From assembly GCA_963782055.1 (NCBI GenBank), contig CAWAIF010000003.1, positions 2,688,001 through 2,752,000 on the forward strand: a stretch of DNA of 64,000 nucleotides, written 5' to 3'. How positions within the stretch are numbered: the stretch's first letter is position 1; each line of letters starts with the position of its first letter. This document shows positions 1 to 64,000 of this stretch, one piece after another. The notes under the pieces were generated by a model. It did no database searches. It saw only the letters and a program-made list of their open reading frames with translations, and was not told the DNA's origin. Made by a program: the position numbers and the translations under genes. Source of the DNA: an uncultured delta proteobacterium (GTDB taxonomy: Bacteria; Myxococcota_A; Polyangia; Polyangiales; Polyangiaceae).

Positions 1-876
1 CTCGAAGATGTCCGGGTTCTTCTTCTGGGGCATCATGCTGGAGCCGGCGGAGACGGCGCCGTCCAGGCGGACCAGGCAAAACTCGCTCGTGGAGAAATCG
101 ACGACATCGGCGGCGAGCTTGCCGCACGCGCCGAGCACGCGGGCACAGGCCCACACGTGGTCGAGGGCGAAGTCGCGATCGCCGACGGTGTCCAGGGCGT
201 TGGTGGTGACGGAGGCGAAGCCGAGCAGACGGGCGACGAGGCGCCGGTCGATGGGCAGGGAGGACCCGGAGCACGCGCCGCTGCCGAGGGGACAGACGTC
301 CGCGGAGTCGAGCGCGAAGGCGACGGCGTCGCCGGCGCGGAGGAGCCCCGTCGTCCAGGCGCAGAGCAGGAACGCCGCGCTCACCGGCTGCGCGCGCTGG
401 CGGTGCGTGTACGCGGGCAGCAGCGTGCCGGTCGCGCCGGCGGCGCGCGTGAGGAGCTGGCGCGCGAGGGTGAGCACGTCCTCCAGCAGCCGCGCCGCAC
501 GGTCGCGCGCGAAGAGTCGCAGGTCGAGCGCCACCTGATCGTTGCGCGAGCGCGCGGCGTGGAGGCGCTGCGCGACGGGACCGAGGCGCTGCCCGAGCGC
601 GGCCTCCACGGCCATGTGCACGTCCTCCTCGTGGGGCAGGGCGAGGTCCTCCCCGCGCGCGGCGGTGGCGGACATGGCGAGCAGCTCCTTGCGGAGGGTG
701 CGTGCGTCGTCGAGCGAGAGGACGCCGACCTTGCCCAGCATGGTCGCGTGCGCGGCGCTGCCGAGCAGGTCCTCGCGGGCGAAGGCGAGATCGTCGGCGA
801 AGGAGCTCGACCAGCGGACGAGCTCGGGGAGCATGCCGTCGGCGCCGGTGGCCCCGGTGCGGGCGATGGAGGACAT
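1..876 (-). CDS. argH: Argininosuccinate lyase (3' end runs off the window)
   Basis: Manual minus-strand translation from ATG 876: MSSIARTG...EDVHMAVEAAL...LHAARSRNDQVALDLR...GSSMMPQKKNPDIFE (fumarase/ASL signature). Absent from the ORF track because no stop lies in the window. Confidence 0.93.
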   Translation of the reverse strand, partial: MSSIARTGATGADGMLPELVRWSSSFADDLAFAREDLLGSAAHATMLGKVGVLSLDDARTLRKELLAMSATAARGEDLALPHEEDVHMAVEAALGQRLGPVAQRLHAARSRNDQVALDLRLFARDRAARLLEDVLTLARQLLTRAAGATGTLLPAYTHRQRAQPVSAAFLLCAWTTGLLRAGDAVAFALDSADVCPLGSGACSGSSLPIDRRLVARLLGFASVTTNALDTVGDRDFALDHVWACARVLGACGKLAADVVDFSTSEFCLVRLDGAVSAGSSMMPQKKNPDIFE

Positions 877-924
877 GGGGCGATTTCTAGCATGTCCCGA
901 CGACCTCGCGTCGGGGCTGGCGCG

Positions 925-1815
925 TCAGGGGCCGCAGGTCGTCTTGCGCCTCGCCTCGAAGCCGGCGAGCAGCCGCGCCGTGGTCGCGTCCGCGCCGGAC
1001 GCCAGCTCGCGCTCGGCCTCGCCCGCCGCGGTGCAGAGGAGGTCGTCTCCGCGCTGCAGGAACGTGTCGTACAGGGCGACGAGATCCTGCGCCTTCGCGG
1101 CGGCGACGTACGCGTCGCCGAGCGCCACGACCATGGATTGGGTGTTGGCCGCGTCGGTGGCCAAGAAGAAGTTCCACGCCTTCTTCGGATCGCCGACCCT
1201 GGAGTACGCGAGCACCAGCTCGCCGCGCGCGGCCCCGGCCACGCGCGAGGCGGCAGCCTGCGCCGGCTCGGTGACCGCGGTCGCCGCCTTGCGCTGCGCG
1301 CCGAGCGCCTTCGGATCGTCGCCCTGCCGCGCGGCGACCAGACCCAGCTCGTACCAGGCGAAGGCGTGCGCCATGTTCGCGGTGGGCGGGAAGGTGACGG
1401 CCTCGCGATAGGCCTTCTCCGCCAGCGCCAGCATGCTCCGGTCCTTGGTGGAGGCGTCCAGGAACATGTCGCCGAAGGCCACGTAAGCGCACGGCACGAA
1501 GCGCGACGCCGGATGATCCTTCACCAGCTCGAAGTACGCCTTGCGCGCGCCGGCCAGGTCTCCCAACGACTGGAGCGCGTGGCCCCGGCGGAGCAGGACG
1601 GCGTCGGGGCCGTCGGACTCGGCGGCCGCGCTCAGGATGGCTTCCCACGCGGCGGCGCGCGGGGAGACGCTCCTCGGTGCGGCTCTCGACCCCTCGCGCA
1701 CGGCCTGCGGGGACGTCGCGGAGGGCAGGACGACGACGGTCGGCGTGGTGGTGGTCGTCGCGGTGGCGGACCCGCATGCGCAGCCGAGGGGCAGGAGGAA
1801 AATCCAGGGTCTCAT
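925..1815 (-). CDS. Putative lipoprotein with TPR-like helical repeats
   Basis: Signal peptide with LGC lipobox, Thr-rich linker, TPR-like segments (LLRRGHALQSLGDLAGARKAYFELVKDHP; AWYELGLVAARQGD). Confidence 0.6.
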   Translation of the reverse strand: MRPWIFLLPLGCACGSATATTTTTPTVVVLPSATSPQAVREGSRAAPRSVSPRAAAWEAILSAAAESDGPDAVLLRRGHALQSLGDLAGARKAYFELVKDHPASRFVPCAYVAFGDMFLDASTKDRSMLALAEKAYREAVTFPPTANMAHAFAWYELGLVAARQGDDPKALGAQRKAATAVTEPAQAAASRVAGAARGELVLAYSRVGDPKKAWNFFLATDAANTQSMVVALGDAYVAAAKAQDLVALYDTFLQRGDDLLCTAAGEAERELASGADATTARLLAGFEARRKTTCGP

Positions 1816-2042
1816 GGTGGTTCGGTCAGCGCGTCACGCCCCAGGTTCCCGCGGACCGCCCGACGGGCGGGAAGGACCGCCCGGTCAGGGCGTAGGCTCG
1901 GGTGTACTGGACCGTGCGGCGCGGCGTCGCGTACTGGAGCACCCCGCACGGCGTGGAGTCGGTGAGGCTCGCACCGGAGGCGCGCTGATCGGGGGTGCCA
2001 TGCTCGACGACGGACCAGCGTGATTGGCGTACGCTCGCTCGC

Positions 2043-2453
2043 ATGCCGAAGGGAAGCTGCGTGTGCGGGGCGGTCGCCTTCGAGGTGAAGCCGCCCTACC
2101 GGTTCTTCCAGTACTGTCACTGCAGCCGGTGCCGGAAGCGCTCGGGATCCATCCACGCCGCGAACCTCGCCGTGCCGGCGGAGCAGCTCGTCTTCTTGCG
2201 CGGCGAGGAGCACGCTCGCCGCTTCGAGGCGCCCGACGCGAAGAACTGGTCCAACAGCTTCTGCGACGTGTGCGGGTCCGGGCTGCCGTGGAGGACGCGG
2301 AACGGCAAGGCGTACCTCGTCCCGGCCGGGACGCTGGACGACGATCCTGTGGAGCGCCCGACGCGCAACGTCTGGGTCGGCTCGCGCGCCGTCTGGGAGA
2401 CGCCGGCCTCCAGCCTCCCGGACTTCGAGGCGGACCCGCCCCGCCCGGCGTGA
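2043..2453 (+). CDS. GFA/CENP-V family Zn-binding protein
   Basis: GSCVCGAV, CHCSRCRK and FCDVCGS motifs. Confidence 0.9.
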   Translation: MPKGSCVCGAVAFEVKPPYRFFQYCHCSRCRKRSGSIHAANLAVPAEQLVFLRGEEHARRFEAPDAKNWSNSFCDVCGSGLPWRTRNGKAYLVPAGTLDDDPVERPTRNVWVGSRAVWETPASSLPDFEADPPRPA

Positions 2454-2554
2454 GGTGACGACTTCGGCGAGGTGACGGACCGTTGCCGACGAGGAGCCGC
2501 GGAGCTGCTCGCGTGCGCCGCACCCCTGGGCTACCTTCGCCCGCGGAGGATCCC

Positions 2555-5500
2555 ATGAAGGATGTGCGCGCGATCGTCGGCTTCGTCGTGCTTGGCGTGG
2601 TGCTGGTGATCTTCGCGATCCTCTCGCCGAAGATCGTCCCGCCGCAGAGCCCGGTGAGCTCGCTCCCCACGGTGCCCGCCGGGACGGCCGCGCCGCCGAG
2701 CGCACCGCCGCCGGGGCAGCCGCTGCACGGGCCGCTCCTGCTGCGCGAGCCGTCGCTGTCCAGGACGGACATCGCCTTCGCGTTCGGTGGAGAGATCTGG
2801 ACGGTGCCGCGCGCGGGCGGGACGGCGCGCCGGATCGTCTCGGGGCAGCTTCGCAACGGGCGCCCCATCTTCTCGCCGGACGGATCGCAGATCGCCTTCA
2901 CCGGGACCTTCGACGGCAACACCGACGTGTACGTGGTCTCGACGACCGGCGGGGAGCTCACGCGGCTCACCTACAACCCGGCGTCCGACGTCGCCGTGGG
3001 CTTCACGCCGGACGGCAAGAAGGTGCTCTTTTACTCGATGCGGGCGACGCCCCGCGATCTTCCGAAGCTCTTCACCATCCCGCTCGGCGGCGGGCTCGCC
3101 GAGCAGCTCCCGCTGCCCTCCGGCGTGTCGGCGACGTTCTCCCCCGACGGCACGCACCTCGCGTACGTGCCATTCCCGCAGTGGGAGCCGGGCTGGAAGA
3201 AGTACCGCGGCGGGCAGGCGACGCCCATCTGGATCGCCGACCTGGCGGACTCGCACGTGGTGAAGGTGCCGCGCGCCGGGGAGAACCAGCGCTGGCCGAT
3301 GTGGCAGGGAGACGCGGTGTACTTCGTCTCCGACAAGGACGGGCCGTACTCGCTCTACGCGACGGACGCCAAGGGCGCGCCCGCGCGGCTGCTGTACCGC
3401 GACCCGAACGGCTGGGACGTGCGCAGCGCGGCGGTCGGGCCGGGCGCCATCGTCTTCGAGACGCTCGGCGCGCTGCATTTGTACGACCTCGCGACGAACA
3501 AGGAGCACGAGGTGAAGGTGGCGATCGCCGACGAGCTGCCGCAGGTGCGGCCGCACTTCGAGACGGTGAACCACTCGGCGGTGCTGCACGCGGCGATCTC
3601 CCCGACGGGCAAGCGAGTGCTCTTCGAGGCTCACGGCGAGATCCTGGCGGTTCCGAAGAAGAAGGGGGACACGCGCAACCTGACGCGCAGCCCCGGCGTC
3701 GCCGACCGTGATCCGTCGTGGTCGCCGGACGGCAAGTGGGTGGCGTGGCTGTCGGATGCCTCCGGCGAGTACGCGCTGTACTTTCGGTCGCCCGACGGGC
3801 TGGGGGAGACGCACGTGGTGGACCTGGGCTCGCCGCCGTCGTTCTTCTACGGGCCGCGCTGGTCGCCGGACAGCAAGAAGATCGCGCTGACGGACAAGCG
3901 GCTGAACCTGTGGCTCGTGGACCTGGCGCACCCCACGCTGCAGAAGGTGGACACGCTGCGCTACGAGGGCGCGGACTTCGACGAGGCGTGGTCGCCGGAC
4001 TCGCGGTGGCTGACGTACGTGAAGGAGCTGCAGAATCACTACCACGCGGTCTTCGTGTACTCGCTGGAGGACAAGAAGGTGACGCAGGTGACGGACGGTC
4101 GCAGTGACGCGTCGTCGCCGGAGTTCGATCGCGACGGCAAGCTGCTCTACTTCATCGCGAGCACCGACGTGGGCCTCGCGGAGAACGGGAGCGAGATGAC
4201 GTCGATGGGTCGCCCGGTGACGAGCAGCGTCTACGCGGCCGTGCTGCAGAAGGACGAGCCGTCGCCGGTCGCGCCGGAGAGCGACGAGGAGGGGGACGCC
4301 GGCGCGCCGGGGAAGGGGAAGGAGGGCGCGGAGAAGAAGAAGAAGGGGAAGGAGCCCTCCGAGGTGAAGATCGACTTCGAGGGGCTGGACCAGCGCATCG
4401 TGGCGCTCCCGATCGAGCGCGCCAACTACGTGGACCTGCAGGCGGCGGACGAGGGTGCTCTGTTCGTGGCGTCGGCGCCGACGGCGCTCGCGGACGAGGA
4501 CTACGTGGAGGACCGGGGGGACCACGGGCCGCCGCTCCACGTCGAGCGCTACGACGCGAAGAAGCGCAAGGCGGAGACGTTCCTGGACAAGGTGGATGGC
4601 CCGGGGGAGACGCTCTCAACGTTCCAGGTCTCGGCGGACGGGAAGCACGTCCTCTACGAGCACGGCGGCCACTGGTTCGTCGCCGGAGCGGACAAGGCGC
4701 CGAAGGGGAAGGACGGCGCCATCGCGCTGGGGGGCGTGAAGGTGTGGGTCGACCCGCGCGCCGAGTGGAAGCAGATGTACCACGAGATCTGGCGCATCGA
4801 GCGTGACTTCCTCTACGACCCGCACGCGCACGGGCTCGACCTGGACAAGGCGGAGAAGACGTACGCGCCGTTCTTGGACGGCATCGCGAGCCGCGGGGAC
4901 CTCAACGCCCTCTTCGAGGAGATGCTCTCCAACCTGGTGCTGGGGCACGTCTGGGCGCGCGGCGGCGAGTACCCGCGGGAGGATCACGTGAGCGTCGGCC
5001 TGCTCGGGGCGGACTATCGCGTCGTCGACGGCCGCTACCAGTTCGCCCGCATCCTGCGCGGGGAGAACTGGAACCCCAGGCTCCACGCGCCGCTCACGCA
5101 GCCGGGGATCGACGTGCAGGAGGGCGACTTCCTGCTCGCCGTGAACGGCCAGGACCTGCGGGGGGACGACGACGTCGACCGCCTCTTCCAGGGGCGCGCC
5201 GGCAAGCAGACGGTCATCTCGGTGGGGCCGACGGCCGACGGCCGCGGGGCCCACGACGTCACGGTCGTGCCCGTGGCGTCGGAGGGCGCGCTTCGCCTGC
5301 GCACCTGGATGGAGGACAACCACAAGAAGGTGGACGAGCTCTCCGGCGGGCGCGTCGGGTACGTCTACATCCCCGACACCCACGGCGCCGGGCTGTCCAA
5401 CTTCAACCGCTACTACTTCTCCGAGGTGGGCAAGGACGCCGTGGTGCTCGACGAGCGCTTCAATCACGGCGGCTACATCGCCGACTACATCGTCAACGTG

Positions 5501-5974
5501 CTCGGCTGGAAGGCGCAGATGGGCGCGGCGACGCGCGAGGGCGAGGACGTGGAGCTGCCGGAGCTCGCCATCTTCGGCCCGAAGGTGATGATCGCCAACC
5601 AGATGTCCGGCTCGGGCGGCGACGCCCTCCCGTGGCTCTTCAAGAAGGCGAAGCTCGGGCCGCTCGTCGGCGTGCGCACGTGGGGTGGGCTGGTCGGTAT
5701 CGGGGGCTACCCGCAGCTCATCGACGGCGGCCGGGTGACCGCACCGCGCTGGGCGCTCTACGGGACGCAGGGCGCGTGGGAGGTCGAAAATCACGGCATC
5801 GCGCCGGACGTCGAGGTGGAGCAGGACCCCGCGCTCGTGCGACAGGGCCACGACCCCCAGCTCGAGCGGGCCGTGCAGATCGCGCTGGACGAGCTGAAGA
5901 AGAACCCGCCGAAGAAGCTGGTCCGGCCGCCCTATCCCAACTACGGCGACCGACTCCCGCACGGACCGCCCTGA
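2555..5974 (+). CDS. Tricorn-like S41 protease (beta-propellers + PDZ + S41), N-terminally anchored
   Basis: Repeated SPDG propeller blades, PDZ region, DERFNHGG, SGSGGD catalytic Ser motif, RTWGGLVGI, VENHGIAPD. GGAGGA RBS before ATG 2555. Confidence 0.93.
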   Translation: MKDVRAIVGFVVLGVVLVIFAILSPKIVPPQSPVSSLPTVPAGTAAPPSAPPPGQPLHGPLLLREPSLSRTDIAFAFGGEIWTVPRAGGTARRIVSGQLRNGRPIFSPDGSQIAFTGTFDGNTDVYVVSTTGGELTRLTYNPASDVAVGFTPDGKKVLFYSMRATPRDLPKLFTIPLGGGLAEQLPLPSGVSATFSPDGTHLAYVPFPQWEPGWKKYRGGQATPIWIADLADSHVVKVPRAGENQRWPMWQGDAVYFVSDKDGPYSLYATDAKGAPARLLYRDPNGWDVRSAAVGPGAIVFETLGALHLYDLATNKEHEVKVAIADELPQVRPHFETVNHSAVLHAAISPTGKRVLFEAHGEILAVPKKKGDTRNLTRSPGVADRDPSWSPDGKWVAWLSDASGEYALYFRSPDGLGETHVVDLGSPPSFFYGPRWSPDSKKIALTDKRLNLWLVDLAHPTLQKVDTLRYEGADFDEAWSPDSRWLTYVKELQNHYHAVFVYSLEDKKVTQVTDGRSDASSPEFDRDGKLLYFIASTDVGLAENGSEMTSMGRPVTSSVYAAVLQKDEPSPVAPESDEEGDAGAPGKGKEGAEKKKKGKEPSEVKIDFEGLDQRIVALPIERANYVDLQAADEGALFVASAPTALADEDYVEDRGDHGPPLHVERYDAKKRKAETFLDKVDGPGETLSTFQVSADGKHVLYEHGGHWFVAGADKAPKGKDGAIALGGVKVWVDPRAEWKQMYHEIWRIERDFLYDPHAHGLDLDKAEKTYAPFLDGIASRGDLNALFEEMLSNLVLGHVWARGGEYPREDHVSVGLLGADYRVVDGRYQFARILRGENWNPRLHAPLTQPGIDVQEGDFLLAVNGQDLRGDDDVDRLFQGRAGKQTVISVGPTADGRGAHDVTVVPVASEGALRLRTWMEDNHKKVDELSGGRVGYVYIPDTHGAGLSNFNRYYFSEVGKDAVVLDERFNHGGYIADYIVNVLGWKAQMGAATREGEDVELPELAIFGPKVMIANQMSGSGGDALPWLFKKAKLGPLVGVRTWGGLVGIGGYPQLIDGGRVTAPRWALYGTQGAWEVENHGIAPDVEVEQDPALVRQGHDPQLERAVQIALDELKKNPPKKLVRPPYPNYGDRLPHGPP

Positions 5975-5992
5975 CGGGCGCCCGACGGGACC

Positions 5993-6319
5993 TCAGCGGG
6001 CCAGGAGCTCGAGCAGCTTCTCTCGCGTGGTGGCGCCCAGGTGCAAGGCGGTCTTCTCGCCGTTCCGGAAGACCATCACCGTCGGCACCGCCTTGACGCC
6101 GTAGCGCCGGGCGGTGAGCGGCGAGGCGTCGGTGTCGACGGTGACGACCTTCACGCGCCCCGCGCTCTCGCTCGCCAGCCGCTTCACGATCGGTTCCAGG
6201 GCGCGGCACGGCGGACACCACCGCGCGCCGAAGTCCACCAGCACCGGGACGTCCGCCGCGAGCACCTCTGCCTCGAAGCTGCCGTCATCCACCTCGATCA
6301 CCTTCGCGCTCGCCGTCAT
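5993..6319 (-). CDS. trxA: Thioredoxin
   Basis: PVLVDFGARWCPPCR and GVKAVPT; 108 aa. Confidence 0.9.
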   Translation of the reverse strand: MTASAKVIEVDDGSFEAEVLAADVPVLVDFGARWCPPCRALEPIVKRLASESAGRVKVVTVDTDASPLTARRYGVKAVPTVMVFRNGEKTALHLGATTREKLLELLAR

Positions 6320-6404
6320 GTTCGGCCTCCTGAACCATGAAGGTCCTGGGGACGCTGCTTCTTACGCGTGTAAGATCCGGCCATCGTGGCACCTATCCCG
6401 AGAG

Positions 6405-6941
6405 ATGACCGCCGATCCCGATGACGCCCTGGACGCCCTCGCCCGCCTCGTGCACGAGCGGCGCGTGGAGCTGGCGGGGCTCGCGCGGCGGGAGGGCCTG
6501 GGCCCGGAGGACGCCCTGGATTGCGTGCACGACGCCTTCTGCACGTTCCTGCAGCTCGCGCTGCGCGGCGAGCTGGCCGAGACGGCGGAGCACCCGCGGC
6601 TCGTGGCGGGCATGGTCGTCAACGCCGCGCGCAACCGCCGTCGCCGTCACCACCTCTCGCGCCCGCACCACGCCATCGACGCGCTCGATGCCGGCGACGG
6701 CGCGCCTTCCGTCGAGGCGCTCGTCGTTCACGCGGAGCAGTGTGTGAGGCTGCGCGGGTGTGTCGACCGCCTGTGCAAGACGCAGCGCACGGTCGTGATG
6801 ATGCGGCTGCTCGAGGAGCGGCCCGGCGAGGACGTGGCGACCGCGCTCGGCATCACGCGCGGCTACGTGGACGTGCTCCTGCACCGCGCCAGGGCGTCGC
6901 TTCGCGTCTGCATGACGGAGGACGACAGCGGCGCGCCGTAG
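6405..6941 (+). CDS. ECF-type RNA polymerase sigma-70 factor, Cys-rich
   Basis: Sigma2-like EDALDCVHDAF and sigma4-like EDVATALGITRGYVDVLLHRARASLR. Confidence 0.82.
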   Translation: MTADPDDALDALARLVHERRVELAGLARREGLGPEDALDCVHDAFCTFLQLALRGELAETAEHPRLVAGMVVNAARNRRRRHHLSRPHHAIDALDAGDGAPSVEALVVHAEQCVRLRGCVDRLCKTQRTVVMMRLLEERPGEDVATALGITRGYVDVLLHRARASLRVCMTEDDSGAP

Positions 6942-6966
6942 CCGGCGAGACCGGGCGAGCCGGCGA

Positions 6967-10797
<3,831 letters not shown>

Positions 10798-11021
10798 TCC
10801 AGCCGATGCTACACGCAGGGGGGCCGCACGAGCTCGATTCGTCCGCGCCTCGGCCCCCCGCCGTCAGGAGCGCGCGCATCTCCAGCTTGACCTGGCGGGC
10901 ACTTGCGGCGGTCTGCGCTGGGGCGGCTGGTACCTGGAGGTCTCGGCGTACGCGGCCTGTACGACCCAGGCGCTCCGCTTGTTGCAGGATGTCGATGTGC
11001 GTCTGTGCTAATGGGCGCCGC

Positions 11022-12335
11022 ATGTCGCGCATCCATCGCACGCTACCGTCCGCCGGCACCCGCATCGGTCTCGCCTACTCCGGCGGCCTGGACACCCGCA
11101 CCGCCGTCGCATGGCTCTCCCGGCAGGGACTGGAGGTCTACGCCTACACCGCCGACCTGGCGCAGCCGGACGAGAAGAGCCCGGCGGACATCCCGCCCAC
11201 GGCGATCGCCCACGGCGCGAAGAAGGCGCGGCTGGTGGACTGCCGTGAGGCGATGGCGCGCGAGGGGGTGACGGCCCTCCAGTGCGGCGCCTTCCACCTG
11301 ATGACCGCGGGTCGCAAGTACTTCAACACCACGCCGCTCGGTCGCGCCGTCACCGCCACCGCCATCGTCCGCGCGATGCGCGAGGACGGCGTGCACGTCT
11401 TCTCCGACGGCAGCACCCACAAGGGCAACGACATCCAGCGCTTCTACCGGTACGGCGTGCTCGTCGACCCCGAGCTGGCCATCTACAAGCCGTGGCTGGA
11501 CACGCGCTTCGTCACCGAGTTCGGCGGCCGCACCGAGATGAGCCAGTACCTGGACGAGATCGGCATGCCCTACCGGATGGGCACCGAGAAGGCGTACAGC
11601 ACCGACTCCAACCTCCTGGGCGCGACGCACGAGGCGAAGGATCTGGAGCGGCTGGACGTCGGCATGCACATCGTCGAGCCGATCATGGGCGTGCCGCACT
11701 GGAAGCCGGAGGTTCGCATCGACGCCGAGCTGGTGACGGTCGAGCTGGAGCGCGGCGTCCCCGTCGCCATCAACGGCAAGCGCTTCGGTTCGCTCTGCGA
11801 CATGATGCTCGCCGCCAACGAGACGGGCGGCCGCCACGGCCTGGGCACGAGCGATCAGATCGAGAACCGCGTCATCGACGCCAAGAGCCGCGGCATCTAC
11901 GAGGCGCCCGGCATGGCGCTCCTGCACATCGCGTACGAGCGGCTGCTCTCCGCCGTGCACGATGAGAACACCACCGACCTGTACTTCTCCCTCGGCCGCC
12001 GGCTGGGGCGCCTGCTCTACGAGGGGCGCTGGTTCGACCCCGCGGCGTCGCTCCTCAAGGAGGCGCTGGTGCGGTGGGTCGCGACGCCGCTGACCGGGAA
12101 GGTGGTGCTCGAGCTGCGGCGCGGCGACGACTACACCCTCGTCGCGACGGAGGCGGCGCACGCCTCCTACGCACCGGACAAGCTGTCGATGGAGCGCTCT
12201 CAGACGGCGTTCTCGCCGGAGGACCGCATCGGCGCGCTGGAGGTGCAGGGCATCCAGGTGCAGGACAACCGGGACCTGCTGCGGGCGCTCGCCGCGGCGG
12301 GCGTCGTGGCGCCGGGGCTTGGAACCATCGACTGA
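11022..12335 (+). CDS. argG: Argininosuccinate synthase (long, E. coli-like type)
   Basis: LAYSGGLDT, YFNTTPLGRAVT, DGSTHKGNDIQRF, YSTDSNLLGATHE, SRGIYEAPG. Confidence 0.95.
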   Translation: MSRIHRTLPSAGTRIGLAYSGGLDTRTAVAWLSRQGLEVYAYTADLAQPDEKSPADIPPTAIAHGAKKARLVDCREAMAREGVTALQCGAFHLMTAGRKYFNTTPLGRAVTATAIVRAMREDGVHVFSDGSTHKGNDIQRFYRYGVLVDPELAIYKPWLDTRFVTEFGGRTEMSQYLDEIGMPYRMGTEKAYSTDSNLLGATHEAKDLERLDVGMHIVEPIMGVPHWKPEVRIDAELVTVELERGVPVAINGKRFGSLCDMMLAANETGGRHGLGTSDQIENRVIDAKSRGIYEAPGMALLHIAYERLLSAVHDENTTDLYFSLGRRLGRLLYEGRWFDPAASLLKEALVRWVATPLTGKVVLELRRGDDYTLVATEAAHASYAPDKLSMERSQTAFSPEDRIGALEVQGIQVQDNRDLLRALAAAGVVAPGLGTID

Positions 12336-12358
12336 CATTTCTTGTCGTGGTGGGGGCC

Positions 12359-12949
12359 TCAGCGGCCGGAGAGCGCGTACGCGTCGTCCATCCCGCGCTG
12401 GCGCTGGTCCCGTCGGGCCCGAGCGCGGCGTGCGTGCTCCTCGGTTCGCAGGACCCAGAAGCCGTACTCCGTGAGCCTGTCCAGGGTAGCCTCGTCGCCG
12501 AAGCCGACGCGAATGCGCATGCAGAGCGCCCGGAGGTGCCTGCGGGCGCTCGCGCACCGGCGTGCGTCAGGCCAGCGGCGCTCACCCGGAGCGAGCGCGC
12601 CGTCGAGCGCGAGGCCGACGTGCCCGACGAGCACCAGCCCGAAGAAGGCGCGGCGCACGCGGCGGCGGCCCTCCTGCGTGAGCGCGACGATGCACTCGCG
12701 CCCGTCGCGACGCCGCGTGACCAGCCCCAGCTCCTCGAGTGACCGCATCATGCGGCTGATCGTGGACCGCGCCACGCCCAGCCCGCGTCGGAGGTTACTC
12801 TGCAGGTGCACGGCGCGCGTGCCGAGGCGGTAGAGCGCATCCAGCAGGTCGTACCGTGCCGCCGTGAGCCCCATCGCCGCCAGCGCCCGCCGCGTCAGCT
12901 TGAGCGTCGCGTAGTAAGCCCGCTTGATCGTGAAAAACACAGGGTCCAT
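12359..12949 (-). CDS. MarR-family winged-helix regulator
   Basis: GLTAARYDLL...LGVARSTISRMMRSLEELGLVTR...DGR...LTQEGR; start placed at ATG 12949. Confidence 0.75.
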   Translation of the reverse strand: MDPVFFTIKRAYYATLKLTRRALAAMGLTAARYDLLDALYRLGTRAVHLQSNLRRGLGVARSTISRMMRSLEELGLVTRRRDGRECIVALTQEGRRRVRRAFFGLVLVGHVGLALDGALAPGERRWPDARRCASARRHLRALCMRIRVGFGDEATLDRLTEYGFWVLRTEEHARRARARRDQRQRGMDDAYALSGR

Positions 12950-13049
12950 CCGCACCCCCAACGCACACCGCATGCCACCCCCCCCTCCCCACAGAATCCA
13001 GGGGAAACGTCCAAGTGGGAGCACGCTTGCACTCCGACGTTTGGTGTCC

Positions 13050-13120
13050 GGGGACAGGGAGGGGGGACAGGGGGACAGGGGGACGAGGGAGGGGCGGACG
13101 GGGGCAGACAGGGGGAGGGG
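13050..13120 (+). repeat. G-rich tandem GGGGACAG-type repeats in a divergent intergenic region
   Basis: ggggacagggaggggggacagggggacagggggacgagggaggggcggacgggggcagacagggggagggg. Confidence 0.6.
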
Positions 13121-13224
13121 CCGCTGAGCGCGGCGGGGACGATTCGCGCTGGGCGCGGCGGGGACGACTCGCGGCGGCGCGGCGCGTCGACGAACGCGCG
13201 CGCGGGGCGTAGCCTTGGGAGCCG

Positions 13225-15372
13225 ATGTCAGCCGCGGTCCGCGAGAAGCTGTTCACGTGCAACCTGTGCGAGGCGATGTGCGGGGTGCGCGTGGCGATGG
13301 ACGGGGAGCGGGTGACGGGCATCCGGGGCGACGCGGCGGACGTCTTCTCCCGCGGGCACATCTGCCCGAAGGCCAACGCCCTCCGCGAGCTGCTCGAGGA
13401 CCCGGACCGCCTGCGCCACCCGGTGCGGCGCACCTCGTCGGGGTGGGAGCGCATCGGTTGGGACGACGCGCTCGACCTCGCGGTGCGCGGGGTGCGCGAC
13501 GTGCGGCGGCGGCACGGGCGGGACGCGGTTGCCTTCTACTTCGGCAACCCGACGGTCCACAGCCACCGGGCGTCGTTCGGGACGCAGGCGCTCGCCGCCG
13601 CGCTTGGCACCAAGAACCGCTTCGACGCCAACTCGCAGGACTCCAACCCGCGCCTCTTCGCCTGCATGCTGGTGTACGGGGACGCGCTGAGCATCCCCGT
13701 GGCGGACGTGGATCGCACCGAGCACATGCTGCTCTTCGGCGCCAATCCGGCGGCGTCCAACGGCAGCATGATGGCGCTCGGGGACGTGCGGGCGCGCATG
13801 CAGGGCATCCGCGCGCGCGGCGGGAAGGTGGTGCTCTTCGACCCGCGCCGTACCGAGACGGCGGCGTGGAGCACCGCGCATCACTTCGTGCGTCCGGGTG
13901 GAGACGCGGCGCTCCTCTTCGCCATGCTCGACGTCGTCTTCCGCGAGGCGCGCCTGGACCTCCCCGCGCTGCGCAGCCGGGCGAGCGGCGTGGACGCTCT
14001 GCGCGCCCTCGCCGCGCGCTTCCCGCCCGAGCGCGTCGCCGCGGCGGTCGGCGTACGGGCGGAGACCATCCGCGCCGTGGCCCTGGAATTCGCCGCGGCC
14101 GACCGCGCGTGCGCCTACGGCCGCATCGGCACCTGCCAGAACCTCTTCGGGCCCGTCGCGTCGTGGCTCATCGAGGCGCTCAACGTCGTGACCGGCCACC
14201 TCGACCGCGAGGGCTGCATGATGTTCCCCACCGGGCCCATCGACATCGGGCCGCTCGGGCGCGCGCTGGTGGGCAATCACTGGGGGCGGTGGCGCTCCCG
14301 CGTGCGCGGGCTGCCCGAGTTCCTGGGCGCGCTGCCCTCCGCGGTGATGGCGGAGGAGATGGAGACGCCCGGCGACGGGCAGATCCGCGCGTTCGTCTGC
14401 TTCGCCGGCAACCCGGTGCTCTCCACCCCCAACGGCGAGCGCCTCGGCCGCGCGCTCGCCGGCCTGGAGCACGTCGTCGCGGTGGACCTGTTCCTCAACG
14501 AGACCTCGCGCCACGCGCACCTCGTGCTCCCTCCGCGCCACGTCTTCGAGACCGGCAACTTCGACCTCGTGCTCTCGCGCTTCACCGTGCGCAACGTCGC
14601 CAAGTACAGCCCGCCCATCCTCCGCACCGACGACGACACGCGCGACGACTGGGACATCATGGGCTCCCTCGCGCTCGGGATCGCCGGCCCGGCCGGGCGC
14701 GTCGCGCGTCGTCTCTGGCGCCGCGCCTCCGCCTCGCTGCCCGAGCGGGCCATCGACGCGCTCCTGCGCACCGGCCCCTACGGGCTGAGCCTCGCCCGCC
14801 TGCGCGAGGCCGAGCACGGCATCGACCTCGGACCCCTCGTCCCCTCGCGCGGCGCGCACCTCCGTACGCCCGACGGCCGCGTGCGCCTCGCGCCGGACGC
14901 GCTCGTCGCCGACGTCGACCGCCTGGACCGGTGGGTGGACGACGCGCGCGACGCCGGGCTGGTGCTCATCGGGCGACGCCACCTGCGCAGCAACAACTCG
15001 TGGCTCCACAACGCGCGCTCGCTGGTCAAGGGTCCGGACCGATCCATGCTGATGATGCACCCCGACGACGCGAAGCGCCTCGGCCTGGCCGACGGCGCGC
15101 GGGTCCGCGTCCGGAGCAGGGTGGGGGAGGTGGAGGTCGTCCTCGCGGTGACGGACGACATGATGCCCGGCGTCGTGTCGCTCCCGCACGGCTTCGGTCA
15201 CGCCGCCGCCCGCGCCACACTGCGCGTGGCGGGCGCGCTCCCCGGCCCGAACGCCAACGCGCTGACCGACGAGCTCCTCGTCGAGCCGGTCATCGGCACC
15301 TCCGTCCTGAACGGCGTGCCCGTCGTCGTCGAGCAGGCGAAGGCAGCCGGGGAGGTCCATGCACCGGCGTAA
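13225..15372 (+). CDS. Molybdopterin-dependent oxidoreductase with N-terminal 4Fe-4S site
   Basis: TCNLCEAMCG...GHICPKA; FGANPAASNG; C-terminal molybdopterin dinucleotide-binding domain (RHLRSNNSWLHN, MHPDDAKRLG, PHGFGH). Confidence 0.92.
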   Translation: MSAAVREKLFTCNLCEAMCGVRVAMDGERVTGIRGDAADVFSRGHICPKANALRELLEDPDRLRHPVRRTSSGWERIGWDDALDLAVRGVRDVRRRHGRDAVAFYFGNPTVHSHRASFGTQALAAALGTKNRFDANSQDSNPRLFACMLVYGDALSIPVADVDRTEHMLLFGANPAASNGSMMALGDVRARMQGIRARGGKVVLFDPRRTETAAWSTAHHFVRPGGDAALLFAMLDVVFREARLDLPALRSRASGVDALRALAARFPPERVAAAVGVRAETIRAVALEFAAADRACAYGRIGTCQNLFGPVASWLIEALNVVTGHLDREGCMMFPTGPIDIGPLGRALVGNHWGRWRSRVRGLPEFLGALPSAVMAEEMETPGDGQIRAFVCFAGNPVLSTPNGERLGRALAGLEHVVAVDLFLNETSRHAHLVLPPRHVFETGNFDLVLSRFTVRNVAKYSPPILRTDDDTRDDWDIMGSLALGIAGPAGRVARRLWRRASASLPERAIDALLRTGPYGLSLARLREAEHGIDLGPLVPSRGAHLRTPDGRVRLAPDALVADVDRLDRWVDDARDAGLVLIGRRHLRSNNSWLHNARSLVKGPDRSMLMMHPDDAKRLGLADGARVRVRSRVGEVEVVLAVTDDMMPGVVSLPHGFGHAAARATLRVAGALPGPNANALTDELLVEPVIGTSVLNGVPVVVEQAKAAGEVHAPA

Positions 15373-18106
15373 CCCGGCGGCGTGGGCCGTCGCGCTGCTC
15401 GCCGTCCTCGCCGCTGCGTGGCCGGAGTGCTCCTCCGAGCCGCCGCCGCCCGCACCGCGCCCCCTCACGGCCGACGAGATCGCCCTGCGCAACGAGCTGG
15501 GCATCCCCCTCGACGCGCAGACCGTCGTCGTCTTCCAGCAGGCCGCCCACCTGGACATCGACTGGCAGAAGACCTTCGACGACTACTACACGTCCTACGT
15601 CGACGACATCTTCACCCGCGCGCGCAAGATCCTCGATACCCAGCCGCGCGCCTTCTACACCGTGACGGAGATGGCGTACCTGCAGCACCACGTCGAGACG
15701 CACCCGGACGAGCTCGCGCCGCTGCAGGCCGCCGCCGCGCGCGGGGCGCTGCACATCGTGGGCGGCGGCATGACCAGCCCCGACACCGTCCTGCCCGAGA
15801 CCGAGCTCCTCGCCCGCGACTTCCTCTACGGCATCCAGTTCGCCGAGGACACCATCGGCGCGCACCCGACCGCCGCCTACCTCCCCGACTCCTTCGGCCA
15901 CGCCGCGACGGCGCCGGACATCCTCGCCGCCGCCGGCTACGACAGCGTCGCCTTCTCGCGCATCGACGGCGCGCCCACCCTCTTCCAGTGGCTCTTCCAC
16001 GCCGACAGCGAGCCCACCCCCGGATCCACCGCCGAGACGCTGAAGAAGCTGGGCAGCGCCGACTTCGTCTGGCAGGGCACCGGCGGCGCCAAGGTGCTCG
16101 CGCACTTCATGTCCGGCCCGGCGCTCTACTGCGAGGGCGACAACATCGACTACCAGGAGAAGCTCCAGACGCCCGGCGGGCACCTCGGCGCCTTCGCCGG
16201 CGACGACACCTCCTACACCGACGGGCAGATCGACGGCTACGTCGCCACAGCCAGGCCGTGGGCCAGGACGCCGTACATCTTCATCCCCGTCGGCTGCGAC
16301 TTCGAGCCGCCGAAGGAGCGCCTCGTCGAGTACCTGGACGGCTACGATCAGCGCCGCTACCCGACGACGCACGTGTGGGCGGTGGCCGCGCCCTTCGACG
16401 ACTACGCCCGCTTCGTCCGCGCCTACGAGGACCTGCTCCCGGAGGTGGACGGCACCCTCACGCCCTACTTCACCGGCTTCTACGGCACCCGCCCGGCGGT
16501 CAAGCGCGCCACGCGCGACGCCGCGCGCCCCTTCTTCGAGGCGGAGACCTTCGCGACGGCGCTCGGCGACGAGGGCCGGACGCTGGTCGCAGCCCAGGCG
16601 CCCGCGCTGCGCAAGCTGACCCGCGCCGATCACCACGACTTCATCACCGGGACCTCCAACGACGAGGTCGTGACCACCGAGCAGATGCCCCTCCTCGCCG
16701 AGGCGCAGGCCGCCGGGCAAGCCTCGCTCGAGCAGGTGGTGGCCGCGCTGGCGAAGCGCATCCCGCTCGAGCCGCAGGGCGTGGGACGCGCGCTCGCCCT
16801 CAACGCCTCGTCCGCGCTCCGAAGCGGGGTGGCGCACCTCACCGTCCCCATCAGCGCCGGCGCGACGCCCGACCTGCACGCGATCGCGGCCGGCGAGCCC
16901 GTGCCGATGGAGCTCGCGCGCACGCCCGGTCCAAAGGACACCACCGCCACCTTCCGCCTGGCGCTCGCCGCCGTGCGGCCCTTCTCCTGGCGCACCGTCA
17001 CCCTGCTGCCGGGCGCCGTCGCGCCGCAGCGGCAGGTCACGCTGGAGACGCTGGACGCGAGCGACGCGCCGGCGAGCGGGCAGGCTGTGTCCCACGTGAT
17101 CCTGAAGAACGCGCACGTGCACGCCGAGTGGCGCAAGGACGGGAGCGGCAGGTTCTCGCTCACCTCCCTCCTGGTCGACGGGGCGCAGGCCATCGCCGGC
17201 AGCTCGGTGCTGTTCCACGACTACACCGACACCGGCGGCCTCTGGCGGCTGGGCAACGAGATGCTGGGCTGCGAGCTCACGGCCAAGGTCGGCGACTCCG
17301 GCGCGCCCGACACCCTCGAGGTGCTGGACGACGGCGCCCTCGAGGTGCGCGTGGCCTTTCACACCGGCGCCGTCACCCGCGAGGCCTCGCTCGGGGCCGG
17401 CGACACCGGCCTCGACATCGCGGTGACCACCAACGCGGCGGAGGGCACCACGCGCACCGTCGGCTTCTCCCTCGCCGTCCCTCCCGACGCCAAGCTGCAG
17501 ACCTCCCTCGCCGGCGGCTACGCCGAGCGCCCGCTCGAGGCGCTCTACTCGCCGACCTTCTGGCCCGCCGTCGCGTGGGTGCGCGCGGGGGACTGGGCCA
17601 TCGCGCTGCGGCAGTCGACCGGCGTGCGCATGAGCACGCCCGGCGAGCTGGAGCTGATGGCGGCGCGCGACGCGCGCGGGGAGAAGTGCGAGGTGGAGGG
17701 CGGCACGGGCAGCGATCCCGACCTGCACCGCATCGAGTGGCGCATCGAGCACGCGCCGTCGCCGGCGGACGCGGCGCGGGCGGCGCAGGCGTTCGACAGG
17801 CCGCTGACGCTGGCGATGGTGGACGCGAGCCAGGCGCAGACGACCGACCTGCCGGAGGAGCGCTCCTTGCTTCAGGTGGACGGCGACGGCATCGTGACCG
17901 CGCTGAAGCCCGCCGAGCGCGGGAGCGGGCTCATCGTGCGCGCGGTCCTGCTGCCGGGGCCGGTGGTGGTGCGCGGGCTCGCCGGGAAGAAGGTGACCGC
18001 GGTGGATCTGGCGGAGCGTGATCTGCGGTCGATGGGGACCGCGGGCGACGGCCTGGTGCTGGACGCCGGGGAGCTCGGGAGCATCGCCAGCGTGCGCGTG
18101 GAGTGA
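15359..18106 (+). CDS. Secreted glycoside hydrolase family 38 (alpha-mannosidase-like)
   Basis: HLDIDW Zn motif, PDSFGH nucleophile motif, HHDFITGT; N-terminal signal peptide. Confidence 0.8.
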   Translation: MHRRNPAAWAVALLAVLAAAWPECSSEPPPPAPRPLTADEIALRNELGIPLDAQTVVVFQQAAHLDIDWQKTFDDYYTSYVDDIFTRARKILDTQPRAFYTVTEMAYLQHHVETHPDELAPLQAAAARGALHIVGGGMTSPDTVLPETELLARDFLYGIQFAEDTIGAHPTAAYLPDSFGHAATAPDILAAAGYDSVAFSRIDGAPTLFQWLFHADSEPTPGSTAETLKKLGSADFVWQGTGGAKVLAHFMSGPALYCEGDNIDYQEKLQTPGGHLGAFAGDDTSYTDGQIDGYVATARPWARTPYIFIPVGCDFEPPKERLVEYLDGYDQRRYPTTHVWAVAAPFDDYARFVRAYEDLLPEVDGTLTPYFTGFYGTRPAVKRATRDAARPFFEAETFATALGDEGRTLVAAQAPALRKLTRADHHDFITGTSNDEVVTTEQMPLLAEAQAAGQASLEQVVAALAKRIPLEPQGVGRALALNASSALRSGVAHLTVPISAGATPDLHAIAAGEPVPMELARTPGPKDTTATFRLALAAVRPFSWRTVTLLPGAVAPQRQVTLETLDASDAPASGQAVSHVILKNAHVHAEWRKDGSGRFSLTSLLVDGAQAIAGSSVLFHDYTDTGGLWRLGNEMLGCELTAKVGDSGAPDTLEVLDDGALEVRVAFHTGAVTREASLGAGDTGLDIAVTTNAAEGTTRTVGFSLAVPPDAKLQTSLAGGYAERPLEALYSPTFWPAVAWVRAGDWAIALRQSTGVRMSTPGELELMAARDARGEKCEVEGGTGSDPDLHRIEWRIEHAPSPADAARAAQAFDRPLTLAMVDASQAQTTDLPEERSLLQVDGDGIVTALKPAERGSGLIVRAVLLPGPVVVRGLAGKKVTAVDLAERDLRSMGTAGDGLVLDAGELGSIASVRVE

Positions 18107-18113
18107 CGCCGCG

Positions 18114-21100
18114 TCACGGCGCGAGCACCGACGCGATCGCCTCCGGCTCGACGATCGCCTGCCCGCTCATCCACTCCCGCGCTCGCGTGACCATCGCGCG
18201 GCCCTCGTCCCCGCCGATCAGCTTGCCCAGCCGCAGCCGCGCCACCGCGGCGTGGAGCGCCATGTCGCACGCGTCGGCGTCGCGCGCCGCCTGATCGAAG
18301 GAGGCGACCGCGCGCTGCGGCTCGCCGCGCGCGTGGGCCACGCACCCCCGGAGCAGCGCCGCGATGGCGAGCGCCCACGGCGCGCCGGTGCGCGCCACGT
18401 CGTTGGCGTGGCGGGTGGCGTCGTCGAGGAGCTCCCGGCGCCGCGTGCTCTGCCGCCGCGCGTACGCCACCGCCGCGCGCGCGCGGATGTCGTCCAGGAT
18501 GACGCGCTCGTTCTGGATGCGCATCAGCCCCCCGCGGTCCAGGCCGGGCCACGCCTCCGCGACGCGGTGGTAGGCGCGCTCCGCGTCGCCGTCGTAGAGG
18601 TCCGCCTGCGCGCGCGCCTGCACCTCCTGCGACTGCAGCAGCTTGTGCGTCCCCGCCGGCGCGTCGCGCGTCGCCTCGTCGATGTGGCGCCGTGCTGCCG
18701 CCGGGTCCCCTCCCGCCAGCCAGACGAAGTTGAGCAGGCCGGTCTGCAGGTTGCGCGTCGTGAACAGGTCCCCGCGCGCCTCGGCGTCGCCCAGCCGCTC
18801 CGGCACCTCCTCGCGCAGGCGGGCGATGCCGCCGAGCCACGAGAGCGCGCGCAGGGAGAAGAGCGTGGAGGTGGCGAGCTCCCAGGTTGCCCCGACGCAC
18901 GAGTCGCGGACCACCCGCGCCGCCTCCTCGCACCGCCGCCGCGCGCCCAGCCAGTAGCCGGAGAGGTAGAGGGCGAGCCCCTCGGAGGCGAGCACCAGCG
19001 CGTCGATGCGTGGATCGCCCACGCGCCGCGCCACCGTCCGCGCGCGGTCGAGCAGCTCCTCCCACCGCTCGCGCGCGTCGTCGCCCGCCGCGGCGACGTA
19101 GGCGGCCTCCACCGCCAGCGCCCGCGCGATGCGCCGTGGCTCGCCCGCGGACAGGGCGTGGAGCAGGCCGCGCGTCTGGAACTCGGCGCCGCGCAGGGTG
19201 TCCACCAGGCCCAGACCCAGACCGACGGTCCAGCACACGTCGATCCGCTGCAGATCGCGTCGAGGCACGTCCTCCTCGCGCCGCTCCTTGAAGCCCAGCC
19301 CGAAGACGCGCAGCTGCGTGCGCCGCAGCGCGAGCGAGGCCTGGGCGAGGGTGCGCGACGCCGGGATCTCCAGGCCCACCGCTGTGAGCACGTCGCGCAG
19401 GGCGGCGAGGCCGCTCTCGGTGTGGCCGCTCATCAGGAGCTGGTGGGCGGCGCGCCGGCGCAGCTCGATGGCCTCGTCCGGCGCGGAGGCCGCGTCCGCC
19501 GCCGCGAGGAAGGCGTCCGCAGCCTCCGCGCCCCGGCCGGAGGCGGAGAGCGCTTCGGCGAGGCGCAGCGTGCGGCCGCCCGCGTCGGCGTCGTCCGGCG
19601 CGAGCTCCAGCGCCCACTCGTACAGGCGCGCGGCGCGGTCGAAGGCGAGGGATGCGAGCGCCTGATCGGCCGCCTCTGCCGCGTAGCGCCCCGCCTTGTC
19701 CAGCGCGCCCGCCCCTCGCCAGTGCTCGGCGAGCGACTCGAAGTCGGCGAGGTCCGACTCCTCCAGCGCGAGGGCGATGGTCTCGTGCAGGGCGGGCGCC
19801 TCCTCGTCCAGGTGGGCGCGCACCGCCTGGCGAACGCGGTCGTGGTAGGTCTCCAGCAGCACCGCGTCGCGGCGCTGGGTGGTGCGCACCAGGTGCTCGG
19901 CGCGCAGGGCGCCCACGTCCTTGTCCAGCTCGGCGGCGTCGGTGAAGCCGGCGGCCCGGGCGGCCGCGTCGCGCGGCAGCGGGCCTCGGGCGAGCGAGAG
20001 CACCGACAGCAGCTTGCGGGCGCGCGGCGCCTTCGCGGCGATGCGCTCCCACAGCGCGTCGTCCAGGCGCAGGCGAGACGGCGGGCGCGAGACCACCGCC
20101 GCGTGGCGCACCAGCTCGTCGATGAAGAGGGGGTGGCCGCCGCCCTCCTGCGCGATGGCGGCGGCGGAGCTCTCCGGGGGGCGCGACGCGTCGGAGAAGG
20201 CGCGCCGGATGAGGCGCTCCGCCAGCTCGCGCGCGGCCTCCGCGCCGAGCGGCTCCAGGTGCAGCGTGCGGACGTCGCCCGGCATGGCTCCCGACCCCAC
20301 GTTGAGCCGGCTCTGCGGGAGCGAGGGTGCCGGCCCCGCCGGGGGCGCCGCGTGCGCGGTGGTTCGCACCGTGGCGAGCAGGAGAATCGCGGGCGCGCCG
20401 GGCGGGCGCATGATCTCGCGCAGGCAGAGCAGGCTGTCGGCGTCGGCCCACTGCAGATCGTCGATGACGACGACGACGCGCGACCGCCGCGCCAGCCGCA
20501 CGAACAGCTCGCGCAGGGCGGCGAAGACGCGCGCGCGGCGCTCGGTGGGGTCGAGGGCGGCGAGCTGGGGCTGCGCCGCCTGGGAGATGGCGCGCACCCG
20601 CGCCAGCACCGGGAAGACGTCGGCGAGCAGCCCGGGCTGCGCGGGAAGCACCGCCTCGATGTCCGCCGCGGGCATGCGCTCCAGCGCGCGGCTGAGCGCG
20701 TCGATGACACCGTCGATCGCCTTGTACGGAACCGACTCGCGCTCGTAGCACCGGCCCGTGAGCACCAGCGGCGCCGGCCCGTCCTGCCGCGCGAGCGCGT
20801 CGGCGAAGTGGCGCACGAGCACGGTCTTGCCCAGGCCGGACTCGCCGTCGACGTAGACCGTCACCCCCGCGCCCCTCGCCGTCGCCTCGTACGCGCGCCC
20901 GAGCTCGGCCATCTCCAGCTCGCGCCCGACGAAATCGGCGTCCTGCGGCGAGGAGGTGGGCACCAGCGAGACGCGCCCCGCGCCGCCCAGCCGCTCCAGC
21001 ACCTGCGCGCCGGTGGGCCGCGCCGCCGGGTCGATCGCGAGCAGGTCCATGCAGAGCGCCTCCAGGTCCGCCGGCACGCCCTGGGCCACCTCGCTCGGCG

Positions 21101-21893
21101 CCGGCGGCAGCGCCCTCTGCTTGGTGGAGAGCACCTCGAAGGCGCTCCCGTGGAAGGGGAGCTGCCCGGTGAGCGCCTCGTAGAGCATCGTACCGACGCC
21201 GTACCAGTCCGCCTCCGGGCCGACCGGCGAGGCCTGCGCCTGCTCCGGCGCCATGTACGGGACCGTCCCGGCGATCCCCTGCCCGGAGGTGTGCGGGCTG
21301 ACGTTGGCGTCGATGACCAGCCCGAAGTCCACCAGCACCACGCGCCCCGCGGCGGAGACGAGGACGTTGGTGGGCTTGATGTCGCGGTGCACCTTCCCCG
21401 CCGCGTGCAGCGCGTACAGGCCGCGCGCGAGCTGCGCCAGCGCCCCCCGCAGTCGCTCCTCGCTCAGGGTGCCGGCGCCGTGCGCGCCCGCGCCGACCAT
21501 CGAGTCACGCGGGTCGGAGGCGGCGGGGAGGGTCTCGGCGCCCTGCACCTGGCTCGGGGTGTCGGCGATGCTCTCGCTCACCACGCCCGGTCGCACGTGG
21601 GAGAGGAAGTCGGTCCCCACGACCAGCTCCATCGTGAAAAACCACTGCCCCTGCTCCTCGATCAGCTCTCCGAGAGAGATGAGGTTGTCGTGCTGGATGT
21701 CCGCGAGCGCGCGAAACTCCGACTTGAAGAGCAGCAGCGACGAGGGCTCGATCGCCCGCAGCGTCTTGAGCGCCACGCGCGCGCCGCGCCGGGCGTCGTG
21801 CGCCTCGTACACCACGCCCATCCCGCCGCCGCCGATGCGACGCACCACGCGGAAGCGCGACGTCCCCTCGAACTCCGGCGTGCTCTCGGCCAC
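18114..21893 (-). CDS. Ser/Thr protein kinase + AAA ATPase + TPR-like
   Basis: GGGGMG, VALK, HRDIKPTN, DFG, YMAPE; P-loop GESGLGKT; IDDLQW. Confidence 0.92.
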   Translation of the reverse strand: MAESTPEFEGTSRFRVVRRIGGGGMGVVYEAHDARRGARVALKTLRAIEPSSLLLFKSEFRALADIQHDNLISLGELIEEQGQWFFTMELVVGTDFLSHVRPGVVSESIADTPSQVQGAETLPAASDPRDSMVGAGAHGAGTLSEERLRGALAQLARGLYALHAAGKVHRDIKPTNVLVSAAGRVVLVDFGLVIDANVSPHTSGQGIAGTVPYMAPEQAQASPVGPEADWYGVGTMLYEALTGQLPFHGSAFEVLSTKQRALPPAPSEVAQGVPADLEALCMDLLAIDPAARPTGAQVLERLGGAGRVSLVPTSSPQDADFVGRELEMAELGRAYEATARGAGVTVYVDGESGLGKTVLVRHFADALARQDGPAPLVLTGRCYERESVPYKAIDGVIDALSRALERMPAADIEAVLPAQPGLLADVFPVLARVRAISQAAQPQLAALDPTERRARVFAALRELFVRLARRSRVVVVIDDLQWADADSLLCLREIMRPPGAPAILLLATVRTTAHAAPPAGPAPSLPQSRLNVGSGAMPGDVRTLHLEPLGAEAARELAERLIRRAFSDASRPPESSAAAIAQEGGGHPLFIDELVRHAAVVSRPPSRLRLDDALWERIAAKAPRARKLLSVLSLARGPLPRDAAARAAGFTDAAELDKDVGALRAEHLVRTTQRRDAVLLETYHDRVRQAVRAHLDEEAPALHETIALALEESDLADFESLAEHWRGAGALDKAGRYAAEAADQALASLAFDRAARLYEWALELAPDDADAGGRTLRLAEALSASGRGAEAADAFLAAADAASAPDEAIELRRRAAHQLLMSGHTESGLAALRDVLTAVGLEIPASRTLAQASLALRRTQLRVFGLGFKERREEDVPRRDLQRIDVCWTVGLGLGLVDTLRGAEFQTRGLLHALSAGEPRRIARALAVEAAYVAAAGDDARERWEELLDRARTVARRVGDPRIDALVLASEGLALYLSGYWLGARRRCEEAARVVRDSCVGATWELATSTLFSLRALSWLGGIARLREEVPERLGDAEARGDLFTTRNLQTGLLNFVWLAGGDPAAARRHIDEATRDAPAGTHKLLQSQEVQARAQADLYDGDAERAYHRVAEAWPGLDRGGLMRIQNERVILDDIRARAAVAYARRQSTRRRELLDDATRHANDVARTGAPWALAIAALLRGCVAHARGEPQRAVASFDQAARDADACDMALHAAVARLRLGKLIGGDEGRAMVTRAREWMSGQAIVEPEAIASVLAP

Positions 21894-21950
21894 GAGCCGC
21901 AGGGTAGCGCGGGCCTCACCCCCCGTCCCCCTTCTCCCTGGGACGCTCTG

Positions 21951-22670
21951 CTACAGGGGGCAGTAGCCGGAGCAGGTGGTCTTGATGCAGCTGAAGATGG
22001 CCAGGCTCGCGTCGTCGTACCCGCCGTCGGCGCCGGCGTTGACGACGTCGGAGCAGTCGGGGGCGCCCACGCAGTCGCCGGCGTCCTTCGCGCAGTTGCC
22101 GATCTCGGTGCGCGGAACCTGCCCGTTGCGGCACGCGGGCACCAGCACGTCCCTGCAATCGTTCACGATGCACTGGCCGCATTGCGTCGCGGTGGAGATC
22201 TTGACGCTCTTGCCGCTGCACCCGGAGTAGGTGATGTCACAGAACTGACACACGCTCTCGCAGGCGCCGCCGACGAGCACCCGGATGTTGCTGGCGTAGG
22301 CGGCCTCGTCGTCGGCGTTGGAGATGGACGCGTCGGACTTGGGGAAGAAGGTGTCGCAGTCGAAGTTGTTGACGCTCGGGTCGGTGGCGCAGCTCTCCAT
22401 GTCGGTGAGGACGTAGGAGTTGGGGTTCTTGCCGCAGAGGTTGTCCGCCATCGTCCCGGCGTTGTCCTCCATGCACTTGCCGCACGCCCCGAGGTTGGTG
22501 AGGATGTCGCGGCAGCCGTTGTTGGTCACCTGCCCGTCGGTGTCGCCCCCATCCGCGCCGTTACCCAGGCCGTTGACCTGCGAGAAGACGTAGAGGCTGC
22601 ACGCGAGCGGGCCGGTGACGGCCATCGACGCCACCGCGAGGCCGAGGATCACGCGAAGGGGGCGCGCCAT
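21951..22670 (-). CDS. Cys-rich putative lipoprotein
   Basis: Signal peptide ending LAC, many Cys pairs; translationally coupled to the upstream gene. Confidence 0.7.
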   Translation of the reverse strand: MARPLRVILGLAVASMAVTGPLACSLYVFSQVNGLGNGADGGDTDGQVTNNGCRDILTNLGACGKCMEDNAGTMADNLCGKNPNSYVLTDMESCATDPSVNNFDCDTFFPKSDASISNADDEAAYASNIRVLVGGACESVCQFCDITYSGCSGKSVKISTATQCGQCIVNDCRDVLVPACRNGQVPRTEIGNCAKDAGDCVGAPDCSDVVNAGADGGYDDASLAIFSCIKTTCSGYCPL

Positions 22671-23668
22671 CAGAAGGTCCCCCCCGCCGAGAGCATCCCG
22701 CCGCCGGGAAGGGGCGCGAGCCCCACCTGCGTGTTCTTGGTCACGTGGACCTTGGGGACGACCAGCCAGCCGACGAAGGAGACGATGCCCACCCCGAGCA
22801 GGATGTCGGTCGCCACGCCGAAGCCGACCGCCGCGCTCTTGCTGCCGGCGCCCTTCGACGTGCAGGTGCCGCCCGTGCACTCCTTCTGCGCGTCCTGGAC
22901 GAAGGCGAAGGCGAAGATGCCGGTGAGCGCCGCGCCGCCGAGCGATGCCAGGCTCACCACGCTCAGTCCCTTGCGGAGCCCGACGTTGGCCGGCTCGGTG
23001 TGGTCGACGACGTCGGGGGTCGCGCTGCCGTCGTCGGTCGTCGCGGTGGCCGCGGACGATCCCGAGGGCACGCGCATCGTCACCTGCCGCTGCTCACCCA
23101 CGCCGAGGTCCACCACCCGCTGCGCGCGCGGATCGCCGTCCACCAGCAGCTGGATGACGTGCCGTCCCGGGTTCACGCGGCGGGGCACCGAGAGCGCCGC
23201 CCGCTTGACCAGCTCCCCGTCCACCGAGACCTGCCCCTCGCCTTGCAGCCGGATGACGAGCTGGGGGATCTTCTGCTCCAGCTCGTCGGCGAGCTGCTGC
23301 GACTGCTCGCGCGCCTTGCGCGCCTCCGCGGACTCGTGCCGGCGCACCGGGAGCGCCACCGCCGCGACGAAGGCAGCCCGCGCCTCCACCAGATCGTTCA
23401 TCGACTGGTAGGTCTTGCCCAGCTCGAAGCCGATGCGCGGGGTGGGCACCAGCGAGTAGGCGGCCTTGAACTTCACGACCGCGGCCTTGGGGTCGTGGCT
23501 CTTGTCGCGCAGGTCGAGGCCCTGCAGGAAGGCGGCGCGGGCGCTCTCCACGTCGGCTGCAGAGGGCTGGCTCTGCGCCAGCGCGGGCGCCGGGCGTCCG
23601 GCCACCAGGGCGAGGGCGAGGGCGCCGAGGGCGAGAGCCCTGCGGGCGGAGCGTGCCGAGCGAGCCAT
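22670..23668 (-). CDS. TPR/PEGA-like exported membrane protein (myxobacterial kinase-operon type)
   Basis: Signal peptide, TPR-like helix pair, VSVDG...VNPGRHVI PEGA-like segment, C-terminal hydrophobic segments ending in GTF. Confidence 0.75.
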   Translation of the reverse strand: MARSARSARRALALGALALALVAGRPAPALAQSQPSAADVESARAAFLQGLDLRDKSHDPKAAVVKFKAAYSLVPTPRIGFELGKTYQSMNDLVEARAAFVAAVALPVRRHESAEARKAREQSQQLADELEQKIPQLVIRLQGEGQVSVDGELVKRAALSVPRRVNPGRHVIQLLVDGDPRAQRVVDLGVGEQRQVTMRVPSGSSAATATTDDGSATPDVVDHTEPANVGLRKGLSVVSLASLGGAALTGIFAFAFVQDAQKECTGGTCTSKGAGSKSAAVGFGVATDILLGVGIVSFVGWLVVPKVHVTKNTQVGLAPLPGGGMLSAGGTF

Positions 23669-23701
23669 CGTGGGCCCCCGTATACCGCAAGAGGTCATCG
23701 T

Positions 23702-25207
23702 TCAAAAGATGTCGGGCTTGGGCTTCGGCGGGGGCGTCGCGGTGTGAACCGGGGGCGTGGTGTGCACCGGCGGCGGAGGCTCGGTCTGCGTGGCCGTGGC
23801 GGTAGGCCGCGGGGCGGTCCCGGTGGCCGTCGCGGTGGCCGTGGTCGTGCCCGTCATGGTCGGGGCGTGCTTCGGCCCCGGATGCGTGGACGTCGCCGTG
23901 GTGGGGGCGCCGTGCAGGGGCGCGAGCGATGCCGTCGGCTGGACAATCGCGGTGGCGGTGGTCGTCACCACGGCCGCGGCGGTCGTCTCGGGAGCCTGCG
24001 AGGCTCCCGCCGCGGCGGCGTGGGAGCCCATGCGCAGCAGGGCGATGCCCACCGCCGCGCCGGCGACGATGGCGAGCGCGCCCACCACGGCGACCAGCGC
24101 CACGCGCGCGCCGCTGCCGCCCGCGGCGCCGCGGGTCCGACCCCAGCTCGACTGCGTGGAGCCCTGCGCCGGGTACGCGGCCACCTGCATCGGGGTTCCG
24201 TACTGGGGCGGGGTGCCGTACGGCGCGGGCGTGACATACGCCGGTCCGACCGCCGTGGCGCCGTACGCCGGCGTGGGCGCGGCGGGCGCGCCGAGCAGGC
24301 GCGAGACGCGCTCCGCCGAGGTGCGCGACTGCGCCGCGGCGAAGGGCGCGAGGGCGACGGCCAGCTCGGCGACGTTGCCGAAGCGGCGCGTCCGGTCCTT
24401 CTCCAGACACCGCAGGACGATGGACTCCACCGCGGGCGGCACGTCCGGCCGCATCCCGCGGAGCGAGGGCGGAGGCTCCTGCAGGATGCGCGCGCACAGC
24501 TCGGTCATCGTCTCCCCGGTGAAGGGGGAGGCGGCGGCCAGGAGCTGGTAGAGCACGATCCCCAGCGCCCACACGTCGGCGCGCGCGTCGACGTCGCGCG
24601 TGGAGACCATCTGCTCCGGCGCCATGTAGAGCGGCGATCCCATGACGGCGGAGGTGCGCGTCATCGCCGCCTCGGTCATCACCCCGCCGGGCGTGACCTT
24701 CGAGATGCCGAAATCCAGGACCTTGACCAGCGGCGAGCCGTCGGCGCGGCGGGTGAGGAAGAGGTTGGACGGCTTCAGGTCGCGGTGGACGATCCCCAGC
24801 GAGTGCGCCTCGCCGATGGCCTCGATCGCCTGGAGCAGGTAGTCGAGCGCCTCGTCGACGGGCAGGGGCCCGCGCGCCTTGAGCACGTCCCCCAGGTCCT
24901 GCCCCTCCAGGTACTCCATGACCATGTAGGGCGCGCCATCCTCCAGCGTGCCGACGTCGGTCACGCGGGCGACGTGCTCGCTCTTGATCTTCACCGCGGC
25001 GCGCGCCTCGCGGGCGAAGCGCGCCACCGTGTCGGCGTTGGACAGCGCCTCCGGCAGCAGGAGCTTGATGGCGACGCGCTCGTCCAGCTGGACGTGCAGC
25101 GCCGAGACGACCAGACCCATCCCCCCCGCGCCGATGACGCGCTCGACGCGGTACTTGCCCGCGAGCACCTGCCCCACGCGCAGCGGCGCCGCCCCCGGCT
25201 GGTTCAC
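23702..25207 (-). CDS. Membrane Ser/Thr protein kinase
   Basis: GAGGMG, VAIK, HRDLKPSN, DFG, GSPLYMAPE; TM helix; Thr/Pro-rich tail. Confidence 0.93.
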   Translation of the reverse strand: MNQPGAAPLRVGQVLAGKYRVERVIGAGGMGLVVSALHVQLDERVAIKLLLPEALSNADTVARFAREARAAVKIKSEHVARVTDVGTLEDGAPYMVMEYLEGQDLGDVLKARGPLPVDEALDYLLQAIEAIGEAHSLGIVHRDLKPSNLFLTRRADGSPLVKVLDFGISKVTPGGVMTEAAMTRTSAVMGSPLYMAPEQMVSTRDVDARADVWALGIVLYQLLAAASPFTGETMTELCARILQEPPPSLRGMRPDVPPAVESIVLRCLEKDRTRRFGNVAELAVALAPFAAAQSRTSAERVSRLLGAPAAPTPAYGATAVGPAYVTPAPYGTPPQYGTPMQVAAYPAQGSTQSSWGRTRGAAGGSGARVALVAVVGALAIVAGAAVGIALLRMGSHAAAAGASQAPETTAAAVVTTTATAIVQPTASLAPLHGAPTTATSTHPGPKHAPTMTGTTTATATATGTAPRPTATATQTEPPPPVHTTPPVHTATPPPKPKPDIF

Positions 25208-25232
25208 GGGACAGGTCCTTTCGTGTTCGGGC

Positions 25233-27572
25233 TCATGGCATCTGCGGCTGGGTGATCGTCGTCTTGCCCTCGCTGACGGTGACCACCACCGTCTTCTCCA
25301 CGTGGAGGGAAGATACGCGCACCTTGAGCCGGTGCTTCCCCACGGGGACCGACCGAAGGACGATGGGCGTGCTGCCCAAATCGTGCGACCCGTCGAGCAC
25401 CTGGTCGCAGGGGTGCGGGCGGCAGATGATGGTCAGCAGGCCCGTCTTGCCGCTCGTCGCCACCGGTGCCGGCTTCGGCTTCGGCCTGGGCTTCGGCTTG
25501 ACGGTGTGGTGCACCACGCGGGGGTGCGTGAGGTCCAGCTTGGGAATGGTGCGGATGGTGGCGTGCGCCGTGGGAGGCGGCGGCGCGACGGACGCCGTCG
25601 CCGACGCGGTGTCCGGTGAGGCGGTGGACGCGGTGGTCGGGAGCGGAGCGGCCGTGGTCTCGGCCGGGGGCGCGATCTCCGTCGCCGCCGGCGCGCCGGC
25701 CGACGCGCTCGCCGACGCCGCCTCCGGGGCGGCGGACTTCCTGTGCTGCGCCACCACCATGAGCACGAAGAAGAGCAGGACGCCTCCGCCCACACCGAGC
25801 ACGGCCATCCCGAGCACCGACGACTTGCGGCGCCGCCCGGTGGCCTGCGACGTGCTCGCCGGCTGCGGGAAGCCGCCTGCCTGGTCCGGTGACATCGGCG
25901 GATAGCCGGAGTACGGGCCCGCCCCGAAGGGAGAGGGGACCGGCGGGAAGCTGTCGGGCGCGCTCGGGAAGGAGCTTCGAGGCATCCGCGCCGCTGGCTG
26001 CGCGTCTGGAGGCGTGTAGGTCACGTGCGGGCGGGGCGCGACGAAGATGGCGCTCTCGGTCACCGTCTGGTCCCGCTCGCGGGAGAGCGGCGTGAAGAAG
26101 AGGGGACCGCTCTGACCGTGGCCTGTCAGCGTCGGCACCTCGTCGCTGGCGCTCACCGGACGCTGCGCGGTCAGGGTCGGGATCTCGTCGGAGCGCGGCG
26201 GCAGCGGCAGGCCGAGCATCGGCGCGGGGGGCGCGGGCAGGCCGAGCATCGGGGTGGGGGGCGCGGGCACGCCGAGCACCGGGGTGGGCGCCATGACGAG
26301 CCCCGGGCCGGGCGCGGCGAGGGTGACCGTGTCGGTGTGCTCCGGCGGTAAGTCCCGGAGCGTGGGCGCGCCGGGTGGCAGCACCGGAGCGGACGGCGCC
26401 ATCACGGCCGGGCGCTCGGCTGTGGTGCGGTCCTCCTCCTCCTCCCTCTGCACGGCGAAGCTGGGGGGCGCGACGCGCGTCTCCTCCTCCTCCTCCTCGT
26501 CCTCCTCCGGGCGGGGCGCGAGGTTGGGCAGCGCGCGCAGCGAGCCGGACCGTCGGAACACCTCGGTCACGTCGGAGGCGGCCTGCAGGTCCTCCTCCCG
26601 CTCGGCGTAGCAGTCCGCGAAGAGGGTCCGCATGTAGCGCCCCACGTCGTCGACCTGCACCATGATGCCGTGCTGGACGAGCAGCGACTCCAGCTCGCGC
26701 GAGAGCTCCCGCGCCGTCGCGAAGCGCTGCTCCACGCGCCGCGCGAGCGCCTTGCGGATGATGCGGTCCAGCTCGGTGGGCACCTCCGAGACCATCTCCG
26801 CGAGCGGCGGCACCATGCCCGCCTCGATCATCGCGCGCGTCTGATCGTCGGTGTCGCGAGCGAAGAGGCTGCGGCCGGTCACCAGCTCCCAGAGCAGCAC
26901 GCCCAGCGCGAAGACGTCGGCACGGGCGTCGACCGACTCCCCCCAGAGCTGCTCCGGCGCGGCGTACGGGATCTTGCGAGGGTCCAGCACGCCGTGAGCG
27001 CGCGGCTCGAAGGCGCCCTTGATCTTGGCCTTGCCCTCGTAGGTGACCACCACGCTGTGCGGCGCGAGATCGCCGTGCAGAAGGCCGAGGGGCGAGCCGT
27101 CGGGCGCGCGCAGGCCATGCAGGGCGTGCAGCCCCTCCGCCGCGCCGGCGATGATGCGCGCGGCGATGTCCCACGCCGCCGGGGTGTCGGCGAGCTGCAG
27201 CCGCTCGATGATCTCCTGCACCCGCTCGCCGTGCAGGTACTCCATCGCCAGCCACGGCACGCCGTCTTCCTTGCCCACGTCGAAGAGGGCCGCGACGTTG
27301 GGGTGAAGGAGCTTGGCGCCCTCGCGGGCGCGCTCGAAGAAGCCGTCGACGTAGGCGTCGTCTGCCAGGTGGCTGCGGTCCATGCAGCGGATGGCGGCCC
27401 ACCGCTGGAAGCCCTGCGGCCCCTCCAGCCGAGCGAGGTAGATGGGCCCGACGGCGTTGCGCCCCAGCTCGTCCAGCACGTGGTAGCGGCCGAGGAGGCG
27501 GGGCTCGCGGACCCGGGCCCGCGAGCCGGCGCTCGTTGGACGCTTTCCGGGGCTTCGAGAAGACACCGCCAC
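25233..27572 (-). CDS. Membrane Ser/Thr pseudokinase with C-terminal PEGA-like domain
   Basis: Kinase fold recognisable (HPNVAALFDVG, AMEYLHG, YAAPEQ, DVFALG) but catalytic motifs are altered. Start inferred at GTG 27572. Confidence 0.8.
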   Translation of the reverse strand: MAVSSRSPGKRPTSAGSRARVREPRLLGRYHVLDELGRNAVGPIYLARLEGPQGFQRWAAIRCMDRSHLADDAYVDGFFERAREGAKLLHPNVAALFDVGKEDGVPWLAMEYLHGERVQEIIERLQLADTPAAWDIAARIIAGAAEGLHALHGLRAPDGSPLGLLHGDLAPHSVVVTYEGKAKIKGAFEPRAHGVLDPRKIPYAAPEQLWGESVDARADVFALGVLLWELVTGRSLFARDTDDQTRAMIEAGMVPPLAEMVSEVPTELDRIIRKALARRVEQRFATARELSRELESLLVQHGIMVQVDDVGRYMRTLFADCYAEREEDLQAASDVTEVFRRSGSLRALPNLAPRPEEDEEEEEETRVAPPSFAVQREEEEDRTTAERPAVMAPSAPVLPPGAPTLRDLPPEHTDTVTLAAPGPGLVMAPTPVLGVPAPPTPMLGLPAPPAPMLGLPLPPRSDEIPTLTAQRPVSASDEVPTLTGHGQSGPLFFTPLSRERDQTVTESAIFVAPRPHVTYTPPDAQPAARMPRSSFPSAPDSFPPVPSPFGAGPYSGYPPMSPDQAGGFPQPASTSQATGRRRKSSVLGMAVLGVGGGVLLFFVLMVVAQHRKSAAPEAASASASAGAPAATEIAPPAETTAAPLPTTASTASPDTASATASVAPPPPTAHATIRTIPKLDLTHPRVVHHTVKPKPRPKPKPAPVATSGKTGLLTIICRPHPCDQVLDGSHDLGSTPIVLRSVPVGKHRLKVRVSSLHVEKTVVVTVSEGKTTITQPQMP

Positions 27573-27628
27573 GGCATGAATCCTACACCACGGAGGGATT
27601 TCGCGCCCCCCCGAGGCGCCGCTCCCCG

Positions 27629-29713
27629 CTAGTCCGCCCGGATCAGGGTGCCCACGCCGGTGTCGGTGAAGAGCTCGGCGATCACCGAGTGCGGCACGCG
27701 CCCGTCGATGATGTGGACGCTCTTCACGCCGCCATCGATGGCGCGCAGCCCCGCCTTCACCTTGCTCGCCAGGTTGGCCTCGAACTCGCCCGCCGCCAGC
27801 CGGCGCCGCGCCTCGGAGGCGGTGACCTCGCTCACCAGCTCGCCGCTCTCCAGCAGGCCGGGCACGTCGGTCATGTAGATGAGCTTGTCCGCCTTCACCG
27901 CGACCGCCACCTCCGCGGCGACGGCGTCGGCGTCCACGTGGTAGCCCTCGCCGTCCTCGCCCAGACCGACGGGCGAGATCACCGGCACGTACTTGGAGAG
28001 CACCATCTCCAGCAGCTCCACGTTGACCTGCGTGACGTCGCCCTGCAGGCCGTTGTTGTCTCCCGGAGTCTTGCGCGCGCGGATGAGTCCGGCGTCCTTG
28101 CCGCTCAGGCCGACCGCCGCCGAGCTCGTCTGGTTCAGCAGGGAGACCAGCTCGGTGTTGATCTTGCCGGTGAGCACCATCTCGACGACCTTCAGGTCGC
28201 TCGCGTCGTGCACGTGCACCTCGCCGGGCACGTCGGAGGGGCGGCCGCCGAGGCGCTCCATCGTCCTTGTGATCTCCCGCCCGCCGCCGTGCACGACGAT
28301 CGGGCAGAGACCCGCCGAGCGCAGCAGGTTGACGTCCCCGGCGAAGCTCGCCTTGAGCGAGTCCTTCACCATCGCCCCGCCGCCGTACTTGAGCACCGCG
28401 CGCTTGCCGGAGAAGCGGGCGATGTAGCTGAGCGCCTCCACCAGCAGCGCGCGCTTGAAGCCGGGGCTGTAGTTGGTGAGGCGGTCGTCCTTCTTGACCG
28501 TGCCCTCGTCGTCGGCGGTGATGAGCGAGGTGTAGTCGGCGTTGATCTTGACGTAGTCGTAGGAGAGGTCGCACCCCCACGCGACGGAGGAGGCCTCCCC
28601 CTCGACGAGGTGCACGTCGATCTCGACGCGCACCTCGCGCATGCGCTTGCGGAGGGCCTGCGCGTCGTGTGCCGCGGGCGCGGCCTTCTCGTAGACGACG
28701 ATGCCCTGGATGGAGACCGCGGCGCACGTGGGGTCGATGGCGTAGCCCTGCGACCCGGCGCGAGCGCCCACCGTGGCGAGCACGCGCCCCCAGTTGGGGT
28801 CGGCCCCGAAGAGCGCGGCCTTCACCAGGCTGGACCCGGCGATGCTCCGGGCCAGATCGCGCGCGATGTCCCGGGACGGCGCGCCCGCCACGCGCACCTC
28901 CACCATCTTGGTGGCGCCCTCGCCGTCCTCGGCGATGGACCGGGCCAGCTCGACGCAGAGCGAGGTGAGGGCGTCGCGGAAGGGTGCATAATGCACCGAC
29001 CTCGCGTCGATGCGCGCGCAGCGCGACTCGCCGTTGGCGAGGGCGAAGACGGCGTCGTTGGTGCTCATGTCCCCGTCGACGATGAGGTTGTTGAAGCTCT
29101 CCCCCATGGCGTGCAGGAGCGCCGCCTGGAGCGTCTCGCGATCGATGACGGCGTCGGTGGTGATGAAGGCCAGCATCGTCGCCATCTGGGGGGCGATCAT
29201 CCCGGAGCCCTTGGCGATGGCCGCGACGCGCACCTCCACGCCATCCACGTCCACGGTGCGGCGCGCGATCTTGGGGCGCGTGTCGGTGGTCATGATGGCC
29301 TCCGCCGCGCCCTCCAGCGCGGGGGTGAGGCCGGCGACCAGGTGCGGGGCGGCCGCCGCCAGCTTCTTCACCGGGAGGCGCACGCCGATGACGCCGGTGG
29401 AAGCGGACAGCACGCTCTCGGCGCCGACGCCGAGCGCGCCGGCGAACGCCGCATGGATGGCCTGGACGTCGCGATCGCCCTCCACACCGGTGAGGGCGTT
29501 GGCGTTGCCGCTGTTGACCACCACCGCGCGCACGCCGCTCGCCGGCAGGCGCGAGGCGGCGTCGACCACCGGGGCCGCGCGCGCCTTGTTCACGGTGAAG
29601 CAGCCGGCCGCCTCGCACGGCGTGTCGCTGACGATCAGGGCCATGTCCTTGCGCGCGGCCTTGATGCCGGCGTTGACGCCCGCGAACCGGAAACCTCGAG
29701 GCACGAAGATCAT
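27629..29713 (-). CDS. argJ: Fusion of ornithine acetyltransferase (ArgJ) and an acetylglutamate-kinase-like (ArgB) domain
   Basis: NSGNANA, KGSGMIAPQMATML, GADPNWGR, WGCDLSYDYVKINADY, then EALSYI..FSGK..VLKYGG, VVHGGG, ELFTDTGVGT in one ORF. Confidence 0.92.
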   Translation of the reverse strand: MIFVPRGFRFAGVNAGIKAARKDMALIVSDTPCEAAGCFTVNKARAAPVVDAASRLPASGVRAVVVNSGNANALTGVEGDRDVQAIHAAFAGALGVGAESVLSASTGVIGVRLPVKKLAAAAPHLVAGLTPALEGAAEAIMTTDTRPKIARRTVDVDGVEVRVAAIAKGSGMIAPQMATMLAFITTDAVIDRETLQAALLHAMGESFNNLIVDGDMSTNDAVFALANGESRCARIDARSVHYAPFRDALTSLCVELARSIAEDGEGATKMVEVRVAGAPSRDIARDLARSIAGSSLVKAALFGADPNWGRVLATVGARAGSQGYAIDPTCAAVSIQGIVVYEKAAPAAHDAQALRKRMREVRVEIDVHLVEGEASSVAWGCDLSYDYVKINADYTSLITADDEGTVKKDDRLTNYSPGFKRALLVEALSYIARFSGKRAVLKYGGGAMVKDSLKASFAGDVNLLRSAGLCPIVVHGGGREITRTMERLGGRPSDVPGEVHVHDASDLKVVEMVLTGKINTELVSLLNQTSSAAVGLSGKDAGLIRARKTPGDNNGLQGDVTQVNVELLEMVLSKYVPVISPVGLGEDGEGYHVDADAVAAEVAVAVKADKLIYMTDVPGLLESGELVSEVTASEARRRLAAGEFEANLASKVKAGLRAIDGGVKSVHIIDGRVPHSVIAELFTDTGVGTLIRAD

Positions 29714-29726
29714 GCGGATGGCCTCA

Positions 29727-30761
29727 TCACGGCGCGAAGCGTACCAGGCCGTCCAGCCCGAGCGTCTCCGGAAGTCCGTGCGCCAGGTTGAGGTTCTGCA
29801 TGGCCTGGCCGGCCGCGCCCTTCACCAGGTTGTCCAGGGCGCACGCGGCGATGACGACGTCCCCGTCGGCCGTGGCTCCCACCGCCGCCACGTTGGTGCC
29901 CGCCACCGAGTGCACCGAGGCGCGGTCGGGGGCGACCACGCGCACGAAGGGCTTGCCCTCGTACGCGGCGCGCAGGGCGTCCTGGACCGACTGCGCGGAC
30001 GCGCCGCCGGCCGGCCGCATGTAGGCGGTGACCAGGAGCCCGCGGTTGATCGGGACGAGGTGCGGGGTGAACGTCACCCGCACCGGCGCCCCGGCGGCGC
30101 GCGAGACGCCACGGGCGATCTCCGGGGCGTGCTGGTGGCCGAGCACCTTGTACGCGCGCACGTCCTCGTTCACCTCGACGAAGGAGTAGGCCTCCTGGGA
30201 CCGGCGGCCCGCGCCGCTCACGCCCGACTTGCCGTCCACGATGACGTGCGCCGTCTGCGCGAGGCCCGCCCGCAGCAGGGGGGCGACGGCGAGCTGCGCG
30301 GCGGTGGCGTAGCAGCCGGGGTTCGCGACGATGCCGCTCGCCTTGGGCGGCGGGCCGAAGAGCTCGGGCAGGCCGTAGTGCGCGCCGGCGAGGTGGTTGG
30401 GCGCCGGGTGCTCGAAGCCATAGAAGCGCGGGTAGTCGGCGGGGTCGGGGAGGCGGAAGGCGCCGGAGAGATCGATGACCAGCTTGCCGGCGTCGGCGAG
30501 GGCGGGGGCGAGGCCGGCGGACACCTCGGCCGAGGTGGCGAGCACCACCGCGTCCACCTTCGCCGCGAGGCTGGCCGCCTCCACGTTGGGTGCGTAGGCG
30601 ATGTCGTGCTCGGCGCGGATGCCGAGGGACTCGCCCACGCTCTGCCCGGCGAGGCGATCGGACGTCGCGAAGATCAGGCGCGCGCGGGGGTGCCCGGCGA
30701 CGAGGCGCGCGCAGACGGACCCGGAGTAGCCGGATGCGCCGACGATGCCGACCTTGATCAT
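29727..30761 (-). CDS. argC: N-acetyl-gamma-glutamyl-phosphate reductase
   Basis: MIKVGIVGASGYSG, IDLSGAFR, VANPGCY, GKSGVSGAG, LDNLVKGAAGQAMQN. Confidence 0.95.
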   Translation of the reverse strand: MIKVGIVGASGYSGSVCARLVAGHPRARLIFATSDRLAGQSVGESLGIRAEHDIAYAPNVEAASLAAKVDAVVLATSAEVSAGLAPALADAGKLVIDLSGAFRLPDPADYPRFYGFEHPAPNHLAGAHYGLPELFGPPPKASGIVANPGCYATAAQLAVAPLLRAGLAQTAHVIVDGKSGVSGAGRRSQEAYSFVEVNEDVRAYKVLGHQHAPEIARGVSRAAGAPVRVTFTPHLVPINRGLLVTAYMRPAGGASAQSVQDALRAAYEGKPFVRVVAPDRASVHSVAGTNVAAVGATADGDVVIAACALDNLVKGAAGQAMQNLNLAHGLPETLGLDGLVRFAP

Positions 30762-30784
30762 GGCCGGGCCTATAGCATGAACGC

Positions 30785-31171
30785 TCAGATCCTCCCGAAG
30801 AACGCCTTCGTGCGCGGCTTCAGCCACACGAGCATCAGCGGGAGGGCCACCGGCAAGCAGCATGTGCTGGTCAGGCCGAAGATGATGAGCACCAGGTGGT
30901 AGACCCACGCCCACGGCTTCTTCGGCAGGAAGGGCGCGGCGGCGTAGACGCCGCCGAAGACCAGGCCCATCGCCGTGAGCAGGACGCCCGTGATGACGTC
31001 CTCGTCCTTGACCCCGGCGGACGCCATGAACAGCCCCAGGCCCGCGCAGCCCAGGTACATCAGCGTCATGAGCACGGTGTAGGCGACGTACCAGCCCCAC
31101 ACTGGTGGCCGGTCTCCCTCCAAGGTGATGGGCGGGCCCGGCGGCTGGTAGCGAGCGTACGGATCGTACAT
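30785..31171 (-). CDS. Small integral membrane protein
   Basis: Three to four hydrophobic segments; high-GC3 codon usage. Confidence 0.7.
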   Translation of the reverse strand: MYDPYARYQPPGPPITLEGDRPPVWGWYVAYTVLMTLMYLGCAGLGLFMASAGVKDEDVITGVLLTAMGLVFGGVYAAAPFLPKKPWAWVYHLVLIIFGLTSTCCLPVALPLMLVWLKPRTKAFFGRI

Positions 31172-31274
31172 GCCTGGAGGATACGCGTGCGAGGGCGCGA
31201 TGCCCCCTCGTTTCCGCGCCGGCGCGGGTGGCAGAGGCCCCCTCGTCGAGCCAACCGTGTAGGATGAGTGGCCG

Positions 31275-32177
31275 ATGGCCGACAAGCCCAGGGCCCTCAA
31301 GACCATCCAGAACACCGTGCCGCCTCAGCCGGCCAAGGGCTCGCACGCCGTGCTCTCGGTGCAGTCGGGGCCGGACGCCGGCCGCGTGCTCGCGCTCTCC
31401 CCGAAGACGCCGAGCACCATCGGCCGCGCGGAGGAGTGCACCTTCGCCTTCGAGGACGCGCGCCTGTCGCGCGAGCACGTGCGCATCGTCCGGGTGAACG
31501 GGGAGTGGATGCTCATCGAGGCGGGGTCCACCAACGGGACGTTCGTCGACGGCGCGAAGGTGGAGAAGTTCGCGCGGCTGGGCGACGGCTCGCGCCTCGT
31601 GCTGGGCGGAAGCCTCACCCTCCGCTTCGCGCTGGTGACCGAGGAGGAAGCCGCCGCGCTGGCGCGCGTCTACGAGGCGGCGATGCACGACGGCCTGACC
31701 GGCGTGCTCAACCGCAAGGCGCTCGAGGAGCGCCTGAGCGCGGAGATCGCCTTCGCGCAGCGACACGGCGCCGAGCTCTCCGTCGCGCTGGTGGACATCG
31801 ATCACTTCAAGGCCGTGAACGACGCGCACGGCCACCTCGTCGGCGACTGGGTGCTCTGCGCCGTGGCGGCGGAGCTCGGCCGCACCCTGCGCGCCGAGGA
31901 CGTCCTCGGTCGCTACGGCGGCGAGGAGTTCCTCGTCGTGGCGCGCGGGATCCCGGTGGGGGAGGCGGCGGTGATGGCGGAGCGGCTGCGCGCGGGCATC
32001 GCCGCGCGGCCGGTGCAGCAGGAGGGCATCGTCGTGCCTGTCACCGCGAGCTTCGGCGTGGCCTCGCTGGCGTGCTGCGGCGCCACGCGCGACCGCGAGA
32101 CGCTGCTGGGCCTGGCCGACGGGCGGCTCTACGCGGCGAAGGAAGGCGGCCGCAACCGGGTCGTCGGGGCGAGGTGA
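31275..32177 (+). CDS. FHA-domain diguanylate cyclase
   Basis: FHA (IGR, LSREH, STNGTFVDG), DGLTGVLNR, DIDHFKAVND, RAED I-site followed by GGEEF. Confidence 0.92.
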   Translation: MADKPRALKTIQNTVPPQPAKGSHAVLSVQSGPDAGRVLALSPKTPSTIGRAEECTFAFEDARLSREHVRIVRVNGEWMLIEAGSTNGTFVDGAKVEKFARLGDGSRLVLGGSLTLRFALVTEEEAAALARVYEAAMHDGLTGVLNRKALEERLSAEIAFAQRHGAELSVALVDIDHFKAVNDAHGHLVGDWVLCAVAAELGRTLRAEDVLGRYGGEEFLVVARGIPVGEAAVMAERLRAGIAARPVQQEGIVVPVTASFGVASLACCGATRDRETLLGLADGRLYAAKEGGRNRVVGAR

Positions 32178-32509
32178 GGCGCGTCGCGGTCGCCGCCGCG
32201 GTGACCGTGGCGGCGGTCCTCGCGTGTGAGGCCCACCCGCGCTACCCGGCGTGCGAGAGCGACGCGCAGTGCGCCGTCGGCGGCCGTCACGACTACTGCG
32301 TCGCCGGCCGCTGCGCGTACTGCCGCACCGCCATCGACTGCGGCGACCGGCAGATGTGCCGCGCCGGCCGCTGCTTGGCCGACCCCAACGCCCCGCCGCC
32401 GCCCGCTCCCGACGCCGGAGCGGACGCGGCCGGTGACGCCGCGCCCGACGCGCGCGCCGACGCCGGCGCCGACGAGCCGCCGCCGGAGATCATCCGGTCC
32501 CGGGAGTGA
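32174..32509 (+). CDS. Small Cys-rich lipoprotein
   Basis: GTGA overlap with the upstream stop; VLAC lipobox; CESDAQC...CVAGRC..CRTAIDC...CRAGRC. Confidence 0.7.
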   Translation: MRRVAVAAAVTVAAVLACEAHPRYPACESDAQCAVGGRHDYCVAGRCAYCRTAIDCGDRQMCRAGRCLADPNAPPPPAPDAGADAAGDAAPDARADAGADEPPPEIIRSRE

Positions 32510-32524
32510 GCGCCAAGAGCGCGC

Positions 32525-33721
32525 TCACCGCCCGAGCTCCACGAGGTAGATGTCGCGGGACGCGTCGCGCTCGCGGCCGATGAAGAAGCGCGTGGGATCG
32601 CCCGGCACCACCCACAGGCCCTCGTACTCCTGGTGCGCGTCGCCGAGCTCGGCCTCCCAGCCCCCCTCGAGGTCCGCCACCGCGAAGCGCGCGTCGCCGC
32701 CGTGGAAGACGAGTCGCCGGCCTCCCGGGAGAAAGTCCCACCACTCGTGCTCGGTGGTGAACATGCGCACGGCGCGGCCGGTCGTCGCGTCCCCCACCCA
32801 GACCTCCAGCGGCGCGCCCAGCTTCGCGCGCGTGGCGAAGACCACCCGCCGGCCGGCGTCGTCGAGCGTCGCCGCGCGCTGCACGTTCGCCTGCGGAAAG
32901 GCGATCGCGCGCCCGCTCGCGGTGTCGATGCAGTGGAAGGACCAGTCCTCCGCGCGGAAGCACAGCCGCGAGAGCGTCGGCGAGACGACCGGCTCCAGCA
33001 CGAAGCTGTCGTCGTCCGCCACGGTCACGAGCGGCCGCTTCCGGCCCGACGCCAGGTCGAGCATCTCCAGCGTCCGGTATCCGCGGAAGAGCATCGGGCT
33101 CAGCTTCGACGGCTCGCCCACCAGCGCCGTGCCCTCCCGCGGGCGCGACCGAACGATGGGATCGCACCATCGGCCCACCGGACGGGTCCGTGCGGGGTGC
33201 GCGAGCTCCACCACCGACAGATCGCAGTCGCTCCGGGTGAGCAGCGTCTCGCCTTCCAGGGCCCAGCTCCGCACCTTCGGCACGTCCAGCAGGCGCGTGC
33301 CGGACGGGATCGCGAAGACGTGGAGCAGGTGCTGCTCGTCGCTCGCCACGAGGTAGCGCGAGCTCGCGCTGATCTCGACGCGCGTCGCCGCGTGCACTCC
33401 CAGCGAGACCGGCGGCCCGTCCCCGACGCGCAGCTCGATCGCCTTGCGGCGGACGACCGCGACCGTTCGCCGGTCCGGCGCCATCGTCACGCCGTCGGCA
33501 TCGGCGGCGAACAGGGTGATCTTCACGCCGGCCAGGTCGATCGCGCGCATGTGCTCGGGCAGCGCGACCGTGGCGATGGATGCGTCCGCCCGGAGCACCG
33601 CCGAGGCCGACGCCGCAGGAGGGATGACCGCCTGCTGCCGCGGCTGCGCGTGCGGCGCCGGCGGATGGCACGCCGCCGCCAGCGCCAGCAGGCCCCACGT
33701 CGTCCGTCGCGCGCCGCCCAT
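32525..33721 (-). CDS. Putative beta-propeller lipoprotein
   Basis: LAAAC lipobox; WD40/TolB-like repeated strands. Confidence 0.55.
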   Translation of the reverse strand: MGGARRTTWGLLALAAACHPPAPHAQPRQQAVIPPAASASAVLRADASIATVALPEHMRAIDLAGVKITLFAADADGVTMAPDRRTVAVVRRKAIELRVGDGPPVSLGVHAATRVEISASSRYLVASDEQHLLHVFAIPSGTRLLDVPKVRSWALEGETLLTRSDCDLSVVELAHPARTRPVGRWCDPIVRSRPREGTALVGEPSKLSPMLFRGYRTLEMLDLASGRKRPLVTVADDDSFVLEPVVSPTLSRLCFRAEDWSFHCIDTASGRAIAFPQANVQRAATLDDAGRRVVFATRAKLGAPLEVWVGDATTGRAVRMFTTEHEWWDFLPGGRRLVFHGGDARFAVADLEGGWEAELGDAHQEYEGLWVVPGDPTRFFIGRERDASRDIYLVELGR

Positions 33722-33828
33722 CACCGCATCGTAGTCCCGCCGCGCCGCGCCGAGAAATGGCGCGTTCTGCCGGTCGCGGCCGCGCGCGCGGCCGTCCCGC
33801 AGTCGAACATGTCCGTGTGCTGCACTCC

Positions 33829-33961
33829 AGCCCATGCCGGATTCCATGGCGCAGCCCTGCGCCGCATCATCGCGAGGCATCCCCGCGGCGCGGGCAAGCG
33901 CTTCGAGCGGGAGCTCGGGGCCCGGGTGGGCGCCGTCGCGACGCGGTGGTGCCCGGCGTGA
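33829..33961 (+). pseudogene. Relic of a small IS66-type OrfA/TnpA-like gene; inverted homologue at ~46620-46740
   Basis: Encodes LRRIIARHPRGAGKRFERELGARV, matching VRHMIARHPSGAGERFELELRARV on the minus strand at 46620-46740. IS66 assignment is from recall only. Confidence 0.35.
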
Positions 33962-34036
33962 GGTGCGTCCTCGTCGGCGGTCCGCGACGCTCCACGACTC
34001 GCCGGTCACGGCGCACGATGCGGACGTCCGCCCGCG

Positions 34037-34669
34037 TCACGGGCACACGCCGAGCAGGCGCGCGCTCCAGTAGATGCCGCTGGAGGGCCCGCCCCACGGG
34101 CCGTTCGGTCCGTTCGATGTCGTGTACTCGCGCACGAACGCGCCGCCGGTCGACGCGGAGTCCTCGCCGGTCGGCGGTGTCTTCTGGTAGACGAAGTAGC
34201 GATGGCCGGCCTTCACCGTGATGGGCGGGGTCACGTAGGCGCCGACCCACGTCGGCGTCGCGCTCGTCTCGAGGGGCCCGTAGAAGAGGACCTTGCCCGG
34301 TAGCTCGCAGTCGCTGTCGAGCAGGCCGACGAAGCCGCCCCTGGTGTGCAGCTCGATGCGCTCCACCACGACGTCGACCTGCGGGACGTACTCGAACGCG
34401 GCGCCCGCGCCGTGGACCTTGAGCGAGGGCGGCGCGGTGACGTTGACGCCCTCGCCGCACGCGCCGTAGCTCGAGACGCCCGCGGGCGATGGGTCGCCCT
34501 GGAACCCGCACGGCGCGGCGTCCACCTCCCCATCGACGCCCGGCGCGGCGTCCACGGGCTTCGTGGCGTCCGGCGCGTCCTCGCCCGCGGCGCCGAGCTC
34601 GGTCCGCCCGCCGCAGGAGGCCGCGACGACGGCGAGAGCCGCCATGGCGGCGCCGAGCGTCCGGTGCAT
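34037..34669 (-). CDS. Hypothetical lipoprotein
   Basis: Signal peptide ending AASC-GGRTEL, Asp/Ala linker, globular C-terminal domain. Confidence 0.7.
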   Translation of the reverse strand: MHRTLGAAMAALAVVAASCGGRTELGAAGEDAPDATKPVDAAPGVDGEVDAAPCGFQGDPSPAGVSSYGACGEGVNVTAPPSLKVHGAGAAFEYVPQVDVVVERIELHTRGGFVGLLDSDCELPGKVLFYGPLETSATPTWVGAYVTPPITVKAGHRYFVYQKTPPTGEDSASTGGAFVREYTTSNGPNGPWGGPSSGIYWSARLLGVCP

Positions 34670-34738
34670 TCCCCGATCCTACGTGAGCCCCGCCCGACCG
34701 TCACGGATCCTGCCATCCCGTGCCGGTGCCGGCGACCT

Positions 34739-35401
34739 CTACCGCGCCGGCGAACCGGCCTCGAGCACCGGTGCGAGCGCCCGCTCGAAACGCGACCGGA
34801 GCTCGGGGTCGAAGCCGTCGGCGAGGAGCGCGGCGCCCGCGCGATCGCGAAGTGCGCGCGCGAGCTTCGGGCGCGTCGCTGCCGCGGCGGTGACCTCGTC
34901 CAGGGCGGCAACGAGTGCGTCCGCGTCCCTGGCGTCGAGGGCGAGGCCCACGAGGCGCATGCCCTCGCGGTCCGGGCCGGCTTGCTCCGCCGCGCCGAGA
35001 TCCCACACCGCGTGCACGACGGCGTCAACGAGGCGTTCGGTCTGCGCGTCGAGGACGTACAGCCTCTCGCGCGCGAGCGGAAACGGCGGCGGCCGGCCGG
35101 TGGGGTAGGCGGTGAGCGCGGGGAAGCGGCCGGGAAGCTGGCCGAGGATGCGTTCGACCCGCGCCCGCGTCCAGTGGCGCGGCGGGTCGACGCCGTAGAT
35201 CCCCACGGCGTCGAGGCTCGGCAGCTCCCGGAGCGCCTCGTCCACGACGGTCGCCCACACCTCGCCCTTCGGCGAGACCGGTTCGATCTCCAGGCGGCCG
35301 AAGCCGAGCAGGTACCAGGGCCCTACGAACCGGACCTCGACGAGCGGCGTCTCGGGTTCCTCGGCGAGGGCGACGTGCCAGCAGCGGGTGCGCCGGGCCA
35401 T
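34739..35401 (-). CDS. Hypothetical protein
   Basis: 220-aa ORF with protein-like composition and high-GC3 codons. Confidence 0.5.
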   Translation of the reverse strand: MARRTRCWHVALAEEPETPLVEVRFVGPWYLLGFGRLEIEPVSPKGEVWATVVDEALRELPSLDAVGIYGVDPPRHWTRARVERILGQLPGRFPALTAYPTGRPPPFPLARERLYVLDAQTERLVDAVVHAVWDLGAAEQAGPDREGMRLVGLALDARDADALVAALDEVTAAAATRPKLARALRDRAGAALLADGFDPELRSRFERALAPVLEAGSPAR

Positions 35402-35506
35402 GCGGGATGGTCACACGCGCCGGCGGGCCGGGCAACGGACGCCACACGACGGTGGGTTGTCGGCCGCGTCGAGCGGATGCGACGATGACGCGGTGGAGCC
35501 GGACCG

Positions 35507-36393
35507 ATGAACGCACTGGTGGAGCGCGTGCGCGGGCGTCTCCGCGACGGCATCGAGGTCGAGCGAGCCCTCGAGCTCGCGGGCGATCTCATGGACGCGG
35601 CGTTCCTCGAGTTCGCCGGCACCCGCGAGGAGCTGGCGTACCAGCGCGGCTGGTCCGACGAGCTGATCGCGGTGGAGATGACCGCCGAGGACGCCGCCGA
35701 GCTGCGTCGGGCCCTGGTCGACTTCGTCGCCCGGCGACCACCGGCGACGCAGCTCGCCGCCGCCGTCTTCGTGCTCGGCAAGCACCCCCCAATCCCGCGC
35801 TGGTCTCGCTGGGCATCGGGCTCGTGCGGGAGCACGCCGGGGCCTCCGGAGACCCGGGCGCCCTCTACCAGGCGCTGATCACCCTGGGGAACTGGGGCGA
35901 GCACCTGCCCTACGACTCGTGGTGGGCGGGCGACGAACAAGAGAACCGGCGGCGCGCCCGCCGCTACCTCGCCGGGCTCGACGCGCCGCCGATCGACCCG
36001 CGGGACGCGCGCTTGATGAACGCGGTCGCCGCCTGCGACCTCGGGGAGGTCCGGGCGGCGCTCGCTGCCGGCGCCGACGCCAACGCGGTGATCCCCGTGT
36101 TCGACGACTCCCCGGACCCGCCGAAGCAGCCCGACACGCCGCTAGAGCTGGTCGTCTTCCGCGTCTCCGACGCCATGCTGGACGACGACGATCTGCGCAG
36201 GCTCGCCGAGATCGCCCGGCTCCTGGTCGAGCACGGCGCCGACCCGGCCCCCGCCATGGCGATGGCCGAGCACCGCTACGGCCCGTATGACCCCGACCTC
36301 GAGGGCCGTTCGCCGAGGTCTGGCACGTCGTCGCCCGGGCGACCAGGCGCTGATCCGCCGCCCGCGTTCCAGGCGACCCTCCGGCCTCCCTGA
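35507..36393 (+). pseudogene. Frameshifted ankyrin-repeat protein
   Basis: MNALVERV...VLGKHP shifts frame at the C-run ~35785-35790 into NPALVSLG...VRAALAAGADAN...TPLEL...IARLLVEHGADP. A second shift is possible near 36303. Confidence 0.6.
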
Positions 36394-36588
36394 AGCGGCG
36401 GACCCGGGGTGGTGGTGCTTCTTCGCGGCGATCCTCGGCGGCCTGGTCGCCGCGGTCGTCCGCCGCCGGCCTCACAGGTTCTGCTGAGGAGGCCAATAAC
36501 GCGATCGGTCGCACAACGATCACGGAAGCTTCGCGTCAACGAACGGTCGAAGGCTTCGATGGTTGGGCGGGGCAGCATGGTCGTCTTG

Positions 36589-36609
36589 GGTATCGGATAC
36601 TCCGATACC
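36589..36609. promoter_or_regulatory. Perfect 9-bp inverted repeat (operator-like)
   Basis: GGTATCGGA-tac-TCCGATACC, about 10 bp upstream of a minus-strand ATG at 36578 (MLPRPTIEAFDR...). Confidence 0.4.
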
Positions 36610-37101
36610 AATGTGCCTCCCCCGTCACGGCGCCGTCGGCACGAGGAGAACGCCGGGCGCGACACCTCCCGCGGGGAGATCTTCGAGGCCTTCGTTCTCG
36701 ACGGGGTGTCGGTGCGGCTGGAGAACGGCAAGGTCGTGGCCGAGCTCGGCTTCCAGATGGCGGAGGACCCGGACCACTACGTCACGGTGTACCTGGAAGA
36801 CTGGAAGGACGGCGGCAGCTCCATCGACTCCTGAGGTCCGGGGAAGGCCGGCGGGCGCGCGGTCGGAGCGCGACCCTTCCCACGGGCACGCGCAGCATCA
36901 GGCCGCCGCGGGCGGCGCCTCGGGACTCCCTATTTTCCGCGCGAGGCGACGTAGAACTCCGCCGCCGTCAGGCCGCTCGCCTTCCATTTCCCGACCCGCT
37001 TTGCCCACGTGTCTCGCGTCGACATCCCGTCGAGGAGTACGCGATGCGCCGCTGTACTTCATGAACGTGGTTGGTCGAACGGATACGATCTTCAGGCGCC
37101 A

Positions 37102-37515
37102 CTACTCCTGGTCTGGGAACACCTCGATCGCGAGACGTACGCCAAGGCGAGCCATTTCCGTCATGCAAGCATTCGAAATGATGAACCCCGCATTCTCGCG
37201 CCCAACCAACCCCAGGTAAAGCTCGCAACTGCCACCGGTCTCTACAAAGTTGTGCAACCATTGCTCGTTCTCCCCCAGGCGACGTGTCCATTCGCCAATC
37301 AGCTGCTCCATGTCACATGGCTTGGACAGTTCGCCACACCAGTACGTTTCTCCGTATCGACCTGTCAAGGGGCGATCCTTTGGGGTTCGCCGCTCAGTTC
37401 CAGCTCTCCAAGAAAAACGAGGCTGAAGGCCGAGCCTACTTGTGACTTCTTCTGGGGCTATGCTCGGGTGCGTCAGGCGACAGGCGACGCTGTTGGGAGG
37501 GCATCTCGATATCAT
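37102..37515 (-). CDS. DUF4279-like putative immunity protein
   Basis: HPSIAPEEVTSRLGLQP..SWRAG..R.TP....L.GRY.ETYW pattern; ATGA overlap with the upstream toxin-tip ORF; more A/T-rich than host genes. Confidence 0.7.
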   Translation of the reverse strand: MISRCPPNSVACRLTHPSIAPEEVTSRLGLQPRFSWRAGTERRTPKDRPLTGRYGETYWCGELSKPCDMEQLIGEWTRRLGENEQWLHNFVETGGSCELYLGLVGRENAGFIISNACMTEMARLGVRLAIEVFPDQE

Positions 37516-37753
37516 GGAATGTAATCTTTAACTGGGCCATTATCGATAGCGTTACCTTCGCCATCTCCAGTGATCACGTGTCCATCCGGACTTATCCCGG
37601 CCCAATCCTTTGGTTCTGCCAAGACTCCCTCCTTGATGTTTCTTTGATGTTGTTTAGTCCATGGTGTCTGATTGATAGGCTTCGTCCCGGTCGGGCAGCC
37701 CTTCGGCTTGGCTCCCTTGGATCGTGATTGGGGCGTCTCAGCGAGCAAGCCAA
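37512..37753 (-). pseudogene. Orphan polymorphic-toxin C-terminal tip, 5'-truncated at repeat R1
   Basis: GCPTGTKPINQTPW...IKEGV...KDWAGISPDGHVITGDGEGNAIDNGP resembles RHS-type C-terminal domains; no delivery domain; begins at the repeat junction. Confidence 0.55.
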
Positions 37754-37804
37754 GCGCATAGGAAATCCTAGCGCGGTCGGGCGCGAAAGTTTACGAAATC
37801 CATC
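37754..37804 (-). repeat. oriIS-like 100-bp repeat R1 (left half only; interrupted)
   Basis: gcgcataggaaatcctagcgcggtcgggcgcgaaagtttacgaaatccatc, identical to the left half of R2. Confidence 0.9.
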
Positions 37805-39007
37805 TTGGACGAAGCCGCTGCGCGGCAGCGTGGCTCCGCATCAAGCACGCTGGCGAGCCGGGAGCCTCGCGAGCGTGTGCGCGCTGGCGAGTCCGCCTCG
37901 TAGCCCTCGCGTGCCGTGACGCGGGCGATCCTGCGGCGCGCGCCGCCCGCTCGTGGGCGCGCGCGGAGCCAAAGGAGGCCGCGATGGGTGCGAAGCGAAG
38001 ACTGCGGGACACGATGAGCGAGGACCTCGCGCTGCGAGGGATGAGCGCCAACACGATCGCCACGTACGTGGGTGCGTGAGGCGGTTCGCGCAGTACCACG
38101 GGCGGTCGCCGTGCGCGCTGGGGGCGGCGGAGATCCGTGCGTTCCTCTTGCACCTGGTGGCGGAGCGCAGGCTGGCGGCGCTGACGGTCAACGTGCACGC
38201 GGCCGCGCTGAGGTTTCTCTACGAGGTGACGCTGGAGCGGCCGGAGGCGACGCTGGGGGATGGCGCGCATGCGGGTGCCGATGCACGTGCCGGTGGTGCT
38301 GACGAGCGCGGAGGTGGCGCGGCTGCTCGCGGCGCTCACGAGCCACAAGCACCGGGCCCTGGTGATGCTCGCCTACGGGGCGGGGCTGCGCGTGAGCGAG
38401 GTGTGCAAGCTCCGGGTGGACGACATCGATCCGAAGCGGATGCTCCTGCACGTGCGGCACTCCGCCAGCCACGCCACCACGCGCCTCGAGACCGCTCGCC
38501 GCAGACTGGGTCCGCACGCGGCGCCCGCTGCGCGACCGGTGCGCCGTGTCGACGCCGCCGACCTGCTGCTGCGAATCGCGGGCATCGACCTGCACCGCTG
38601 CCCCGCTTGCCACACGCCTGCCCTCGTGCGTACCGCGCTGCCGGAGCCCCGAGCTCGCGACCCGCCGGGGGCCGCATGATCTCCCCGCGTCGTGCTCCAC
38701 TGCGCTCGCTCCACGAGTGCGGCCCAGGCCCCTGTCCATCCACGCCACGAAAACCCGGCCTCCGAGCACGCACGGCTGCCCGCTGCGCGCTCCGGGACGC
38801 CCGCGTCGAGCGCCGTCCCGCCGCCCGCTCCGCACCTCGCGCACCCGCGCCCGTGACCCACACGCCGCCAACTTCCCCATAGGGCTCCGAGGCCACCGCC
38901 TCGCCGCTGCCGCGCACCGGCTTCGTCCAACCGTCGATTTCGCGACCGCGCACCCGCGCCACGCGACCGGCGTCACGACCCGGCGCGCTCACGCAATCGA
39001 CTCTTAC
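37805..39007 (+). mobile_element. Internally deleted copy of the integrase + Y2-transposase element
   Basis: Near-identical to 40949-43469 except for a ~1.3-kb deletion joining int (cgtgcggcac) to late tnp (tccgccagcc) at a GCAC microhomology. int is frameshifted at G-runs ~38070 and ~38255. Both ends are intact. Confidence 0.9.
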
Positions 39008-39016
39008 TTATGGTAA

Positions 39017-39432
39017 ATGCCGCGCCGCATCATCGCTGGCGTGCGGTTCCTCGACGCGCGAGCCACGGTGGTCGGGCACTTCCCTGCTCGTCAGGAGGTG
39101 ATCGAGCTGGCCGCGGACGTCACCGTCTTCCTCCGGCGGCAGCTCAACCAATGGAAGAGCGCGCGAGGGTACGGGCGTCGCGTCCAGGGTCAGCAGGGTG
39201 AGCGGTGGGCGGCCGCGCTCGGCCTCTCCCGCGACGCCGACCTGTGCGACCGACTGGAGCGCTGGTGGGGGACGGGCGAGGTCGCGCTCCAGGAGGTGAC
39301 GCGGGACGGCGGCGCGGTGCTCAGCCCGGCCCGCTTCGACGAAGGCTTCGACGGTCGCTTCACCTTCCTTTGGACGACCAGCCAAGCCCAGCTCCAGCGC
39401 TACGCGCGTCAGCTCCAGCTCGATCCCGAGGC
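39017..39432 (+). other. Probable gene fragment of unknown function, ending at the 121-bp repeat
   Basis: Protein-like ORF (MPRRIIAGVRFLD...QLQLDPE) that reads into the repeat. Confidence 0.35.
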
Positions 39433-39553
39433 TGAGCCTCCCCGAAGACGAGGAGATGGTAGCATCGAGGGTGCGTACGGGGCCCGCGGGCGGCGCAACC
39501 GGACATGATGGATGCTAGCGAACCCAGATCGAGGGCCAATCTGGCTTATCCAC
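39433..39553 (+). repeat. 121-bp direct repeat, copy A
   Basis: tgagcctccccgaagacgaggagatggtagcatc...gagggccaatctggcttatccac; about 3 mismatches versus copy B. Confidence 0.9.
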
Positions 39554-39579
39554 TTCGCCAATGGTGAGGAGGTTTTCGC

Positions 39580-39972
39580 ATGGAGATCAAGGCGCTGCTC
39601 GGGGCGGAAGATCCGGGGGAGCTCGCCGAGGCGGCGATGGACCTCGCCGACGCGCTGGCGGCGCTCGCCGACGCGAAGGGCCGGCCGGGGCTCGCGCCGC
39701 CGGTGGACGTCGCGTACCGCGTGGTGCTTGCGGACGGCGCGATGAACAACGATGGCGCCCGAGCGCTCATCGATTCCGGCATCCCCGCGGAGGAGCTCCT
39801 CTCGGCGCTGCGCGAGATCGGCGCGCCGAAGATGGCCGAGATTCTCGCTGGCGCCCTGGCCGAGCCCGACGACGCCGCGGCGCTCGACCGGTGGAGCGCC
39901 TATCCGGACTACCTCGAGGGGCTGCTCGTCGACTGGGTGACCCGCCATCGCGCGGCGTTCGAGTCCGCGTAG
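39580..39972 (+). CDS. DMP19/DUF4375-like acidic protein (possible immunity protein or DNA mimic)
   Basis: GAGGAGG RBS; DGAMNNDG, ALREIGA, LEGLLVDWVTRHRAAF pattern. Confidence 0.6.
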   Translation: MEIKALLGAEDPGELAEAAMDLADALAALADAKGRPGLAPPVDVAYRVVLADGAMNNDGARALIDSGIPAEELLSALREIGAPKMAEILAGALAEPDDAAALDRWSAYPDYLEGLLVDWVTRHRAAFESA

Positions 39973-40070
39973 CGGCCCTCGCCAGCTGGAACGCGAAGGG
40001 CCAGACCGCGTCCGGTCCGGCGGGTGCGCCCCGTGCTGGGCCAGCTATGGCTCCCTGCCGCCCTGCCCCT

Positions 40071-40191
40071 TGAGCCTTCCCGAAGACGAGGAGATGGTAG
40101 CATCGAGGGTGCGCCCGGGGCCCGCGGGCGGCGCAACCGGACATGATGGATGCTAGCGAACCCAGATCGAGGGCCAATCTGGCTTATCCAC
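40071..40191 (+). repeat. 121-bp direct repeat, copy B
   Basis: tgagccttcccgaagacgaggagatggtagcatc...gagggccaatctggcttatccac. Confidence 0.9.
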
Positions 40192-40432
40192 ATCGCGTCC
40201 TTGATCTTGGTCAGCCCCCTTCTGGGCGCACCCCATCGGGGGGCAGCGGCGCGGGTCGTCAGCGCCGCCACGGCTGTCGAAGGTGCCGCGGGGCTCGGCT
40301 CCGCGGTCCTCGACCCCGGGCACCCGGCGCGGCGGAGGCCATGACGCCCGGTCCGCGGCAGTCGACGCCCGCTGGAGGCTGGACAGCCGGCGGACACCCG
40401 TGGTTTTTTCCACGCACTTCGCGAGGTGCTCC

Positions 40433-40915
40433 GTGCACAAGCTGCTTGCAATCTCCCTGGTCGCATCGCTGGCGGCGTGCTCGGGCAGCTCGACCCCGTC
40501 CGGCTCCACGGGCTCGGCCTCGACGAGCGGCTCCGGCACCACCGGCGCGAGCTCCAGCGGCTCCACCGGCACCAGCAGCACCGGCGGGAGCGGTGGCTCC
40601 ACCGGCGGCGTGCCGCCAGGGGGCAAGCGGATCTTCCTCACCTCGTCGACCTACGAGGGCGGCGCGCTGGGCGGGGTCAGCGGCGCGGACCAGAAGTGCA
40701 CCCTCTCGGCCCAGGCCGTGGGCCTGAGCGGCACCTGGATCGCGCTCGTCTCCGGACTGGACCGCATCAGCGACGTCGGCCCCTGGTACCTGCTCGACGG
40801 CACCAAAGTCTTCAACAACAAGGCCGGGCTCTCGACCACGCCGTTCGCGGTGATCAGCATCGACGAGCGCGGCGGCGCGCACGCGGGCGACGAGCAGGCG
40901 CATAGGAAATCCTAG
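40433..40915 (+). pseudogene. DUF1554-like lipoprotein, 3'-truncated at repeat R2
   Basis: LAAC lipobox, Ser/Gly/Thr linker, KRIFLTS...GGVSGADQKC...GPWYLLDG...IDERG; the frame runs into the repeat and stops before the usual WTG half of the domain. Confidence 0.75.
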
Positions 40916-40948
40916 CGCGGTCGGGCGCGAAAGTTTACGAAATCCATC
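40898..40948 (-). repeat. oriIS-like 100-bp repeat R2, left half
   Basis: Together with 43470-43518 it reconstitutes the uninterrupted R3 sequence. Confidence 0.92.
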
Positions 40949-41128
40949 TTGGACGAAGCCGCTGCGCGGCAGCGTGGCTCCGCATCAAGCTCGCTCGCGA
41001 CCCGGGAGCCCCGCGAGCCGTGTGCGCGCTGACGAGCCCGCCTCGTAGCCCTCGCGTGCCGTGATGCGGGCGATCCTGCGGCGCGCGCCGCCCGCTCGTG
41101 GGCGCGCGCGGAGCCGAAGGAGGCCGCG

Positions 41129-41974
41129 ATGGGTGCGAAGCGAAGACTGCGGGACACGATGAGCGAGGACCTCGCGCTGCGAGGGATGAGCGCCAACACG
41201 ATCGCCACGTACGTGGGGTGCGTGCGGCGGTTCGCGCAGTACCACGGGCGGTCGCCGTGCGCGCTGGGGGCGGCGGAGATCCGGACGTTCCTTTTGCACC
41301 TGGTGGCGGAGCGCAGGCTGGCGGCGCTGACGGTCAACGTGCACGCGGCCGCGCTGAGGTTTCTCTACGAGGTGACGCTGGAGCGGCCGGAGGCGACGCT
41401 GGGGATGGCGCGCATGCGGGTGCCGATGCACGTGCCGGTGGTGCTGACGAGCGCGGAGGTGGCGCGGCTGCTCGCGTCGCTCACGAGCCACAAGCACCGG
41501 GCCCTGGTGATGCTCGCCTACGGGGCGGGGCTGCGCGTGAGCGAGGTGTGCAAGCTCCGGGTGGACGACATCGATCCGAAGCGGATGCTCCTGCACGTGC
41601 GGCACACCAAGCGCGGGCGTGAGCGCTACGTGATGCTCAGCGCGAGGCTGCTGGCGACGCTGCGCGCGTACTGGAAGGCGTCACGACCCGCAGGACCGCA
41701 ACTGTTTCCGGGGCGCGTGCCCGGGACGCTCCTCACGCGCGCGGCCGTCCACCGGGCGATCCTCAAGGCGGCGCGGCGCGCGGGCATCACCCGGCGCGTG
41801 TCGCCGCACACGCTGCGCCACAGCTTCGCCACGCACCTGCTCGACGCAGGGACCGACCTTCGCACGTTGCAGGTCTTGCTCGGGCACGCGTCGCTCAGGA
41901 GCACGATGGCCTACCTGCACGTGAGCACCGCCCGCGTGCAGTCGATTCAGAGCCCCCTCGACGCGCTGCCCTGA
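41129..41974 (+). CDS. Tyrosine recombinase (N-terminal SAM-like + XerD-like catalytic domain)
   Basis: GLRVSE (R), TKRGRER (K), HTLRHSFATH (HxxR), LLGH, STMAY (Y); AAGGAGG RBS. Confidence 0.95.
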   Translation: MGAKRRLRDTMSEDLALRGMSANTIATYVGCVRRFAQYHGRSPCALGAAEIRTFLLHLVAERRLAALTVNVHAAALRFLYEVTLERPEATLGMARMRVPMHVPVVLTSAEVARLLASLTSHKHRALVMLAYGAGLRVSEVCKLRVDDIDPKRMLLHVRHTKRGRERYVMLSARLLATLRAYWKASRPAGPQLFPGRVPGTLLTRAAVHRAILKAARRAGITRRVSPHTLRHSFATHLLDAGTDLRTLQVLLGHASLRSTMAYLHVSTARVQSIQSPLDALP

Positions 41975-41980
41975 GCCCCG

Positions 41981-43141
41981 ATGCACCCGTCGTGTGCGCC
42001 CGCGCGCACGCGCGCGGCGCCCATCGAGCTCGCGGACGTGGTGCGCGCCCACGGCGAGGCCTTCGCCGGCGGCCGCGTGCTGCGTCCCGAGGAGCGGTCG
42101 GCGCTGCGGGCGATCGAGCGATGCCGGACCGCCGCGCTGGGCGGACATCTGGACGTGTGCACCGCGTGCGGGCTCGAGCGACCGTCGTACAACTCGTGCC
42201 GCAACCGGCACTGTCCCAAGTGCCAGTCGCTCGCGCAGGCGCGGTGGGTCGCCACGCGGCTCGAGCGCATTCTGCCCGTGCACTACTTCCACGTCGTCTT
42301 CACGCTCCCCGCCGAGCTGCGCGCCGTCGCGCGGCGCTCGCGCGCGCGGGTCTTCGACATGCTCTTCGCGAGCGCGGCCGACACGCTGGCCACCCTCGCG
42401 CGGGATCCGAAGTGGCTCGGCGCCGAGCTCGGCGTCACGATGGTCCTGCACACCTGGACGCGCGCGCTGCTCTTCCACCCCCACGTGCACGCCATCGTCA
42501 CCGGCGGCGGACTCACCGGCGACGCCGCGCGCTGGGTGCGCGCGCGCCGTCGCTTCCTCTTCCCCGTGCGCGTGATGGGCGCGCTCTTTCGCGGCAAGAT
42601 GCTCGCCGCTCTCGAGCGCGCCCACGCGCGCGGCCTCGTCGACCTGGGCGGCGTCGACCTGCTGGCGCTCCGACGCAAGGCCTGGGTCGTCTACGCCAAG
42701 CGACCCTTTGGCGGCCCCGCTCAGGTCATCCGCTACCTCGGTCGCTACACGCACCGCGTCGGCATCTCCAACCACCGCTTCGTCTCGATGGGCGAGCGCG
42801 GCGTCACCTTCCGCACCAGAGACGGCAAGTCGGTCACCGTCCCGGCCGAGGAGCTGCTCGCGCGCTTCGTCCAGCACGTGCTGCCGCGCGGCTTCGTCAA
42901 GATCCGCCACTACGGCCTGCACTCCGCCAGCCACGCCACCACGCGCCTCGAGACCGCACGCCGCAGACTGGGTCCGCACGCGGCGCCCGCTGCGCGACCG
43001 GTGCGCCGTGCCGACGCCGCCGACCTGCTGCTGCGAATCGCGGGCATCGACCTGCGCCGCTGCCCCGCTTGCCACACGCCTGCCCTCGTGCGCACCGCGC
43101 TGCCGGAGCCCCGAGCTCGCGACCCGCCGGGGGCCGCATGA
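41981..43141 (+). CDS. IS91-family Y2 HUH transposase with N-terminal Zn finger
   Basis: CRTAALGG..C..C...YNSCRNRHCPKC; HPHVH HUH motif; YLGRYTH (Y-x3-Y); GFVKIRHYG. Confidence 0.95.
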   Translation: MHPSCAPARTRAAPIELADVVRAHGEAFAGGRVLRPEERSALRAIERCRTAALGGHLDVCTACGLERPSYNSCRNRHCPKCQSLAQARWVATRLERILPVHYFHVVFTLPAELRAVARRSRARVFDMLFASAADTLATLARDPKWLGAELGVTMVLHTWTRALLFHPHVHAIVTGGGLTGDAARWVRARRRFLFPVRVMGALFRGKMLAALERAHARGLVDLGGVDLLALRRKAWVVYAKRPFGGPAQVIRYLGRYTHRVGISNHRFVSMGERGVTFRTRDGKSVTVPAEELLARFVQHVLPRGFVKIRHYGLHSASHATTRLETARRRLGPHAAPAARPVRRADAADLLLRIAGIDLRRCPACHTPALVRTALPEPRARDPPGAA

Positions 43142-43386
43142 TCTCCCCGCGTCGTGTTCCACTGCGCTCGCTCCACGAGTGCGGCGCAGGCCCCTGTCCA
43201 TCCGCGCCACGAAAACCCGCCCTCCGAGCACGCACGGCTGCCCGCTGCGCGCTCCGGGACGCCCGCGTCGAGCGCCGTCCCGCCGCCCGCTCCGCACCTC
43301 GCGCACCCGCACACGTGACCCACACGCCGCCAACTTCCCCATAGGGCTCCGAGGCCACCGCCTCGCCGCTGCCGCGCACCGGCTTC

Positions 43387-43475
43387 GTCCAACCGTCGAT
43401 TTCGCGACCGCGCACCCGCGCCACGCGACCGCCGCCGCGACCCGGCGCGCTCACGCAATCGACTCTTACTTATGC
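43387..43475 (+). other. attC-like imperfect hairpin recombination site
   Basis: GTCCAAC (RYYYAAC), then gtcgatttcgcgaccgcgc ... gcgcgctcacgcaatcgac (inverted pair), then C|TTATGC. Same structure at 38925-39013. Confidence 0.6.
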
Positions 43476-43518
43476 GAAGTGGGGCCGTCCGGTGTCACTG
43501 GAAGGACGGACCAGGGTG
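43470..43518 (-). repeat. oriIS-like 100-bp repeat R2, right half
   Basis: ttatgcgaagtggggccgtccggtgtcactggaaggacggaccagggtg. Confidence 0.92.
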
Positions 43519-44672
43519 GCCTGATCGGTGGAGATGTGGAGCAGGTTGCCGCCGAGGAGGAGCGGGTGGGCGCTCACGGGAGGCACGACGCCCCCCTGGA
43601 CCATCGGCGGGTACCAGGAGACCGGCTCCGTCTTGCTCAACCCCCTGGTCGACACGTCCGGCTCCGGCCAGCCGCGGCACTGCAAGCCGCTGTGGCAGAC
43701 CCCGACCGGTGTCACCTTCGTGGAGTCCTCGCCCCACTTGCCGACCACGTCGTAGGTGGTGGTCGGATCGTCGGCGTCGGCGAAGGTGGAGGCGGCGTCG
43801 CCCAGGTCGCTGAGCTGCCAGGTGGCGCCGTTGAGCCAGTCGGCGCCGTTGTCCTGCGTGCCGATGAGCAGCCCACCGGGCGCGCCGGGCACGGTGGCGA
43901 TCGACTGGAGCTGGGTGATCTGCAGCCCGTACTGCGGCTGGTCGTCCCAGACGTCGGCGTTCAGATCGCCGACGAAGAACCCTCCGTCGTTGGCGTCGAA
44001 GCCGAGGAGGTTGCTCCCGTCGACGAACACGTAAAGATCGTGGTGGTCGGGGTGAAGCGCAGCGGCGGTGTTGGAGCCCATCTCGTTCCAGTCCACGCCC
44101 GAGTTGTCCGAGTAACCCAGCATCATCCCGGTGAACCAGAGCTTGGTCGCGTCGGTCGGATGCACGATCAGCTTGTGGCCATACGTGGAGTAGGTGCTGG
44201 GGGCGAGATCCAGGTCTGGCGGCGATTGGACGAACGCGCGCTGTTGCGTCCAGCTCTGCCCGCTGTCGGTGGACTTGTAGATCGCCGGCTGGCACCACCA
44301 GTTGCCCGTGGCCGTGAACCCGCTGGGGCACTGGGCGAGCGCCGCGTAGAGCGTGGAGGTCGTGCTCGGCGCGATGGCGATCTCCGCCCAGTCGGCGGCG
44401 TACTGGCCGCCCGTGAGCAGGGACGCGTCGATACCCGTGTTGATCGGCGTCCAGTTCGCGCCGCCGTCGGTGGACTTGTAGAACCCGGCGCTCTGCAGGC
44501 CCGCGTAGAGGGTCTGCGGATTGCCCGGATCCATCCGGAGCTCGGTCCCCTTGACGCCGGGCTGCCAGAGGACGCGCGACCAGCTCTGCCCGCTGTCGGT
44601 CGATTTGTAGATGCCGTAGCCGCCCGGGGGCGTGGTCTCCACGGTCCCATCGGATGCGCCCGTGACCTGCAT
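43519..44672 (-). pseudogene. Internal fragment of a BNR/Asp-box beta-propeller protein (VPS10/GH74-like)
   Basis: Repeated YKSTDxGxxW boxes, HPDHH, NDGG, GTQDNG; cut mid Asp-box (HISTDQA|) at R2; no signal peptide. Confidence 0.75.
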
Positions 44673-44747
44673 CGGGGGGAGGGGGGCCGGACGGTATGCG
44701 CATCCGGGGGGCGGATGGCGAGGGGGCGAGGAGGCCCTCGAAGGTGG

Positions 44748-44784
44748 CCGCCAATATTGGCGGTGCGGGTCGCCAATATTGGCG
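44748..44784. promoter_or_regulatory. Twin perfect palindromes CGCCAATATTGGCG, centres 22 bp apart
   Basis: ccgccaatattggcgg at 44748-44763 and cgccaatattggcg at 44771-44784, followed by GGGGACAG x3. Confidence 0.55.
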
Positions 44785-44867
44785 GGGGACAGGGAAGGGG
44801 ACAGAGGGGACAGGCCGCCAGGCGACGGCGGCCGCGGCATACCGCGTGACTCTCCCTGGCGCGGTGC

Positions 44868-46271
44868 GTGCAGCTCGGGGGCGTGGCCGGCGCGCCGTTC
44901 GTCTACGAGAGGCGACACCCCGAGGGCACCACGCTCTACGCGGTGGTGCGCGACAACGTCGAGACCCTCTACGCCGCGGTCGCCGAGAGCGGCCTCACGC
45001 TGCCCGCCTTCGTGCGCCAGGAGCTGGAGGGCTACCTGGACTGCGGCCTTCTCTGCCGGGGCTTCGCGCACCTCAAGTGCGAGGAGTGCGGCGAGCGGCG
45101 CGTTGTCGCCTTCGCGTGCAAGGGCCGGGGATTCTGCCCGTCGTGCATGGGGCGGCGCATGGCGCAGACGGCGGCCAACCTCATGGAGAGCGTGCTGCCG
45201 GAGGCCCCGCTGCGGCAGTGGGTGCTCACCATGCCGCACGCCATCCGGCATCGCCTCGCGTACAACGCCCCGCTGCTCGGCAAGGTGACGCGCGCCTTCC
45301 TCGCGACGGTGGTTGCATTCTACAAGAAGCGGGCGGGCGCGAGCGGCTGCGTCGCCGTCGTGCAGCGCACCTCGAGCGATCTCAAGCTCAACCCGCACGT
45401 GCACGCGGTGTTCCTGGACGGCGGGTACGTCGAGGTGGACGGCGAGCCGCGCTTCCGCGCCCTCGGCCACCTGCGAGGTAGCGAGGTCGCCGAGGTGCTC
45501 GCGAGGGCGCGCCGCCGCATCGAGCGGCTGCTCGCCCGCGCCCAGGAGCGTGCCGACGACGAGGACGTGCAGCCGATGCTCACCAGCGTGCGCGGCCACC
45601 CGCCCGCCGGCCCCGCGCTCCGCCGCGGCGCGACCTTCGGGGTGGGCTCCTCGCGCGCCGAGCTCTGCGCCCAGGACGAGGGCTTCAACCTGCACGCCGC
45701 CACCCGCGCCGGCGCCCTCGACGCCGCCGGGCGCGAGGCCCTCTTGCGCTACATCCTGCGTCCCCCCGTCGCCCAGGAGCGCATCGTCGCGGGACCGGAC
45801 AACCTGGTGCGCATCGCGCTCAAGAAGCCCTTCTCCGACGGCACCGTCGCCGTCGACATGGACCCCCTCTCGCTCCTCTTACGCCTCTGCGCCGCCGTCC
45901 CCGCGCCGCGTTTTCATACTGTCCGCTACGCCGGCGTGCTCGCGTCCGCCAGCAAGGTGCGCCCCAAGATCGTCCGCCGTCCACCCGACCCGGCGACGGC
46001 GACAGAGCACGACGACAAGCCGAAGCGCTCGCGCTACTGGCCGTGGGCGGAGCTCATGGCCCGGACGTTCGCGGTGGACGTGCAGAGGTGCCCGAAGTGC
46101 GAGGGCCGCATGAAGCTCGTGGCGATGGTGCAGGAGCCGCGCGGGATCAAGAGGTTCCTCGAGGGGCTCGGCGAGCCGCACGAGGTCCCGCCGCGCGCAC
46201 CGGCCCGCGCTCCTCCCTATTATCGCAGCGCCGTCATCCGCCGGATCGCCGGCGCCATCGTCGCCGCCTGA
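44868..46271 (+). CDS. IS91/ISCR-like rolling-circle transposase, apparently intact
   Basis: YERRHPEGT, CGLLCRGF..C..C...FACKGRGFCPSC, RQWVLT, NPHVH HUH motif, GFNLHA, LLRYILRP, RFHTVRYAG. Confidence 0.92.
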   Translation: MQLGGVAGAPFVYERRHPEGTTLYAVVRDNVETLYAAVAESGLTLPAFVRQELEGYLDCGLLCRGFAHLKCEECGERRVVAFACKGRGFCPSCMGRRMAQTAANLMESVLPEAPLRQWVLTMPHAIRHRLAYNAPLLGKVTRAFLATVVAFYKKRAGASGCVAVVQRTSSDLKLNPHVHAVFLDGGYVEVDGEPRFRALGHLRGSEVAEVLARARRRIERLLARAQERADDEDVQPMLTSVRGHPPAGPALRRGATFGVGSSRAELCAQDEGFNLHAATRAGALDAAGREALLRYILRPPVAQERIVAGPDNLVRIALKKPFSDGTVAVDMDPLSLLLRLCAAVPAPRFHTVRYAGVLASASKVRPKIVRRPPDPATATEHDDKPKRSRYWPWAELMARTFAVDVQRCPKCEGRMKLVAMVQEPRGIKRFLEGLGEPHEVPPRAPARAPPYYRSAVIRRIAGAIVAA

Positions 46272-46440
46272 CGCACTGCCCGGGCAGGCACCGGTGCGCG
46301 CGGGGACCGAAAATCAGCCGGCAAATGGCACCATCGAACCGCGGCGACCACGATGGGGACGTTCGGGCGCAGCAACATCACGCCGCCAGGACCGCCCCGA
46401 AGGGGCGCGGCTCGTGGAAAACCGCGCTTGAATCCCGTAC

Positions 46441-46505
46441 GCTCTCGCTGCTCGCAGGCACCGGCGTGCCTCGGTCTCGTCCTCGATCTTCCGTGCGCTC
46501 GCCAC
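46441..46505 (-). pseudogene. 5' stub of a small IS66-type OrfA-like gene cut by the IS91-like ori end
   Basis: GGAGGTGA RBS, GTG start, ASARKIEDETEARRCLRAARA, then the element junction. Confidence 0.4.
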
Positions 46506-46995
46506 TGGTCACCTCCGCGTCGTGCCCGAGCCTGCACGGCGCGCACGCGAAGATCATCCCGGCGTCGCTGATGGGTCACGCGCAGACCCACCGGCTCGGT
46601 GGCGAGCACGACCGACGCCGCGCTGCGATGTCGCGCACGCGGGCCCTCAGCTCCAGCTCGAAGCGCTCGCCCGCGCCGCTGGGATGCCTCGCGATCATGT
46701 GGCGCACGGCTGCCGCCAACGGGATCCGGATGGGCTTCGCCGAGCAAGGGTCGCCGGCTACGTCAGGACGGGGCAGCGCGAGACCTTGCCCTCAGCAGGG
46801 TCAGTGCTCGATGTCGCTGTGCTTCGCCCTGCCGGAGAAGAGCTGCACCCTTCGACAATCGCCGCGCAGAACATCACATCGTTGTAGATCAACAGGAGCC
46901 TTCCGCGTGACGACCCAGTCGGACCGCAACACCGCGCAGAACGTGAGTCAATTGCGGAGCGATTCCCAGCACCCGACGCCATGGGAGACCGCGGT

Positions 46996-48090
46996 TCAGT
47001 CACCGCCAAACGGCGGGTGTGACGCGACCCAGATGTCATACTTTCCGCCGCTCCCCGAGCGCTGACTGGTGAAGTAGAGGCTGCAGGAGTCCGGCGAGAT
47101 CCATCCTGGGATGTCCACACCCTGGTTGGAGGCAAGCTCCGTGACGACGGCGGCGTTCGCGAACAGGGAGCTCGTCGTGGCACGGTTCGCTACCCAGACG
47201 TCGCCTCCTTGATAGTAGTACAGCGTCAGCCCGTCGCCCGTCACCACGGGATGCGGGACATCCGCGACGCCCGACACGAACACTTGCACCGGCTTGGAGC
47301 ATGTCCCCTTGCCAGTGCAGTCCGCCTCGAAGAGAGGCAAGTCAGCGTTGTTGCCCTGCATGGTCAAGTACAACTTACTACCGTCCTCGGTCACATATGG
47401 CCACCGATGGAAGACGTTCGGCTGGCTGACGCCTGTCACCACCGACGGGGTGCCGAATGGCATCGCGGTGCTCGTGCGCTGGCTCACGAAGATGTCGAAG
47501 AATGACGCAGCGTCGAAGTCGTTCGACTCGAAGTACATCGTGAGCCCATCCGCCGTAACAGCCGGGGCGTCGTCTATGAGGGAGCCGTTGACGTTGCCGA
47601 CAGGCGCGACGTTGCCGAAGGCATCGCTCCTTGTCGCGCGGGTGGCCTGGTAGATGTCCACGCTCTGGTTGGCGTTCGCGCCGCGCGCGAAGTAGATCGT
47701 CAGCTCGTCGGGGCTGAGGGAGCCGACCAGCTCGTAGTCCGCCGTGTTGATGTTCCCGCCCAGCGGCGTCGGTGGCATGAAGGGCTTGCCCAGATCGCAC
47801 GGCGGCTGGCCCGAGTCGGTCGGCGCGGCGTGGTCACTTCCGTCCCCACTGGCGTCGAGGTCTGCATCGACCCCCGCGTCGAGGCCCGAGCAGTCGCATG
47901 CCGAGTATGCCGTCCCCGCCGCGTTGCAGACCTGGTACCCGGTGCAGCTCCCGGCGCCGACGCAACTGACCGACTGGTTCGGGATGCATGCCGGGGACGA
48001 CGACACGGGGGGATCGCCTCCGCCGCACTGGAACGCGAGGGCCGCGCCGACCGCCGCGGCGGTGAATAGGACAAGGTACTGTCTCGACAT
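46996..48090 (-). CDS. Exported Cys-rich protein with PD40/WD40-like propeller repeats
   Basis: Signal peptide; repeated LSPDELTIYF / VTADGLTMYF / ISPDSCSLYF...YDIWVA blades. Confidence 0.75.
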   Translation of the reverse strand: MSRQYLVLFTAAAVGAALAFQCGGGDPPVSSSPACIPNQSVSCVGAGSCTGYQVCNAAGTAYSACDCSGLDAGVDADLDASGDGSDHAAPTDSGQPPCDLGKPFMPPTPLGGNINTADYELVGSLSPDELTIYFARGANANQSVDIYQATRATRSDAFGNVAPVGNVNGSLIDDAPAVTADGLTMYFESNDFDAASFFDIFVSQRTSTAMPFGTPSVVTGVSQPNVFHRWPYVTEDGSKLYLTMQGNNADLPLFEADCTGKGTCSKPVQVFVSGVADVPHPVVTGDGLTLYYYQGGDVWVANRATTSSLFANAAVVTELASNQGVDIPGWISPDSCSLYFTSQRSGSGGKYDIWVASHPPFGGD

Positions 48091-48461
48091 GATGCCCTCC
48101 ATCGACCGGCCGCGATGATGGCTCGTCGCCACAACAACACAGAGCACGATCCCACTCGTGGCGCAAGGCGCGGGCCTGCGCTGCCGGCTGCCGGGGACCT
48201 GGTCGTTCCCGGTCCGGCAGCGTTCTCATGGCTGGAGGCGCGCCACCAAGGCCTCCCCACTGACCGCGACCGCGCGCGTGACGGTGCCGGACGGCAAGGT
48301 CATCGTGTCGGCGCGTGTCCGCGCAGCATCCGACCACCACGGAGTCCGGCCACGTGGGGAACGCAAGCCTCAGAAGATGTTCGCGCTGCTCTGCGACGAG
48401 CCGGAGCCGAAGCTCGCCAAGTTCTTCCCACCGGAATCGAACTGCGCGTCGCCTCACACCG

Positions 48462-48980
48462 TTAACGTTGAGTCTCACACGCGCGCGTGCAGGCATTGTG
48501 CACGGCATCGGCTCCGTCAAGGCAGCGTTGCAGAGCGCCTCCGCCATTCGCACACCACGCCCGTCGGCAGGTCCGACGAACCGTGCGAATGCACGTGTTG
48601 CGATCAGCGTTGTCCGCGGCAACGTCGGCTCTACAGTCCTCGAGAATCTGGGGTAGGTCTCCAAGGCACACATTCTCGCAGAACGCACGCGCCGCGAAAC
48701 CACGGCACACTACATGACATTTTTGCGTACGCTCGGTAGCGACGCTCGTACAACTCCCCACATCTTCGGGCGAACCGCATACGGCGTCACCGACCCGGCA
48801 GTATGCGTCGCAGGCGGTACACTCCATGCTCCTGACGAGCACCGGGCGTGCGCAGGCGTCGAGGCAACCAGCGCGACGCTTCCGCGCCACCAGCGCGTCC
48901 CGCTCGGCCATCGGCCTGCAGCCCCATAGACCGAGGGCGACGACGATAAGCAGCGCCGGAAAGGAGGTGACGCGACGCAT
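48462..48980 (-). CDS. Cys-rich putative lipoprotein
   Basis: LWGC lipobox; many CxxxC motifs; directly downstream of the Sel1 gene. Confidence 0.5.
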   Translation of the reverse strand: MRRVTSFPALLIVVALGLWGCRPMAERDALVARKRRAGCLDACARPVLVRSMECTACDAYCRVGDAVCGSPEDVGSCTSVATERTQKCHVVCRGFAARAFCENVCLGDLPQILEDCRADVAADNADRNTCIRTVRRTCRRAWCANGGGALQRCLDGADAVHNACTRACETQR

Positions 48981-49007
48981 CCCAGTTAGCCGCGACATCA
49001 TCATGCG

Positions 49008-50459
49008 TCATGGATCGGTGTTGTCCGTGGCGCGCCGGCACCCGATCGTGAGCCCTTGATCACACGCCTTCGCATACAGCCGTTGAGCAGCTACCGCATC
49101 CGGTCGCGTTCCGACGCCGACCGCCGTGAGCCGCGCCAAAGTCAAGCACGCAGTCGACTCGCCCTCATTGCAGGCCAGATCGTCAAATGATACCGCGATG
49201 CTGGCGTCTCGTGAAGTTCCGATGCCAGCTTCGTAGACGCGGCCCACGTTGGCGCAAGCTTGCCCGAGTCCCTCCTGGCACGCCTTGATGTAGAGCTCTA
49301 CGGCGCGTGCAGCGAACCCGCATCCTGGTGTCCTCTCGTAGACTTGCGCCAAGTCGTTGCAGCCTCCCGCTCCGTCGCGGCCGCCATTCAAGCAGGCTCG
49401 TTTGTAGAGGCGAAGCGCCGTTGCCTCATCCCGCTCGACGCCGAACCCAACTTGGTAGAGCTGCGCAAGGTCCTCGCATCCTACCGGATCGTCATGAGCG
49501 CACGCGTGTCGATATAGCTCCGCGGCGCGGACTGGATTGAAGCTCACCGTAATGCCATGCTGGTAGGCAACGCCCAGGTTGACGCAGGCGCTCTCACCGC
49601 CCCCATGACCACACGCTCGCCGGTATAACTTGACTGCGCGCGCCGTGTCGACGGGTACACCGCGGCCGCTGTCATACAGCCACCCTAGATTGCCACATCC
49701 AACCATGTCACCCCCCGCGCATCCTCGCCAATAGCTCGTCGCCGCGCGAGCGTAATCCTGGATACCACCGCGCCCGCGTTCGAAGAGGGCGCCCAGGTTG
49801 CTGCAGGCGCGAGCCAGACCCCTGCCGCAAAGCGAATCGTAGAGGAGTGCCGCTTGCGGCACATCGCGACTGTCATCGTCGTAGAGCCACGCGAGTTGGA
49901 GGCAGGCCTCGACGTCGCCGGCGTTGCATGTAGCCTGCTGGATGGTGATGGCGTGATCAACGTCTCGCGGGACACCAAGCCCCCCCGCATAATCAATTCC
50001 CAAACGCCTACATCCAACGATCTGTCCCCCGTAGCAAGCACGTTGATTGAGGCGCGCGGCGCGTTTGAGATCGGTGCTCACACCAATGCCGTTCGCGCAG
50101 AGCCACCCCAGGTCCAGACAGCCTTCGGCGTCGCCAAGCTGGCACCCCCGCTCGTCGAGTTCGGCCGCCTGCTTATCGTCTCGACTGACGACAATACCTT
50201 GTAGATAAAGCGATCCCGCCGCCGTACAACTCCCTGCGACGCCGCGGGAGCATTCCAACTGGAGAATGGTGAGGGAAGGGGCGCGCGGGCCGCGCGCCGC
50301 GGTGCTAGCAGTTCCCCTGCAGCATCCAGACGCATCGGGGTTCTCGCCGGACCGACAGAGCGAGCTACATGTCACCGCCTGTCCCTGAGCGGCTGAAGCA
50401 CCGAGCAACGGAAGGAGAAATGCCAGGGGCCAAAGGGGAGGGGAACAGCGCATTCTCAC
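49008..50459 (-). CDS. Sel1-like repeat exported protein
   Basis: About 10 repeats of GCxxLGxLYxxGxGVxxDxxxAxxLYxxAC; signal peptide. Confidence 0.88.
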   Translation of the reverse strand: MRMRCSPPLWPLAFLLPLLGASAAQGQAVTCSSLCRSGENPDASGCCRGTASTAARGPRAPSLTILQLECSRGVAGSCTAAGSLYLQGIVVSRDDKQAAELDERGCQLGDAEGCLDLGWLCANGIGVSTDLKRAARLNQRACYGGQIVGCRRLGIDYAGGLGVPRDVDHAITIQQATCNAGDVEACLQLAWLYDDDSRDVPQAALLYDSLCGRGLARACSNLGALFERGRGGIQDYARAATSYWRGCAGGDMVGCGNLGWLYDSGRGVPVDTARAVKLYRRACGHGGGESACVNLGVAYQHGITVSFNPVRAAELYRHACAHDDPVGCEDLAQLYQVGFGVERDEATALRLYKRACLNGGRDGAGGCNDLAQVYERTPGCGFAARAVELYIKACQEGLGQACANVGRVYEAGIGTSRDASIAVSFDDLACNEGESTACLTLARLTAVGVGTRPDAVAAQRLYAKACDQGLTIGCRRATDNTDP

Positions 50460-50675
50460 ATGATAGCTCAGGCGCGCTCACGGGCAAAGGGCGTCCGGTG
50501 GCCTCCGTAGAACTCGTTAGGCTCCCAGTCGCGGTTGACACCCGCTCCAGTCGGAGCCCACGGAAGGCTGCAGGCTCCGCCCGCACGCAGATGTCGGCAG
50601 ATGTTCACTGCTGTCGCACCGGGCGGCCTCGCGAAGGGGGTGCGTGGTGGCGGGGCGGGCCACTCGAACGCTCGA

Positions 50676-50775
50676 GCGCATAGGAAATCCTAGCGCGGTC
50701 GGGCGCGAAAGTTTACGGAATCCATCTTATGCGAAGTGGGGCCGTCCGGTGTCACTAGAAGGACGGACCAGGGTG
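50676..50775 (-). repeat. oriIS-like 100-bp repeat R3 (uninterrupted, empty target site)
   Basis: gcgcataggaaatcctagcgcggtcgggcgcgaaagtttacggaatccatcttatgcgaagtggggccgtccggtgtcactagaaggacggaccagggtg. Confidence 0.93.
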
Positions 50776-50906
50776 GGTCCCTGGACACAGACACACGACG
50801 CGATCTCCCGAGCGTTTGTCAATGCTATTGACATGAGAAACCGCGCAGAATCCGCGGCCAAACGTCCCTGGAAACCGACACCGCGTCATGGACAACGAAG
50901 CGTGCG

Positions 50907-51470
50907 TCAAGTTCGAGTCTTTTTGGGTCGCGGATCGGCGTCGCTCTGGCTTGGCACGCTGAACACTTGGATATCTCCTCGACCAGAACGATCAATCACC
51001 AGTCGTCCAGCACCGTCGAGCAGTCCTTCGCCGTCGAAGACGAGCCCTTGCCCCGCTGCGGCTACGGCAAAGATCAGCGCGTAGTGTTCATCAGAAAAGA
51101 ACGGCTCTCCGACGCAGCCCAGAATCGTGTTGGCCCCATCCAAAATGTGCATCGCCTCGTCACGCTGCGCCTTCCGTTTCCTGACGTCCTGAAAAAAGGT
51201 GGTTGTGCCGAGAATCACTCGATTGAACTTTCCGCGGGCACCACTCGTGCCACCCCCGACATAGCGGGAAAGGTTGATGGTCATCTTCGCGTCTTGGCTG
51301 AACAGCACCGCCTTCTTCCACTCACCATCCTTCGAGGGCCCGCGGCGGCTCAAGCCGAACCGTTGCGCACTGGCTTCGACCAAGCGGCGCACCTCCTCCG
51401 CTTCTGCCTCGCAGAATATCGTGCAGACATCTGTGAATCGTTCGTACTCCTCAGCCGCGCGCCTTCCCAT
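50907..51470 (-). CDS. Putative immunity protein of the RHS-WHH toxin
   Basis: Starts 5 bp after the toxin stop, same strand, same lower-GC composition. Confidence 0.65.
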   Translation of the reverse strand: MGRRAAEEYERFTDVCTIFCEAEAEEVRRLVEASAQRFGLSRRGPSKDGEWKKAVLFSQDAKMTINLSRYVGGGTSGARGKFNRVILGTTTFFQDVRKRKAQRDEAMHILDGANTILGCVGEPFFSDEHYALIFAVAAAGQGLVFDGEGLLDGAGRLVIDRSGRGDIQVFSVPSQSDADPRPKKTRT

Positions 51471-51475
51471 TCCGC

Positions 51476-53139
51476 TTACCTCTTCTTCTTCCGCCGGCGT
51501 CCGCCCGTCTTCTGGCGCCCGCCGTCATACCCAGTCTTGGCATGCGTTTTGCGATCCACAAGCTGAAGCGTTCGCCCGTCCTGGTGATGGTGCCACGTCA
51601 GGCCGGTGATCCTGGCTTCTTCGTTCTCGATGTCGTCCAGTTGCTGCTTCGTAAATCGCCGACGCTTCCGAGGGTCCTTCTCTAGGGCCTTCTTCAGATC
51701 GCGCGTGGCAAATTTCATCTGCGAGTCATCGGAAACAGATGGATTGCACATACGCTTCGGAAGCTTCTTGTTGTGAAGAGAATCGAATACAGGGTTTCCA
51801 GTCTTGTCGAACCGAACACCCGTCTTCTTGTGTCGCTTGCCGGCCATTTTCATCCGTGCAAGACCGAACGGATCGATGTCATGCGTCGGAGATCCGTCGA
51901 ACCGGAAGGCGTTCGAGTCACCATCTAGACCGAGCGGATCGGGACTCAGCCACCGCATTGTGTCTGGGTCCCAGTATCTATGCCGGACGTATTCAAGTCC
52001 TTCTTCGCAGTCGATGTAGTGCCCCTGAAGGCCGAAACTGAGCCCGTCAGACGCCTTCGTGCCACCCCAGACCGAAAGGTCGTCGCGCTCCAACACTTGG
52101 CCGGACGAGTGGACACCTCCCGTGACCGTCGCCACTGGGTCCTTCAAGTGCTGCACCCAGCGGCCATCGACGCGCTCGGCAACGGGCTCGATTCCGTCGT
52201 CCTCGAAGAGGTATGCTCGTTCGTCGACGATCTCGTCGCCGTTTTCCACCGCCCTTCGCCGCACTTCGTGTGCTAGCGCATCGCCGTCCCACACGAAGCG
52301 CGTGGTTGTCCCGAACACGCGGTCGCCCTCGGTTTCGGCCACTCGCTTTTCTATCCGTCGGGCGAACGGGTCGTACGAAAACTCGACATGCTTCCCATCC
52401 GGTGTGTCCACTTTCTGCAGCAGCCCCGCACCGTTCCACCCATACTGCCACACGCGCTCACCGCTCTCGGTGATTTCGCGCTTGCAAGAGAGCCGACCGT
52501 CACCGTCCCACTCGTATTGCGTGTTCCCCTTCTGCAGCAGTCGGTTGCCTCGGCCATAGCGGCGTTGTGGATCCTTGTCCCCGGCTTCGTAGATGTTGCC
52601 GGCCGGGTCGTACCGGAATACCTCTTCTCGTGCCTTGGCCGGGACCGAAGCCAGCAATTGCCCGACCGGGTCGTATCGGTACTCGGTCTTTCCCCGCCGT
52701 AGATCGTTCTTCTCAATCAGCTCTCCGTCCAGGTCGTACTGGTACGTGGTGTAGGAAGTAACGCCTTCGGGCATGCCCCCAACCCACTCGGGCTCGTCGG
52801 GTCCGGCGGATCGATGCTTTGCGGGAGAACGGACAACGCGTTGGGCAAGACGCCCCATGCGGTCGAAGCCGCTCTCCAGCATGCCTCCGCCCGGCAGGCG
52901 ACGTTGGACCTCGCGGGACAAGATATCGTTGACGTGGTCGATCTGATGGTTCCCGTCGAGCAAGGTACGGACTCGCGCGCCCATGGCATCGCGCTGGACA
53001 CGCTCGGTGTGACCAAGGCTGGTCTCACGGTAGCTGCGCTCGCCTGCAGGTTCATACGTGACGGCGACCCATTGGTCCGTGCCCGCGACGTTCTGGCTCT
53101 CACGGACGATGCGGCCCAACGCGTCGCGTTCGAAGCGGA
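51476..53139 (-). pseudogene. 5'-truncated RHS protein with C-terminal WHH (HNH/EndoVII) nuclease domain
   Basis: YD repeats, RHS core (QGHYID.EEGLEY.RHRYWDP...WLSPDPLGL..DPFGL), TWHHHQD..LQLV...H; the frame begins abruptly at R4. Confidence 0.88.
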
Positions 53140-53239
53140 GCGCATAGGAAATGCTAGCGCGGTCGGGCGCGAAAGTTTACGAAATCCATCTCATGCGAAG
53201 TGGGGCCGTCCGGTGTCACTGGAAGGACGGACCAGGGTG
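53140..53239 (-). repeat. oriIS-like 100-bp repeat R4, native position 38 bp downstream of the IS91-like transposase
   Basis: Same sequence as R3 with a few substitutions (aatgctagc, catctcatgcg). The minus strand ends ...TTTCCTATGC, resembling IS91/ISCR oriIS. Confidence 0.92.
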
Positions 53240-53277
53240 AGCACGCGCTAGGCGGACGGGCGCGCTGCCGCGCGTGG

Positions 53278-54786
53278 TCAGGCGGCGGGGGGGGCGTCTG
53301 CGGCGAGGTCGAGGAGGTCGGTCGGATCGCGGGCGCGGGCAGGTGCGGGGGCTTCGGCGGGGAGGTCGAGAGCGCGGAGGATGCGGACCACGGCGGCGTC
53401 GTCGGTGATGACGGCGAGGGGACGGAGGCGGCCCCCGCAGGTCGGGCACTGGAGCACGTCGATCTCGAAGGTGCGGCGGAGCAGGCGCGGCCAGTCGATG
53501 CGGGATGTCGCTGCGTAGAGAAGGCCGCGGCGAAGGCGCTCCCAGTGGCCCACGGCGACGACGTTGGGTGCGAGACGGCGCACCTGGAGGTCTGCGGCGG
53601 CCGCGGGTGCGGCGGTCTCGGGCGCGGGTGGCGGGACTGGGAGGGGGAGGGCGAGCTGGCCCGCGGGCGGCGCGCTCGTGGTGCTGGCCGCCCCCGCGGG
53701 ATCGCGGCGCACGGGGTCGGGCCTCTCTGCCGCATGTGTGGTGTCGCGATGCGCCCGCCTCTCGATGGGCTGCCCGGGTTTCGCGGGGACGAGGGGGCGC
53801 GAAGGACGCGGAGGCCCGCAGGACGGGGCGGACGGCTCACGCGGCCTGGGGACCACGAGCTTTCGCCACGACAATCGGGGGGCGAGGACACCGTGGTAGC
53901 GGACAAGTGGGTAGCGCGGCGGCGGGACGAGCGCGGCGACGCGGGCGAGGAGCTCCACCGGAGTGAAGATCATGTGCTTCGCCTTGCCCGCGCGCGGCTG
54001 CTTGACGCGGTAGGCGACGCGGCCGTCGCGCAGGAGGCGTAGGCGCGAGAGGGCGAGCGCGGGGCGCAGGGCGTAGCGGCAGAGGCGCTCGCGGGCGAGA
54101 TCGTCCCGGACGCGGACGCCGGCGTGGAGGTTGAAGCCGGTGTCCTCCACCGCGCGGTGAGCCATGGCGGGGGCGGCTGCGTCGTCGTCGTCGTCGCCGC
54201 CGGGGTCGATCGCGAGCTTCAGCACCTTCGGGCGCTGCATCGCGAGAGCCACGCAGGCGTCGAGGGCGCTCGGCTCGACGTCGAGGTCCACCGGATCCTC
54301 GGAGAGGTGACCGTGGCGGCGGAGCCACGCGATGGCGCGACGGCTGACGGCGGTGACGAGCTGCTGCAGCTCGGCGCGGGTGGGCGCCGGCAACGGCACG
54401 AAGCCGAGGGCGCCGCTGGCCGCGTCCTCGAAGCCGACGGCGCGGGCGCGCCGGCGGTGGCTGGCGAAGATGGCGTCGGCGAAGATGCGCGCGAGCGCGC
54501 GCAGCACCACAGGGTCGAAGGCGGCGAGGCGGCGGAGCTCGTACGGCAGCGAGAGGACGTACTGGCGGAGGGGGACGTCCGGGAGCACGCGGTCGACCAG
54601 GTGGGCGGCGGTGTTCGCCATGCGACGGCCGGCGCAGCTCGGGCAGACGCTGCGGCCCTGCAGGAGAAGGCGACGAGCAGATCGTGGCCGCAGGTGTCGC
54701 ACCGGGCGCGGAGGAAGCCGTGGCGGAAGACGCCGCACCTCCACCCTTGGGGCGGCCGGGTGGCCCCGGAGAGCCAGGCAGGACAC
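53278..54786 (-). pseudogene. Decayed IS91/ISCR-like transposase
   Basis: CGVFRHGF..RC..CG....VAFSC | frameshift | GRSVCPSC..RMANTAA..RQYVLS, GFNLHA, RLCRYALRP, VRYHGVLAP. The HUH segment and most of the N-terminus are missing. Confidence 0.88.
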
Positions 54787-54849
54787 CGGGACGGCTCGCC
54801 CGGTACCTTCGACCTCGGCGCCCCCGCCCAGGTGCTAAGGTGTCCCCCG

Positions 54850-57618
54850 ATGCTCGAGAAGGGCGACAAGGTCGCGCACTACGTCGTCGAGCACATGCTC
54901 GGCAAGGGCGGCATGGGTGCGGTCTACCTCGCCGTCGACGAGCGCCTCGGCCGCCGCGTCGCCCTCAAGGTCATCCTGGAGTCGGAGCGCGCGGAGGAGA
55001 CGCGGGAGGGCGCGGCCCGCCTGCTGCGGGAGGCCCGCGCCGCCGCCTCGCTCACCCACCCCAACGTGGTGAGCGTCTTCGACGTGGGCGAGCACGAGGG
55101 GCGCGTCTACCTCGCCATGGAGTACGTCGTCGGCAAGACGCTCCGCGAGATGATGGACGAGCCGGACATCCCCTGGCAAAAGCGCCTGCGCTGGCTGGTG
55201 GACGCCGCCCGCGCGCTCGCCGCGGCGCACCGCTCCGGGCTGGTGCACCGCGACATCAAGCCGGAGAACGTCATGGTCCGCGACGACGGCCTGGTGAAGG
55301 TGCTGGACTTCGGCATCGCGCGCCGCCTCGGTCCGGTCATCGCCCCCGGCGCCGAGGGCGTCGACCCCGTCGCGCGGACCGAGCTCGCCAACGTCGCCAC
55401 CCTCACCGGCAAGGGCGTCGTCATCGGCACGCCGATGTACATGGCGCCCGAGCAGCTCAAGGGCGGCGCGCCGGACCCGCGCACCGACCAGTTCGCGTGG
55501 GGCGTGCTCTGCTTCGAGGTCCTCTCCGGCGAGCGCCCGTGGCCGCAGAAGTCGGACCTGCTCGCCGCCGTCGCCACCATCCTCACCGAGCCCCCGGAGT
55601 CGCTCCGCAAGCGGGTGCCGGAGGTGCCGCCCGCCGTGGAGGCCACGGTGGCGCGCGCCCTCTCGCGCAATCCGTCGGAGCGCTTCGAGTCGATGGACGA
55701 CATCGCCGACGCCCTCGACGCCCTCGCCACCCGCAGCGGGCAGACCGGCTCCGGCGAGCTCACGGCGCGCGCCCGCCCGGCGCGCAAGGAGGAGCCTGCG
55801 GCGGGAGGCGACACCCGGCCGTCGACGCCCGCGGTGGAGGCGAAGGCCGAGCCGAAGGAGCGCCCCAGCGTCACGAGCGGCCAGGCGATGGTCACCGCCA
55901 AGTCGCCGGAGCACCCGCTGGCCCCGCCCCCGCAGCGCCTCCCGCGCCGGCGGCGGTGGCACTTCGTGCTGGGCGTGGCGGTGACGCTCGCCGGGGTGGG
56001 TGTATGGTACAAGTTCTTCCGGCGGCCGCCGGTGGTGGTCGCCAGGCCCGTCGTCGACGCCGGCAGCGTCGTCGCGCCCTCCGTGAGCGCCGGGCCCGTC
56101 TCGGACAACGCCGCGGCCTCCGCGGCGTACCTCGAGGGCATCCAGCACTGGCGCGACGGCGCGGAGGGTCGCAGCCGGGAGAGTCTGCAGCGGGCGATCG
56201 CCCTCGACCCGGGGCTGGCCGCCGCGCACCTCTTCCTCGCGCTGCAGGCGCTGCACGGCGATCCCTCGGAGGCCCAGGCGCAGTACCAGAAGGCGTTCCT
56301 CTACCGCTCCCGGCTGGACACGCGTGACGCCGCTCTGCTGGACGTCCTCGACCCGCTGGTGCGCGCCTCCGCCGACCTCGGCGACGCCGAGGCTCGCCTG
56401 ACGAAGGTGACGCGGAAGATGCCGAAGGACCCGCTCTTTCTCTACCTCCTCGGCTACGTCCGGCAGGGCCGCAGCGATTTCGAGAAGGCGCGCGACGCCT
56501 ACGAGGACGCCATCCACCTCGACGCCGCCTTCATGCCCGCCTGGCGCGCCAAGGGCGACGTGCTCCGGCTGCTGGGCAACGTGGACGGCGCGCTGGAGGC
56601 GTACGACCACTGCATCAAGGCCTCGCCCGCCGCGACGACGTGTCTGCAGCAGCGCATCCTCTTGCTGCGCGACCGCGGAGAGTGCGACCGCATGGAGCAG
56701 GACGCGCGCGCCTGGCAGGCGGTGGAGCCCGCCTCCGCCGACGCGAGCTACTACGTCGCCGCCGCGCTCATGGCGCGCGGCCAGCCGGAGGAGGCGGTGC
56801 GCGTGGCCCTCAAGCGGCAGTGGGACGCCATGCCGGTGGCCGACCGCGATGCCGGCGAGGCCCAGGACCTCGCCAACCTGGCGCTGTACGGCGGGGACTT
56901 CGCCACCGCGGCGAAGGAGACGCGCGCGTGGGAGCGTGCCATCTCGGAGCAGGCGGTGATGCTCCACGCAGGCCCCCGCCACCAGCTCGCCCTCATCGCC
57001 TACGAGACCGGCGAGATGCAGGACGCGGCGAAGACCGCCGCCGACTTCCTGAAGATCGTCCCCGCGCTCACGCCCGACCCGATGGGCAACGACCCGACCA
57101 TCTGGGCCGACGAGTACCTGTACCGCGGCAACATGATCTCCAAGGACGAGCTGGAGAAGCGGCGCGCGACCTGGCTCCGCCAGCAGGAGTCCAGCCGGAC
57201 GCAGCAGGAGAACCTGCGCATGGCGCCCTTCCGCTGGGTGATGCTCTACGCGGGCTTCTCCGAGAACCAGGACGAGGCGAAGGAGGCGCTCGACAAGCTG
57301 CCCGACTTCCTGCCCCTGCCCCCCGACGCCCGCCGCACCGCCACCTTCAACGCCGACGTGGGCAAGGTCGACGCGCTCGCGGGCAAGTACGACGAGGCCA
57401 TCCCGTCGCTGCGCGCGGTGACGGGCGCGTGCATCGCCCTCGGGGAGCCGCAGCTCCAGACGCGCGCCTTCTACTTCCTCGGCCTCGCGCTGGAAGGGAA
57501 GGGGGACCTGGAGGGCGCGCGCAAGGCCTACCAGGTCGTCGTCGACCGCTGGGGCAACGCCAAGCCGCGCAGCACCACGGCGGAGGCGGCGAAGGCGCGG
57601 CTGAAGCAGCTCGAGTAG
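54850..57618 (+). CDS. Membrane Ser/Thr protein kinase with extracytoplasmic TPRs
   Basis: GKGGMG, VALK, HRDIKPEN, DFG, GTPMYMAPE; TM helix; TPRs. Confidence 0.93.
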   Translation: MLEKGDKVAHYVVEHMLGKGGMGAVYLAVDERLGRRVALKVILESERAEETREGAARLLREARAAASLTHPNVVSVFDVGEHEGRVYLAMEYVVGKTLREMMDEPDIPWQKRLRWLVDAARALAAAHRSGLVHRDIKPENVMVRDDGLVKVLDFGIARRLGPVIAPGAEGVDPVARTELANVATLTGKGVVIGTPMYMAPEQLKGGAPDPRTDQFAWGVLCFEVLSGERPWPQKSDLLAAVATILTEPPESLRKRVPEVPPAVEATVARALSRNPSERFESMDDIADALDALATRSGQTGSGELTARARPARKEEPAAGGDTRPSTPAVEAKAEPKERPSVTSGQAMVTAKSPEHPLAPPPQRLPRRRRWHFVLGVAVTLAGVGVWYKFFRRPPVVVARPVVDAGSVVAPSVSAGPVSDNAAASAAYLEGIQHWRDGAEGRSRESLQRAIALDPGLAAAHLFLALQALHGDPSEAQAQYQKAFLYRSRLDTRDAALLDVLDPLVRASADLGDAEARLTKVTRKMPKDPLFLYLLGYVRQGRSDFEKARDAYEDAIHLDAAFMPAWRAKGDVLRLLGNVDGALEAYDHCIKASPAATTCLQQRILLLRDRGECDRMEQDARAWQAVEPASADASYYVAAALMARGQPEEAVRVALKRQWDAMPVADRDAGEAQDLANLALYGGDFATAAKETRAWERAISEQAVMLHAGPRHQLALIAYETGEMQDAAKTAADFLKIVPALTPDPMGNDPTIWADEYLYRGNMISKDELEKRRATWLRQQESSRTQQENLRMAPFRWVMLYAGFSENQDEAKEALDKLPDFLPLPPDARRTATFNADVGKVDALAGKYDEAIPSLRAVTGACIALGEPQLQTRAFYFLGLALEGKGDLEGARKAYQVVVDRWGNAKPRSTTAEAAKARLKQLE

Positions 57619-59325
57619 ATGGACCGGGAGCGCGCGTTCCCCGACCTCGACGCGGCGTGGGTCCTTCATGACGGCGAGGACCTGCTCGCGATCGACAAGC
57701 CCGCGGGCGTGCCCTCGCAGGCGGCCGACCCGCAGGTGCCCGACGACGTGGTCTCGCGGCTGCGTCGCGACCTGACCGGCCGAGGAAAGGACCCCTACCT
57801 GGGCGTGCACCAGCGTCTGGACGCCGAGACAAGCGGGGTGCTCGTCTTCGTGCGGCGCAAGGAGCACAACGCCCACGTCGCGCGCCAGTTCGAGGGGCGC
57901 CACGTGGACAAGCGCTACCTCGCCTGCGTGCGGGGGTGGCCGGCGCGCACCGCAGAGACGACGCTCCGCCACCACCTGGAGGAGCAGGGCGGGCGGCAGG
58001 TGCCCGGGCGCAAGGGCGGCCGTGGCAAGCTCGCCGTCACCCACGTGAGGGTGCTGGAGCGCGCCGGGGACAGGGCGATGCTGGAGCTCCGGCTGGAGAC
58101 CGGCCGCACCCACCAGGCGCGCGCGCAGCTCGCCGCGGCGGGCGCGCCGATCGCCGGCGACGCGCTGTACGGCGGCGCGGCGGCGCCGCGACTGATGCTC
58201 CACGCGCGCTCGCTCGCGATGCCCGGGCCGAAGGGGCGCCGCCTGCGCTTCGAGGCGCCCGTCCCGCCCGCCTTCGGGGAGTGGCTGGCGCGTGGAGACG
58301 CGGGGGAGCGCGTCTTCGACGACCTCCCGGCGCTCGAGCGGTCCCTGCGACTTGCATGCAATCGGCGCTTCGGCCTGCTCCGCTGCATGCCGCCCGCGCG
58401 CGCCACCACCGCGTTCCGGCTCGTCAACGAGGGCGGCGACGCGCTCCCCGGCCTGGCCGTCGACGTCTACGACGATCACCTGGTCGCGCAGCTCTACGCG
58501 GACGACGCAGGTCGCGCCTGGCACGAGGCGCGCCGCGGCCGCGTGCTCGATGCGCTGGCCGGGCTCGGCTTCGACGGCGTCTACCTGAAGGTGCGCCCGA
58601 AGCAGGCCAACACCCTGGTCGACACCCGCCGGGAGGACCTCGCCCCGCGCGAGCCGGTGCGCGGTACGCCGGCGCCGGACCCGCTCGTCGTCAGCGAGGA
58701 GGGCATCGAGTACCTGGTGCGGCTGGGCGACGGCCTGTCCACCGGCCTCTTCCTCGATCAGCGCGCCAACCGCCGGCGCGTGCGCGCGGCCGCGGCGGGC
58801 AAGCGGGTGCTCAACCTCTTCTCCTACACGTGCGGCTTCAGCATCGCCGCGGCGGTGGGCGGCGCGGCCCGCACGACCAGCGTGGACGCCTCCCCGGCGG
58901 CGCTGGAGCGCGGGCGGGAGGGCTTCGCGCACCTCGGGTTCGATCCCGGCGCGCACGACTTCGTCGCCGAGGACGCCTTCGCGTGGCTTCGCCGCGCCGC
59001 GAAGAAGGGCGCGCGTTACGACCTGATCGTCCTCGACCCGCCCAGCTACTCCTCCACCCGCGCGCGGCGCTTCGTCGCCTCCTCCGACTACGCCGAGCTC
59101 GCCGCGCAGGCGCTCGCGCTGCTCTCTGCCGGCGGCGCGATGCTCGCGTGCACCAATCACCGCGGCATCCCGGCGGCGAAGTTCCGCCGGGTGCTCTTCG
59201 ACGCCGCGCGTCTGGCCGACGTGGACGTCGCCCAGGTGAAGGACCTCCCGCCCCCGGCGGACTACCCGCCGCCCCTCGGTGGAGAGGCGCACCTGAAGGC
59301 GGTGTGGGTCACGCGCCGTCCTTGA
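57619..59325 (+). CDS. RluA-family pseudouridine synthase fused to an RlmI/RlmK-like SAM methyltransferase
   Basis: DKPAG, HQRLDAETSG, ETGRTHQAR, LHA; then EGGDALPGL.VD.Y, STGLFLDQR, VLNLFSYTCGFS, LDPPS. Confidence 0.9.
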   Translation: MDRERAFPDLDAAWVLHDGEDLLAIDKPAGVPSQAADPQVPDDVVSRLRRDLTGRGKDPYLGVHQRLDAETSGVLVFVRRKEHNAHVARQFEGRHVDKRYLACVRGWPARTAETTLRHHLEEQGGRQVPGRKGGRGKLAVTHVRVLERAGDRAMLELRLETGRTHQARAQLAAAGAPIAGDALYGGAAAPRLMLHARSLAMPGPKGRRLRFEAPVPPAFGEWLARGDAGERVFDDLPALERSLRLACNRRFGLLRCMPPARATTAFRLVNEGGDALPGLAVDVYDDHLVAQLYADDAGRAWHEARRGRVLDALAGLGFDGVYLKVRPKQANTLVDTRREDLAPREPVRGTPAPDPLVVSEEGIEYLVRLGDGLSTGLFLDQRANRRRVRAAAAGKRVLNLFSYTCGFSIAAAVGGAARTTSVDASPAALERGREGFAHLGFDPGAHDFVAEDAFAWLRRAAKKGARYDLIVLDPPSYSSTRARRFVASSDYAELAAQALALLSAGGAMLACTNHRGIPAAKFRRVLFDAARLADVDVAQVKDLPPPADYPPPLGGEAHLKAVWVTRRP

Positions 59326-59355
59326 CCTGCGCGGTGCCGCTTCACGGCGACCGGA

Positions 59356-60555
59356 TCAGCAGGCCTTGGCGGTGACCTGGATGACCTTGTCCTGCATCCC
59401 GGCGATCTCCCGGATGAGCGCCTCGGGCGGCGAGCCTGAGAGGCGGATGACGGCGACGGCGGCCTTGGCCCCGGCGAAGATGGTGTTGGTCATCTCCTCC
59501 ACGTTCAGGCCGTGGTTGCGGATCACCTGCAGCACCGCGGCGAGGACGCCCACCTTGTCCAGGTGACGCACCAGGAGCTGCACCTGCGCCGGCGAGTGGC
59601 GCTCCACGTTCACCGAGTTGGGCACGCTGCCGCTGGTCACGAACTCGCGGCAGATGCGCACGGCCTCCGCGGCGATGGCGTTCTGCGCCTGCTCGGTGCT
59701 CGCGCCGATGTGGTGGGTGCCGACGAACCCGGGCAGCGACGCGATCTCCCCGGCGAAGGCGCCCGTGCCGCCCTCCGGCTCGGGGTCGAAGACGTCCAGG
59801 CCGGCGCGCAGGCCCCGCTCCTTCATCGCCCGCACCAGCGCCTCCTGGTCGACGACGCCGCCGCGGCTGGTGTTGATGAACATGGCGCCGGGCTTCATCC
59901 GCGCGAAGAACTCCACGCCGAAGAGCTTCCGCGTCTCCTGCACCTGCGGGACGTGCACCGTCACGACGTCCGCGCGCTCGGCGAGCTCGAAGAGCGTCGA
60001 GCAGTGCTCGATGCCCAGGGCGTCGATGAGCGTCGCGTCGACCGGCACCGAGTGGGCGAGCAGCTCCATCTCGAAGGCCGCCGCGCGCGCGGCGACGGCC
60101 TGGCCGATCGCGCCCAGGCCCACGATGCCGAGCGTCTTGCCCTTCAGCCCGTCCGCCTTGCCGTACTCCTTCTTGTTCCACACCCCGGCGCGCAGGTCGG
60201 CGGTGCACTGCGGGACGCGCCGGTCGAGCGCCAGCATCAGGCCCATCGCCAGCTCGGCGACGGCGACGCTGTTCTTGCCCGGGCAGTTGGCGACGTAGAT
60301 GCCGCGCTCGCTCGCGGCGGCGACGTCGATGGTGTCGGTCCCGGCGCCCGCGCGCAGGATGAGCTCCAGGCCCCCGGCGCGCTCGATGATCGCGCGCGTC
60401 ACCTTGGTGCTGCGCACCACCAGGATCTCGACGTCCTTCGCGGCGGTGGCGAGCGCGTCACCGGAGAGGTCCGGCAGGTAGTCGACGCTCGCGCCCAGCG
60501 TCTTGAGCTCGGCGACGTAGGTCTCCGGGAACTTGTCGGCGATGAGGATGCGCAT
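59356..60555 (-). CDS. serA: D-3-phosphoglycerate dehydrogenase-like (with ACT domain)
   Basis: RAGAGTDTID, GIVGLGAIG, INTSRG, HIGAST.QAQ, C-terminal H.DK.GVLA ACT domain. Confidence 0.85.
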   Translation of the reverse strand: MRILIADKFPETYVAELKTLGASVDYLPDLSGDALATAAKDVEILVVRSTKVTRAIIERAGGLELILRAGAGTDTIDVAAASERGIYVANCPGKNSVAVAELAMGLMLALDRRVPQCTADLRAGVWNKKEYGKADGLKGKTLGIVGLGAIGQAVAARAAAFEMELLAHSVPVDATLIDALGIEHCSTLFELAERADVVTVHVPQVQETRKLFGVEFFARMKPGAMFINTSRGGVVDQEALVRAMKERGLRAGLDVFDPEPEGGTGAFAGEIASLPGFVGTHHIGASTEQAQNAIAAEAVRICREFVTSGSVPNSVNVERHSPAQVQLLVRHLDKVGVLAAVLQVIRNHGLNVEEMTNTIFAGAKAAVAVIRLSGSPPEALIREIAGMQDKVIQVTAKAC

Positions 60556-60568
60556 GCGCGCCAGAGTA

Positions 60569-61081
60569 TCAGCGCGCGCAGGGAATGGGCGCTCCAGCGC
60601 GCGCGGCGGCGTCCACCGTGTCGTTGAAGGCGTTCATGGAGTCGATGGCCTCGCCGTTGGCGTCGTTCTTGGCGTGGTAGGCGAGCACCCCGAAGACGAC
60701 GCCGAGCACCCCGGAGGCGACCCCCGCGCCGAAGAAGGCGAGGGCGACGTCCGGCTGGTCGAGGAAGCCGAGCCCCGCGAGCCCGCCCAGCGCGGCGGTG
60801 CCGAAGCTCAGGCCGAGCGCGGTGAAGACCGTTCCGCGCGAGCCGGCGGCCTCCGCCTCCATCGCGTGGCCACGGGCCACCGGCACGCACCGGACGTAGT
60901 CGGCGAGGCCGCCGTAGCCGGTGCCCTGCGTCACCTTGCGCCCGCTGGCCCACATCTGGAAGCCGCTGTCGTACTGCAGGATGAGCTCGTGCGGCACCGC
61001 GAGCTTCGGCTCGTAGTGTGACTGGGCCGCGCAGCCCGCGGCCGCCAGCACCAGCAGGATGGTCAGGGCGAGGCGGCGCAT
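60569..61081 (-). CDS. Hypothetical membrane lipoprotein
   Basis: AAGC lipobox, two hydrophobic segments, AIDSMNAFND tail. Confidence 0.7.
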   Translation of the reverse strand: MRRLALTILLVLAAAGCAAQSHYEPKLAVPHELILQYDSGFQMWASGRKVTQGTGYGGLADYVRCVPVARGHAMEAEAAGSRGTVFTALGLSFGTAALGGLAGLGFLDQPDVALAFFGAGVASGVLGVVFGVLAYHAKNDANGEAIDSMNAFNDTVDAAARAGAPIPCAR

Positions 61082-61696
61082 GTCCCGGTGGCTCGTGTGT
61101 AGTCGTTCCAGGCGTTGACCTGGTCGATGGCGTCGGCGGAGGCGCTGCCGCTCGGCGACAGGACCGAGAAGACGTCGGCGACGATGGGCAGGGCCGTGAG
61201 CGCGACCACCGCGGCGATGACGACGACCGGCCCCAGCTTGCCCCAGTCGCCGCCGCCGCTCCCGCCGTCGTGGGCGCTCCCGCTCGCGTGTCCGCCGCCG
61301 CCGGCGTGCGCTCCCCCGCGGCCGGAGGCGTGACCGCCGCCGAAGCCGCCGCCGCCGCCGTGGACGGCGTGGGGGTGCGGCCAGCCGGACGTCCCCGCGT
61401 GGACCACGATGATGGGCCGCACGATCACCAGGTTCGCCTCCCAGAGGGTGGGCGAGCCTCGCCAGCGCGGGGGAGGGGGTGCGTCCTCCTGCAGCGCGGC
61501 CTCCAGGCACGCCTCGCTCGGCGCGCTCAGCTTCATCACGACGTCCGTCCCCTCCAGCACCGCCCGCGCGCGCCCGTCTGCCGGCGGCACGTAGGTCGAG
61601 TGGTAGGACGCGCACCCCGCCGCCGCGACGGCGAGGAGGAGGAGGAAGGCGCGTGCCGCCCCGGGGATCCCCTCCCGAGAGGGACGTGGATTTCAT
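61063..61696 (-). pseudogene. Lipoprotein distantly similar to the downstream gene; frameshift near the start
   Basis: ATG 61696 is out of frame with FLLLLAVAAAGCASY...AIDQVNAWND; the shift falls in G/C runs at ~61660-61675 and may be a sequencing indel. Confidence 0.55.
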
Positions 61697-61706
61697 CAGC
61701 GCCCTC

Positions 61707-63740
61707 TCAGTTCCCCATCATCTGCTTCATCATCTGGCCCATGCCGTCGCCGCCGTCGTCGCCGCCGCCGCCCCCCATGAGCTGCTGGAGCAGCTTGCTC
61801 GGGTCCACGTTGTCGCCGTCGCCCGAGAGCATCTTCATGAGCTGCTTCATCGGGTCGCCGCCGGCCGGGCCGCCGAAGGGGAGTCCCCCGCCCCCGCCGC
61901 CGCCCTTGTGGTGCTTCACCTTCTTGCCCGCCGCCGTGGCCACCAGGTCCCCGAAGCTCGACTTCCCGAGGTCATCGTCGCCGTGCTTCTGGTCCAGCCA
62001 GCGCGTCGCGAGCGCGTTCACCTTCGGGCCCTTCTTGCCCGCGAGGGCCGCGGCGCTCGCGACGAAGGCGTGGGAGGGCGCCATCGCCAGGTAGTAGACC
62101 TTCACGTACGCCTGCAGCGCCTGGAAGAAGAGCTTGTCGCCGAGGAGCTTGCGAAGCCTCACGTAGAAGTAGGGCGCCTTGCCGTAGACGAGCCCGCCGT
62201 AGACGATCTGCGATTGCTTGCCCGCCGGCGCGTCCGCCACGCCGTCCGGCTCGCCCACCATGCGCATCAGCTCGTAGCCCATGCGGACGTTCATGTCCCC
62301 CTCGCGCTGCGCCCGCTCCTTGCCGTAGCGGTCCTCCAGGTAGAGCATCGCGCTGAACTGGGCGAGCGCCTCGTCCTGCCACGGGTGGCGGCGGGAGTCG
62401 CTCCCCACCGCGCCGTGCCACCACATGTGCGCCACCTCGTGGGCGGTGGTGAACTCGGTGGCGCTCGCCTTCATCGGGCTGTTGGAGCCACCGGCGCCGA
62501 GCAGGCCGCCGAGCAGGGCCTCCATCCCCCCGCCGCCGCCGGAGGCGCTGCCAGAGGGCTTGTAGAACATGCTCGCCACCGTCGCGAGGCCGGCGAACTC
62601 CACGCCGCCCGCGCCGCCGACCAGCGCCTCCTCCACCATCTCCAGCTCGCGGTAAGGGTACTTACCGAAGCGCTTCTGGAAGTCCTTCAGCGCCCACGCC
62701 GCCACGTCCAGCACCTTCGCGCCCGTCTCCGCGTCGCTCTTGCGGTAGTACGAGCGCACCTTGACGCCGTCCACGTCGCGTTCGCTGCTGGTGAACTCGC
62801 TGCTCGTCAAAAGGGCGAAGTCGCGCATCGCGCCGGCCACGAAGTCGATCTTCTTGGTGCCCCCGGTGACCTCTTCGTGCGCGCGCACCCCGCTCGCCGC
62901 GACGACGTAGTCCGCCGGCACCTCGACGTGCATGCGCACGTGGGACAGGGCGTCGGGGCCGATGTCGCCCACCGTGCTCTCGTCCAGGTCCCACTGGCCA
63001 CCGTGGAAGCGGGCCACCACCGGGTAGAAGTTGCCGAAGGAGAGGATGTCGTCGCCCGTGGCGAGCAGGCCGTAGTCGCCGTTGTCGTCGTGCGCGGTCT
63101 CCCCGGTGTTGGGCATCATCGTCTTGAGCGAGCCCATGGCGGCGGCCATCATCGTCGTCTTGCTCGCGTCGATCTTGCGAAGCTTGCCCTCGACGTGCAG
63201 CACGATCCGCAGGCGCCCCTCCTGCAGCAGCGGCTTCTTCAGGTGCACCACGATCGCGTCGCGCCCCAGCGTCTCCACGGTGCATGCAGTCTGCACGCAA
63301 TGCCCGCCGCGCAGCGTCTCCGCGGTGTCGTGCCCGGGCGGGGTGTTGGCGTACATGCGCATCATCACGTCGGAGAGGGGCGTGTTGGTGCGGTTCTGGA
63401 AGTAGACGCGCTCGTCCAGGTGGAACGTGCTCTCGGCGGGGTCCACGGTCATGCGCAGGTCGTAGAGGGGGATGGCGTCCAGCGGCTCGCCCGTCGCCTC
63501 CACGTCCGGGATGACCTCCGGGCGGAGGGCGGCGAGCTGGGCCTTCGGGTCGTACCAGGCGGGCATCGCCGCGTCGGCGGCGGCCTCGGAGGCGGTGATG
63601 GGCAGGGGGTGCGAGGAGCCCTCGCCCGTCCTGTCCGGGCTCTTGCCGTCGATGGGGGCCTCGGCGACGAGGGCCGGCTTCCCGCCCCCACCGCAGCCGG
63701 CGACCACCGCGAAAAGCCCCAGGATTCGAAGCACGCGCAT
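61707..63740 (-). CDS. M1-family (gluzincin) metallopeptidase lipoprotein
   Basis: VAGC lipobox; GGVEF exopeptidase motif; HEVAHMWW...DEALA (HExxH-x18-E); VYGKA. Confidence 0.88.
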   Translation of the reverse strand: MRVLRILGLFAVVAGCGGGGKPALVAEAPIDGKSPDRTGEGSSHPLPITASEAAADAAMPAWYDPKAQLAALRPEVIPDVEATGEPLDAIPLYDLRMTVDPAESTFHLDERVYFQNRTNTPLSDVMMRMYANTPPGHDTAETLRGGHCVQTACTVETLGRDAIVVHLKKPLLQEGRLRIVLHVEGKLRKIDASKTTMMAAAMGSLKTMMPNTGETAHDDNGDYGLLATGDDILSFGNFYPVVARFHGGQWDLDESTVGDIGPDALSHVRMHVEVPADYVVAASGVRAHEEVTGGTKKIDFVAGAMRDFALLTSSEFTSSERDVDGVKVRSYYRKSDAETGAKVLDVAAWALKDFQKRFGKYPYRELEMVEEALVGGAGGVEFAGLATVASMFYKPSGSASGGGGGMEALLGGLLGAGGSNSPMKASATEFTTAHEVAHMWWHGAVGSDSRRHPWQDEALAQFSAMLYLEDRYGKERAQREGDMNVRMGYELMRMVGEPDGVADAPAGKQSQIVYGGLVYGKAPYFYVRLRKLLGDKLFFQALQAYVKVYYLAMAPSHAFVASAAALAGKKGPKVNALATRWLDQKHGDDDLGKSSFGDLVATAAGKKVKHHKGGGGGGGLPFGGPAGGDPMKQLMKMLSGDGDNVDPSKLLQQLMGGGGGDDGGDGMGQMMKQMMGN

Positions 63741-63818
63741 GACACGAGTTGTAGCACCCCCTGGCCCTGTAAGGTCCGGCCGCGGCCCCCGTTCTTCAGG
63801 CAAACGGAGGGTCTGGTC

Positions 63819-64000
63819 ATGCGAAGCAAGTGGCTGTGGGTTTTGGGGATTCTGGTTGCCATGTCCGGCTGCGGCGGCGGTGGGAGCTACGGCTACTCCG
63901 CGGCGAAATCGGCCTCGCCGGCCAGCTACGAGCCGGGCGGATACGCCGGAGCGGCGGCCCCCGCCGCGGACGCGCGGGGCTACGGCGGGTCCTCCTCGGC
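63819..64000 (+). CDS. Lipoprotein, 5' part only
   Basis: GGAGG RBS; MRSKWLWVLGILVAMSGCGGGG; open to the window end. Confidence 0.65.
   Translation, partial: MRSKWLWVLGILVAMSGCGGGGSYGYSAAKSASPASYEPGGYAGAAAPAADARGYGGSSS

Follow-up and report, generated by a model that had tools for sequence, protein, structure and literature searches.

We found that the repeat dividing this DNA is the oriIS-end module of a rolling-circle IS of about 1.97 kb, an ISCR-like member of the IS91 superfamily that we call element A. The repeat (O) is a 100-nt unit, whose reference copy lies at 50676-50775 of the window (the whole stretch analysed, 64,000 nucleotides). Copies of O form arrays, and the balance tips slightly towards their having been built by ISCR-like mini-elements and by O-plus-cargo units that inserted at resident O copies. 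The features of the window were as follows.

37754-37806, plus strand: O copy R1, outer (ori) half, positions 1-53 only
37807-39009, plus strand: IS-B remnant with an internal deletion, position ~658 joined to ~1969 of the full element
39010-40897: R1-R2 cassette, with a DMP19-like ORF (39580-39972) and an ORF of weak DUF1554 likeness reaching into R2
40898-40950, plus strand: O copy R2, left half (positions 1-53)
40951-43471, plus strand: IS-B, full length, 2,521 bp, separating O positions 53 and 54
41129-41974: tyrosine recombinase of IS-B (Phage_integrase)
41981-43141: IS91-family transposase of IS-B (Y2_Tnp/Zn_Tnp_IS91)
43472-43518, plus strand: O copy R2, right half (positions 54-100)
43519-46655: left part of the R2-R3 cassette, including IS-C and a Sortilin/BNR-like ORF
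44868-46271, plus strand: ORF of IS-C, a third IS91/ISCR-like gene
Overlapping IS-C, minus strand: the Sortilin/BNR-like ORF
46656-50675: cassette X, PD40 and Sel1-repeat genes, GC 63-70%
50676-50775, plus strand: O copy R3, intact solo unit
50776-53139, minus strand: cassette beside the master copy, GC 58-63%
50907-51470, in the preceding cassette: 187-aa ORF, family-less
51476-53119, in the same cassette: RHS fragment, N-terminally cut, with a Colicin-DNase/WHH tip
53140-53239, plus strand: O copy R4, oriIS-end module with the transposase gene still attached; continues ...GGGTGAGCACG
53240-54741, minus strand: decayed body of element A (ORF 53278-54786), N-terminus and terIS end lost

Both the repeat search and direct reading revealed four O copies in the window, all on the plus strand. 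The outer boundary (GCGCATAGG...) was identical in all four copies, and the inner boundary (...CCAGGGTG) in the three that possess a right half. An earlier note on this DNA had described just such a repeat, in one orientation and with constant boundaries at both ends, and our results confirmed it. The "half" and "split" copies that it listed are also real, but it overlooked a 2.5-kb insertion as their cause. R1 is halved and R2 is split because IS-B struck O at position 53/54. The right end of the IS-B remnant in R1 adjoins non-O DNA.

The last copy, R4, had been taken for the end of an IS91/ISCR-like transposase gene. This was correct, as O and the A gene form one conserved block, present at three genomic places and 98% alike over 1,276 nt. 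In element A, O is accompanied by an HUH transposase gene of 573 aa, encoded on the opposite strand, and by about 265 bp of ter side; two intact elements align over 1,969 bp. The two intact 573-aa copies are outside the window, each at the end of an O array larger than the one here (about 72 kb in one case and 88 kb in the other). In intact A (P0003), the matches to Y2_Tnp (97.8 bits) and Zn_Tnp_IS91 (59.8 bits) both exceeded the Pfam cut-offs. ISCR enzymes are described as having one tyrosine, and the A transposase likewise has a single Tyr in an RYALRP stretch. Its best NCBIfam match was also to this group (ISCR_clade_Ia), although the score of 274.8 is far below the cut-off of 925; the NCBIfam IS91 model gave 99.7, below its cut-off of 125. 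The earlier note requires correction with regard to the integrity of the gene beside R4. This gene is IS91/ISCR-like but decayed: the HFH motif of intact A is absent, a 33-aa stretch with the HUH motif is deleted, the N-terminus is out of frame and truncated, and the resemblance to the intact copies ends at 54741.

The O profile had 65 matches in the 7.58-Mb genome. All of the 19 full-length, uninterrupted copies were located in three arrays, each of which terminates at an A gene. The copies had the orientation of the A-linked O in 4/4 cases in array 1, 14/16 in array 2 and 13/13 in array 3. Past the ter side of A, there was no O in the three arrays of this genome, in G006:C7 or in G001:C10. 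In addition, the profile bits per position dropped with distance from A in array 2 (Spearman rho = -0.79, n = 25) and array 3 (rho = -0.84, n = 17), an age gradient that might also reflect gene conversion keeping the copies near A uniform. The same array layout was observed in two genomes of the same genus. In three species of the genus, solo O copies stop at one homologous position, while the A-linked copies continue with GAGCACG/GAACACG. A Terriglobia locus had two solo lengths, 93-96 nt and 162 nt.

Our survey covered 26 loci, drawn from several phyla, at which each flank measured 600 bp or more, and took 450 nt on each side of the gene. The 450 nt after the gene (ori side) recurred at 12 of the 26 loci and the 450 nt before it (the ter-side control) at one (binomial p = 6e-5); these loci are not independent, because several share a MAG, and the repeat detection was tuned on the present case. 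Sixteen repeat copies were downstream and co-oriented, two were downstream and inverted, and two were upstream. Co-oriented ori-cargo-ori arrays thus recur downstream of homologous transposases. The constant inner boundary with variable cargo, which the earlier note had proposed as its own check, was found three times here, in the two same-genus genomes and at the 12 surveyed loci.

Among the genes in the cassettes are RHS toxin tips, parts of restriction-modification systems and a SocA/Panacea antitoxin, and many cassettes are gene fragments or other ISs. At R4, an RHS gene is indeed cut as previously claimed, and the ORF with RHS repeats and the Colicin-DNase/WHH tip starts 20 nt from O. The 187-aa ORF is possibly an immunity gene. 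The genes said to be cut at R2 were less clear, since the DUF1554 match was weak (E = 0.0012) and the "BNR" ORF overlaps the IS91-like gene on the opposite strand. Cassette X had three genomic copies of 99.3-100% identity and four different junctions to O units. It meets the inner boundary of O at two sites 150 nt apart and the outer boundary at two sites 23 nt apart, and one copy continues natively where the others abut O. The donors required for the X units, with O at each inner site and the native left flank, were absent from the genome, a point against their origin as O-plus-cargo units.

The junctions on the two sides of O were found to differ. Across all copies, the right flank began with G in 26/26 cases; among the eight junctions having an uninterrupted homologue, it started with the native G in all eight and with GC in seven. 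On the left, the final flank base was a purine in 28 of 31 cases, and the native base past the breakpoint was G in only two of ten. The junction motif (purine / G-C) is weak and unlike the tetranucleotides CTTG/GTTC/CTCG given for IS91, IS801 and IS1294 in PMC13181058, and the nick positions are defined only to within 1 nt. This asymmetry fits rolling-circle units, consisting of O and read-through DNA, inserted before a resident O. It does not fit plain MITE insertion, against which the earlier note had already argued; the flanks are non-contiguous and the two junction types differ.

It is also conceivable, though rather unlikely, that O made MITE-like hops into an existing island of foreign genes, that recombination or deletion between repeats followed, and that O moved no cargo. 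O is a precise unit with two defined ends. Joining what precedes one O in array 2 to what follows an O in array 3 restores an unbroken sequence, so that flanks at present in separate arrays allow one ancestral simple insertion to be reconstructed. Numerous other ISs populate the arrays, and array 3 is inverted relative to array 2, which makes exchange between these two plausible. Bardaji et al. ascribed most IS801 fragments in finished genomes to reorganisations, not to one-ended transposition (PMC3189936). However, O-O recombination would leave left flanks that are the left halves of simple insertions, and their native next base should therefore be G as on the right, contrary to the counts above. 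Nor would such hops explain the restriction of O copies to the ori side in 5/5 arrays with an A gene, the 18 downstream against two upstream copies of the survey, or the different end points of three near-identical X copies.

In the scheme of mini-elements and O-plus-cargo units, the solo O units would be mini-elements without a transposase. Rolling-circle displacement may begin at the outer boundary of O and be cut short roughly 100 nt further on, where a conserved internal stop (...GGGTG or ...GGGTGA) closely follows a GC-rich hairpin. Alignment across divergent families yielded no consensus structure, and the role of the hairpin is thus without covariation support. If the internal stop were missed, displacement would continue into whatever follows a solo O on its right and yield a unit of O and read-through cargo ending after a purine. 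Both minis and cargo units would integrate 5′ of G(C), for which the outer boundary of a resident O, itself starting GCGC, may be the best site. A preference for this target is suggested by one spacer-less O-O tandem (C3 4433279-4433478) and by indirect logic. The flanks from arrays 2 and 3 that restore an unbroken sequence are also in keeping with the scheme. Repeated entry at resident O copies, mostly near the master copy, would produce a one-sided head-to-tail array, with the youngest units adjoining A and the older outlying ones degenerate and riddled with ISs. Defined nick sites, circular intermediates and the activity of A in trans would probably be involved as well. Among the low-depth short-read contigs that were found, there was no sign of circles, joints or population variants. 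New units appear to enter at the outer boundaries of resident ori ends, and this would put the array on the ori side of the master copy. The earlier note was right about the ori-side layout of the cargo, but the reversed read-through polarity that it implied is unneeded: the cassettes lie ter-ward of the orphan ori to their left, that is, on its inner side, which is the classical direction.

The earlier note inferred that circles of O and its flank re-integrate in tandem and give an integron- or CRISPR-like record of captured DNA. In a dedicated HUH cassette platform of this type, the transposase would cut at one O and finish at the next, and the released circles of O and a cassette would re-integrate site-specifically at O, forming a maintained, integron-like store of toxin, immunity and defence genes. 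As in integrons and CALINs, one enzyme gene ends an array of co-oriented sites of about 100 nt between variable cassettes, and the newer units are closer to the enzyme gene. This layout was seen across phyla, one cassette is found in more than one array, and the toxin, antitoxin and restriction-modification genes would suit such a store. Integrons differ in other respects: here the enzyme is an HUH nuclease and not an IntI tyrosine recombinase, attI and attC sites are absent, the cassettes are 0.3-12 kb long and often gene fragments or ISs, and the joints are at the ends of the repeat and not inside it. Even so, we consider the platform improbable. Many cassettes are gene fragments or other ISs, and the four X-O junction points indicate breakage at O boundaries and in cargo, not exchange within a fixed site. 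Moreover, the A gene of the window is dead, a search of O for an outward sigma-70-like promoter found none, and there was no sign of selection for host benefit. Our analysis gives no demonstration of circles, of a CRISPR-like record or of a function resembling that of integrons.

We give very little credence to the idea that the tyrosine recombinase of IS-B, rather than the HUH enzyme, uses O as an attachment site and shuffles or builds the arrays. All of the approximately 14 IS-B copies are at O position 53/54, and the ends of IS-B are similar to the O sequence flanking this position. The best NCBIfam match of the recombinase is the integron-integrase subfamily, but its 198.9 bits are below the family cut-off of 265. 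The cassette boundaries are at the ends of O and not at position 53/54, the IS-B-bearing units sit in the older, middle portions of arrays, and a similar element is absent from the arrays of G006 and from most surveyed loci. False joins at the repeats of this metagenome-derived genome, at which the low-depth short-read contigs of one run do break, can practically be dismissed, since the window is within a 7.0-Mb contig, the spacers are unique sequences of 0.3-12 kb, the O copies differ mutually by point changes and carry nested ISs, and independent MAGs from different species and phyla show this layout too.

The arrangement is not as undescribed as the earlier note supposed. For ISCR1, earlier work already places the variable DNA next to oriIS (PMC6218425), and an ISCR28 remnant in which an additional oriIS "sandwiches" a gene has been reported (Yuan 2024, cited in PMC12772301). 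In IS801, early termination yields miniature ori-end fragments of 229, 360 and 679 nt, which make up 26% of its transposition events, and adjacent DNA is also mobilised (PMC3189936); IS91 is known both for one-ended transposition and for circles of single-stranded DNA (PMC13181058). Element A resembles IS801 and IS91 in its rolling-circle HUH transposase, in transposition from an ori end downstream of the gene, in the lack of target duplication, in early stops that would give precise ori-end minis moving without the transposase gene, and in missed stops that would carry adjacent DNA along. It differs in that its transposase is ISCR-like, its junction motif is not CTTG/GTTC, its minis are about 100 nt long and end at a boundary that different species share, and up to about 20 units form one-sided, co-oriented arrays beside the master copy. 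In contrast to ISCR elements, environmental Myxococcota and members of other phyla serve as hosts, resistance genes are not involved, and both polarity and an age gradient have been documented; the orphan ori modules number in the dozens, as against one extra copy in ISCR28. Helitrons capture gene fragments by bypass of the 3′ terminator hairpin (PMC4778049), and a similar capture of gene fragments is proposed here; in both, non-autonomous derivatives outnumber autonomous copies. However, the Rep-helicase fusion of Helitrons is absent, the hosts are bacteria, and multiplication affects the origin end instead of the terminator end. Element A is thus of a known type, and the novelty lies in its unusually large, one-directional arrays of orphan ori ends, in which mini-copies without a transposase stack on one side of A and divide the region into blocks of foreign DNA.

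The repeat unit O, delimited by repeat search and direct reading of the sequence, is 100 nt long (50676-50775 in the window), starts with GCGCATAGG and ends with CCAGGGTG. Its repetition had been described in the earlier note. The observation is real, and we were able to extend it to arrays across the genome and to related species. The window contains four copies, R1 to R4 from left to right, the last of which is joined to A, an IS91/ISCR-like HUH transposase gene. R2 is split because IS-B, an element of 2,521 bp (40951-43471) carrying a tyrosine recombinase and an IS91 transposase, was inserted between O positions 53 and 54.

Copies of O and joined elements in the window
37754-37806: R1, O positions 1-53 only
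37807-39009: internally deleted IS-B carried by R1; its right end abuts unrelated DNA
40898-40950: R2, O positions 1-53
43472-43518: R2, O positions 54-100
50676-50775: R3, whole O
53140-53239: R4, whole O
53278-54786, minus strand: IS91/ISCR-like gene A adjoining R4

The two cassettes nearest to A have a GC content of 58-66%, compared with 71.6% for the genome. Past A, the genes are ordinary ones: a Ser/Thr kinase with TPR repeats and a pseudouridine synthase-methyltransferase. An orphan C-terminal RHS fragment with a Colicin-DNase/WHH nuclease tip (51476-53119, minus strand) has its start 20 nt from the A-linked O and is read in the direction away from it. After it comes a 187-aa ORF without a family (50907-51470, minus strand), which is possibly the immunity gene of the nuclease tip. 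The cassette between R2 and R3 contains a third IS91/ISCR-like transposase gene (44868-46271, plus strand, 467 aa; Y2_Tnp 76.8 bits, Zn_Tnp_IS91 62.2 bits). It is about 35% identical to A, and the rest of the genome has only fragments of it. No Rfam family was detected at gathering thresholds in window positions 36000-56000, and a scan for sigma-70-like promoters over 50500-53400 gave no site within O. Single-sequence DNA folds of O reached a z of about -3.2, with a fold that varied with context. A consensus fold of 13 ori modules from divergent families, based on a poor alignment, had no predicted pairs. The outer ends of these 13 modules retain a start of the form G-[C/A]-G-N-N-[T/A/C]-A-G-[G/T], and their inner ends are frequently ...TTTG(A) or ...GTG(A).

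In the whole genome (7.58 Mb, three contigs), BLAST and a profile built from 19 full copies of O revealed 65 O-like matches. All 19 uninterrupted full-length copies were found within three arrays, one of them the window and the other two larger ones on the same contig, C3.

Arrays of O, with units co-oriented with the A-linked O
Array 1: the window (C3 2688001-2752000); four units; 4/4 co-oriented
Array 2: C3 4.4115-4.487 Mb; 14/16 co-oriented
Array 3: C3 5.177-5.2653 Mb; 13/13 co-oriented

Each array terminates in a copy of O joined to A, and these are 98% identical over 1,276 nt; the two intact A elements are alike over 1,969 bp. In all three arrays, O units are confined to the ori side of A. 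The copies closest to A are intact and frequently identical, those farther away carry IS-B or other ISs, and the far ends are fragmentary (19-79 bits). The profile bits per position drop with the distance from A (Spearman rho = -0.79, n = 25 in array 2; rho = -0.84, n = 17 in array 3). We rejected replication-strand bias as the cause of the co-orientation, as arrays 2 and 3 lie on the same GC-skew slope yet run in opposite directions, a weak inference because the cumulative GC skew is itself weak.

The contents of the arrays are mixed. They include a kdp operon fragment about 80% identical to a second kdp locus of the genome, parts of type I restriction-modification systems, a D12-class adenine methyltransferase, a SocA/Panacea antitoxin, RHS fragments, a kinase, IS66 elements and group II intron reverse transcriptases. 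Array ORFs were picked greedily by length, GC3-based gene calling being too noisy. The antisense frame was sometimes chosen in this way, and some of the numerous ORFs without a family are such artefacts. Three tandem units of about 3 kb (C3 5244669-5253582), 86-96% alike, each contain an ORF of about 620 aa without a Pfam family, and similar pieces adjoin boundaries of O at 4420849, 4437719 and 5264897. A 340-bp piece (C3 4411589-4411928) separates the A-linked O of array 2 from an inverted O, the outer boundaries of the two facing each other. It is 100% identical to positions 3479-3818 of C2, the 557-kb contig, where the sequence continues on both sides. Near the end of C2 (550325-554204), degenerate O-like modules occur with a stretch of about 320 nt that is about 69% identical to the 3′ part of the A gene, which suggests an older, diverged relative of element A on another replicon.

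By its Pfam domains, A belongs to the IS91 superfamily, which includes ISCR. P0003, an intact 573-aa copy of A elsewhere in the genome, passed the cut-offs of both Y2_Tnp (97.8 bits; cut-off 20.9) and Zn_Tnp_IS91 (59.8 bits; cut-off 26.3). It is not a member of the IS91 family proper (NCBIfam equivalog NF033538, 99.7 bits, below the cut-off of 125), and its best-scoring NCBIfam family was ISCR clade Ia (NF052416) with 274.8 bits, far under the cut-off of 925. HFH is present in P0003 and five homologues, and RY..RP in all aligned sequences; we take these to hold the catalytic residues of A, the HUH motif and the tyrosine. Compared with P0003, the A of the window lacks 33 residues including HFH, and at the N-terminus it is truncated and out of frame. 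It matched Y2_Tnp over only part of the profile (72.3 bits) and scored under the cut-off for Zn_Tnp_IS91 (19.1 bits). Judged by its sequence, this copy is dead. The two ends of A are unlike: O lies downstream of the gene, and on the ter side the two intact copies end in sequence unrelated to O. We identify O as the oriIS-end module of this ISCR-like rolling-circle IS.

Simple insertion does not generally explain the junctions of O. Among junctions with an uninterrupted homologue, the native sequence on the right (inner-side) flank started with G in 8/8 cases and with GC in 7/8, and the first base to the right of O was G in all 26 copies. The last base to the left of O was a purine in 28 of 31 cases, and the native base past the left breakpoint was G in only 2/10. 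If O had been inserted simply and its copies had then recombined with one another, the G figures of the two flanks should match; they differ. The right junction resembles a target site, the left one the end of something else. The left flanks were without the CTTG/GTTC consensus on the transferred strand; these tetranucleotides are given as the IS91-family target or flanking sequences next to oriIS in the available text of PMC13181058. Where a simple insertion of O could be reconstructed, the overlap was at most 1 nt, i.e. there was no target duplication. At 19 junctions, no convincing ORF reading through O was found. Four solo copies and the A-linked copies have one extra base (GGGTGA), so the solos look like products cut from an A-linked sequence at one of two adjacent positions.

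The cargo was also duplicated. Cassette X (46656-50675) has three genomic copies with 99.3-100% identity. Of the two in array 3, one is flanked by O on both sides; the other starts 150 nt further in, directly after O, and at its right end, where the other two copies adjoin an O, it continues natively. The X of the window and the first X of array 3 meet the right-hand O at points 23 nt apart, and both O inner junctions with X lie directly before GCTCGA. Shared flanks were compared by BLAST; a 23-nt indel near the boundary hides the sharing from anchored matching. One O-O tandem without a spacer was present (4433279-4433478). The left flank of one O in array 2 and the right flank of one O in array 3 form one continuous sequence; they seem to be the halves of a single old insertion, now apart. 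MITE insertion plus recombination, which would account for the precise unit and some of the shuffling, leaves the junction asymmetry, the polarity and the copies of X unexplained. Moreover, the ends of O are not inverted repeats, and the native continuations differ from the actual right flanks.

We also surveyed other genomes. Among 30 relatives, a search for exact O gave only short, diverged matches, and the exact form is, among the genomes searched, specific to this one. The exact 28-nt core of O had no match in metagenome contigs. Same-genus genomes contain A homologues and their own versions of O. On contig C7 of the relative G006, a full-length A homologue comes immediately after four modules of one orientation (at 131, 2829, 4027 and 6391) and lies on the strand opposite to them, which is the architecture of the window. 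A second relative, G001, shows several clusters of uniform orientation, and in it a solo copy also lies 1.6 kb past an A-linked one. When the three species were aligned, solo copies stopped at one homologous position and A-linked copies continued with a conserved GAGCACG/GAACACG. Therefore, the inner boundary is a conserved feature and not a random deletion point.

A scan of genome contigs for A homologues retained 80 loci, assigned by record title to Myxococcota, Terriglobia, Bdellovibrionales, Planctomycetales and others; several came from the same MAG and are not independent. Among the 33 loci with the C-terminus of the gene and at least 600 bp downstream, 16 had at least one extra copy of the segment just after the gene (about 93-212 nt, mostly about 110 nt). 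Where both flanks measured at least 600 bp (26 loci), this segment recurred in 12, the extra copies being downstream and co-oriented (16), downstream and inverted (2) or upstream (2). Comparatively, the equivalent segment before the gene recurred at 1/26 loci (binomial P = 6e-5 given the flank lengths, the loci not being independent). At one Terriglobia locus, the solos share an outer end and have two classes of inner boundary (93-96 nt and 162 nt), and one spacer ends in a glycoside hydrolase gene cut at the repeat.

What we found is an ISCR-like element with its ori module multiplied into one-sided arrays framing foreign DNA. Displacement would begin at the outer boundary of O and proceed inward. 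A stop about 100 nt in, directly past a GC-rich hairpin, would release a mini-element; if the stop were missed, the DNA to the right would be carried along to the next cut site. Mini-elements and units of O plus cargo might then integrate 5′ of G(C), and the outer boundary of a resident O (GCGC...) would be such a site. Units would thus stack head to tail on the ori side, mostly near an active gene. This scheme explains why the boundaries are constant and why the units lie on one side of A, in one orientation and along a gradient; it also covers the tandem, the asymmetric junctions and the duplicated cargo. We infer its nicks, circles and target choice by analogy with known IS91-family behavior. 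For IS801, ori-end fragments of 229, 360 and 679 nt arose in 26% of transposition events and adjacent DNA was mobilized too, according to the accessible text of PMC3189936; for IS91, the accessible text of PMC13181058 gives 1-10% one-ended transposition and the formation of single-stranded circles.

An integron-like cassette platform has this geometry in common with the arrays and is unlikely; it fits poorly with fragmentary cargo, a dead local A and breakpoints inside the cargo. The enzyme at the array end is an HUH transposase and not an IntI-type integrase, and the sole tyrosine recombinase (281 aa) is inside IS-B and scored 198.9 bits for TIGR02249, below the cut-off of 265. The spacers, at 0-12 kb, differ from the 25-50-nt spacers of CRISPR, and no cas domain was found among the 146 array ORFs scanned. 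The interpretation in the earlier note, an integron- or CRISPR-like record of captured DNA, is partly supported: the ori-linked, one-directional cargo arrays hold, and an integron-like function is unlikely. A wider reading is that ISCR-like HUH transposases with an ori module of about 100 nt make up a polar DNA-accretion system common among environmental bacteria. Such an enzyme would cut its own ori at the outer boundary and insert single-stranded units of ori plus captured DNA there, always next to its own gene. The array would then log captures of foreign DNA in order, among them toxin tips and genes for immunity and defence. In function it would parallel acquisition by integrons or at a CRISPR leader, with an HUH enzyme as its agent and IS-B as a parasite of the ori module. 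We regard this whole as rather unlikely.

The arrays also occur without IS-B, so that a role in them for its recombinase, a Phage_integrase protein (Pfam, 137 bits), is unlikely. The transposase of IS-B is complete (Pfam Y2_Tnp 167.7 bits, Zn_Tnp_IS91 103.7 bits) and passed the NCBIfam transpos_IS91 cut-off (389.7 bits; cut-off 125). About 14 copies or remnants of IS-B are present in the genome, each joined to O between positions 53 and 54, and none was found elsewhere.

Copies of IS-B (fragments occur in addition)
Window: 40951-43471
C3: 4441423-4447009
C3: 5201829-5204146
C3: 5216049-5218369
C3: 5221444-5223771
C3: 5238389-5240908
C3: 5977250-5979765
C3: 6184032-6186553
C3: 6197399-6199920
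C3: 6328091-6330254

Both ends of IS-B resemble the O sequence flanking the 53/54 site, and IS-B therefore looks like a transposon specialized on the ori module of another rolling-circle transposon. A different IS of 1,515 bp (IS-E, C3 4450610-4452124), with more than 12 copies in the genome, occupies the same central site, where the parts of O beside it overlap by 9 nt (O positions 50-58). A segment of about 1.9 kb (within C3 5212702-5216048) is found at this central site as well, bounded by O positions 1-51 on one side and the left end of IS-B on the other; it has further copies at 2272360-2274252 and 6186554-6187897. We rejected the possibility that O is a deletion derivative of two IS-B ends: O is joined to A in three species without any IS-B, IS-B has ends of its own, and IS-E at C3 4450610-4452124 sits at the same O site.

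That the arrays are an assembly artefact is very unlikely: the window is part of a 7.0-Mb contig, and the arrangement recurs in independent MAGs. In Logan short contigs (about 1-4x), one soil run held 35% of the sampled query words and two runs of the same study held next to none; the soil-run contigs break at repeats, and the joints listed have sides of 20-25 nt, typical of cross-matches.

Variable DNA on the oriIS side has already been described for ISCR1, and up to 2018 no ISCR transposition had been shown experimentally, as far as the accessible text of PMC6218425 goes. From the accessible texts, an ISCR28 remnant with a second oriIS 'sandwiching' a captured gene was reported by Yuan et al. 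2024 (as cited in PMC12772301), and Helitrons capture gene fragments by bypassing the terminal hairpin (PMC4778049). We found no description of orphan ori modules forming large, polar arrays beside a master copy, which is weak evidence because most subscription journals were outside our search.

With two intact transposase genes and about 45 ori modules in one genome, the arrays are a natural data set on ISCR. They also offer traceable junctions, duplicated cargo, a clear polarity and a layout that recurs in several phyla. ISCR elements are regarded as major vehicles of gene capture, and the arrays bear on why their variable DNA sits on the ori side; the rules by which transposition starts, stops and selects a target can be read from them. 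Orphan ori modules mark the seams of mosaic islands and could be used by annotation pipelines. The main interest is in a natural system for ISCR mechanics, in which the polarity hints at ordered accretion beside the transposase gene. If insertion does occur at the boundary of a resident ori, it would explain the ordered stacking of foreign genes beside rolling-circle elements.

What the first reader, a model, noticed from the sequence alone, without database searches (positions are those of the whole stretch)
40898..43518. One mobile element targets the ori hairpin of another at a fixed C|TTATG site
Seen: R3 is the empty site (catc|ttatgcg). R2 holds the 2.5-kb int/Y2 element exactly there, with no target duplication beyond the shared CTT, and R1 has the same left junction. 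The target lies in an inverted pair CGCATAGG...CTTATGCG that resembles an attC R''/R' pair (GCATAAC...GTTATGC). R4 has a substitution at the crossover (catctcatgcg) and is unoccupied. Inference: the int/Y2 element parasitises the single-stranded ori hairpin of the IS91-like array, and R4 may be an escape variant.
Basis: partly seen in the sequence, partly recalled or inferred. Interest (0 to 1): 0.7.

Follow-up and report, generated by a model that had tools for sequence, protein, structure and literature searches.

The report
Jumping gene invades dif-like sites
A 2.5-kb mobile element with its own recombinase inserts again and again into copies of the host's chromosome-unlinking (dif) site that a second mobile element carries in its end repeats, a targeting route not found in the papers searched.

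Summary
Observation confirmed, explanation changed. The int/Y2 element (40949-43469) is site-specific: in this genome 13 of 14 left ends and 12 of 13 right ends lie at one position of a ~100-bp repeat, and copies with identical left ends sit in six repeat alleles, so insertions were independent. The repeat is the 3' end of an ISCR-like element. The target is most likely not the attC-like hairpin (fold z -0.8, pair missing in relatives) but a 28-bp dif-like site inside the repeat that matches 19 of 22 arm bases of the host's own dif. The crossover is N|TT at the arm/central boundary; only TT is always shared. In the same bacterial family 16 of 85 junctions have an Xer-like arm in exact register (controls 3 of 2040), at either arm; most junctions have none. 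The element's predicted circle junction folds strongly (z -11). Likely mechanism (inferred): Y2 makes a single-stranded circle, the element's IntI-like recombinase exchanges one strand. R4 as escape variant is unsupported (p 0.54). This scan noted the same element family before, at attC sites and palindromes, not at dif-like sites.

The parts
37754..37804 (-). R1: outer half of the ~100-bp repeat (ori-like end, XerD-like arm, central 6 bp)
37805..39007 (+). Decayed int/Y2 element at R1 (frameshifts in int, ~1.3-kb internal deletion), about 97.5% identical to the R2 copy
39008..39018 (+). Right flank of the R1 element, TTATGGTAAAT: outside any repeat, 8/11 identical to either arm of the host dif
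   Evidence: 731 of 261,365 TT sites reach 8/11
40898..40948 (-). R2 outer half; XerD-like arm at 40932-40942, central 6 bp at 40943-40948
40949..43469 (+). Intact int/Y2 element, 2,521 bp, from TTGGAC to TCTTAC
40949..40973 (+). Left end: 11-bp arm (7/11 to the repeat's XerC-like arm, 6/11 to the dif arm) plus short palindrome
41129..41974 (+). Tyrosine recombinase, 281 aa, IntI/Xer-like, R136-K161-H227-R230-H253-Y262 present, IntI insertion absent
41981..43141 (+). IS91-family Y2/HUH transposase, 386 aa (HPHVH 166-170, YLGRY 252-256, zinc domain)
   Evidence: (NF033538 389.7 bits, cut-off 125)
43337..43344 (+). CCCCATAG motif, conserved family-wide about 125 bp inside the right end; candidate Y2 nick site (inference)
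43368..43392 (+). Internal inverted copy of the left end (24/25); pairs with the left end in a single-stranded circle
43395..43469 (+). Inner stem-loop (43395-43463) and 6-nt unpaired spacer TCTTAC that ends the element
   Evidence: z -3.3
43470..43518 (-). R2 inner half; XerC-like arm at 43470-43480
50676..50775 (-). R3: empty repeat; dif-like 28-mer at 50710-50737 (ACTTCGCATAA GATGGA TTCCGTAAACT on the minus strand)
53140..53239 (-). R4: empty repeat with TGA in place of TAA in the XerC-like arm (28-mer at 53174-53201); it is the 3' end of the host element
53281..54743 (-). Host ISCR-like Y2 transposase gene, broken here (frameshift, N-terminus not found); intact copies at C3:4409725-4411449 and 5265302-5267020

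Best explanation
The int/Y2 element is an IS91-family element with its own IntI/Xer-like recombinase that integrates into tyrosine-recombinase core sites (arm, 6 bp, arm). In this genome its target is a dif-like site that an unrelated ISCR-like element carries in its last 100 bp and has spread as about 35 mini-repeats. SHOWN: fixed position and orientation in this genome, independent insertions, likeness of the target to the host's dif, crossover at the arm/central boundary (N|TT), and a conserved foldable junction. INFERRED: the Y2 protein releases a single-stranded circle (bottom strand); the left end pairs with its internal inverted copy and the inner stem forms a second arm, giving an attC/CTX-attP-like substrate; the element's recombinase cuts after the AA of the element arm and of the target arm and swaps one strand; replication resolves the junction. 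One exchange at that point predicts both junctions seen: the left keeps the target's whole central 6 bp, the right always ends in the element's TCTTAC. Confidence about 0.85 for dif-like targeting, lower for the catalytic steps.
For: Junction tables. Unique canonical dif at C3:3558740-3558767, 43 kb from the cumulative GC-skew maximum at 3,515,445; in 15.2 million positions the only sites within 5 arm mismatches of it are dif itself and 21 repeat copies, 18 of them at 3 mismatches. XerD over cut-off, XerC-like at 322 of 335 bits. Arms stay while the central 6 bp vary (TCCATC, TCCCTC, CCCATC, CACACG; CGCCCG in G004; GCCGCG in G027). Copies identical over 290 nt sit in six repeat alleles, five matched by empty copies; a 77%-identical element sits at the same position. 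G004 and G027 have their own, otherwise unalike dif-cored repeats with the element at the same TT. Same bacterial family: 16 of 85 junctions with at least 8/11 to a dif arm in exact register, 3 of 2040 at shifts of 2-25 nt; both XerC-like and XerD-like arms occur on the left. Distant relatives: AA ends exactly 6 bp before the junction in 16 of 53 left ends, background 5.9%. Predicted junction fold z -11.2; natural tandem-dimer junctions in L065 and L114 z -5.8 and -5.2. int sits directly upstream of the transposase in 74 of 79 loci.
Against: No activity was tested and no free circle was seen. 69 of 85 family junctions and 43 of 53 distant ones show no strong Xer arm, so dif-like sites are one target class among several. 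G004 type c (2/11) and the G019 left flank (3/11) lack a XerD-like arm, and one G004 right end is followed by 11 extra bases before the XerC-like arm. The chromosomal dif itself, which also contains CTTATG, is empty. The recombinase lacks the I2 insertion that IntI uses to handle folded single strands (PMC4792948). The base next to TT does not follow one pairing rule across elements. Relatives are not independent samples.
Confidence: 0.6

Rival explanations
1. IMEX-like: host XerC or XerD, not the element's int, catalyses integration of the folded circle, as for CTX phage; int serves only excision or resolution.
For: The target is nearly the host dif and the crossover lies at the arm/central boundary; the genome encodes XerD and a XerC-like protein; CTX integrates through a ~150-bp folded strand using XerC alone (PMC5357621, passages).
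Against: The element arm is only 6/11 like the dif XerC arm and is conserved in elements whose targets are not dif-like; either arm is used (L192); int is intact and present in 74 of 79 loci.
Confidence: 0.15
2. One reading: the Y2 transposase (or int) recognises a single-stranded, attC-like hairpin of the host element's ori and inserts IS91-style at a CTTA-like tetranucleotide.
For: CTTG at the left end and CTTA at the right resemble the IS91 target 5'-CTTG (PMC13181058); the repeat is the ori-side end of a Y2 element and may be single-stranded during its transposition; a group II intron uses the same junction.
Against: The hairpin is not significant and not conserved in occupied repeats of relatives; the base before TT follows the target on the left and the element on the right, which puts the cut inside the tetranucleotide; about 50 of 81 CTTATG hexamers lie outside repeats and junctions and are empty; an arm 6 bp away on the far side of the joint is enriched.
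Confidence: 0.15
3. Hitch-hiking: one old insertion into a mini-repeat, then spread of the composite by the host transposase, with gene conversion blurring alleles.
For: The mini-repeat is itself mobile, with sharp ends and unrelated flanks; halves are sometimes mismatched (divergent left with canonical right at C3:6191409/6184037), so recombination between copies occurs.
Against: Identical elements in six alleles, among them a divergent repeat type, and a second element lineage at the same base; the same register in unrelated repeats of G004, G027, G223 and G343. It may still explain some copies.
Confidence: 0.05

Closest known systems
IS91-family elements with an upstream tyrosine recombinase (ISShvi3-like; 'Integron-like' recombinase subgroup)
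   Same: int plus IS91 transposase; recombinase close to IntI but lacking its insertion (bioRxiv 10.1101/542381). ISShvi3 was seen next to an attC site (PMC9229058). Annotated int/IS91 pairs occur on plasmids.
   Different: No dif-like target, end architecture or mechanism in the passages read. I did not compare the sequence with ISShvi3 itself.
IS91, IS801, IS1294 (canonical rolling-circle IS)
   Same: Y2/HUH transposase, no target duplication, unlike ends with palindromes; the bottom single-stranded circle is the active intermediate in IS91 (PMC13181058).
   Different: They need only a tetranucleotide next to oriIS and have no recombinase; here the joint lies inside NTTN and depends on an arm-6 bp-arm context.
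IS1202 family, ISAba32/ISAjo2 subgroup (xrs-targeting IS)
   Same: Targets dif and pdif sites in fixed orientation (bioRxiv 10.1101/2022.12.17.520857; PMC10132070, listing only).
   Different: DDE transposase, inverted repeats, 5-bp duplication, inserts 5 bp outside the XerC arm and leaves the site intact; this element splits the site at the strand-exchange boundary.
IMEX (CTX, VGJ, TLC phages, GGI)
   Same: Integration into dif-type sites; CTX uses a folded single strand and one strand exchange (PMC5357621; PMC4792948).
   Different: IMEX borrow XerCD and go to the chromosomal dif; this element encodes a recombinase and occupies accessory dif-like sites while dif stays free.
Integron cassette insertion (attC x attI) and attC-targeting elements (IS1111-attC, group IIC-attC introns)
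   Same: N|TT crossover, folded donor with paired AAC/GTT-like core and a bulge; a group II intron hits the same junction.
   Different: The attC-like partner is the element's own junction, not the target; no IntI in the genome.
pdif modules of Acinetobacter plasmids
   Same: Many dif-like sites flanking short gene modules.
   Different: pdif sites are inversely repeated; here sites are mostly direct repeats on the chromosome and each is embedded in the end of an ISCR-like element.

Membership tests
IS91 family | Y2/HUH transposase | tested here: met
   NF033538 389.7 bits over cut-off 125; PF04986, PF14319; motifs
IS91 family | No target-site duplication | tested here: met
   only TT is shared at both junctions
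IS91 family | Insertion 5' of a CTTG/GTTC-type tetranucleotide next to oriIS | tested here: not met
   G|TT left with C|TT right at C3:6199920/6197404 puts the joint inside the tetranucleotide
IS91 family | Rolling-circle intermediates, one-ended transposition | not testable with these tools
   tandem dimers in L065 and L114 fit but do not prove it
int-bearing IS91 group (ISShvi3-like) | IntI-related recombinase without the IntI insertion, upstream of the transposase | tested here: met
   best NCBIfam hit TIGR02249, 198.9 bits, under cut-off 265; profile positions 180-238 unmatched; 74 of 79 loci
Xer recombination site (dif/xrs), for the target | Two 11-bp arms around a variable 6-bp centre, like the host dif | tested here: met
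   19 of 22 arm bases; no non-repeat site within 5 mismatches
Xer recombination site (dif/xrs), for the target | Host encodes XerC and XerD | tested here: met
   XerD 343.5 over 329.6; XerC-like 322.1, just under 335.15
Xer recombination site (dif/xrs), for the target | Bound and recombined by XerCD | not testable with these tools
   needs binding and recombination assays
attC site / integron array, for the target | Significant bottom-strand hairpin with R and L boxes | tested here: not met
   z -0.2 to -0.8
attC site / integron array, for the target | Integron integrase in the genome | tested here: not met
   0 of 31 matches over cut-off; genome 97% complete
IMEX | No own integrase; relies on XerCD | tested here: not met
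   intact int; dependence on XerCD untested
IMEX | dif-like attP with a XerC arm | tested here: inconclusive
   folded junction predicted, arm only 6/11 to the dif XerC arm
IS1202 family, ISAba32 subgroup | DDE transposase, 5-bp duplication, insertion 5 bp outside the XerC arm | tested here: not met
ISCR-like element, for the host of the repeat | Y2 transposase with the repeat as its 3' (ori-side) end | tested here: met
   three copies end in the repeat; NF052416 275.6 bits, under its cut-off 925; about 40% identity to ISVsa3 and ISCR1 transposases

The most novel reading that the evidence does not exclude
These elements are self-contained, integron-like recombination systems: a rolling-circle nuclease supplies a folded single-stranded attC-like junction and an IntI relative without the I2 domain integrates it into double-stranded Xer-type cores, the kind of intermediate proposed for the origin of integrons (PMC4792948). 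Alongside, the host's ISCR-like element seeds direct arrays of dif-like sites that XerCD uses as a cassette-shuffling platform, which the int/Y2 element and a group II intron parasitise in turn.
Probability: 0.25. Interest if true: 0.85.

Novelty: new variant of a known kind. Interest (0 to 1): 0.63.

Why it matters
The role of the recombinase in int-bearing IS91 elements was not explained in the papers I could read. Here the junctions give a testable answer with a defined 28-bp target and a defined folded donor. It also shows a dif-like site built into the end of an ISCR-like element and multiplied into chromosomal arrays in several genera, a possible Xer-driven gene-shuffling route outside Acinetobacter pdif modules. 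An IntI relative without I2 that acts on folded single strands would bear on how integrons arose.

Tried and rejected
attC-like hairpin at the target: not significant. Integron integrase: none over cut-off. Escape by TCAT: p 0.54; TGA alleles also occur among empty repeats of G027, too few occupied sites to test. R1 as a recent duplicate of R2: different outer flanks, 97.4% identity, own indels. 'Internal guide' idea (base before TT pairs with the internal arm): fits G004, fails for 10 of 11 left ends here. A loose right-end pattern over 201 genomes gave 33 places fetched, of which only 2 were real ends, neither at an Xer-like arm. The right-end classifier returned nothing; right ends were then read by hand. 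dif-like sites behind ISVsa3 and ISCR1: none above background (10 mismatches). Rfam: nothing in the window. Earlier-findings look-ups by place, by sequence and by dif words were empty. No structure prediction, complex prediction or read mapping was run.
Full report
OBSERVATION. The window lies at C3:2688001-2752000 of a 7.58-Mb, 72% G+C genome. R2 is split by a 2,521-bp element (40949-43469) that encodes a tyrosine recombinase (PF00589 and SAM domains) and an IS91-family Y2 transposase. R3 is the empty form, R4 carries T>C in the arm and is empty, and R1 has the same left junction. R1's element is a decayed copy, 97.4% identical over its first 663 nt, with frameshifts and a 1.3-kb deletion, and its right end is not followed by the repeat but by TTATGGTAAAT.

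SITE PREFERENCE. A genome scan found 14 left ends and 13 right ends. Eleven left ends directly follow the outer half of the repeat. The other three follow the 5' end of a group II intron; for two of these the intron's far end abuts a repeat half, and for the third it abuts the element's internal arm. Twelve of 13 right ends are followed by the inner half (one with an extra T). About 20 repeats are empty. Seven copies whose first 290 nt are identical sit in six different repeat alleles, one of them a divergent repeat type, and five of these alleles have matching or closely matching empty copies; a second element lineage (77% identical over 290 nt) sits at the same base. Independent insertion is therefore the simplest reading, although halves have also been reassorted. 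The copy in the divergent repeat has G|TT on the left and C|TT on the right, so the crossover lies after the base that precedes TT; the shared C at R2 is incidental. The hexamer CTTATG occurs 81 times; by my count about 33 are in repeats or junctions, so the hexamer alone does not explain the choice.

WHAT THE REPEAT IS. Three copies of the repeat are the last 100 bp of an element whose transposase is ISCR-like; the copy at R4 is broken, those at C3:4409725 and 5265302 are intact. The others are free-standing, sharply bounded on both sides, clustered and mostly co-oriented. The outer end reads CCTATGCGC on the coding strand; that this resembles IS91 oriIS ends is my recollection, not a call. 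The base beyond it is a pyrimidine in 31 of 33 copies.

THE TARGET IS DIF-LIKE. On the minus strand the insertion site reads ACTTCGCATAA GATGGA TT(T/C)CGTAAACT. One canonical dif-type site was found in the genome, AATTCGCATAA GATACA TTATGTAAACT at C3:3558740-3558767, 43 kb from the cumulative GC-skew maximum. Eighteen empty repeats differ from it at 3 of 22 arm positions; apart from dif, all 21 sites within 5 mismatches are repeat copies. XerD passes its cut-off and a XerC-like gene falls just short. A dif site is two 11-bp arms around a 6-bp centre that defines strand cleavage and exchange (PMC5357621, passages). The element's joint falls exactly on the boundary of the XerC-like arm and the centre. 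R1's stray right flank matches either dif arm at 8 of 11, a level reached by 731 of 261,365 TT sites.

OTHER GENOMES. G004 and G027 have their own ~100-bp repeats that share little but the dif-like core, and related elements sit at the same TT. In G004, G027, G223 and G456 such a core lies about 115-170 bp behind an ISCR-like transposase. A left-end pattern matched 83 of 383 genomes of the family, G000 included (150 places listed, 56 not). I used 27 of the 30 loci returned (three were already counted) and 60 more places picked from the listing, exact matches first. They gave 85 distinct junctions; internal arms, one intron-interrupted end and likely chance hits were left in. Sixteen of 85 match a dif arm at 8/11 or better in exact register, against 3 of 2040 at shifts of 2-25 nt. 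The left arm is sometimes XerC-like and sometimes XerD-like, and in G019 a right end joins a XerD-like arm, so either half-site is used. In five such genomes a separate intact site with a GATACA or GATATA centre remains in four. Against a general rule: 69 of 85 junctions show no such arm. Among more distant relatives (79 loci; 74 with int directly upstream), AA ends exactly 6 bp before the joint in 16 of 53 left ends, background 5.9%, and 10 of 53 reach 7/11 (one intron row and two dimer rows dropped, one target counted twice, kin not independent). Other targets include a tRNA-like sequence (L052, read by eye).

THE ELEMENT'S OWN ENDS. The left 25 nt recur inverted 77 nt inside the right end, followed by a stem-loop and six unpaired bases. 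The script could delimit 33 right ends, 30 with an inner stem of 10 nt or more made of different sequences (ends without a stem were skipped, so this is not a rate); 20 of 600 random positions give such a stem. The predicted circle junction folds at -66.3 kcal/mol (z -11.2), and natural tandem-dimer junctions in L065 and L114 fold at z -5.8 and -5.2. So the attC-like partner is the donor, not the target. The recombinase has all six catalytic residues, scores best against integron integrases and lacks their insertion, as reported for recombinases of IS91 elements (bioRxiv 10.1101/542381, passages).

MECHANISM. Shown: position, orientation, independence, dif likeness, joint register, conserved fold. 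Inferred: Y2 releases the bottom strand as a circle, as for IS91 (PMC13181058, passages); the fold rebuilds a two-arm site; int cuts after the AA of donor and target arms and swaps one strand; replication resolves it, as in cassette insertion and CTX integration (PMC4792948, passages). This predicts that the left junction keeps the target's centre and the right always ends in TCTTAC, which holds for all ends (one with an extra T). Rivals: XerCD catalysis (0.15), Y2-driven insertion at a single-stranded ori (0.15), hitch-hiking (0.05). The lack of I2 is a real difficulty for the single-strand step.

R4. Zero of 3 TCAT copies are occupied against 12 of 32 others (p 0.54). A change in the conserved AA could lower binding, but nothing here shows selection for it.

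COMPARISON AND NOVELTY. int-bearing IS91 elements are known; one was noted beside an attC site (PMC9229058, passages). IS1202-family elements target xrs but insert 5 bp outside them (bioRxiv 10.1101/2022.12.17.520857, passages; PMC10132070, listing). PMC12772301 (passages) reports attC sites behind ISCR28, not dif-like sites. Ten searches showed no paper on an IS91-type element inserting inside dif-like sites or on dif-like sites in ISCR-like ends; 'dif-like' with 'IS91' gave 0 papers. I judged most hits from listings only; subscription papers, ISfinder, TnPedia and preprint supplements were not searchable, so prior description cannot be excluded. This scan noted the same element family at attC sites and at palindromic repeats in other genomes; these notes are unchecked leads and count as no support.

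VERDICT. Real, repeated, site-specific parasitism of one element by another, with a different target than proposed. New variant of a known kind; interest 0.63.

Noticed in passing
G000 C3:5212702-5216047, 6186555-6191356, 2272361-2274252; L037 (G035); L287 (G494): All three copies of a group II intron in this genome (reverse transcriptase ORF) are inserted on the bottom strand at CTTCGTCCA|A in the int/Y2 element's arm; the same placement is seen in two other genomes. Class IIC is my reading from recall. A third layer of targeting.
   Followed up: partly
L148-L176, L141, L143, L329, L335: dif-like sites behind the transposase are common in this ISCR-like clade: 8 of 25 loci with at most 8 arm mismatches downstream against 0 of 22 upstream controls (six loci lacked downstream DNA; two of the 8 look doubtful).
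   Followed up: partly
G000 C3:4411-4487 kb, 5176-5266 kb, 2725-2741 kb, 6168-6200 kb: Arrays of mostly direct mini-repeats separate unrelated cargo. The outer flank of one repeat (4437718) and the inner flank of another (5244628) are contiguous at a repeat-free site (5250693-5250811), which suggests halves were reassorted by recombination inside the repeats. One head-to-tail repeat dimer at 4433479/4433379.
   Followed up: partly
L066, L067, L074, L080, L088, L090, L096, L097, L117: In some lineages the two bases at the left joint vary even between copies in one genome (TT, AT, CA, AA, GA), like coupling sequences.
   Followed up: no
window 44868-46271: A second, intact-looking ISCR-like Y2 transposase of another family, with many fragments in the genome; no dif-like site was found near its end.
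   Followed up: no
window 51476-53119 (-), 39580-39972, 37102-37515: Cargo between repeats includes an Rhs C-terminal fragment with a WHH/colicin-type nuclease, cut off at R4, and DMP19-like and DUF4279 genes: polymorphic-toxin and immunity-type content.
   Followed up: no
window 39433-39558 and 40071-40196: A 126-nt direct repeat (97%) flanks the DMP19-like gene between R1 and R2.
   Followed up: no
L034 (G004:C8:56852-59370): The element's right end is followed by 11 extra bases that partly repeat the left flank, before a TCAT-type XerC-like arm; unexplained.
   Followed up: no
G223 (L300, L323, L328, L333-L335): Five pattern matches with near-perfect dif arms and the centre GATAGC, most at contig ends, in a repeated unit; one related site holds an int/Y2 left end at the XerD-side TT.
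   Followed up: partly

Follow-up and report, generated by a model that had tools for sequence, protein, structure and literature searches.

What kind of mobile element carries both a tyrosine recombinase and a rolling-circle enzyme, and which of the two moves it? The question is raised by an element in a 64 000-nucleotide stretch of DNA from an uncultured delta proteobacterium (G000:C3:2688001-2752000, where G000 is our label for its own genome), referred to here as the window. The element would usually be filed as an IS91 transposon; it is built like an integron gene cassette with its own recombinase and rolling-circle enzyme. Filled and empty target sites were compared, which revealed an insertion of approximately 2.5 kb without target duplication, and because the empty sites fix them, the boundaries are 40949-43469. 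An earlier note on this DNA had correctly placed the left end, TTGGAC, at 40949, while its right end, 43475, included 6 bp of target. Element and target both have TT at the junction, which leaves room for a cut as much as two bases deeper in the element. Its parts, in window positions, are listed here.

40949-40974, plus strand: left arm, with an 11-bp core at 40949-40959 and the integration point at or within the first TT (from the inverted match and the filled and empty sites)
41129-41974, plus strand: tyrosine recombinase of 281 aa (PF13495 and PF00589) with R136, K161, H227, R230, H253 and Y262, lacking the I2 insertion
41981-43141, plus strand: IS91-type Y2/HUH enzyme of 386 aa (PF14319 and PF04986) with H168, H170, Y252 and Y256
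43332-43344, plus strand: internal oriIS-like motif, a putative rolling-circle origin
43367-43392, minus strand: internal inverted copy of the left arm (25/26)
43393-43469, minus strand: hairpin (inner stem from 43395 to 43463) with an asymmetric spacer reaching the right boundary

As the earlier note had described, the 26-bp left end recurs inverted (40949-40974 and 43367-43392 pair at 96%), and the oriIS-like motif is internal, 125 bp from the element end. No match to a sigma-70 promoter was found 5' of the recombinase gene, and an Rfam scan of window positions 30000-60000 yielded no relevant match.

The target is a 100-bp repeat, which the element halves at a single position, between any base and TT; this repeat, its resemblance to dif and the further copies of the element go beyond the earlier note. 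This repeat is the last 100 bp, at the origin end, of another ISCR-type element that has no recombinase. The window holds the following copies.

37754-39018, plus strand: a second, internally deleted element copy (37805-39007) behind the same left half; its right end abuts a different, XerD-arm-like 11-mer (39008-39018)
40898-40948, minus strand: left half of the target, on the origin side of the ISCR 100-bp end, with a XerD-like arm (40932-40942) and a 6-bp spacer (40943-40948)
43470-43518, minus strand: other half of the target, starting with a XerC-like arm (43470-43480)
50676-50775, minus strand: empty solo copy of the 100-bp repeat
53140-54786, minus strand: empty repeat (53140-53239) attached to the 3' end of a broken ISCR-type transposase gene, which anchors the array in the window

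Within the repeat is an 11-6-11 site that shares 19 of 22 arm bases with the host dif candidate (3/22 differ), and the element lies at the border of the arm corresponding to XerC; which dif arm belongs to XerC and which to XerD is our assumption. A dif-type pattern found one site in G000 at up to one mismatch, 43 kb from the cumulative GC skew maximum. With up to two mismatches it found 19 sites in G000, 18 of them repeat copies, and was present in 32 of 40 relatives, as a single site in 29 of these. The chromosomal dif candidate, a single site, is empty of the element. Insertion is thus on the XerC side of a dif-type site, as in the integrative elements that exploit XerCD (IMEX), for which an 11-6-11 layout and XerC-side insertion are described (PMC9226527; here and below, papers are cited from excerpts), at a look-alike instead of chromosomal dif. 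Compared directly, the element's attachment arm matches the XerC-side arm at 6/11 and the XerD-side arm at 3/11 bases, while the dif-like arm of the ISCR end has 7/11 bases in common with the element arm. Among ISCR relatives of the same order, a site with up to 8 mismatches lies 3' of the gene in 9 of 25 loci versus 2 of 146 control windows (5 of 30 loci were dropped as too short; one of the nine is G000 and two are near-identical), so most relatives have no dif-like site. Two other views of the target were rejected: the repeat is not an attC, being the end of an ISCR with poor folding (z −1.4), and the two halves with the element are not one transposon with an excisable core, since together they form a recombinase-less ISCR end that varies independently of the element. 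A double-stranded, dif-like target in an ISCR end is closer to CTXphi/attI logic than to the attC-hairpin picture.

Repeats cluster on C3 of G000 at 2.72-2.74, 4.41-4.49, 5.18-5.27 and 6.17-6.20 Mb and, in the window, at positions 37754, 40898, 50676 and 53140. The clusters are mostly co-oriented, with copies 0.1-12 kb apart, and three are anchored at one end by a repeat still joined to its ISCR transposase gene. The flanks are arbitrary cut points, almost always with a purine at the joint (35/38 left, 31/32 right). What lies between the repeats has the look of captured DNA fragments, and oriIS copies in succession are known to capture the DNA between them (PMC12772301). Host XerCD might shuffle segments between these dif look-alikes. 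Among 38 x 35 flank pairs there is a single real join, not enough to demonstrate shuffling. Four genomes of the same order (G038, G170, G178 and G156; loci L143-L147) likewise have ISCR 3' ends, 40-1300 bp long, repeated in local clusters. Elsewhere in the window, a second ISCR-type transposase (44868-46442) has its own ori-like end resembling that of the repeat, with no dif look-alike within 6 mismatches at this end. Positions 37102-37515 are a low-GC DUF4279 gene, 40439-40915 a DUF1554-like gene with a frame that runs into the repeat and stops there, and 39431-39556 and 40071-40194 a 126-bp direct repeat (97%) around a DMP19-like gene, with just these two copies in the genome.

The earlier note had proposed that circularization would extend the hairpin at the right end, as in a cassette attC. 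Folding of both strands bears out the first part: the joined ends gave −66.3 kcal/mol (z −9.0) on the bottom strand and −54.6 kcal/mol (z −6.2) on the top strand, with 0/200 shuffles as good in either case, versus z −0.5 for the integrated right end alone. On the double-stranded junction, the second arm is approximately 77 bp away, and a spacing of 6-7 nt is reached only when folded. A hairpin site made by joining the ends, with the bottom strand favoured, is a feature that the element shares with integron cassettes. The hairpin does not look like a canonical attC: its spacer is longer on one side by 3-5 bases (5 in most cases), and its core lacks the G of GTTRRRY. There is no integron here. 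The bottom strand was also the more stable in 28/28 family junctions, a bias that is partly compositional (136/222 control windows, 57/74 in the tail); the z-scores of the relatives are inflated, as these loci were selected on arms and stems. The circle junction itself has 0 copies in this assembly, and no end-to-start joint was seen in four low-depth soil contig sets from one study, which barely cover the element ends and are uninformative on this point.

Both enzymes are intact. The recombinase has all six catalytic residues and, as the earlier note suspected, lacks the I2 insertion characteristic of integron integrases: the relevant stretch has 26 residues versus 67 in VchIntIA (2a3v), 41 fewer. 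Its score against the integron integrase model TIGR02249, 198.9 bits, is below the 265 cut-off. A tree of 19 element recombinases, one IntI and the host XerC/XerD groups IntI with the element recombinases apart from Xer (100/99), with IntI on a long branch and its placement among them without resolution. The Y2 protein scores 389.7 bits against the IS91 transposase model NF033538 (cut-off 125) and has the HUH motif and zinc finger of the IS91 family (PF04986 and PF14319). A genome-wide profile search of G000 revealed no integron integrase above cut-off; host XerD is above its cut-off and a XerC-like gene just below.

To see how general this arrangement is, we consider the best 79 of 596 related stretches, loci that are kin and not independent. 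Of the Y2 matches that leave space for flanks, the three closest are in assemblies of delta proteobacteria and myxobacteria. In 75/79 loci a recombinase gene lies directly upstream of the Y2 gene. All six catalytic residues are invariant in 60/60 uninterrupted family recombinases (15/75 were partial or broken and left out), the I2 position spans 34-39 residues in 61/61 aligned proteins, and the HUH motif and both tyrosines are invariant in 77/77 Y2 proteins (2/79 dropped). A matrix seeded from left ends scored above the 95th control percentile at 56/67 left ends, which is circular, and at 50/77 downstream inverted positions, both counts including the window. An ori-like motif lies within 60 nt before the inverted arm in 49/50 loci versus 21/1050 control windows, a hairpin directly after the arm in 36/48 versus 70/500 controls, and TT at the five-base spacer excess after the hairpin in 19/36. 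The arm consensus is common to loci from Bacillota, Bacteroidota, Acidobacteriota and Pseudomonadota with varied targets. In two loci, L018 and L067, the element is dimerized head to tail and the predicted junction is present (100% over 2637 nt and 99.9% over 2511 nt); both are metagenome assemblies, and only 40 loci exceed 6 kb. No further ISCR-type gene was found in the flanks of the 79 loci, and the ISCR target is therefore lineage-limited. One locus, L072, has a true integron integrase at 580-1560 (TIGR02249, 425 bits), 1.4 kb upstream of the family member on the same strand.

Targets could be reconstructed for 28 loci with both arms and a strong stem. Of these, 13 have AA six bases before the crossover, versus a 7% background. 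At least 1 nt of spacer microhomology occurs in 15/28 in a fixed register (6/2000 shuffles as high) and in 19/28 in the best register (0/2000 as high), versus approximately 8 in shuffles. The arm is invariant from position 3. On the bottom strand this stretch has GTYC at its end, which resembles the terIS cut sites of the IS91 family (GTTC or CTCG). Positions 1-2 differ in two otherwise identical pairs (L049/L050 and L041/L043, identical over the next 60 nt). When these two positions are compared with the internal arm, the left end alone matches in 6 loci, the right flank alone in 0, both in 17 and neither in 5, a result that leans towards the outer boundary.

The host genome offers a more direct view of insertion. 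G000 contains 14 left and 13 right element ends. Scanning for the left-arm motif gave 40 hits, of which 23 are empty, 11 have the element directly next to them and 6 are other cases, including one empty form of a divergent allele and two copies of the element in which a group II intron follows the first T. The insertion point is single in the 11 direct and 2 intron-interrupted cases. The earlier note had expected insertions to share a boundary between C and TT, and no exception was found in this genome. Right ends abut TTAT in 13/13 (one with an extra T), and not the CTTG, GTTC or GTCC expected of an IS91 target. At least six target alleles contain left ends that are identical over 180 nt; one of these alleles has another spacer and also exists in empty form. 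A 79%-identical relative uses the same insertion point. Four copies share one 199-bp deletion through the Y2 tyrosines in four different contexts; some copies probably spread later as passengers of ISCR ends, and the copy number in G000 may in part be due to such passive spread or to gene conversion. Two partial copies stop 10-14 bp before the ori motif, one of them at an IS, which is uninformative on truncation at the origin. No other cassette with the element's arms and hairpin was found outside element copies in G000.

Close relatives follow the same pattern. In G004, of the same genus, four left ends with 77% identity are located approximately 51-56 bp away from ori-like ends. An ISCR 3' end there has an empty site in which the arms are the same and the spacer differs. 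In G155, an element-type right end occupies the same target position. In G174 (L140 1869-2200), an ISCR end carries, in opposite orientation, an approximately 300-bp derivative that has both arms and the hairpin but neither genes nor ori motif and might be a proto-cassette. At L093 near 4850 (G004 C8), the right end is separated from the target arm by 11 extra bases, which include the 6-bp spacer of other G004 sites and may have been carried over from an earlier target.

Other mobile DNA has entered these sites too. Group II introns (TIGR04416 above cut-off) lie between the first two Ts of the left arm at C3 2272361, 5216047 and 6186555, with IS4 copies inside two of the three. They are reminiscent of the group IIC introns that target attC sites. 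A 1.5-kb candidate 'passenger cassette' in an empty site (C3 4450609-4452133) was rejected as an ordinary IS, which we take to be IS66-like; it has terminal inverted repeats, many dispersed copies and an 8-bp duplication of the start of the XerC-like arm.

The element ends, the target, the hairpin formed on joining the ends and two intact enzymes are all seen directly in the sequence. From these we consider it moderately probable that the Y2 protein makes single-stranded circles whose folded end is integrated by the element's own recombinase, in the manner of CTXphi and attC. A form with joined ends would arise by recombinase excision or as a tandem dimer; this must come first, because copying an integrated monomer from the internal origin would miss the last 125 bp. 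The Y2/HUH enzyme would then nick the internal origin and act as a rolling-circle Rep, releasing bottom-strand single-stranded circles. Acting on a circle or dimer, the same enzyme could produce strands of unit length, as is known for CTXphi and its tandem prophages (PMC3442271). For IS91, insertion starts exclusively from single-stranded circles of the bottom strand (PMC13181058), which is the strand that folds better in the family junctions. On folding of the junction, the two arms would form one double-stranded recombinase site, and the I2-less recombinase may let this hairpin exchange a single strand pair with a double-stranded 11-6-11 site, with replication completing the insertion. In this lineage the partner would be the dif look-alike that an unrelated ISCR element has in its origin end. 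The spacers of the element and its target agree at just 3/6 bases, as would suit a single strand exchange that replication resolves, the course described for attC x attI (PMC4792948). The same work describes I2 as needed for attC recognition, which counts against a recombinase lacking it; monomer excision is also unexplained, because the integrated right end folds poorly. The earlier note's reading of Rep and recombinase acting together is in part supported, by the comparative evidence of insertions before TT without duplication, the hairpin confined to the junction, the internal origin, the invariant residues and the dimers, while its cassette picture gives way to a double-stranded target.

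An unlikely alternative is IS91-type transposition, in which Y2 would perform the strand transfers and make its cut behind the GTYC that lies two bases in from the left end, with the hairpin as terminator or target guide and the recombinase as an accessory resolvase. Y2 is a full IS91-family enzyme, IS801 and IS1294 cut terIS at 5'-GTTC in a family without target duplication (PMC13181058), the dimers could come from rolling-circle read-through, and variation in arm positions 1-2, even between identical copies, is as this explanation would have it. Yet where flanks differ, these positions follow the internal arm on the left only in 6/28 loci and on the right only in none, the ori-like motif is internal in nearly every locus with an inverted arm, the right-end flank is not that of an IS91 target, targets tend to AA-6-TT symmetry, and the G174 mini-element at an ISCR end has neither genes nor origin. 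If instead the recombinase excised and integrated conventional double-stranded sites, Y2 would only amplify the circle or expose its ends, and the hairpin would serve Y2 or second-strand priming and not be a substrate. The missing I2 domain, the conservation of both enzymes and the ancestral activity that integron integrases keep on double-stranded sites (PMC4792948) suit this explanation, which we nonetheless judge quite unlikely: a 3/6 spacer match, absent at the first base in the divergent allele, is too little for a second exchange, and the arms are correctly spaced only upon folding.

Exploitation of host XerC/XerD, as by CTXphi, with the element's recombinase reserved for excision or another step, is distinctly improbable. 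It draws on the closeness of the target to the dif candidate, the junction at the XerC-arm border, the host XerD and near-threshold XerC genes, and the integration of folded CTXphi by XerC alone (PMC3442271). Set against this, the folded end has no XerD-like arm, the same arm consensus serves loci with varied targets in four phyla, it is the XerD side that the G174 mini-element and one window copy adjoin, and chromosomal dif is empty (weak evidence, from one site).

How does the element, on the reading that we favour, compare with known systems? Closest are the recombinase-bearing IS91-family elements, with the same gene pair and the recombinase upstream. ISfinder entries such as ISWz1 and ISAzo26 are of this type, and, as the earlier note stated, the pair is already catalogued: plasmid records annotate 'IS91 family transposase' beside 'site-specific integrase'. 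IS91-linked recombinases were placed in an integron-like subgroup without the IntI insertion (bioRxiv 10.1101/542381), while excerpts of the journal version (PMC8138268) do not name IS91. ISWz1 is treated as an IS91 element flanking resistance regions, with circles and undefined ends (PMC11322121, PMC9751785); in these excerpts, ends, target and mechanism are left undefined, whereas here there are an internal ori-like motif and recombinase-type arms. With IS91, IS801, IS1294 and ISCR the element shares a Y2/HUH enzyme with zinc finger, the lack of target duplication and a bottom-strand circle (PMC13181058), here a predicted one. It differs from them in its own recombinase, one site-specific target, no adjoining CTTG/GTTC and an oriIS that is not, as theirs, the element end downstream of tnpA.

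Like an integron cassette, the element has a site complete only on joining the ends, a bottom-strand hairpin, a degenerate double-stranded partner and a crossover after the first base of an N-TT core (PMC8876359); unlike one, it carries its own enzymes, without I2 or GTTRRRY and with 3-5 nt of spacer excess, in a genome with no IntI above cut-off and no other cassette with these arms. It resembles CTXphi and IMEX in its rolling-circle HUH protein, folded single-strand attachment site, XerC-side dif-type target and tandem copies (PMC3442271, PMC9226527), but encodes an intact, conserved recombinase, has no phage genes or XerD-like arm and uses dif look-alikes, where an IMEX has no integrase of its own and both XerC and XerD arms. 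Strand-biased circularizing elements (SEs) also move by tyrosine recombinases with a single-strand bias (PMC9345347) but encode no HUH enzyme, and in GIsul2/CR2-sul2 an integrase moves an ISCR-containing unit (PMC9376610), albeit at genomic-island att core sites. The element is a real, multi-copy mobile element that works like a hybrid of cassette and CTXphi and departs in defining features from canonical IS91 elements, integrons and IMEX.

The gene pair was catalogued before; what seems to be new here is the hairpin end, the internal origin and the dif-like target. Our literature search, to which most subscription papers and the ISfinder and TnCentral pages and preprint supplements were external, found no description of these features or of a mechanism for the family. 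We suggest tentatively, at rather less than an even chance, that the recombinase–Y2 family is no insertion-sequence variant and is a widespread class of autonomous single-strand integrative elements, pairing a Rep with an I2-less integrase that would insert a folded end into dif-, attI- or attC-like sites. It could then be an extant link between Xer/CTXphi chemistry and integrons, with geneless derivatives from which cassettes might arise, and in this genome a parasite of dif look-alikes scattered into arrays by ISCR ends. The origin of integrons poses a chicken-and-egg problem, in that attC hairpins and the I2 domain would each have had to evolve without the other, and CTXphi, having no integrase, is not a complete system (PMC4792948). 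If this is correct, a close, I2-less IntI relative, integrating the hairpin of its own element with supply from that element's rolling-circle enzyme, would be a complete intermediate, and a large family now annotated as IS91 would be reclassified. The host shows a three-layer arrangement of its own dif, an ISCR end imitating dif and an element homing to the imitation.
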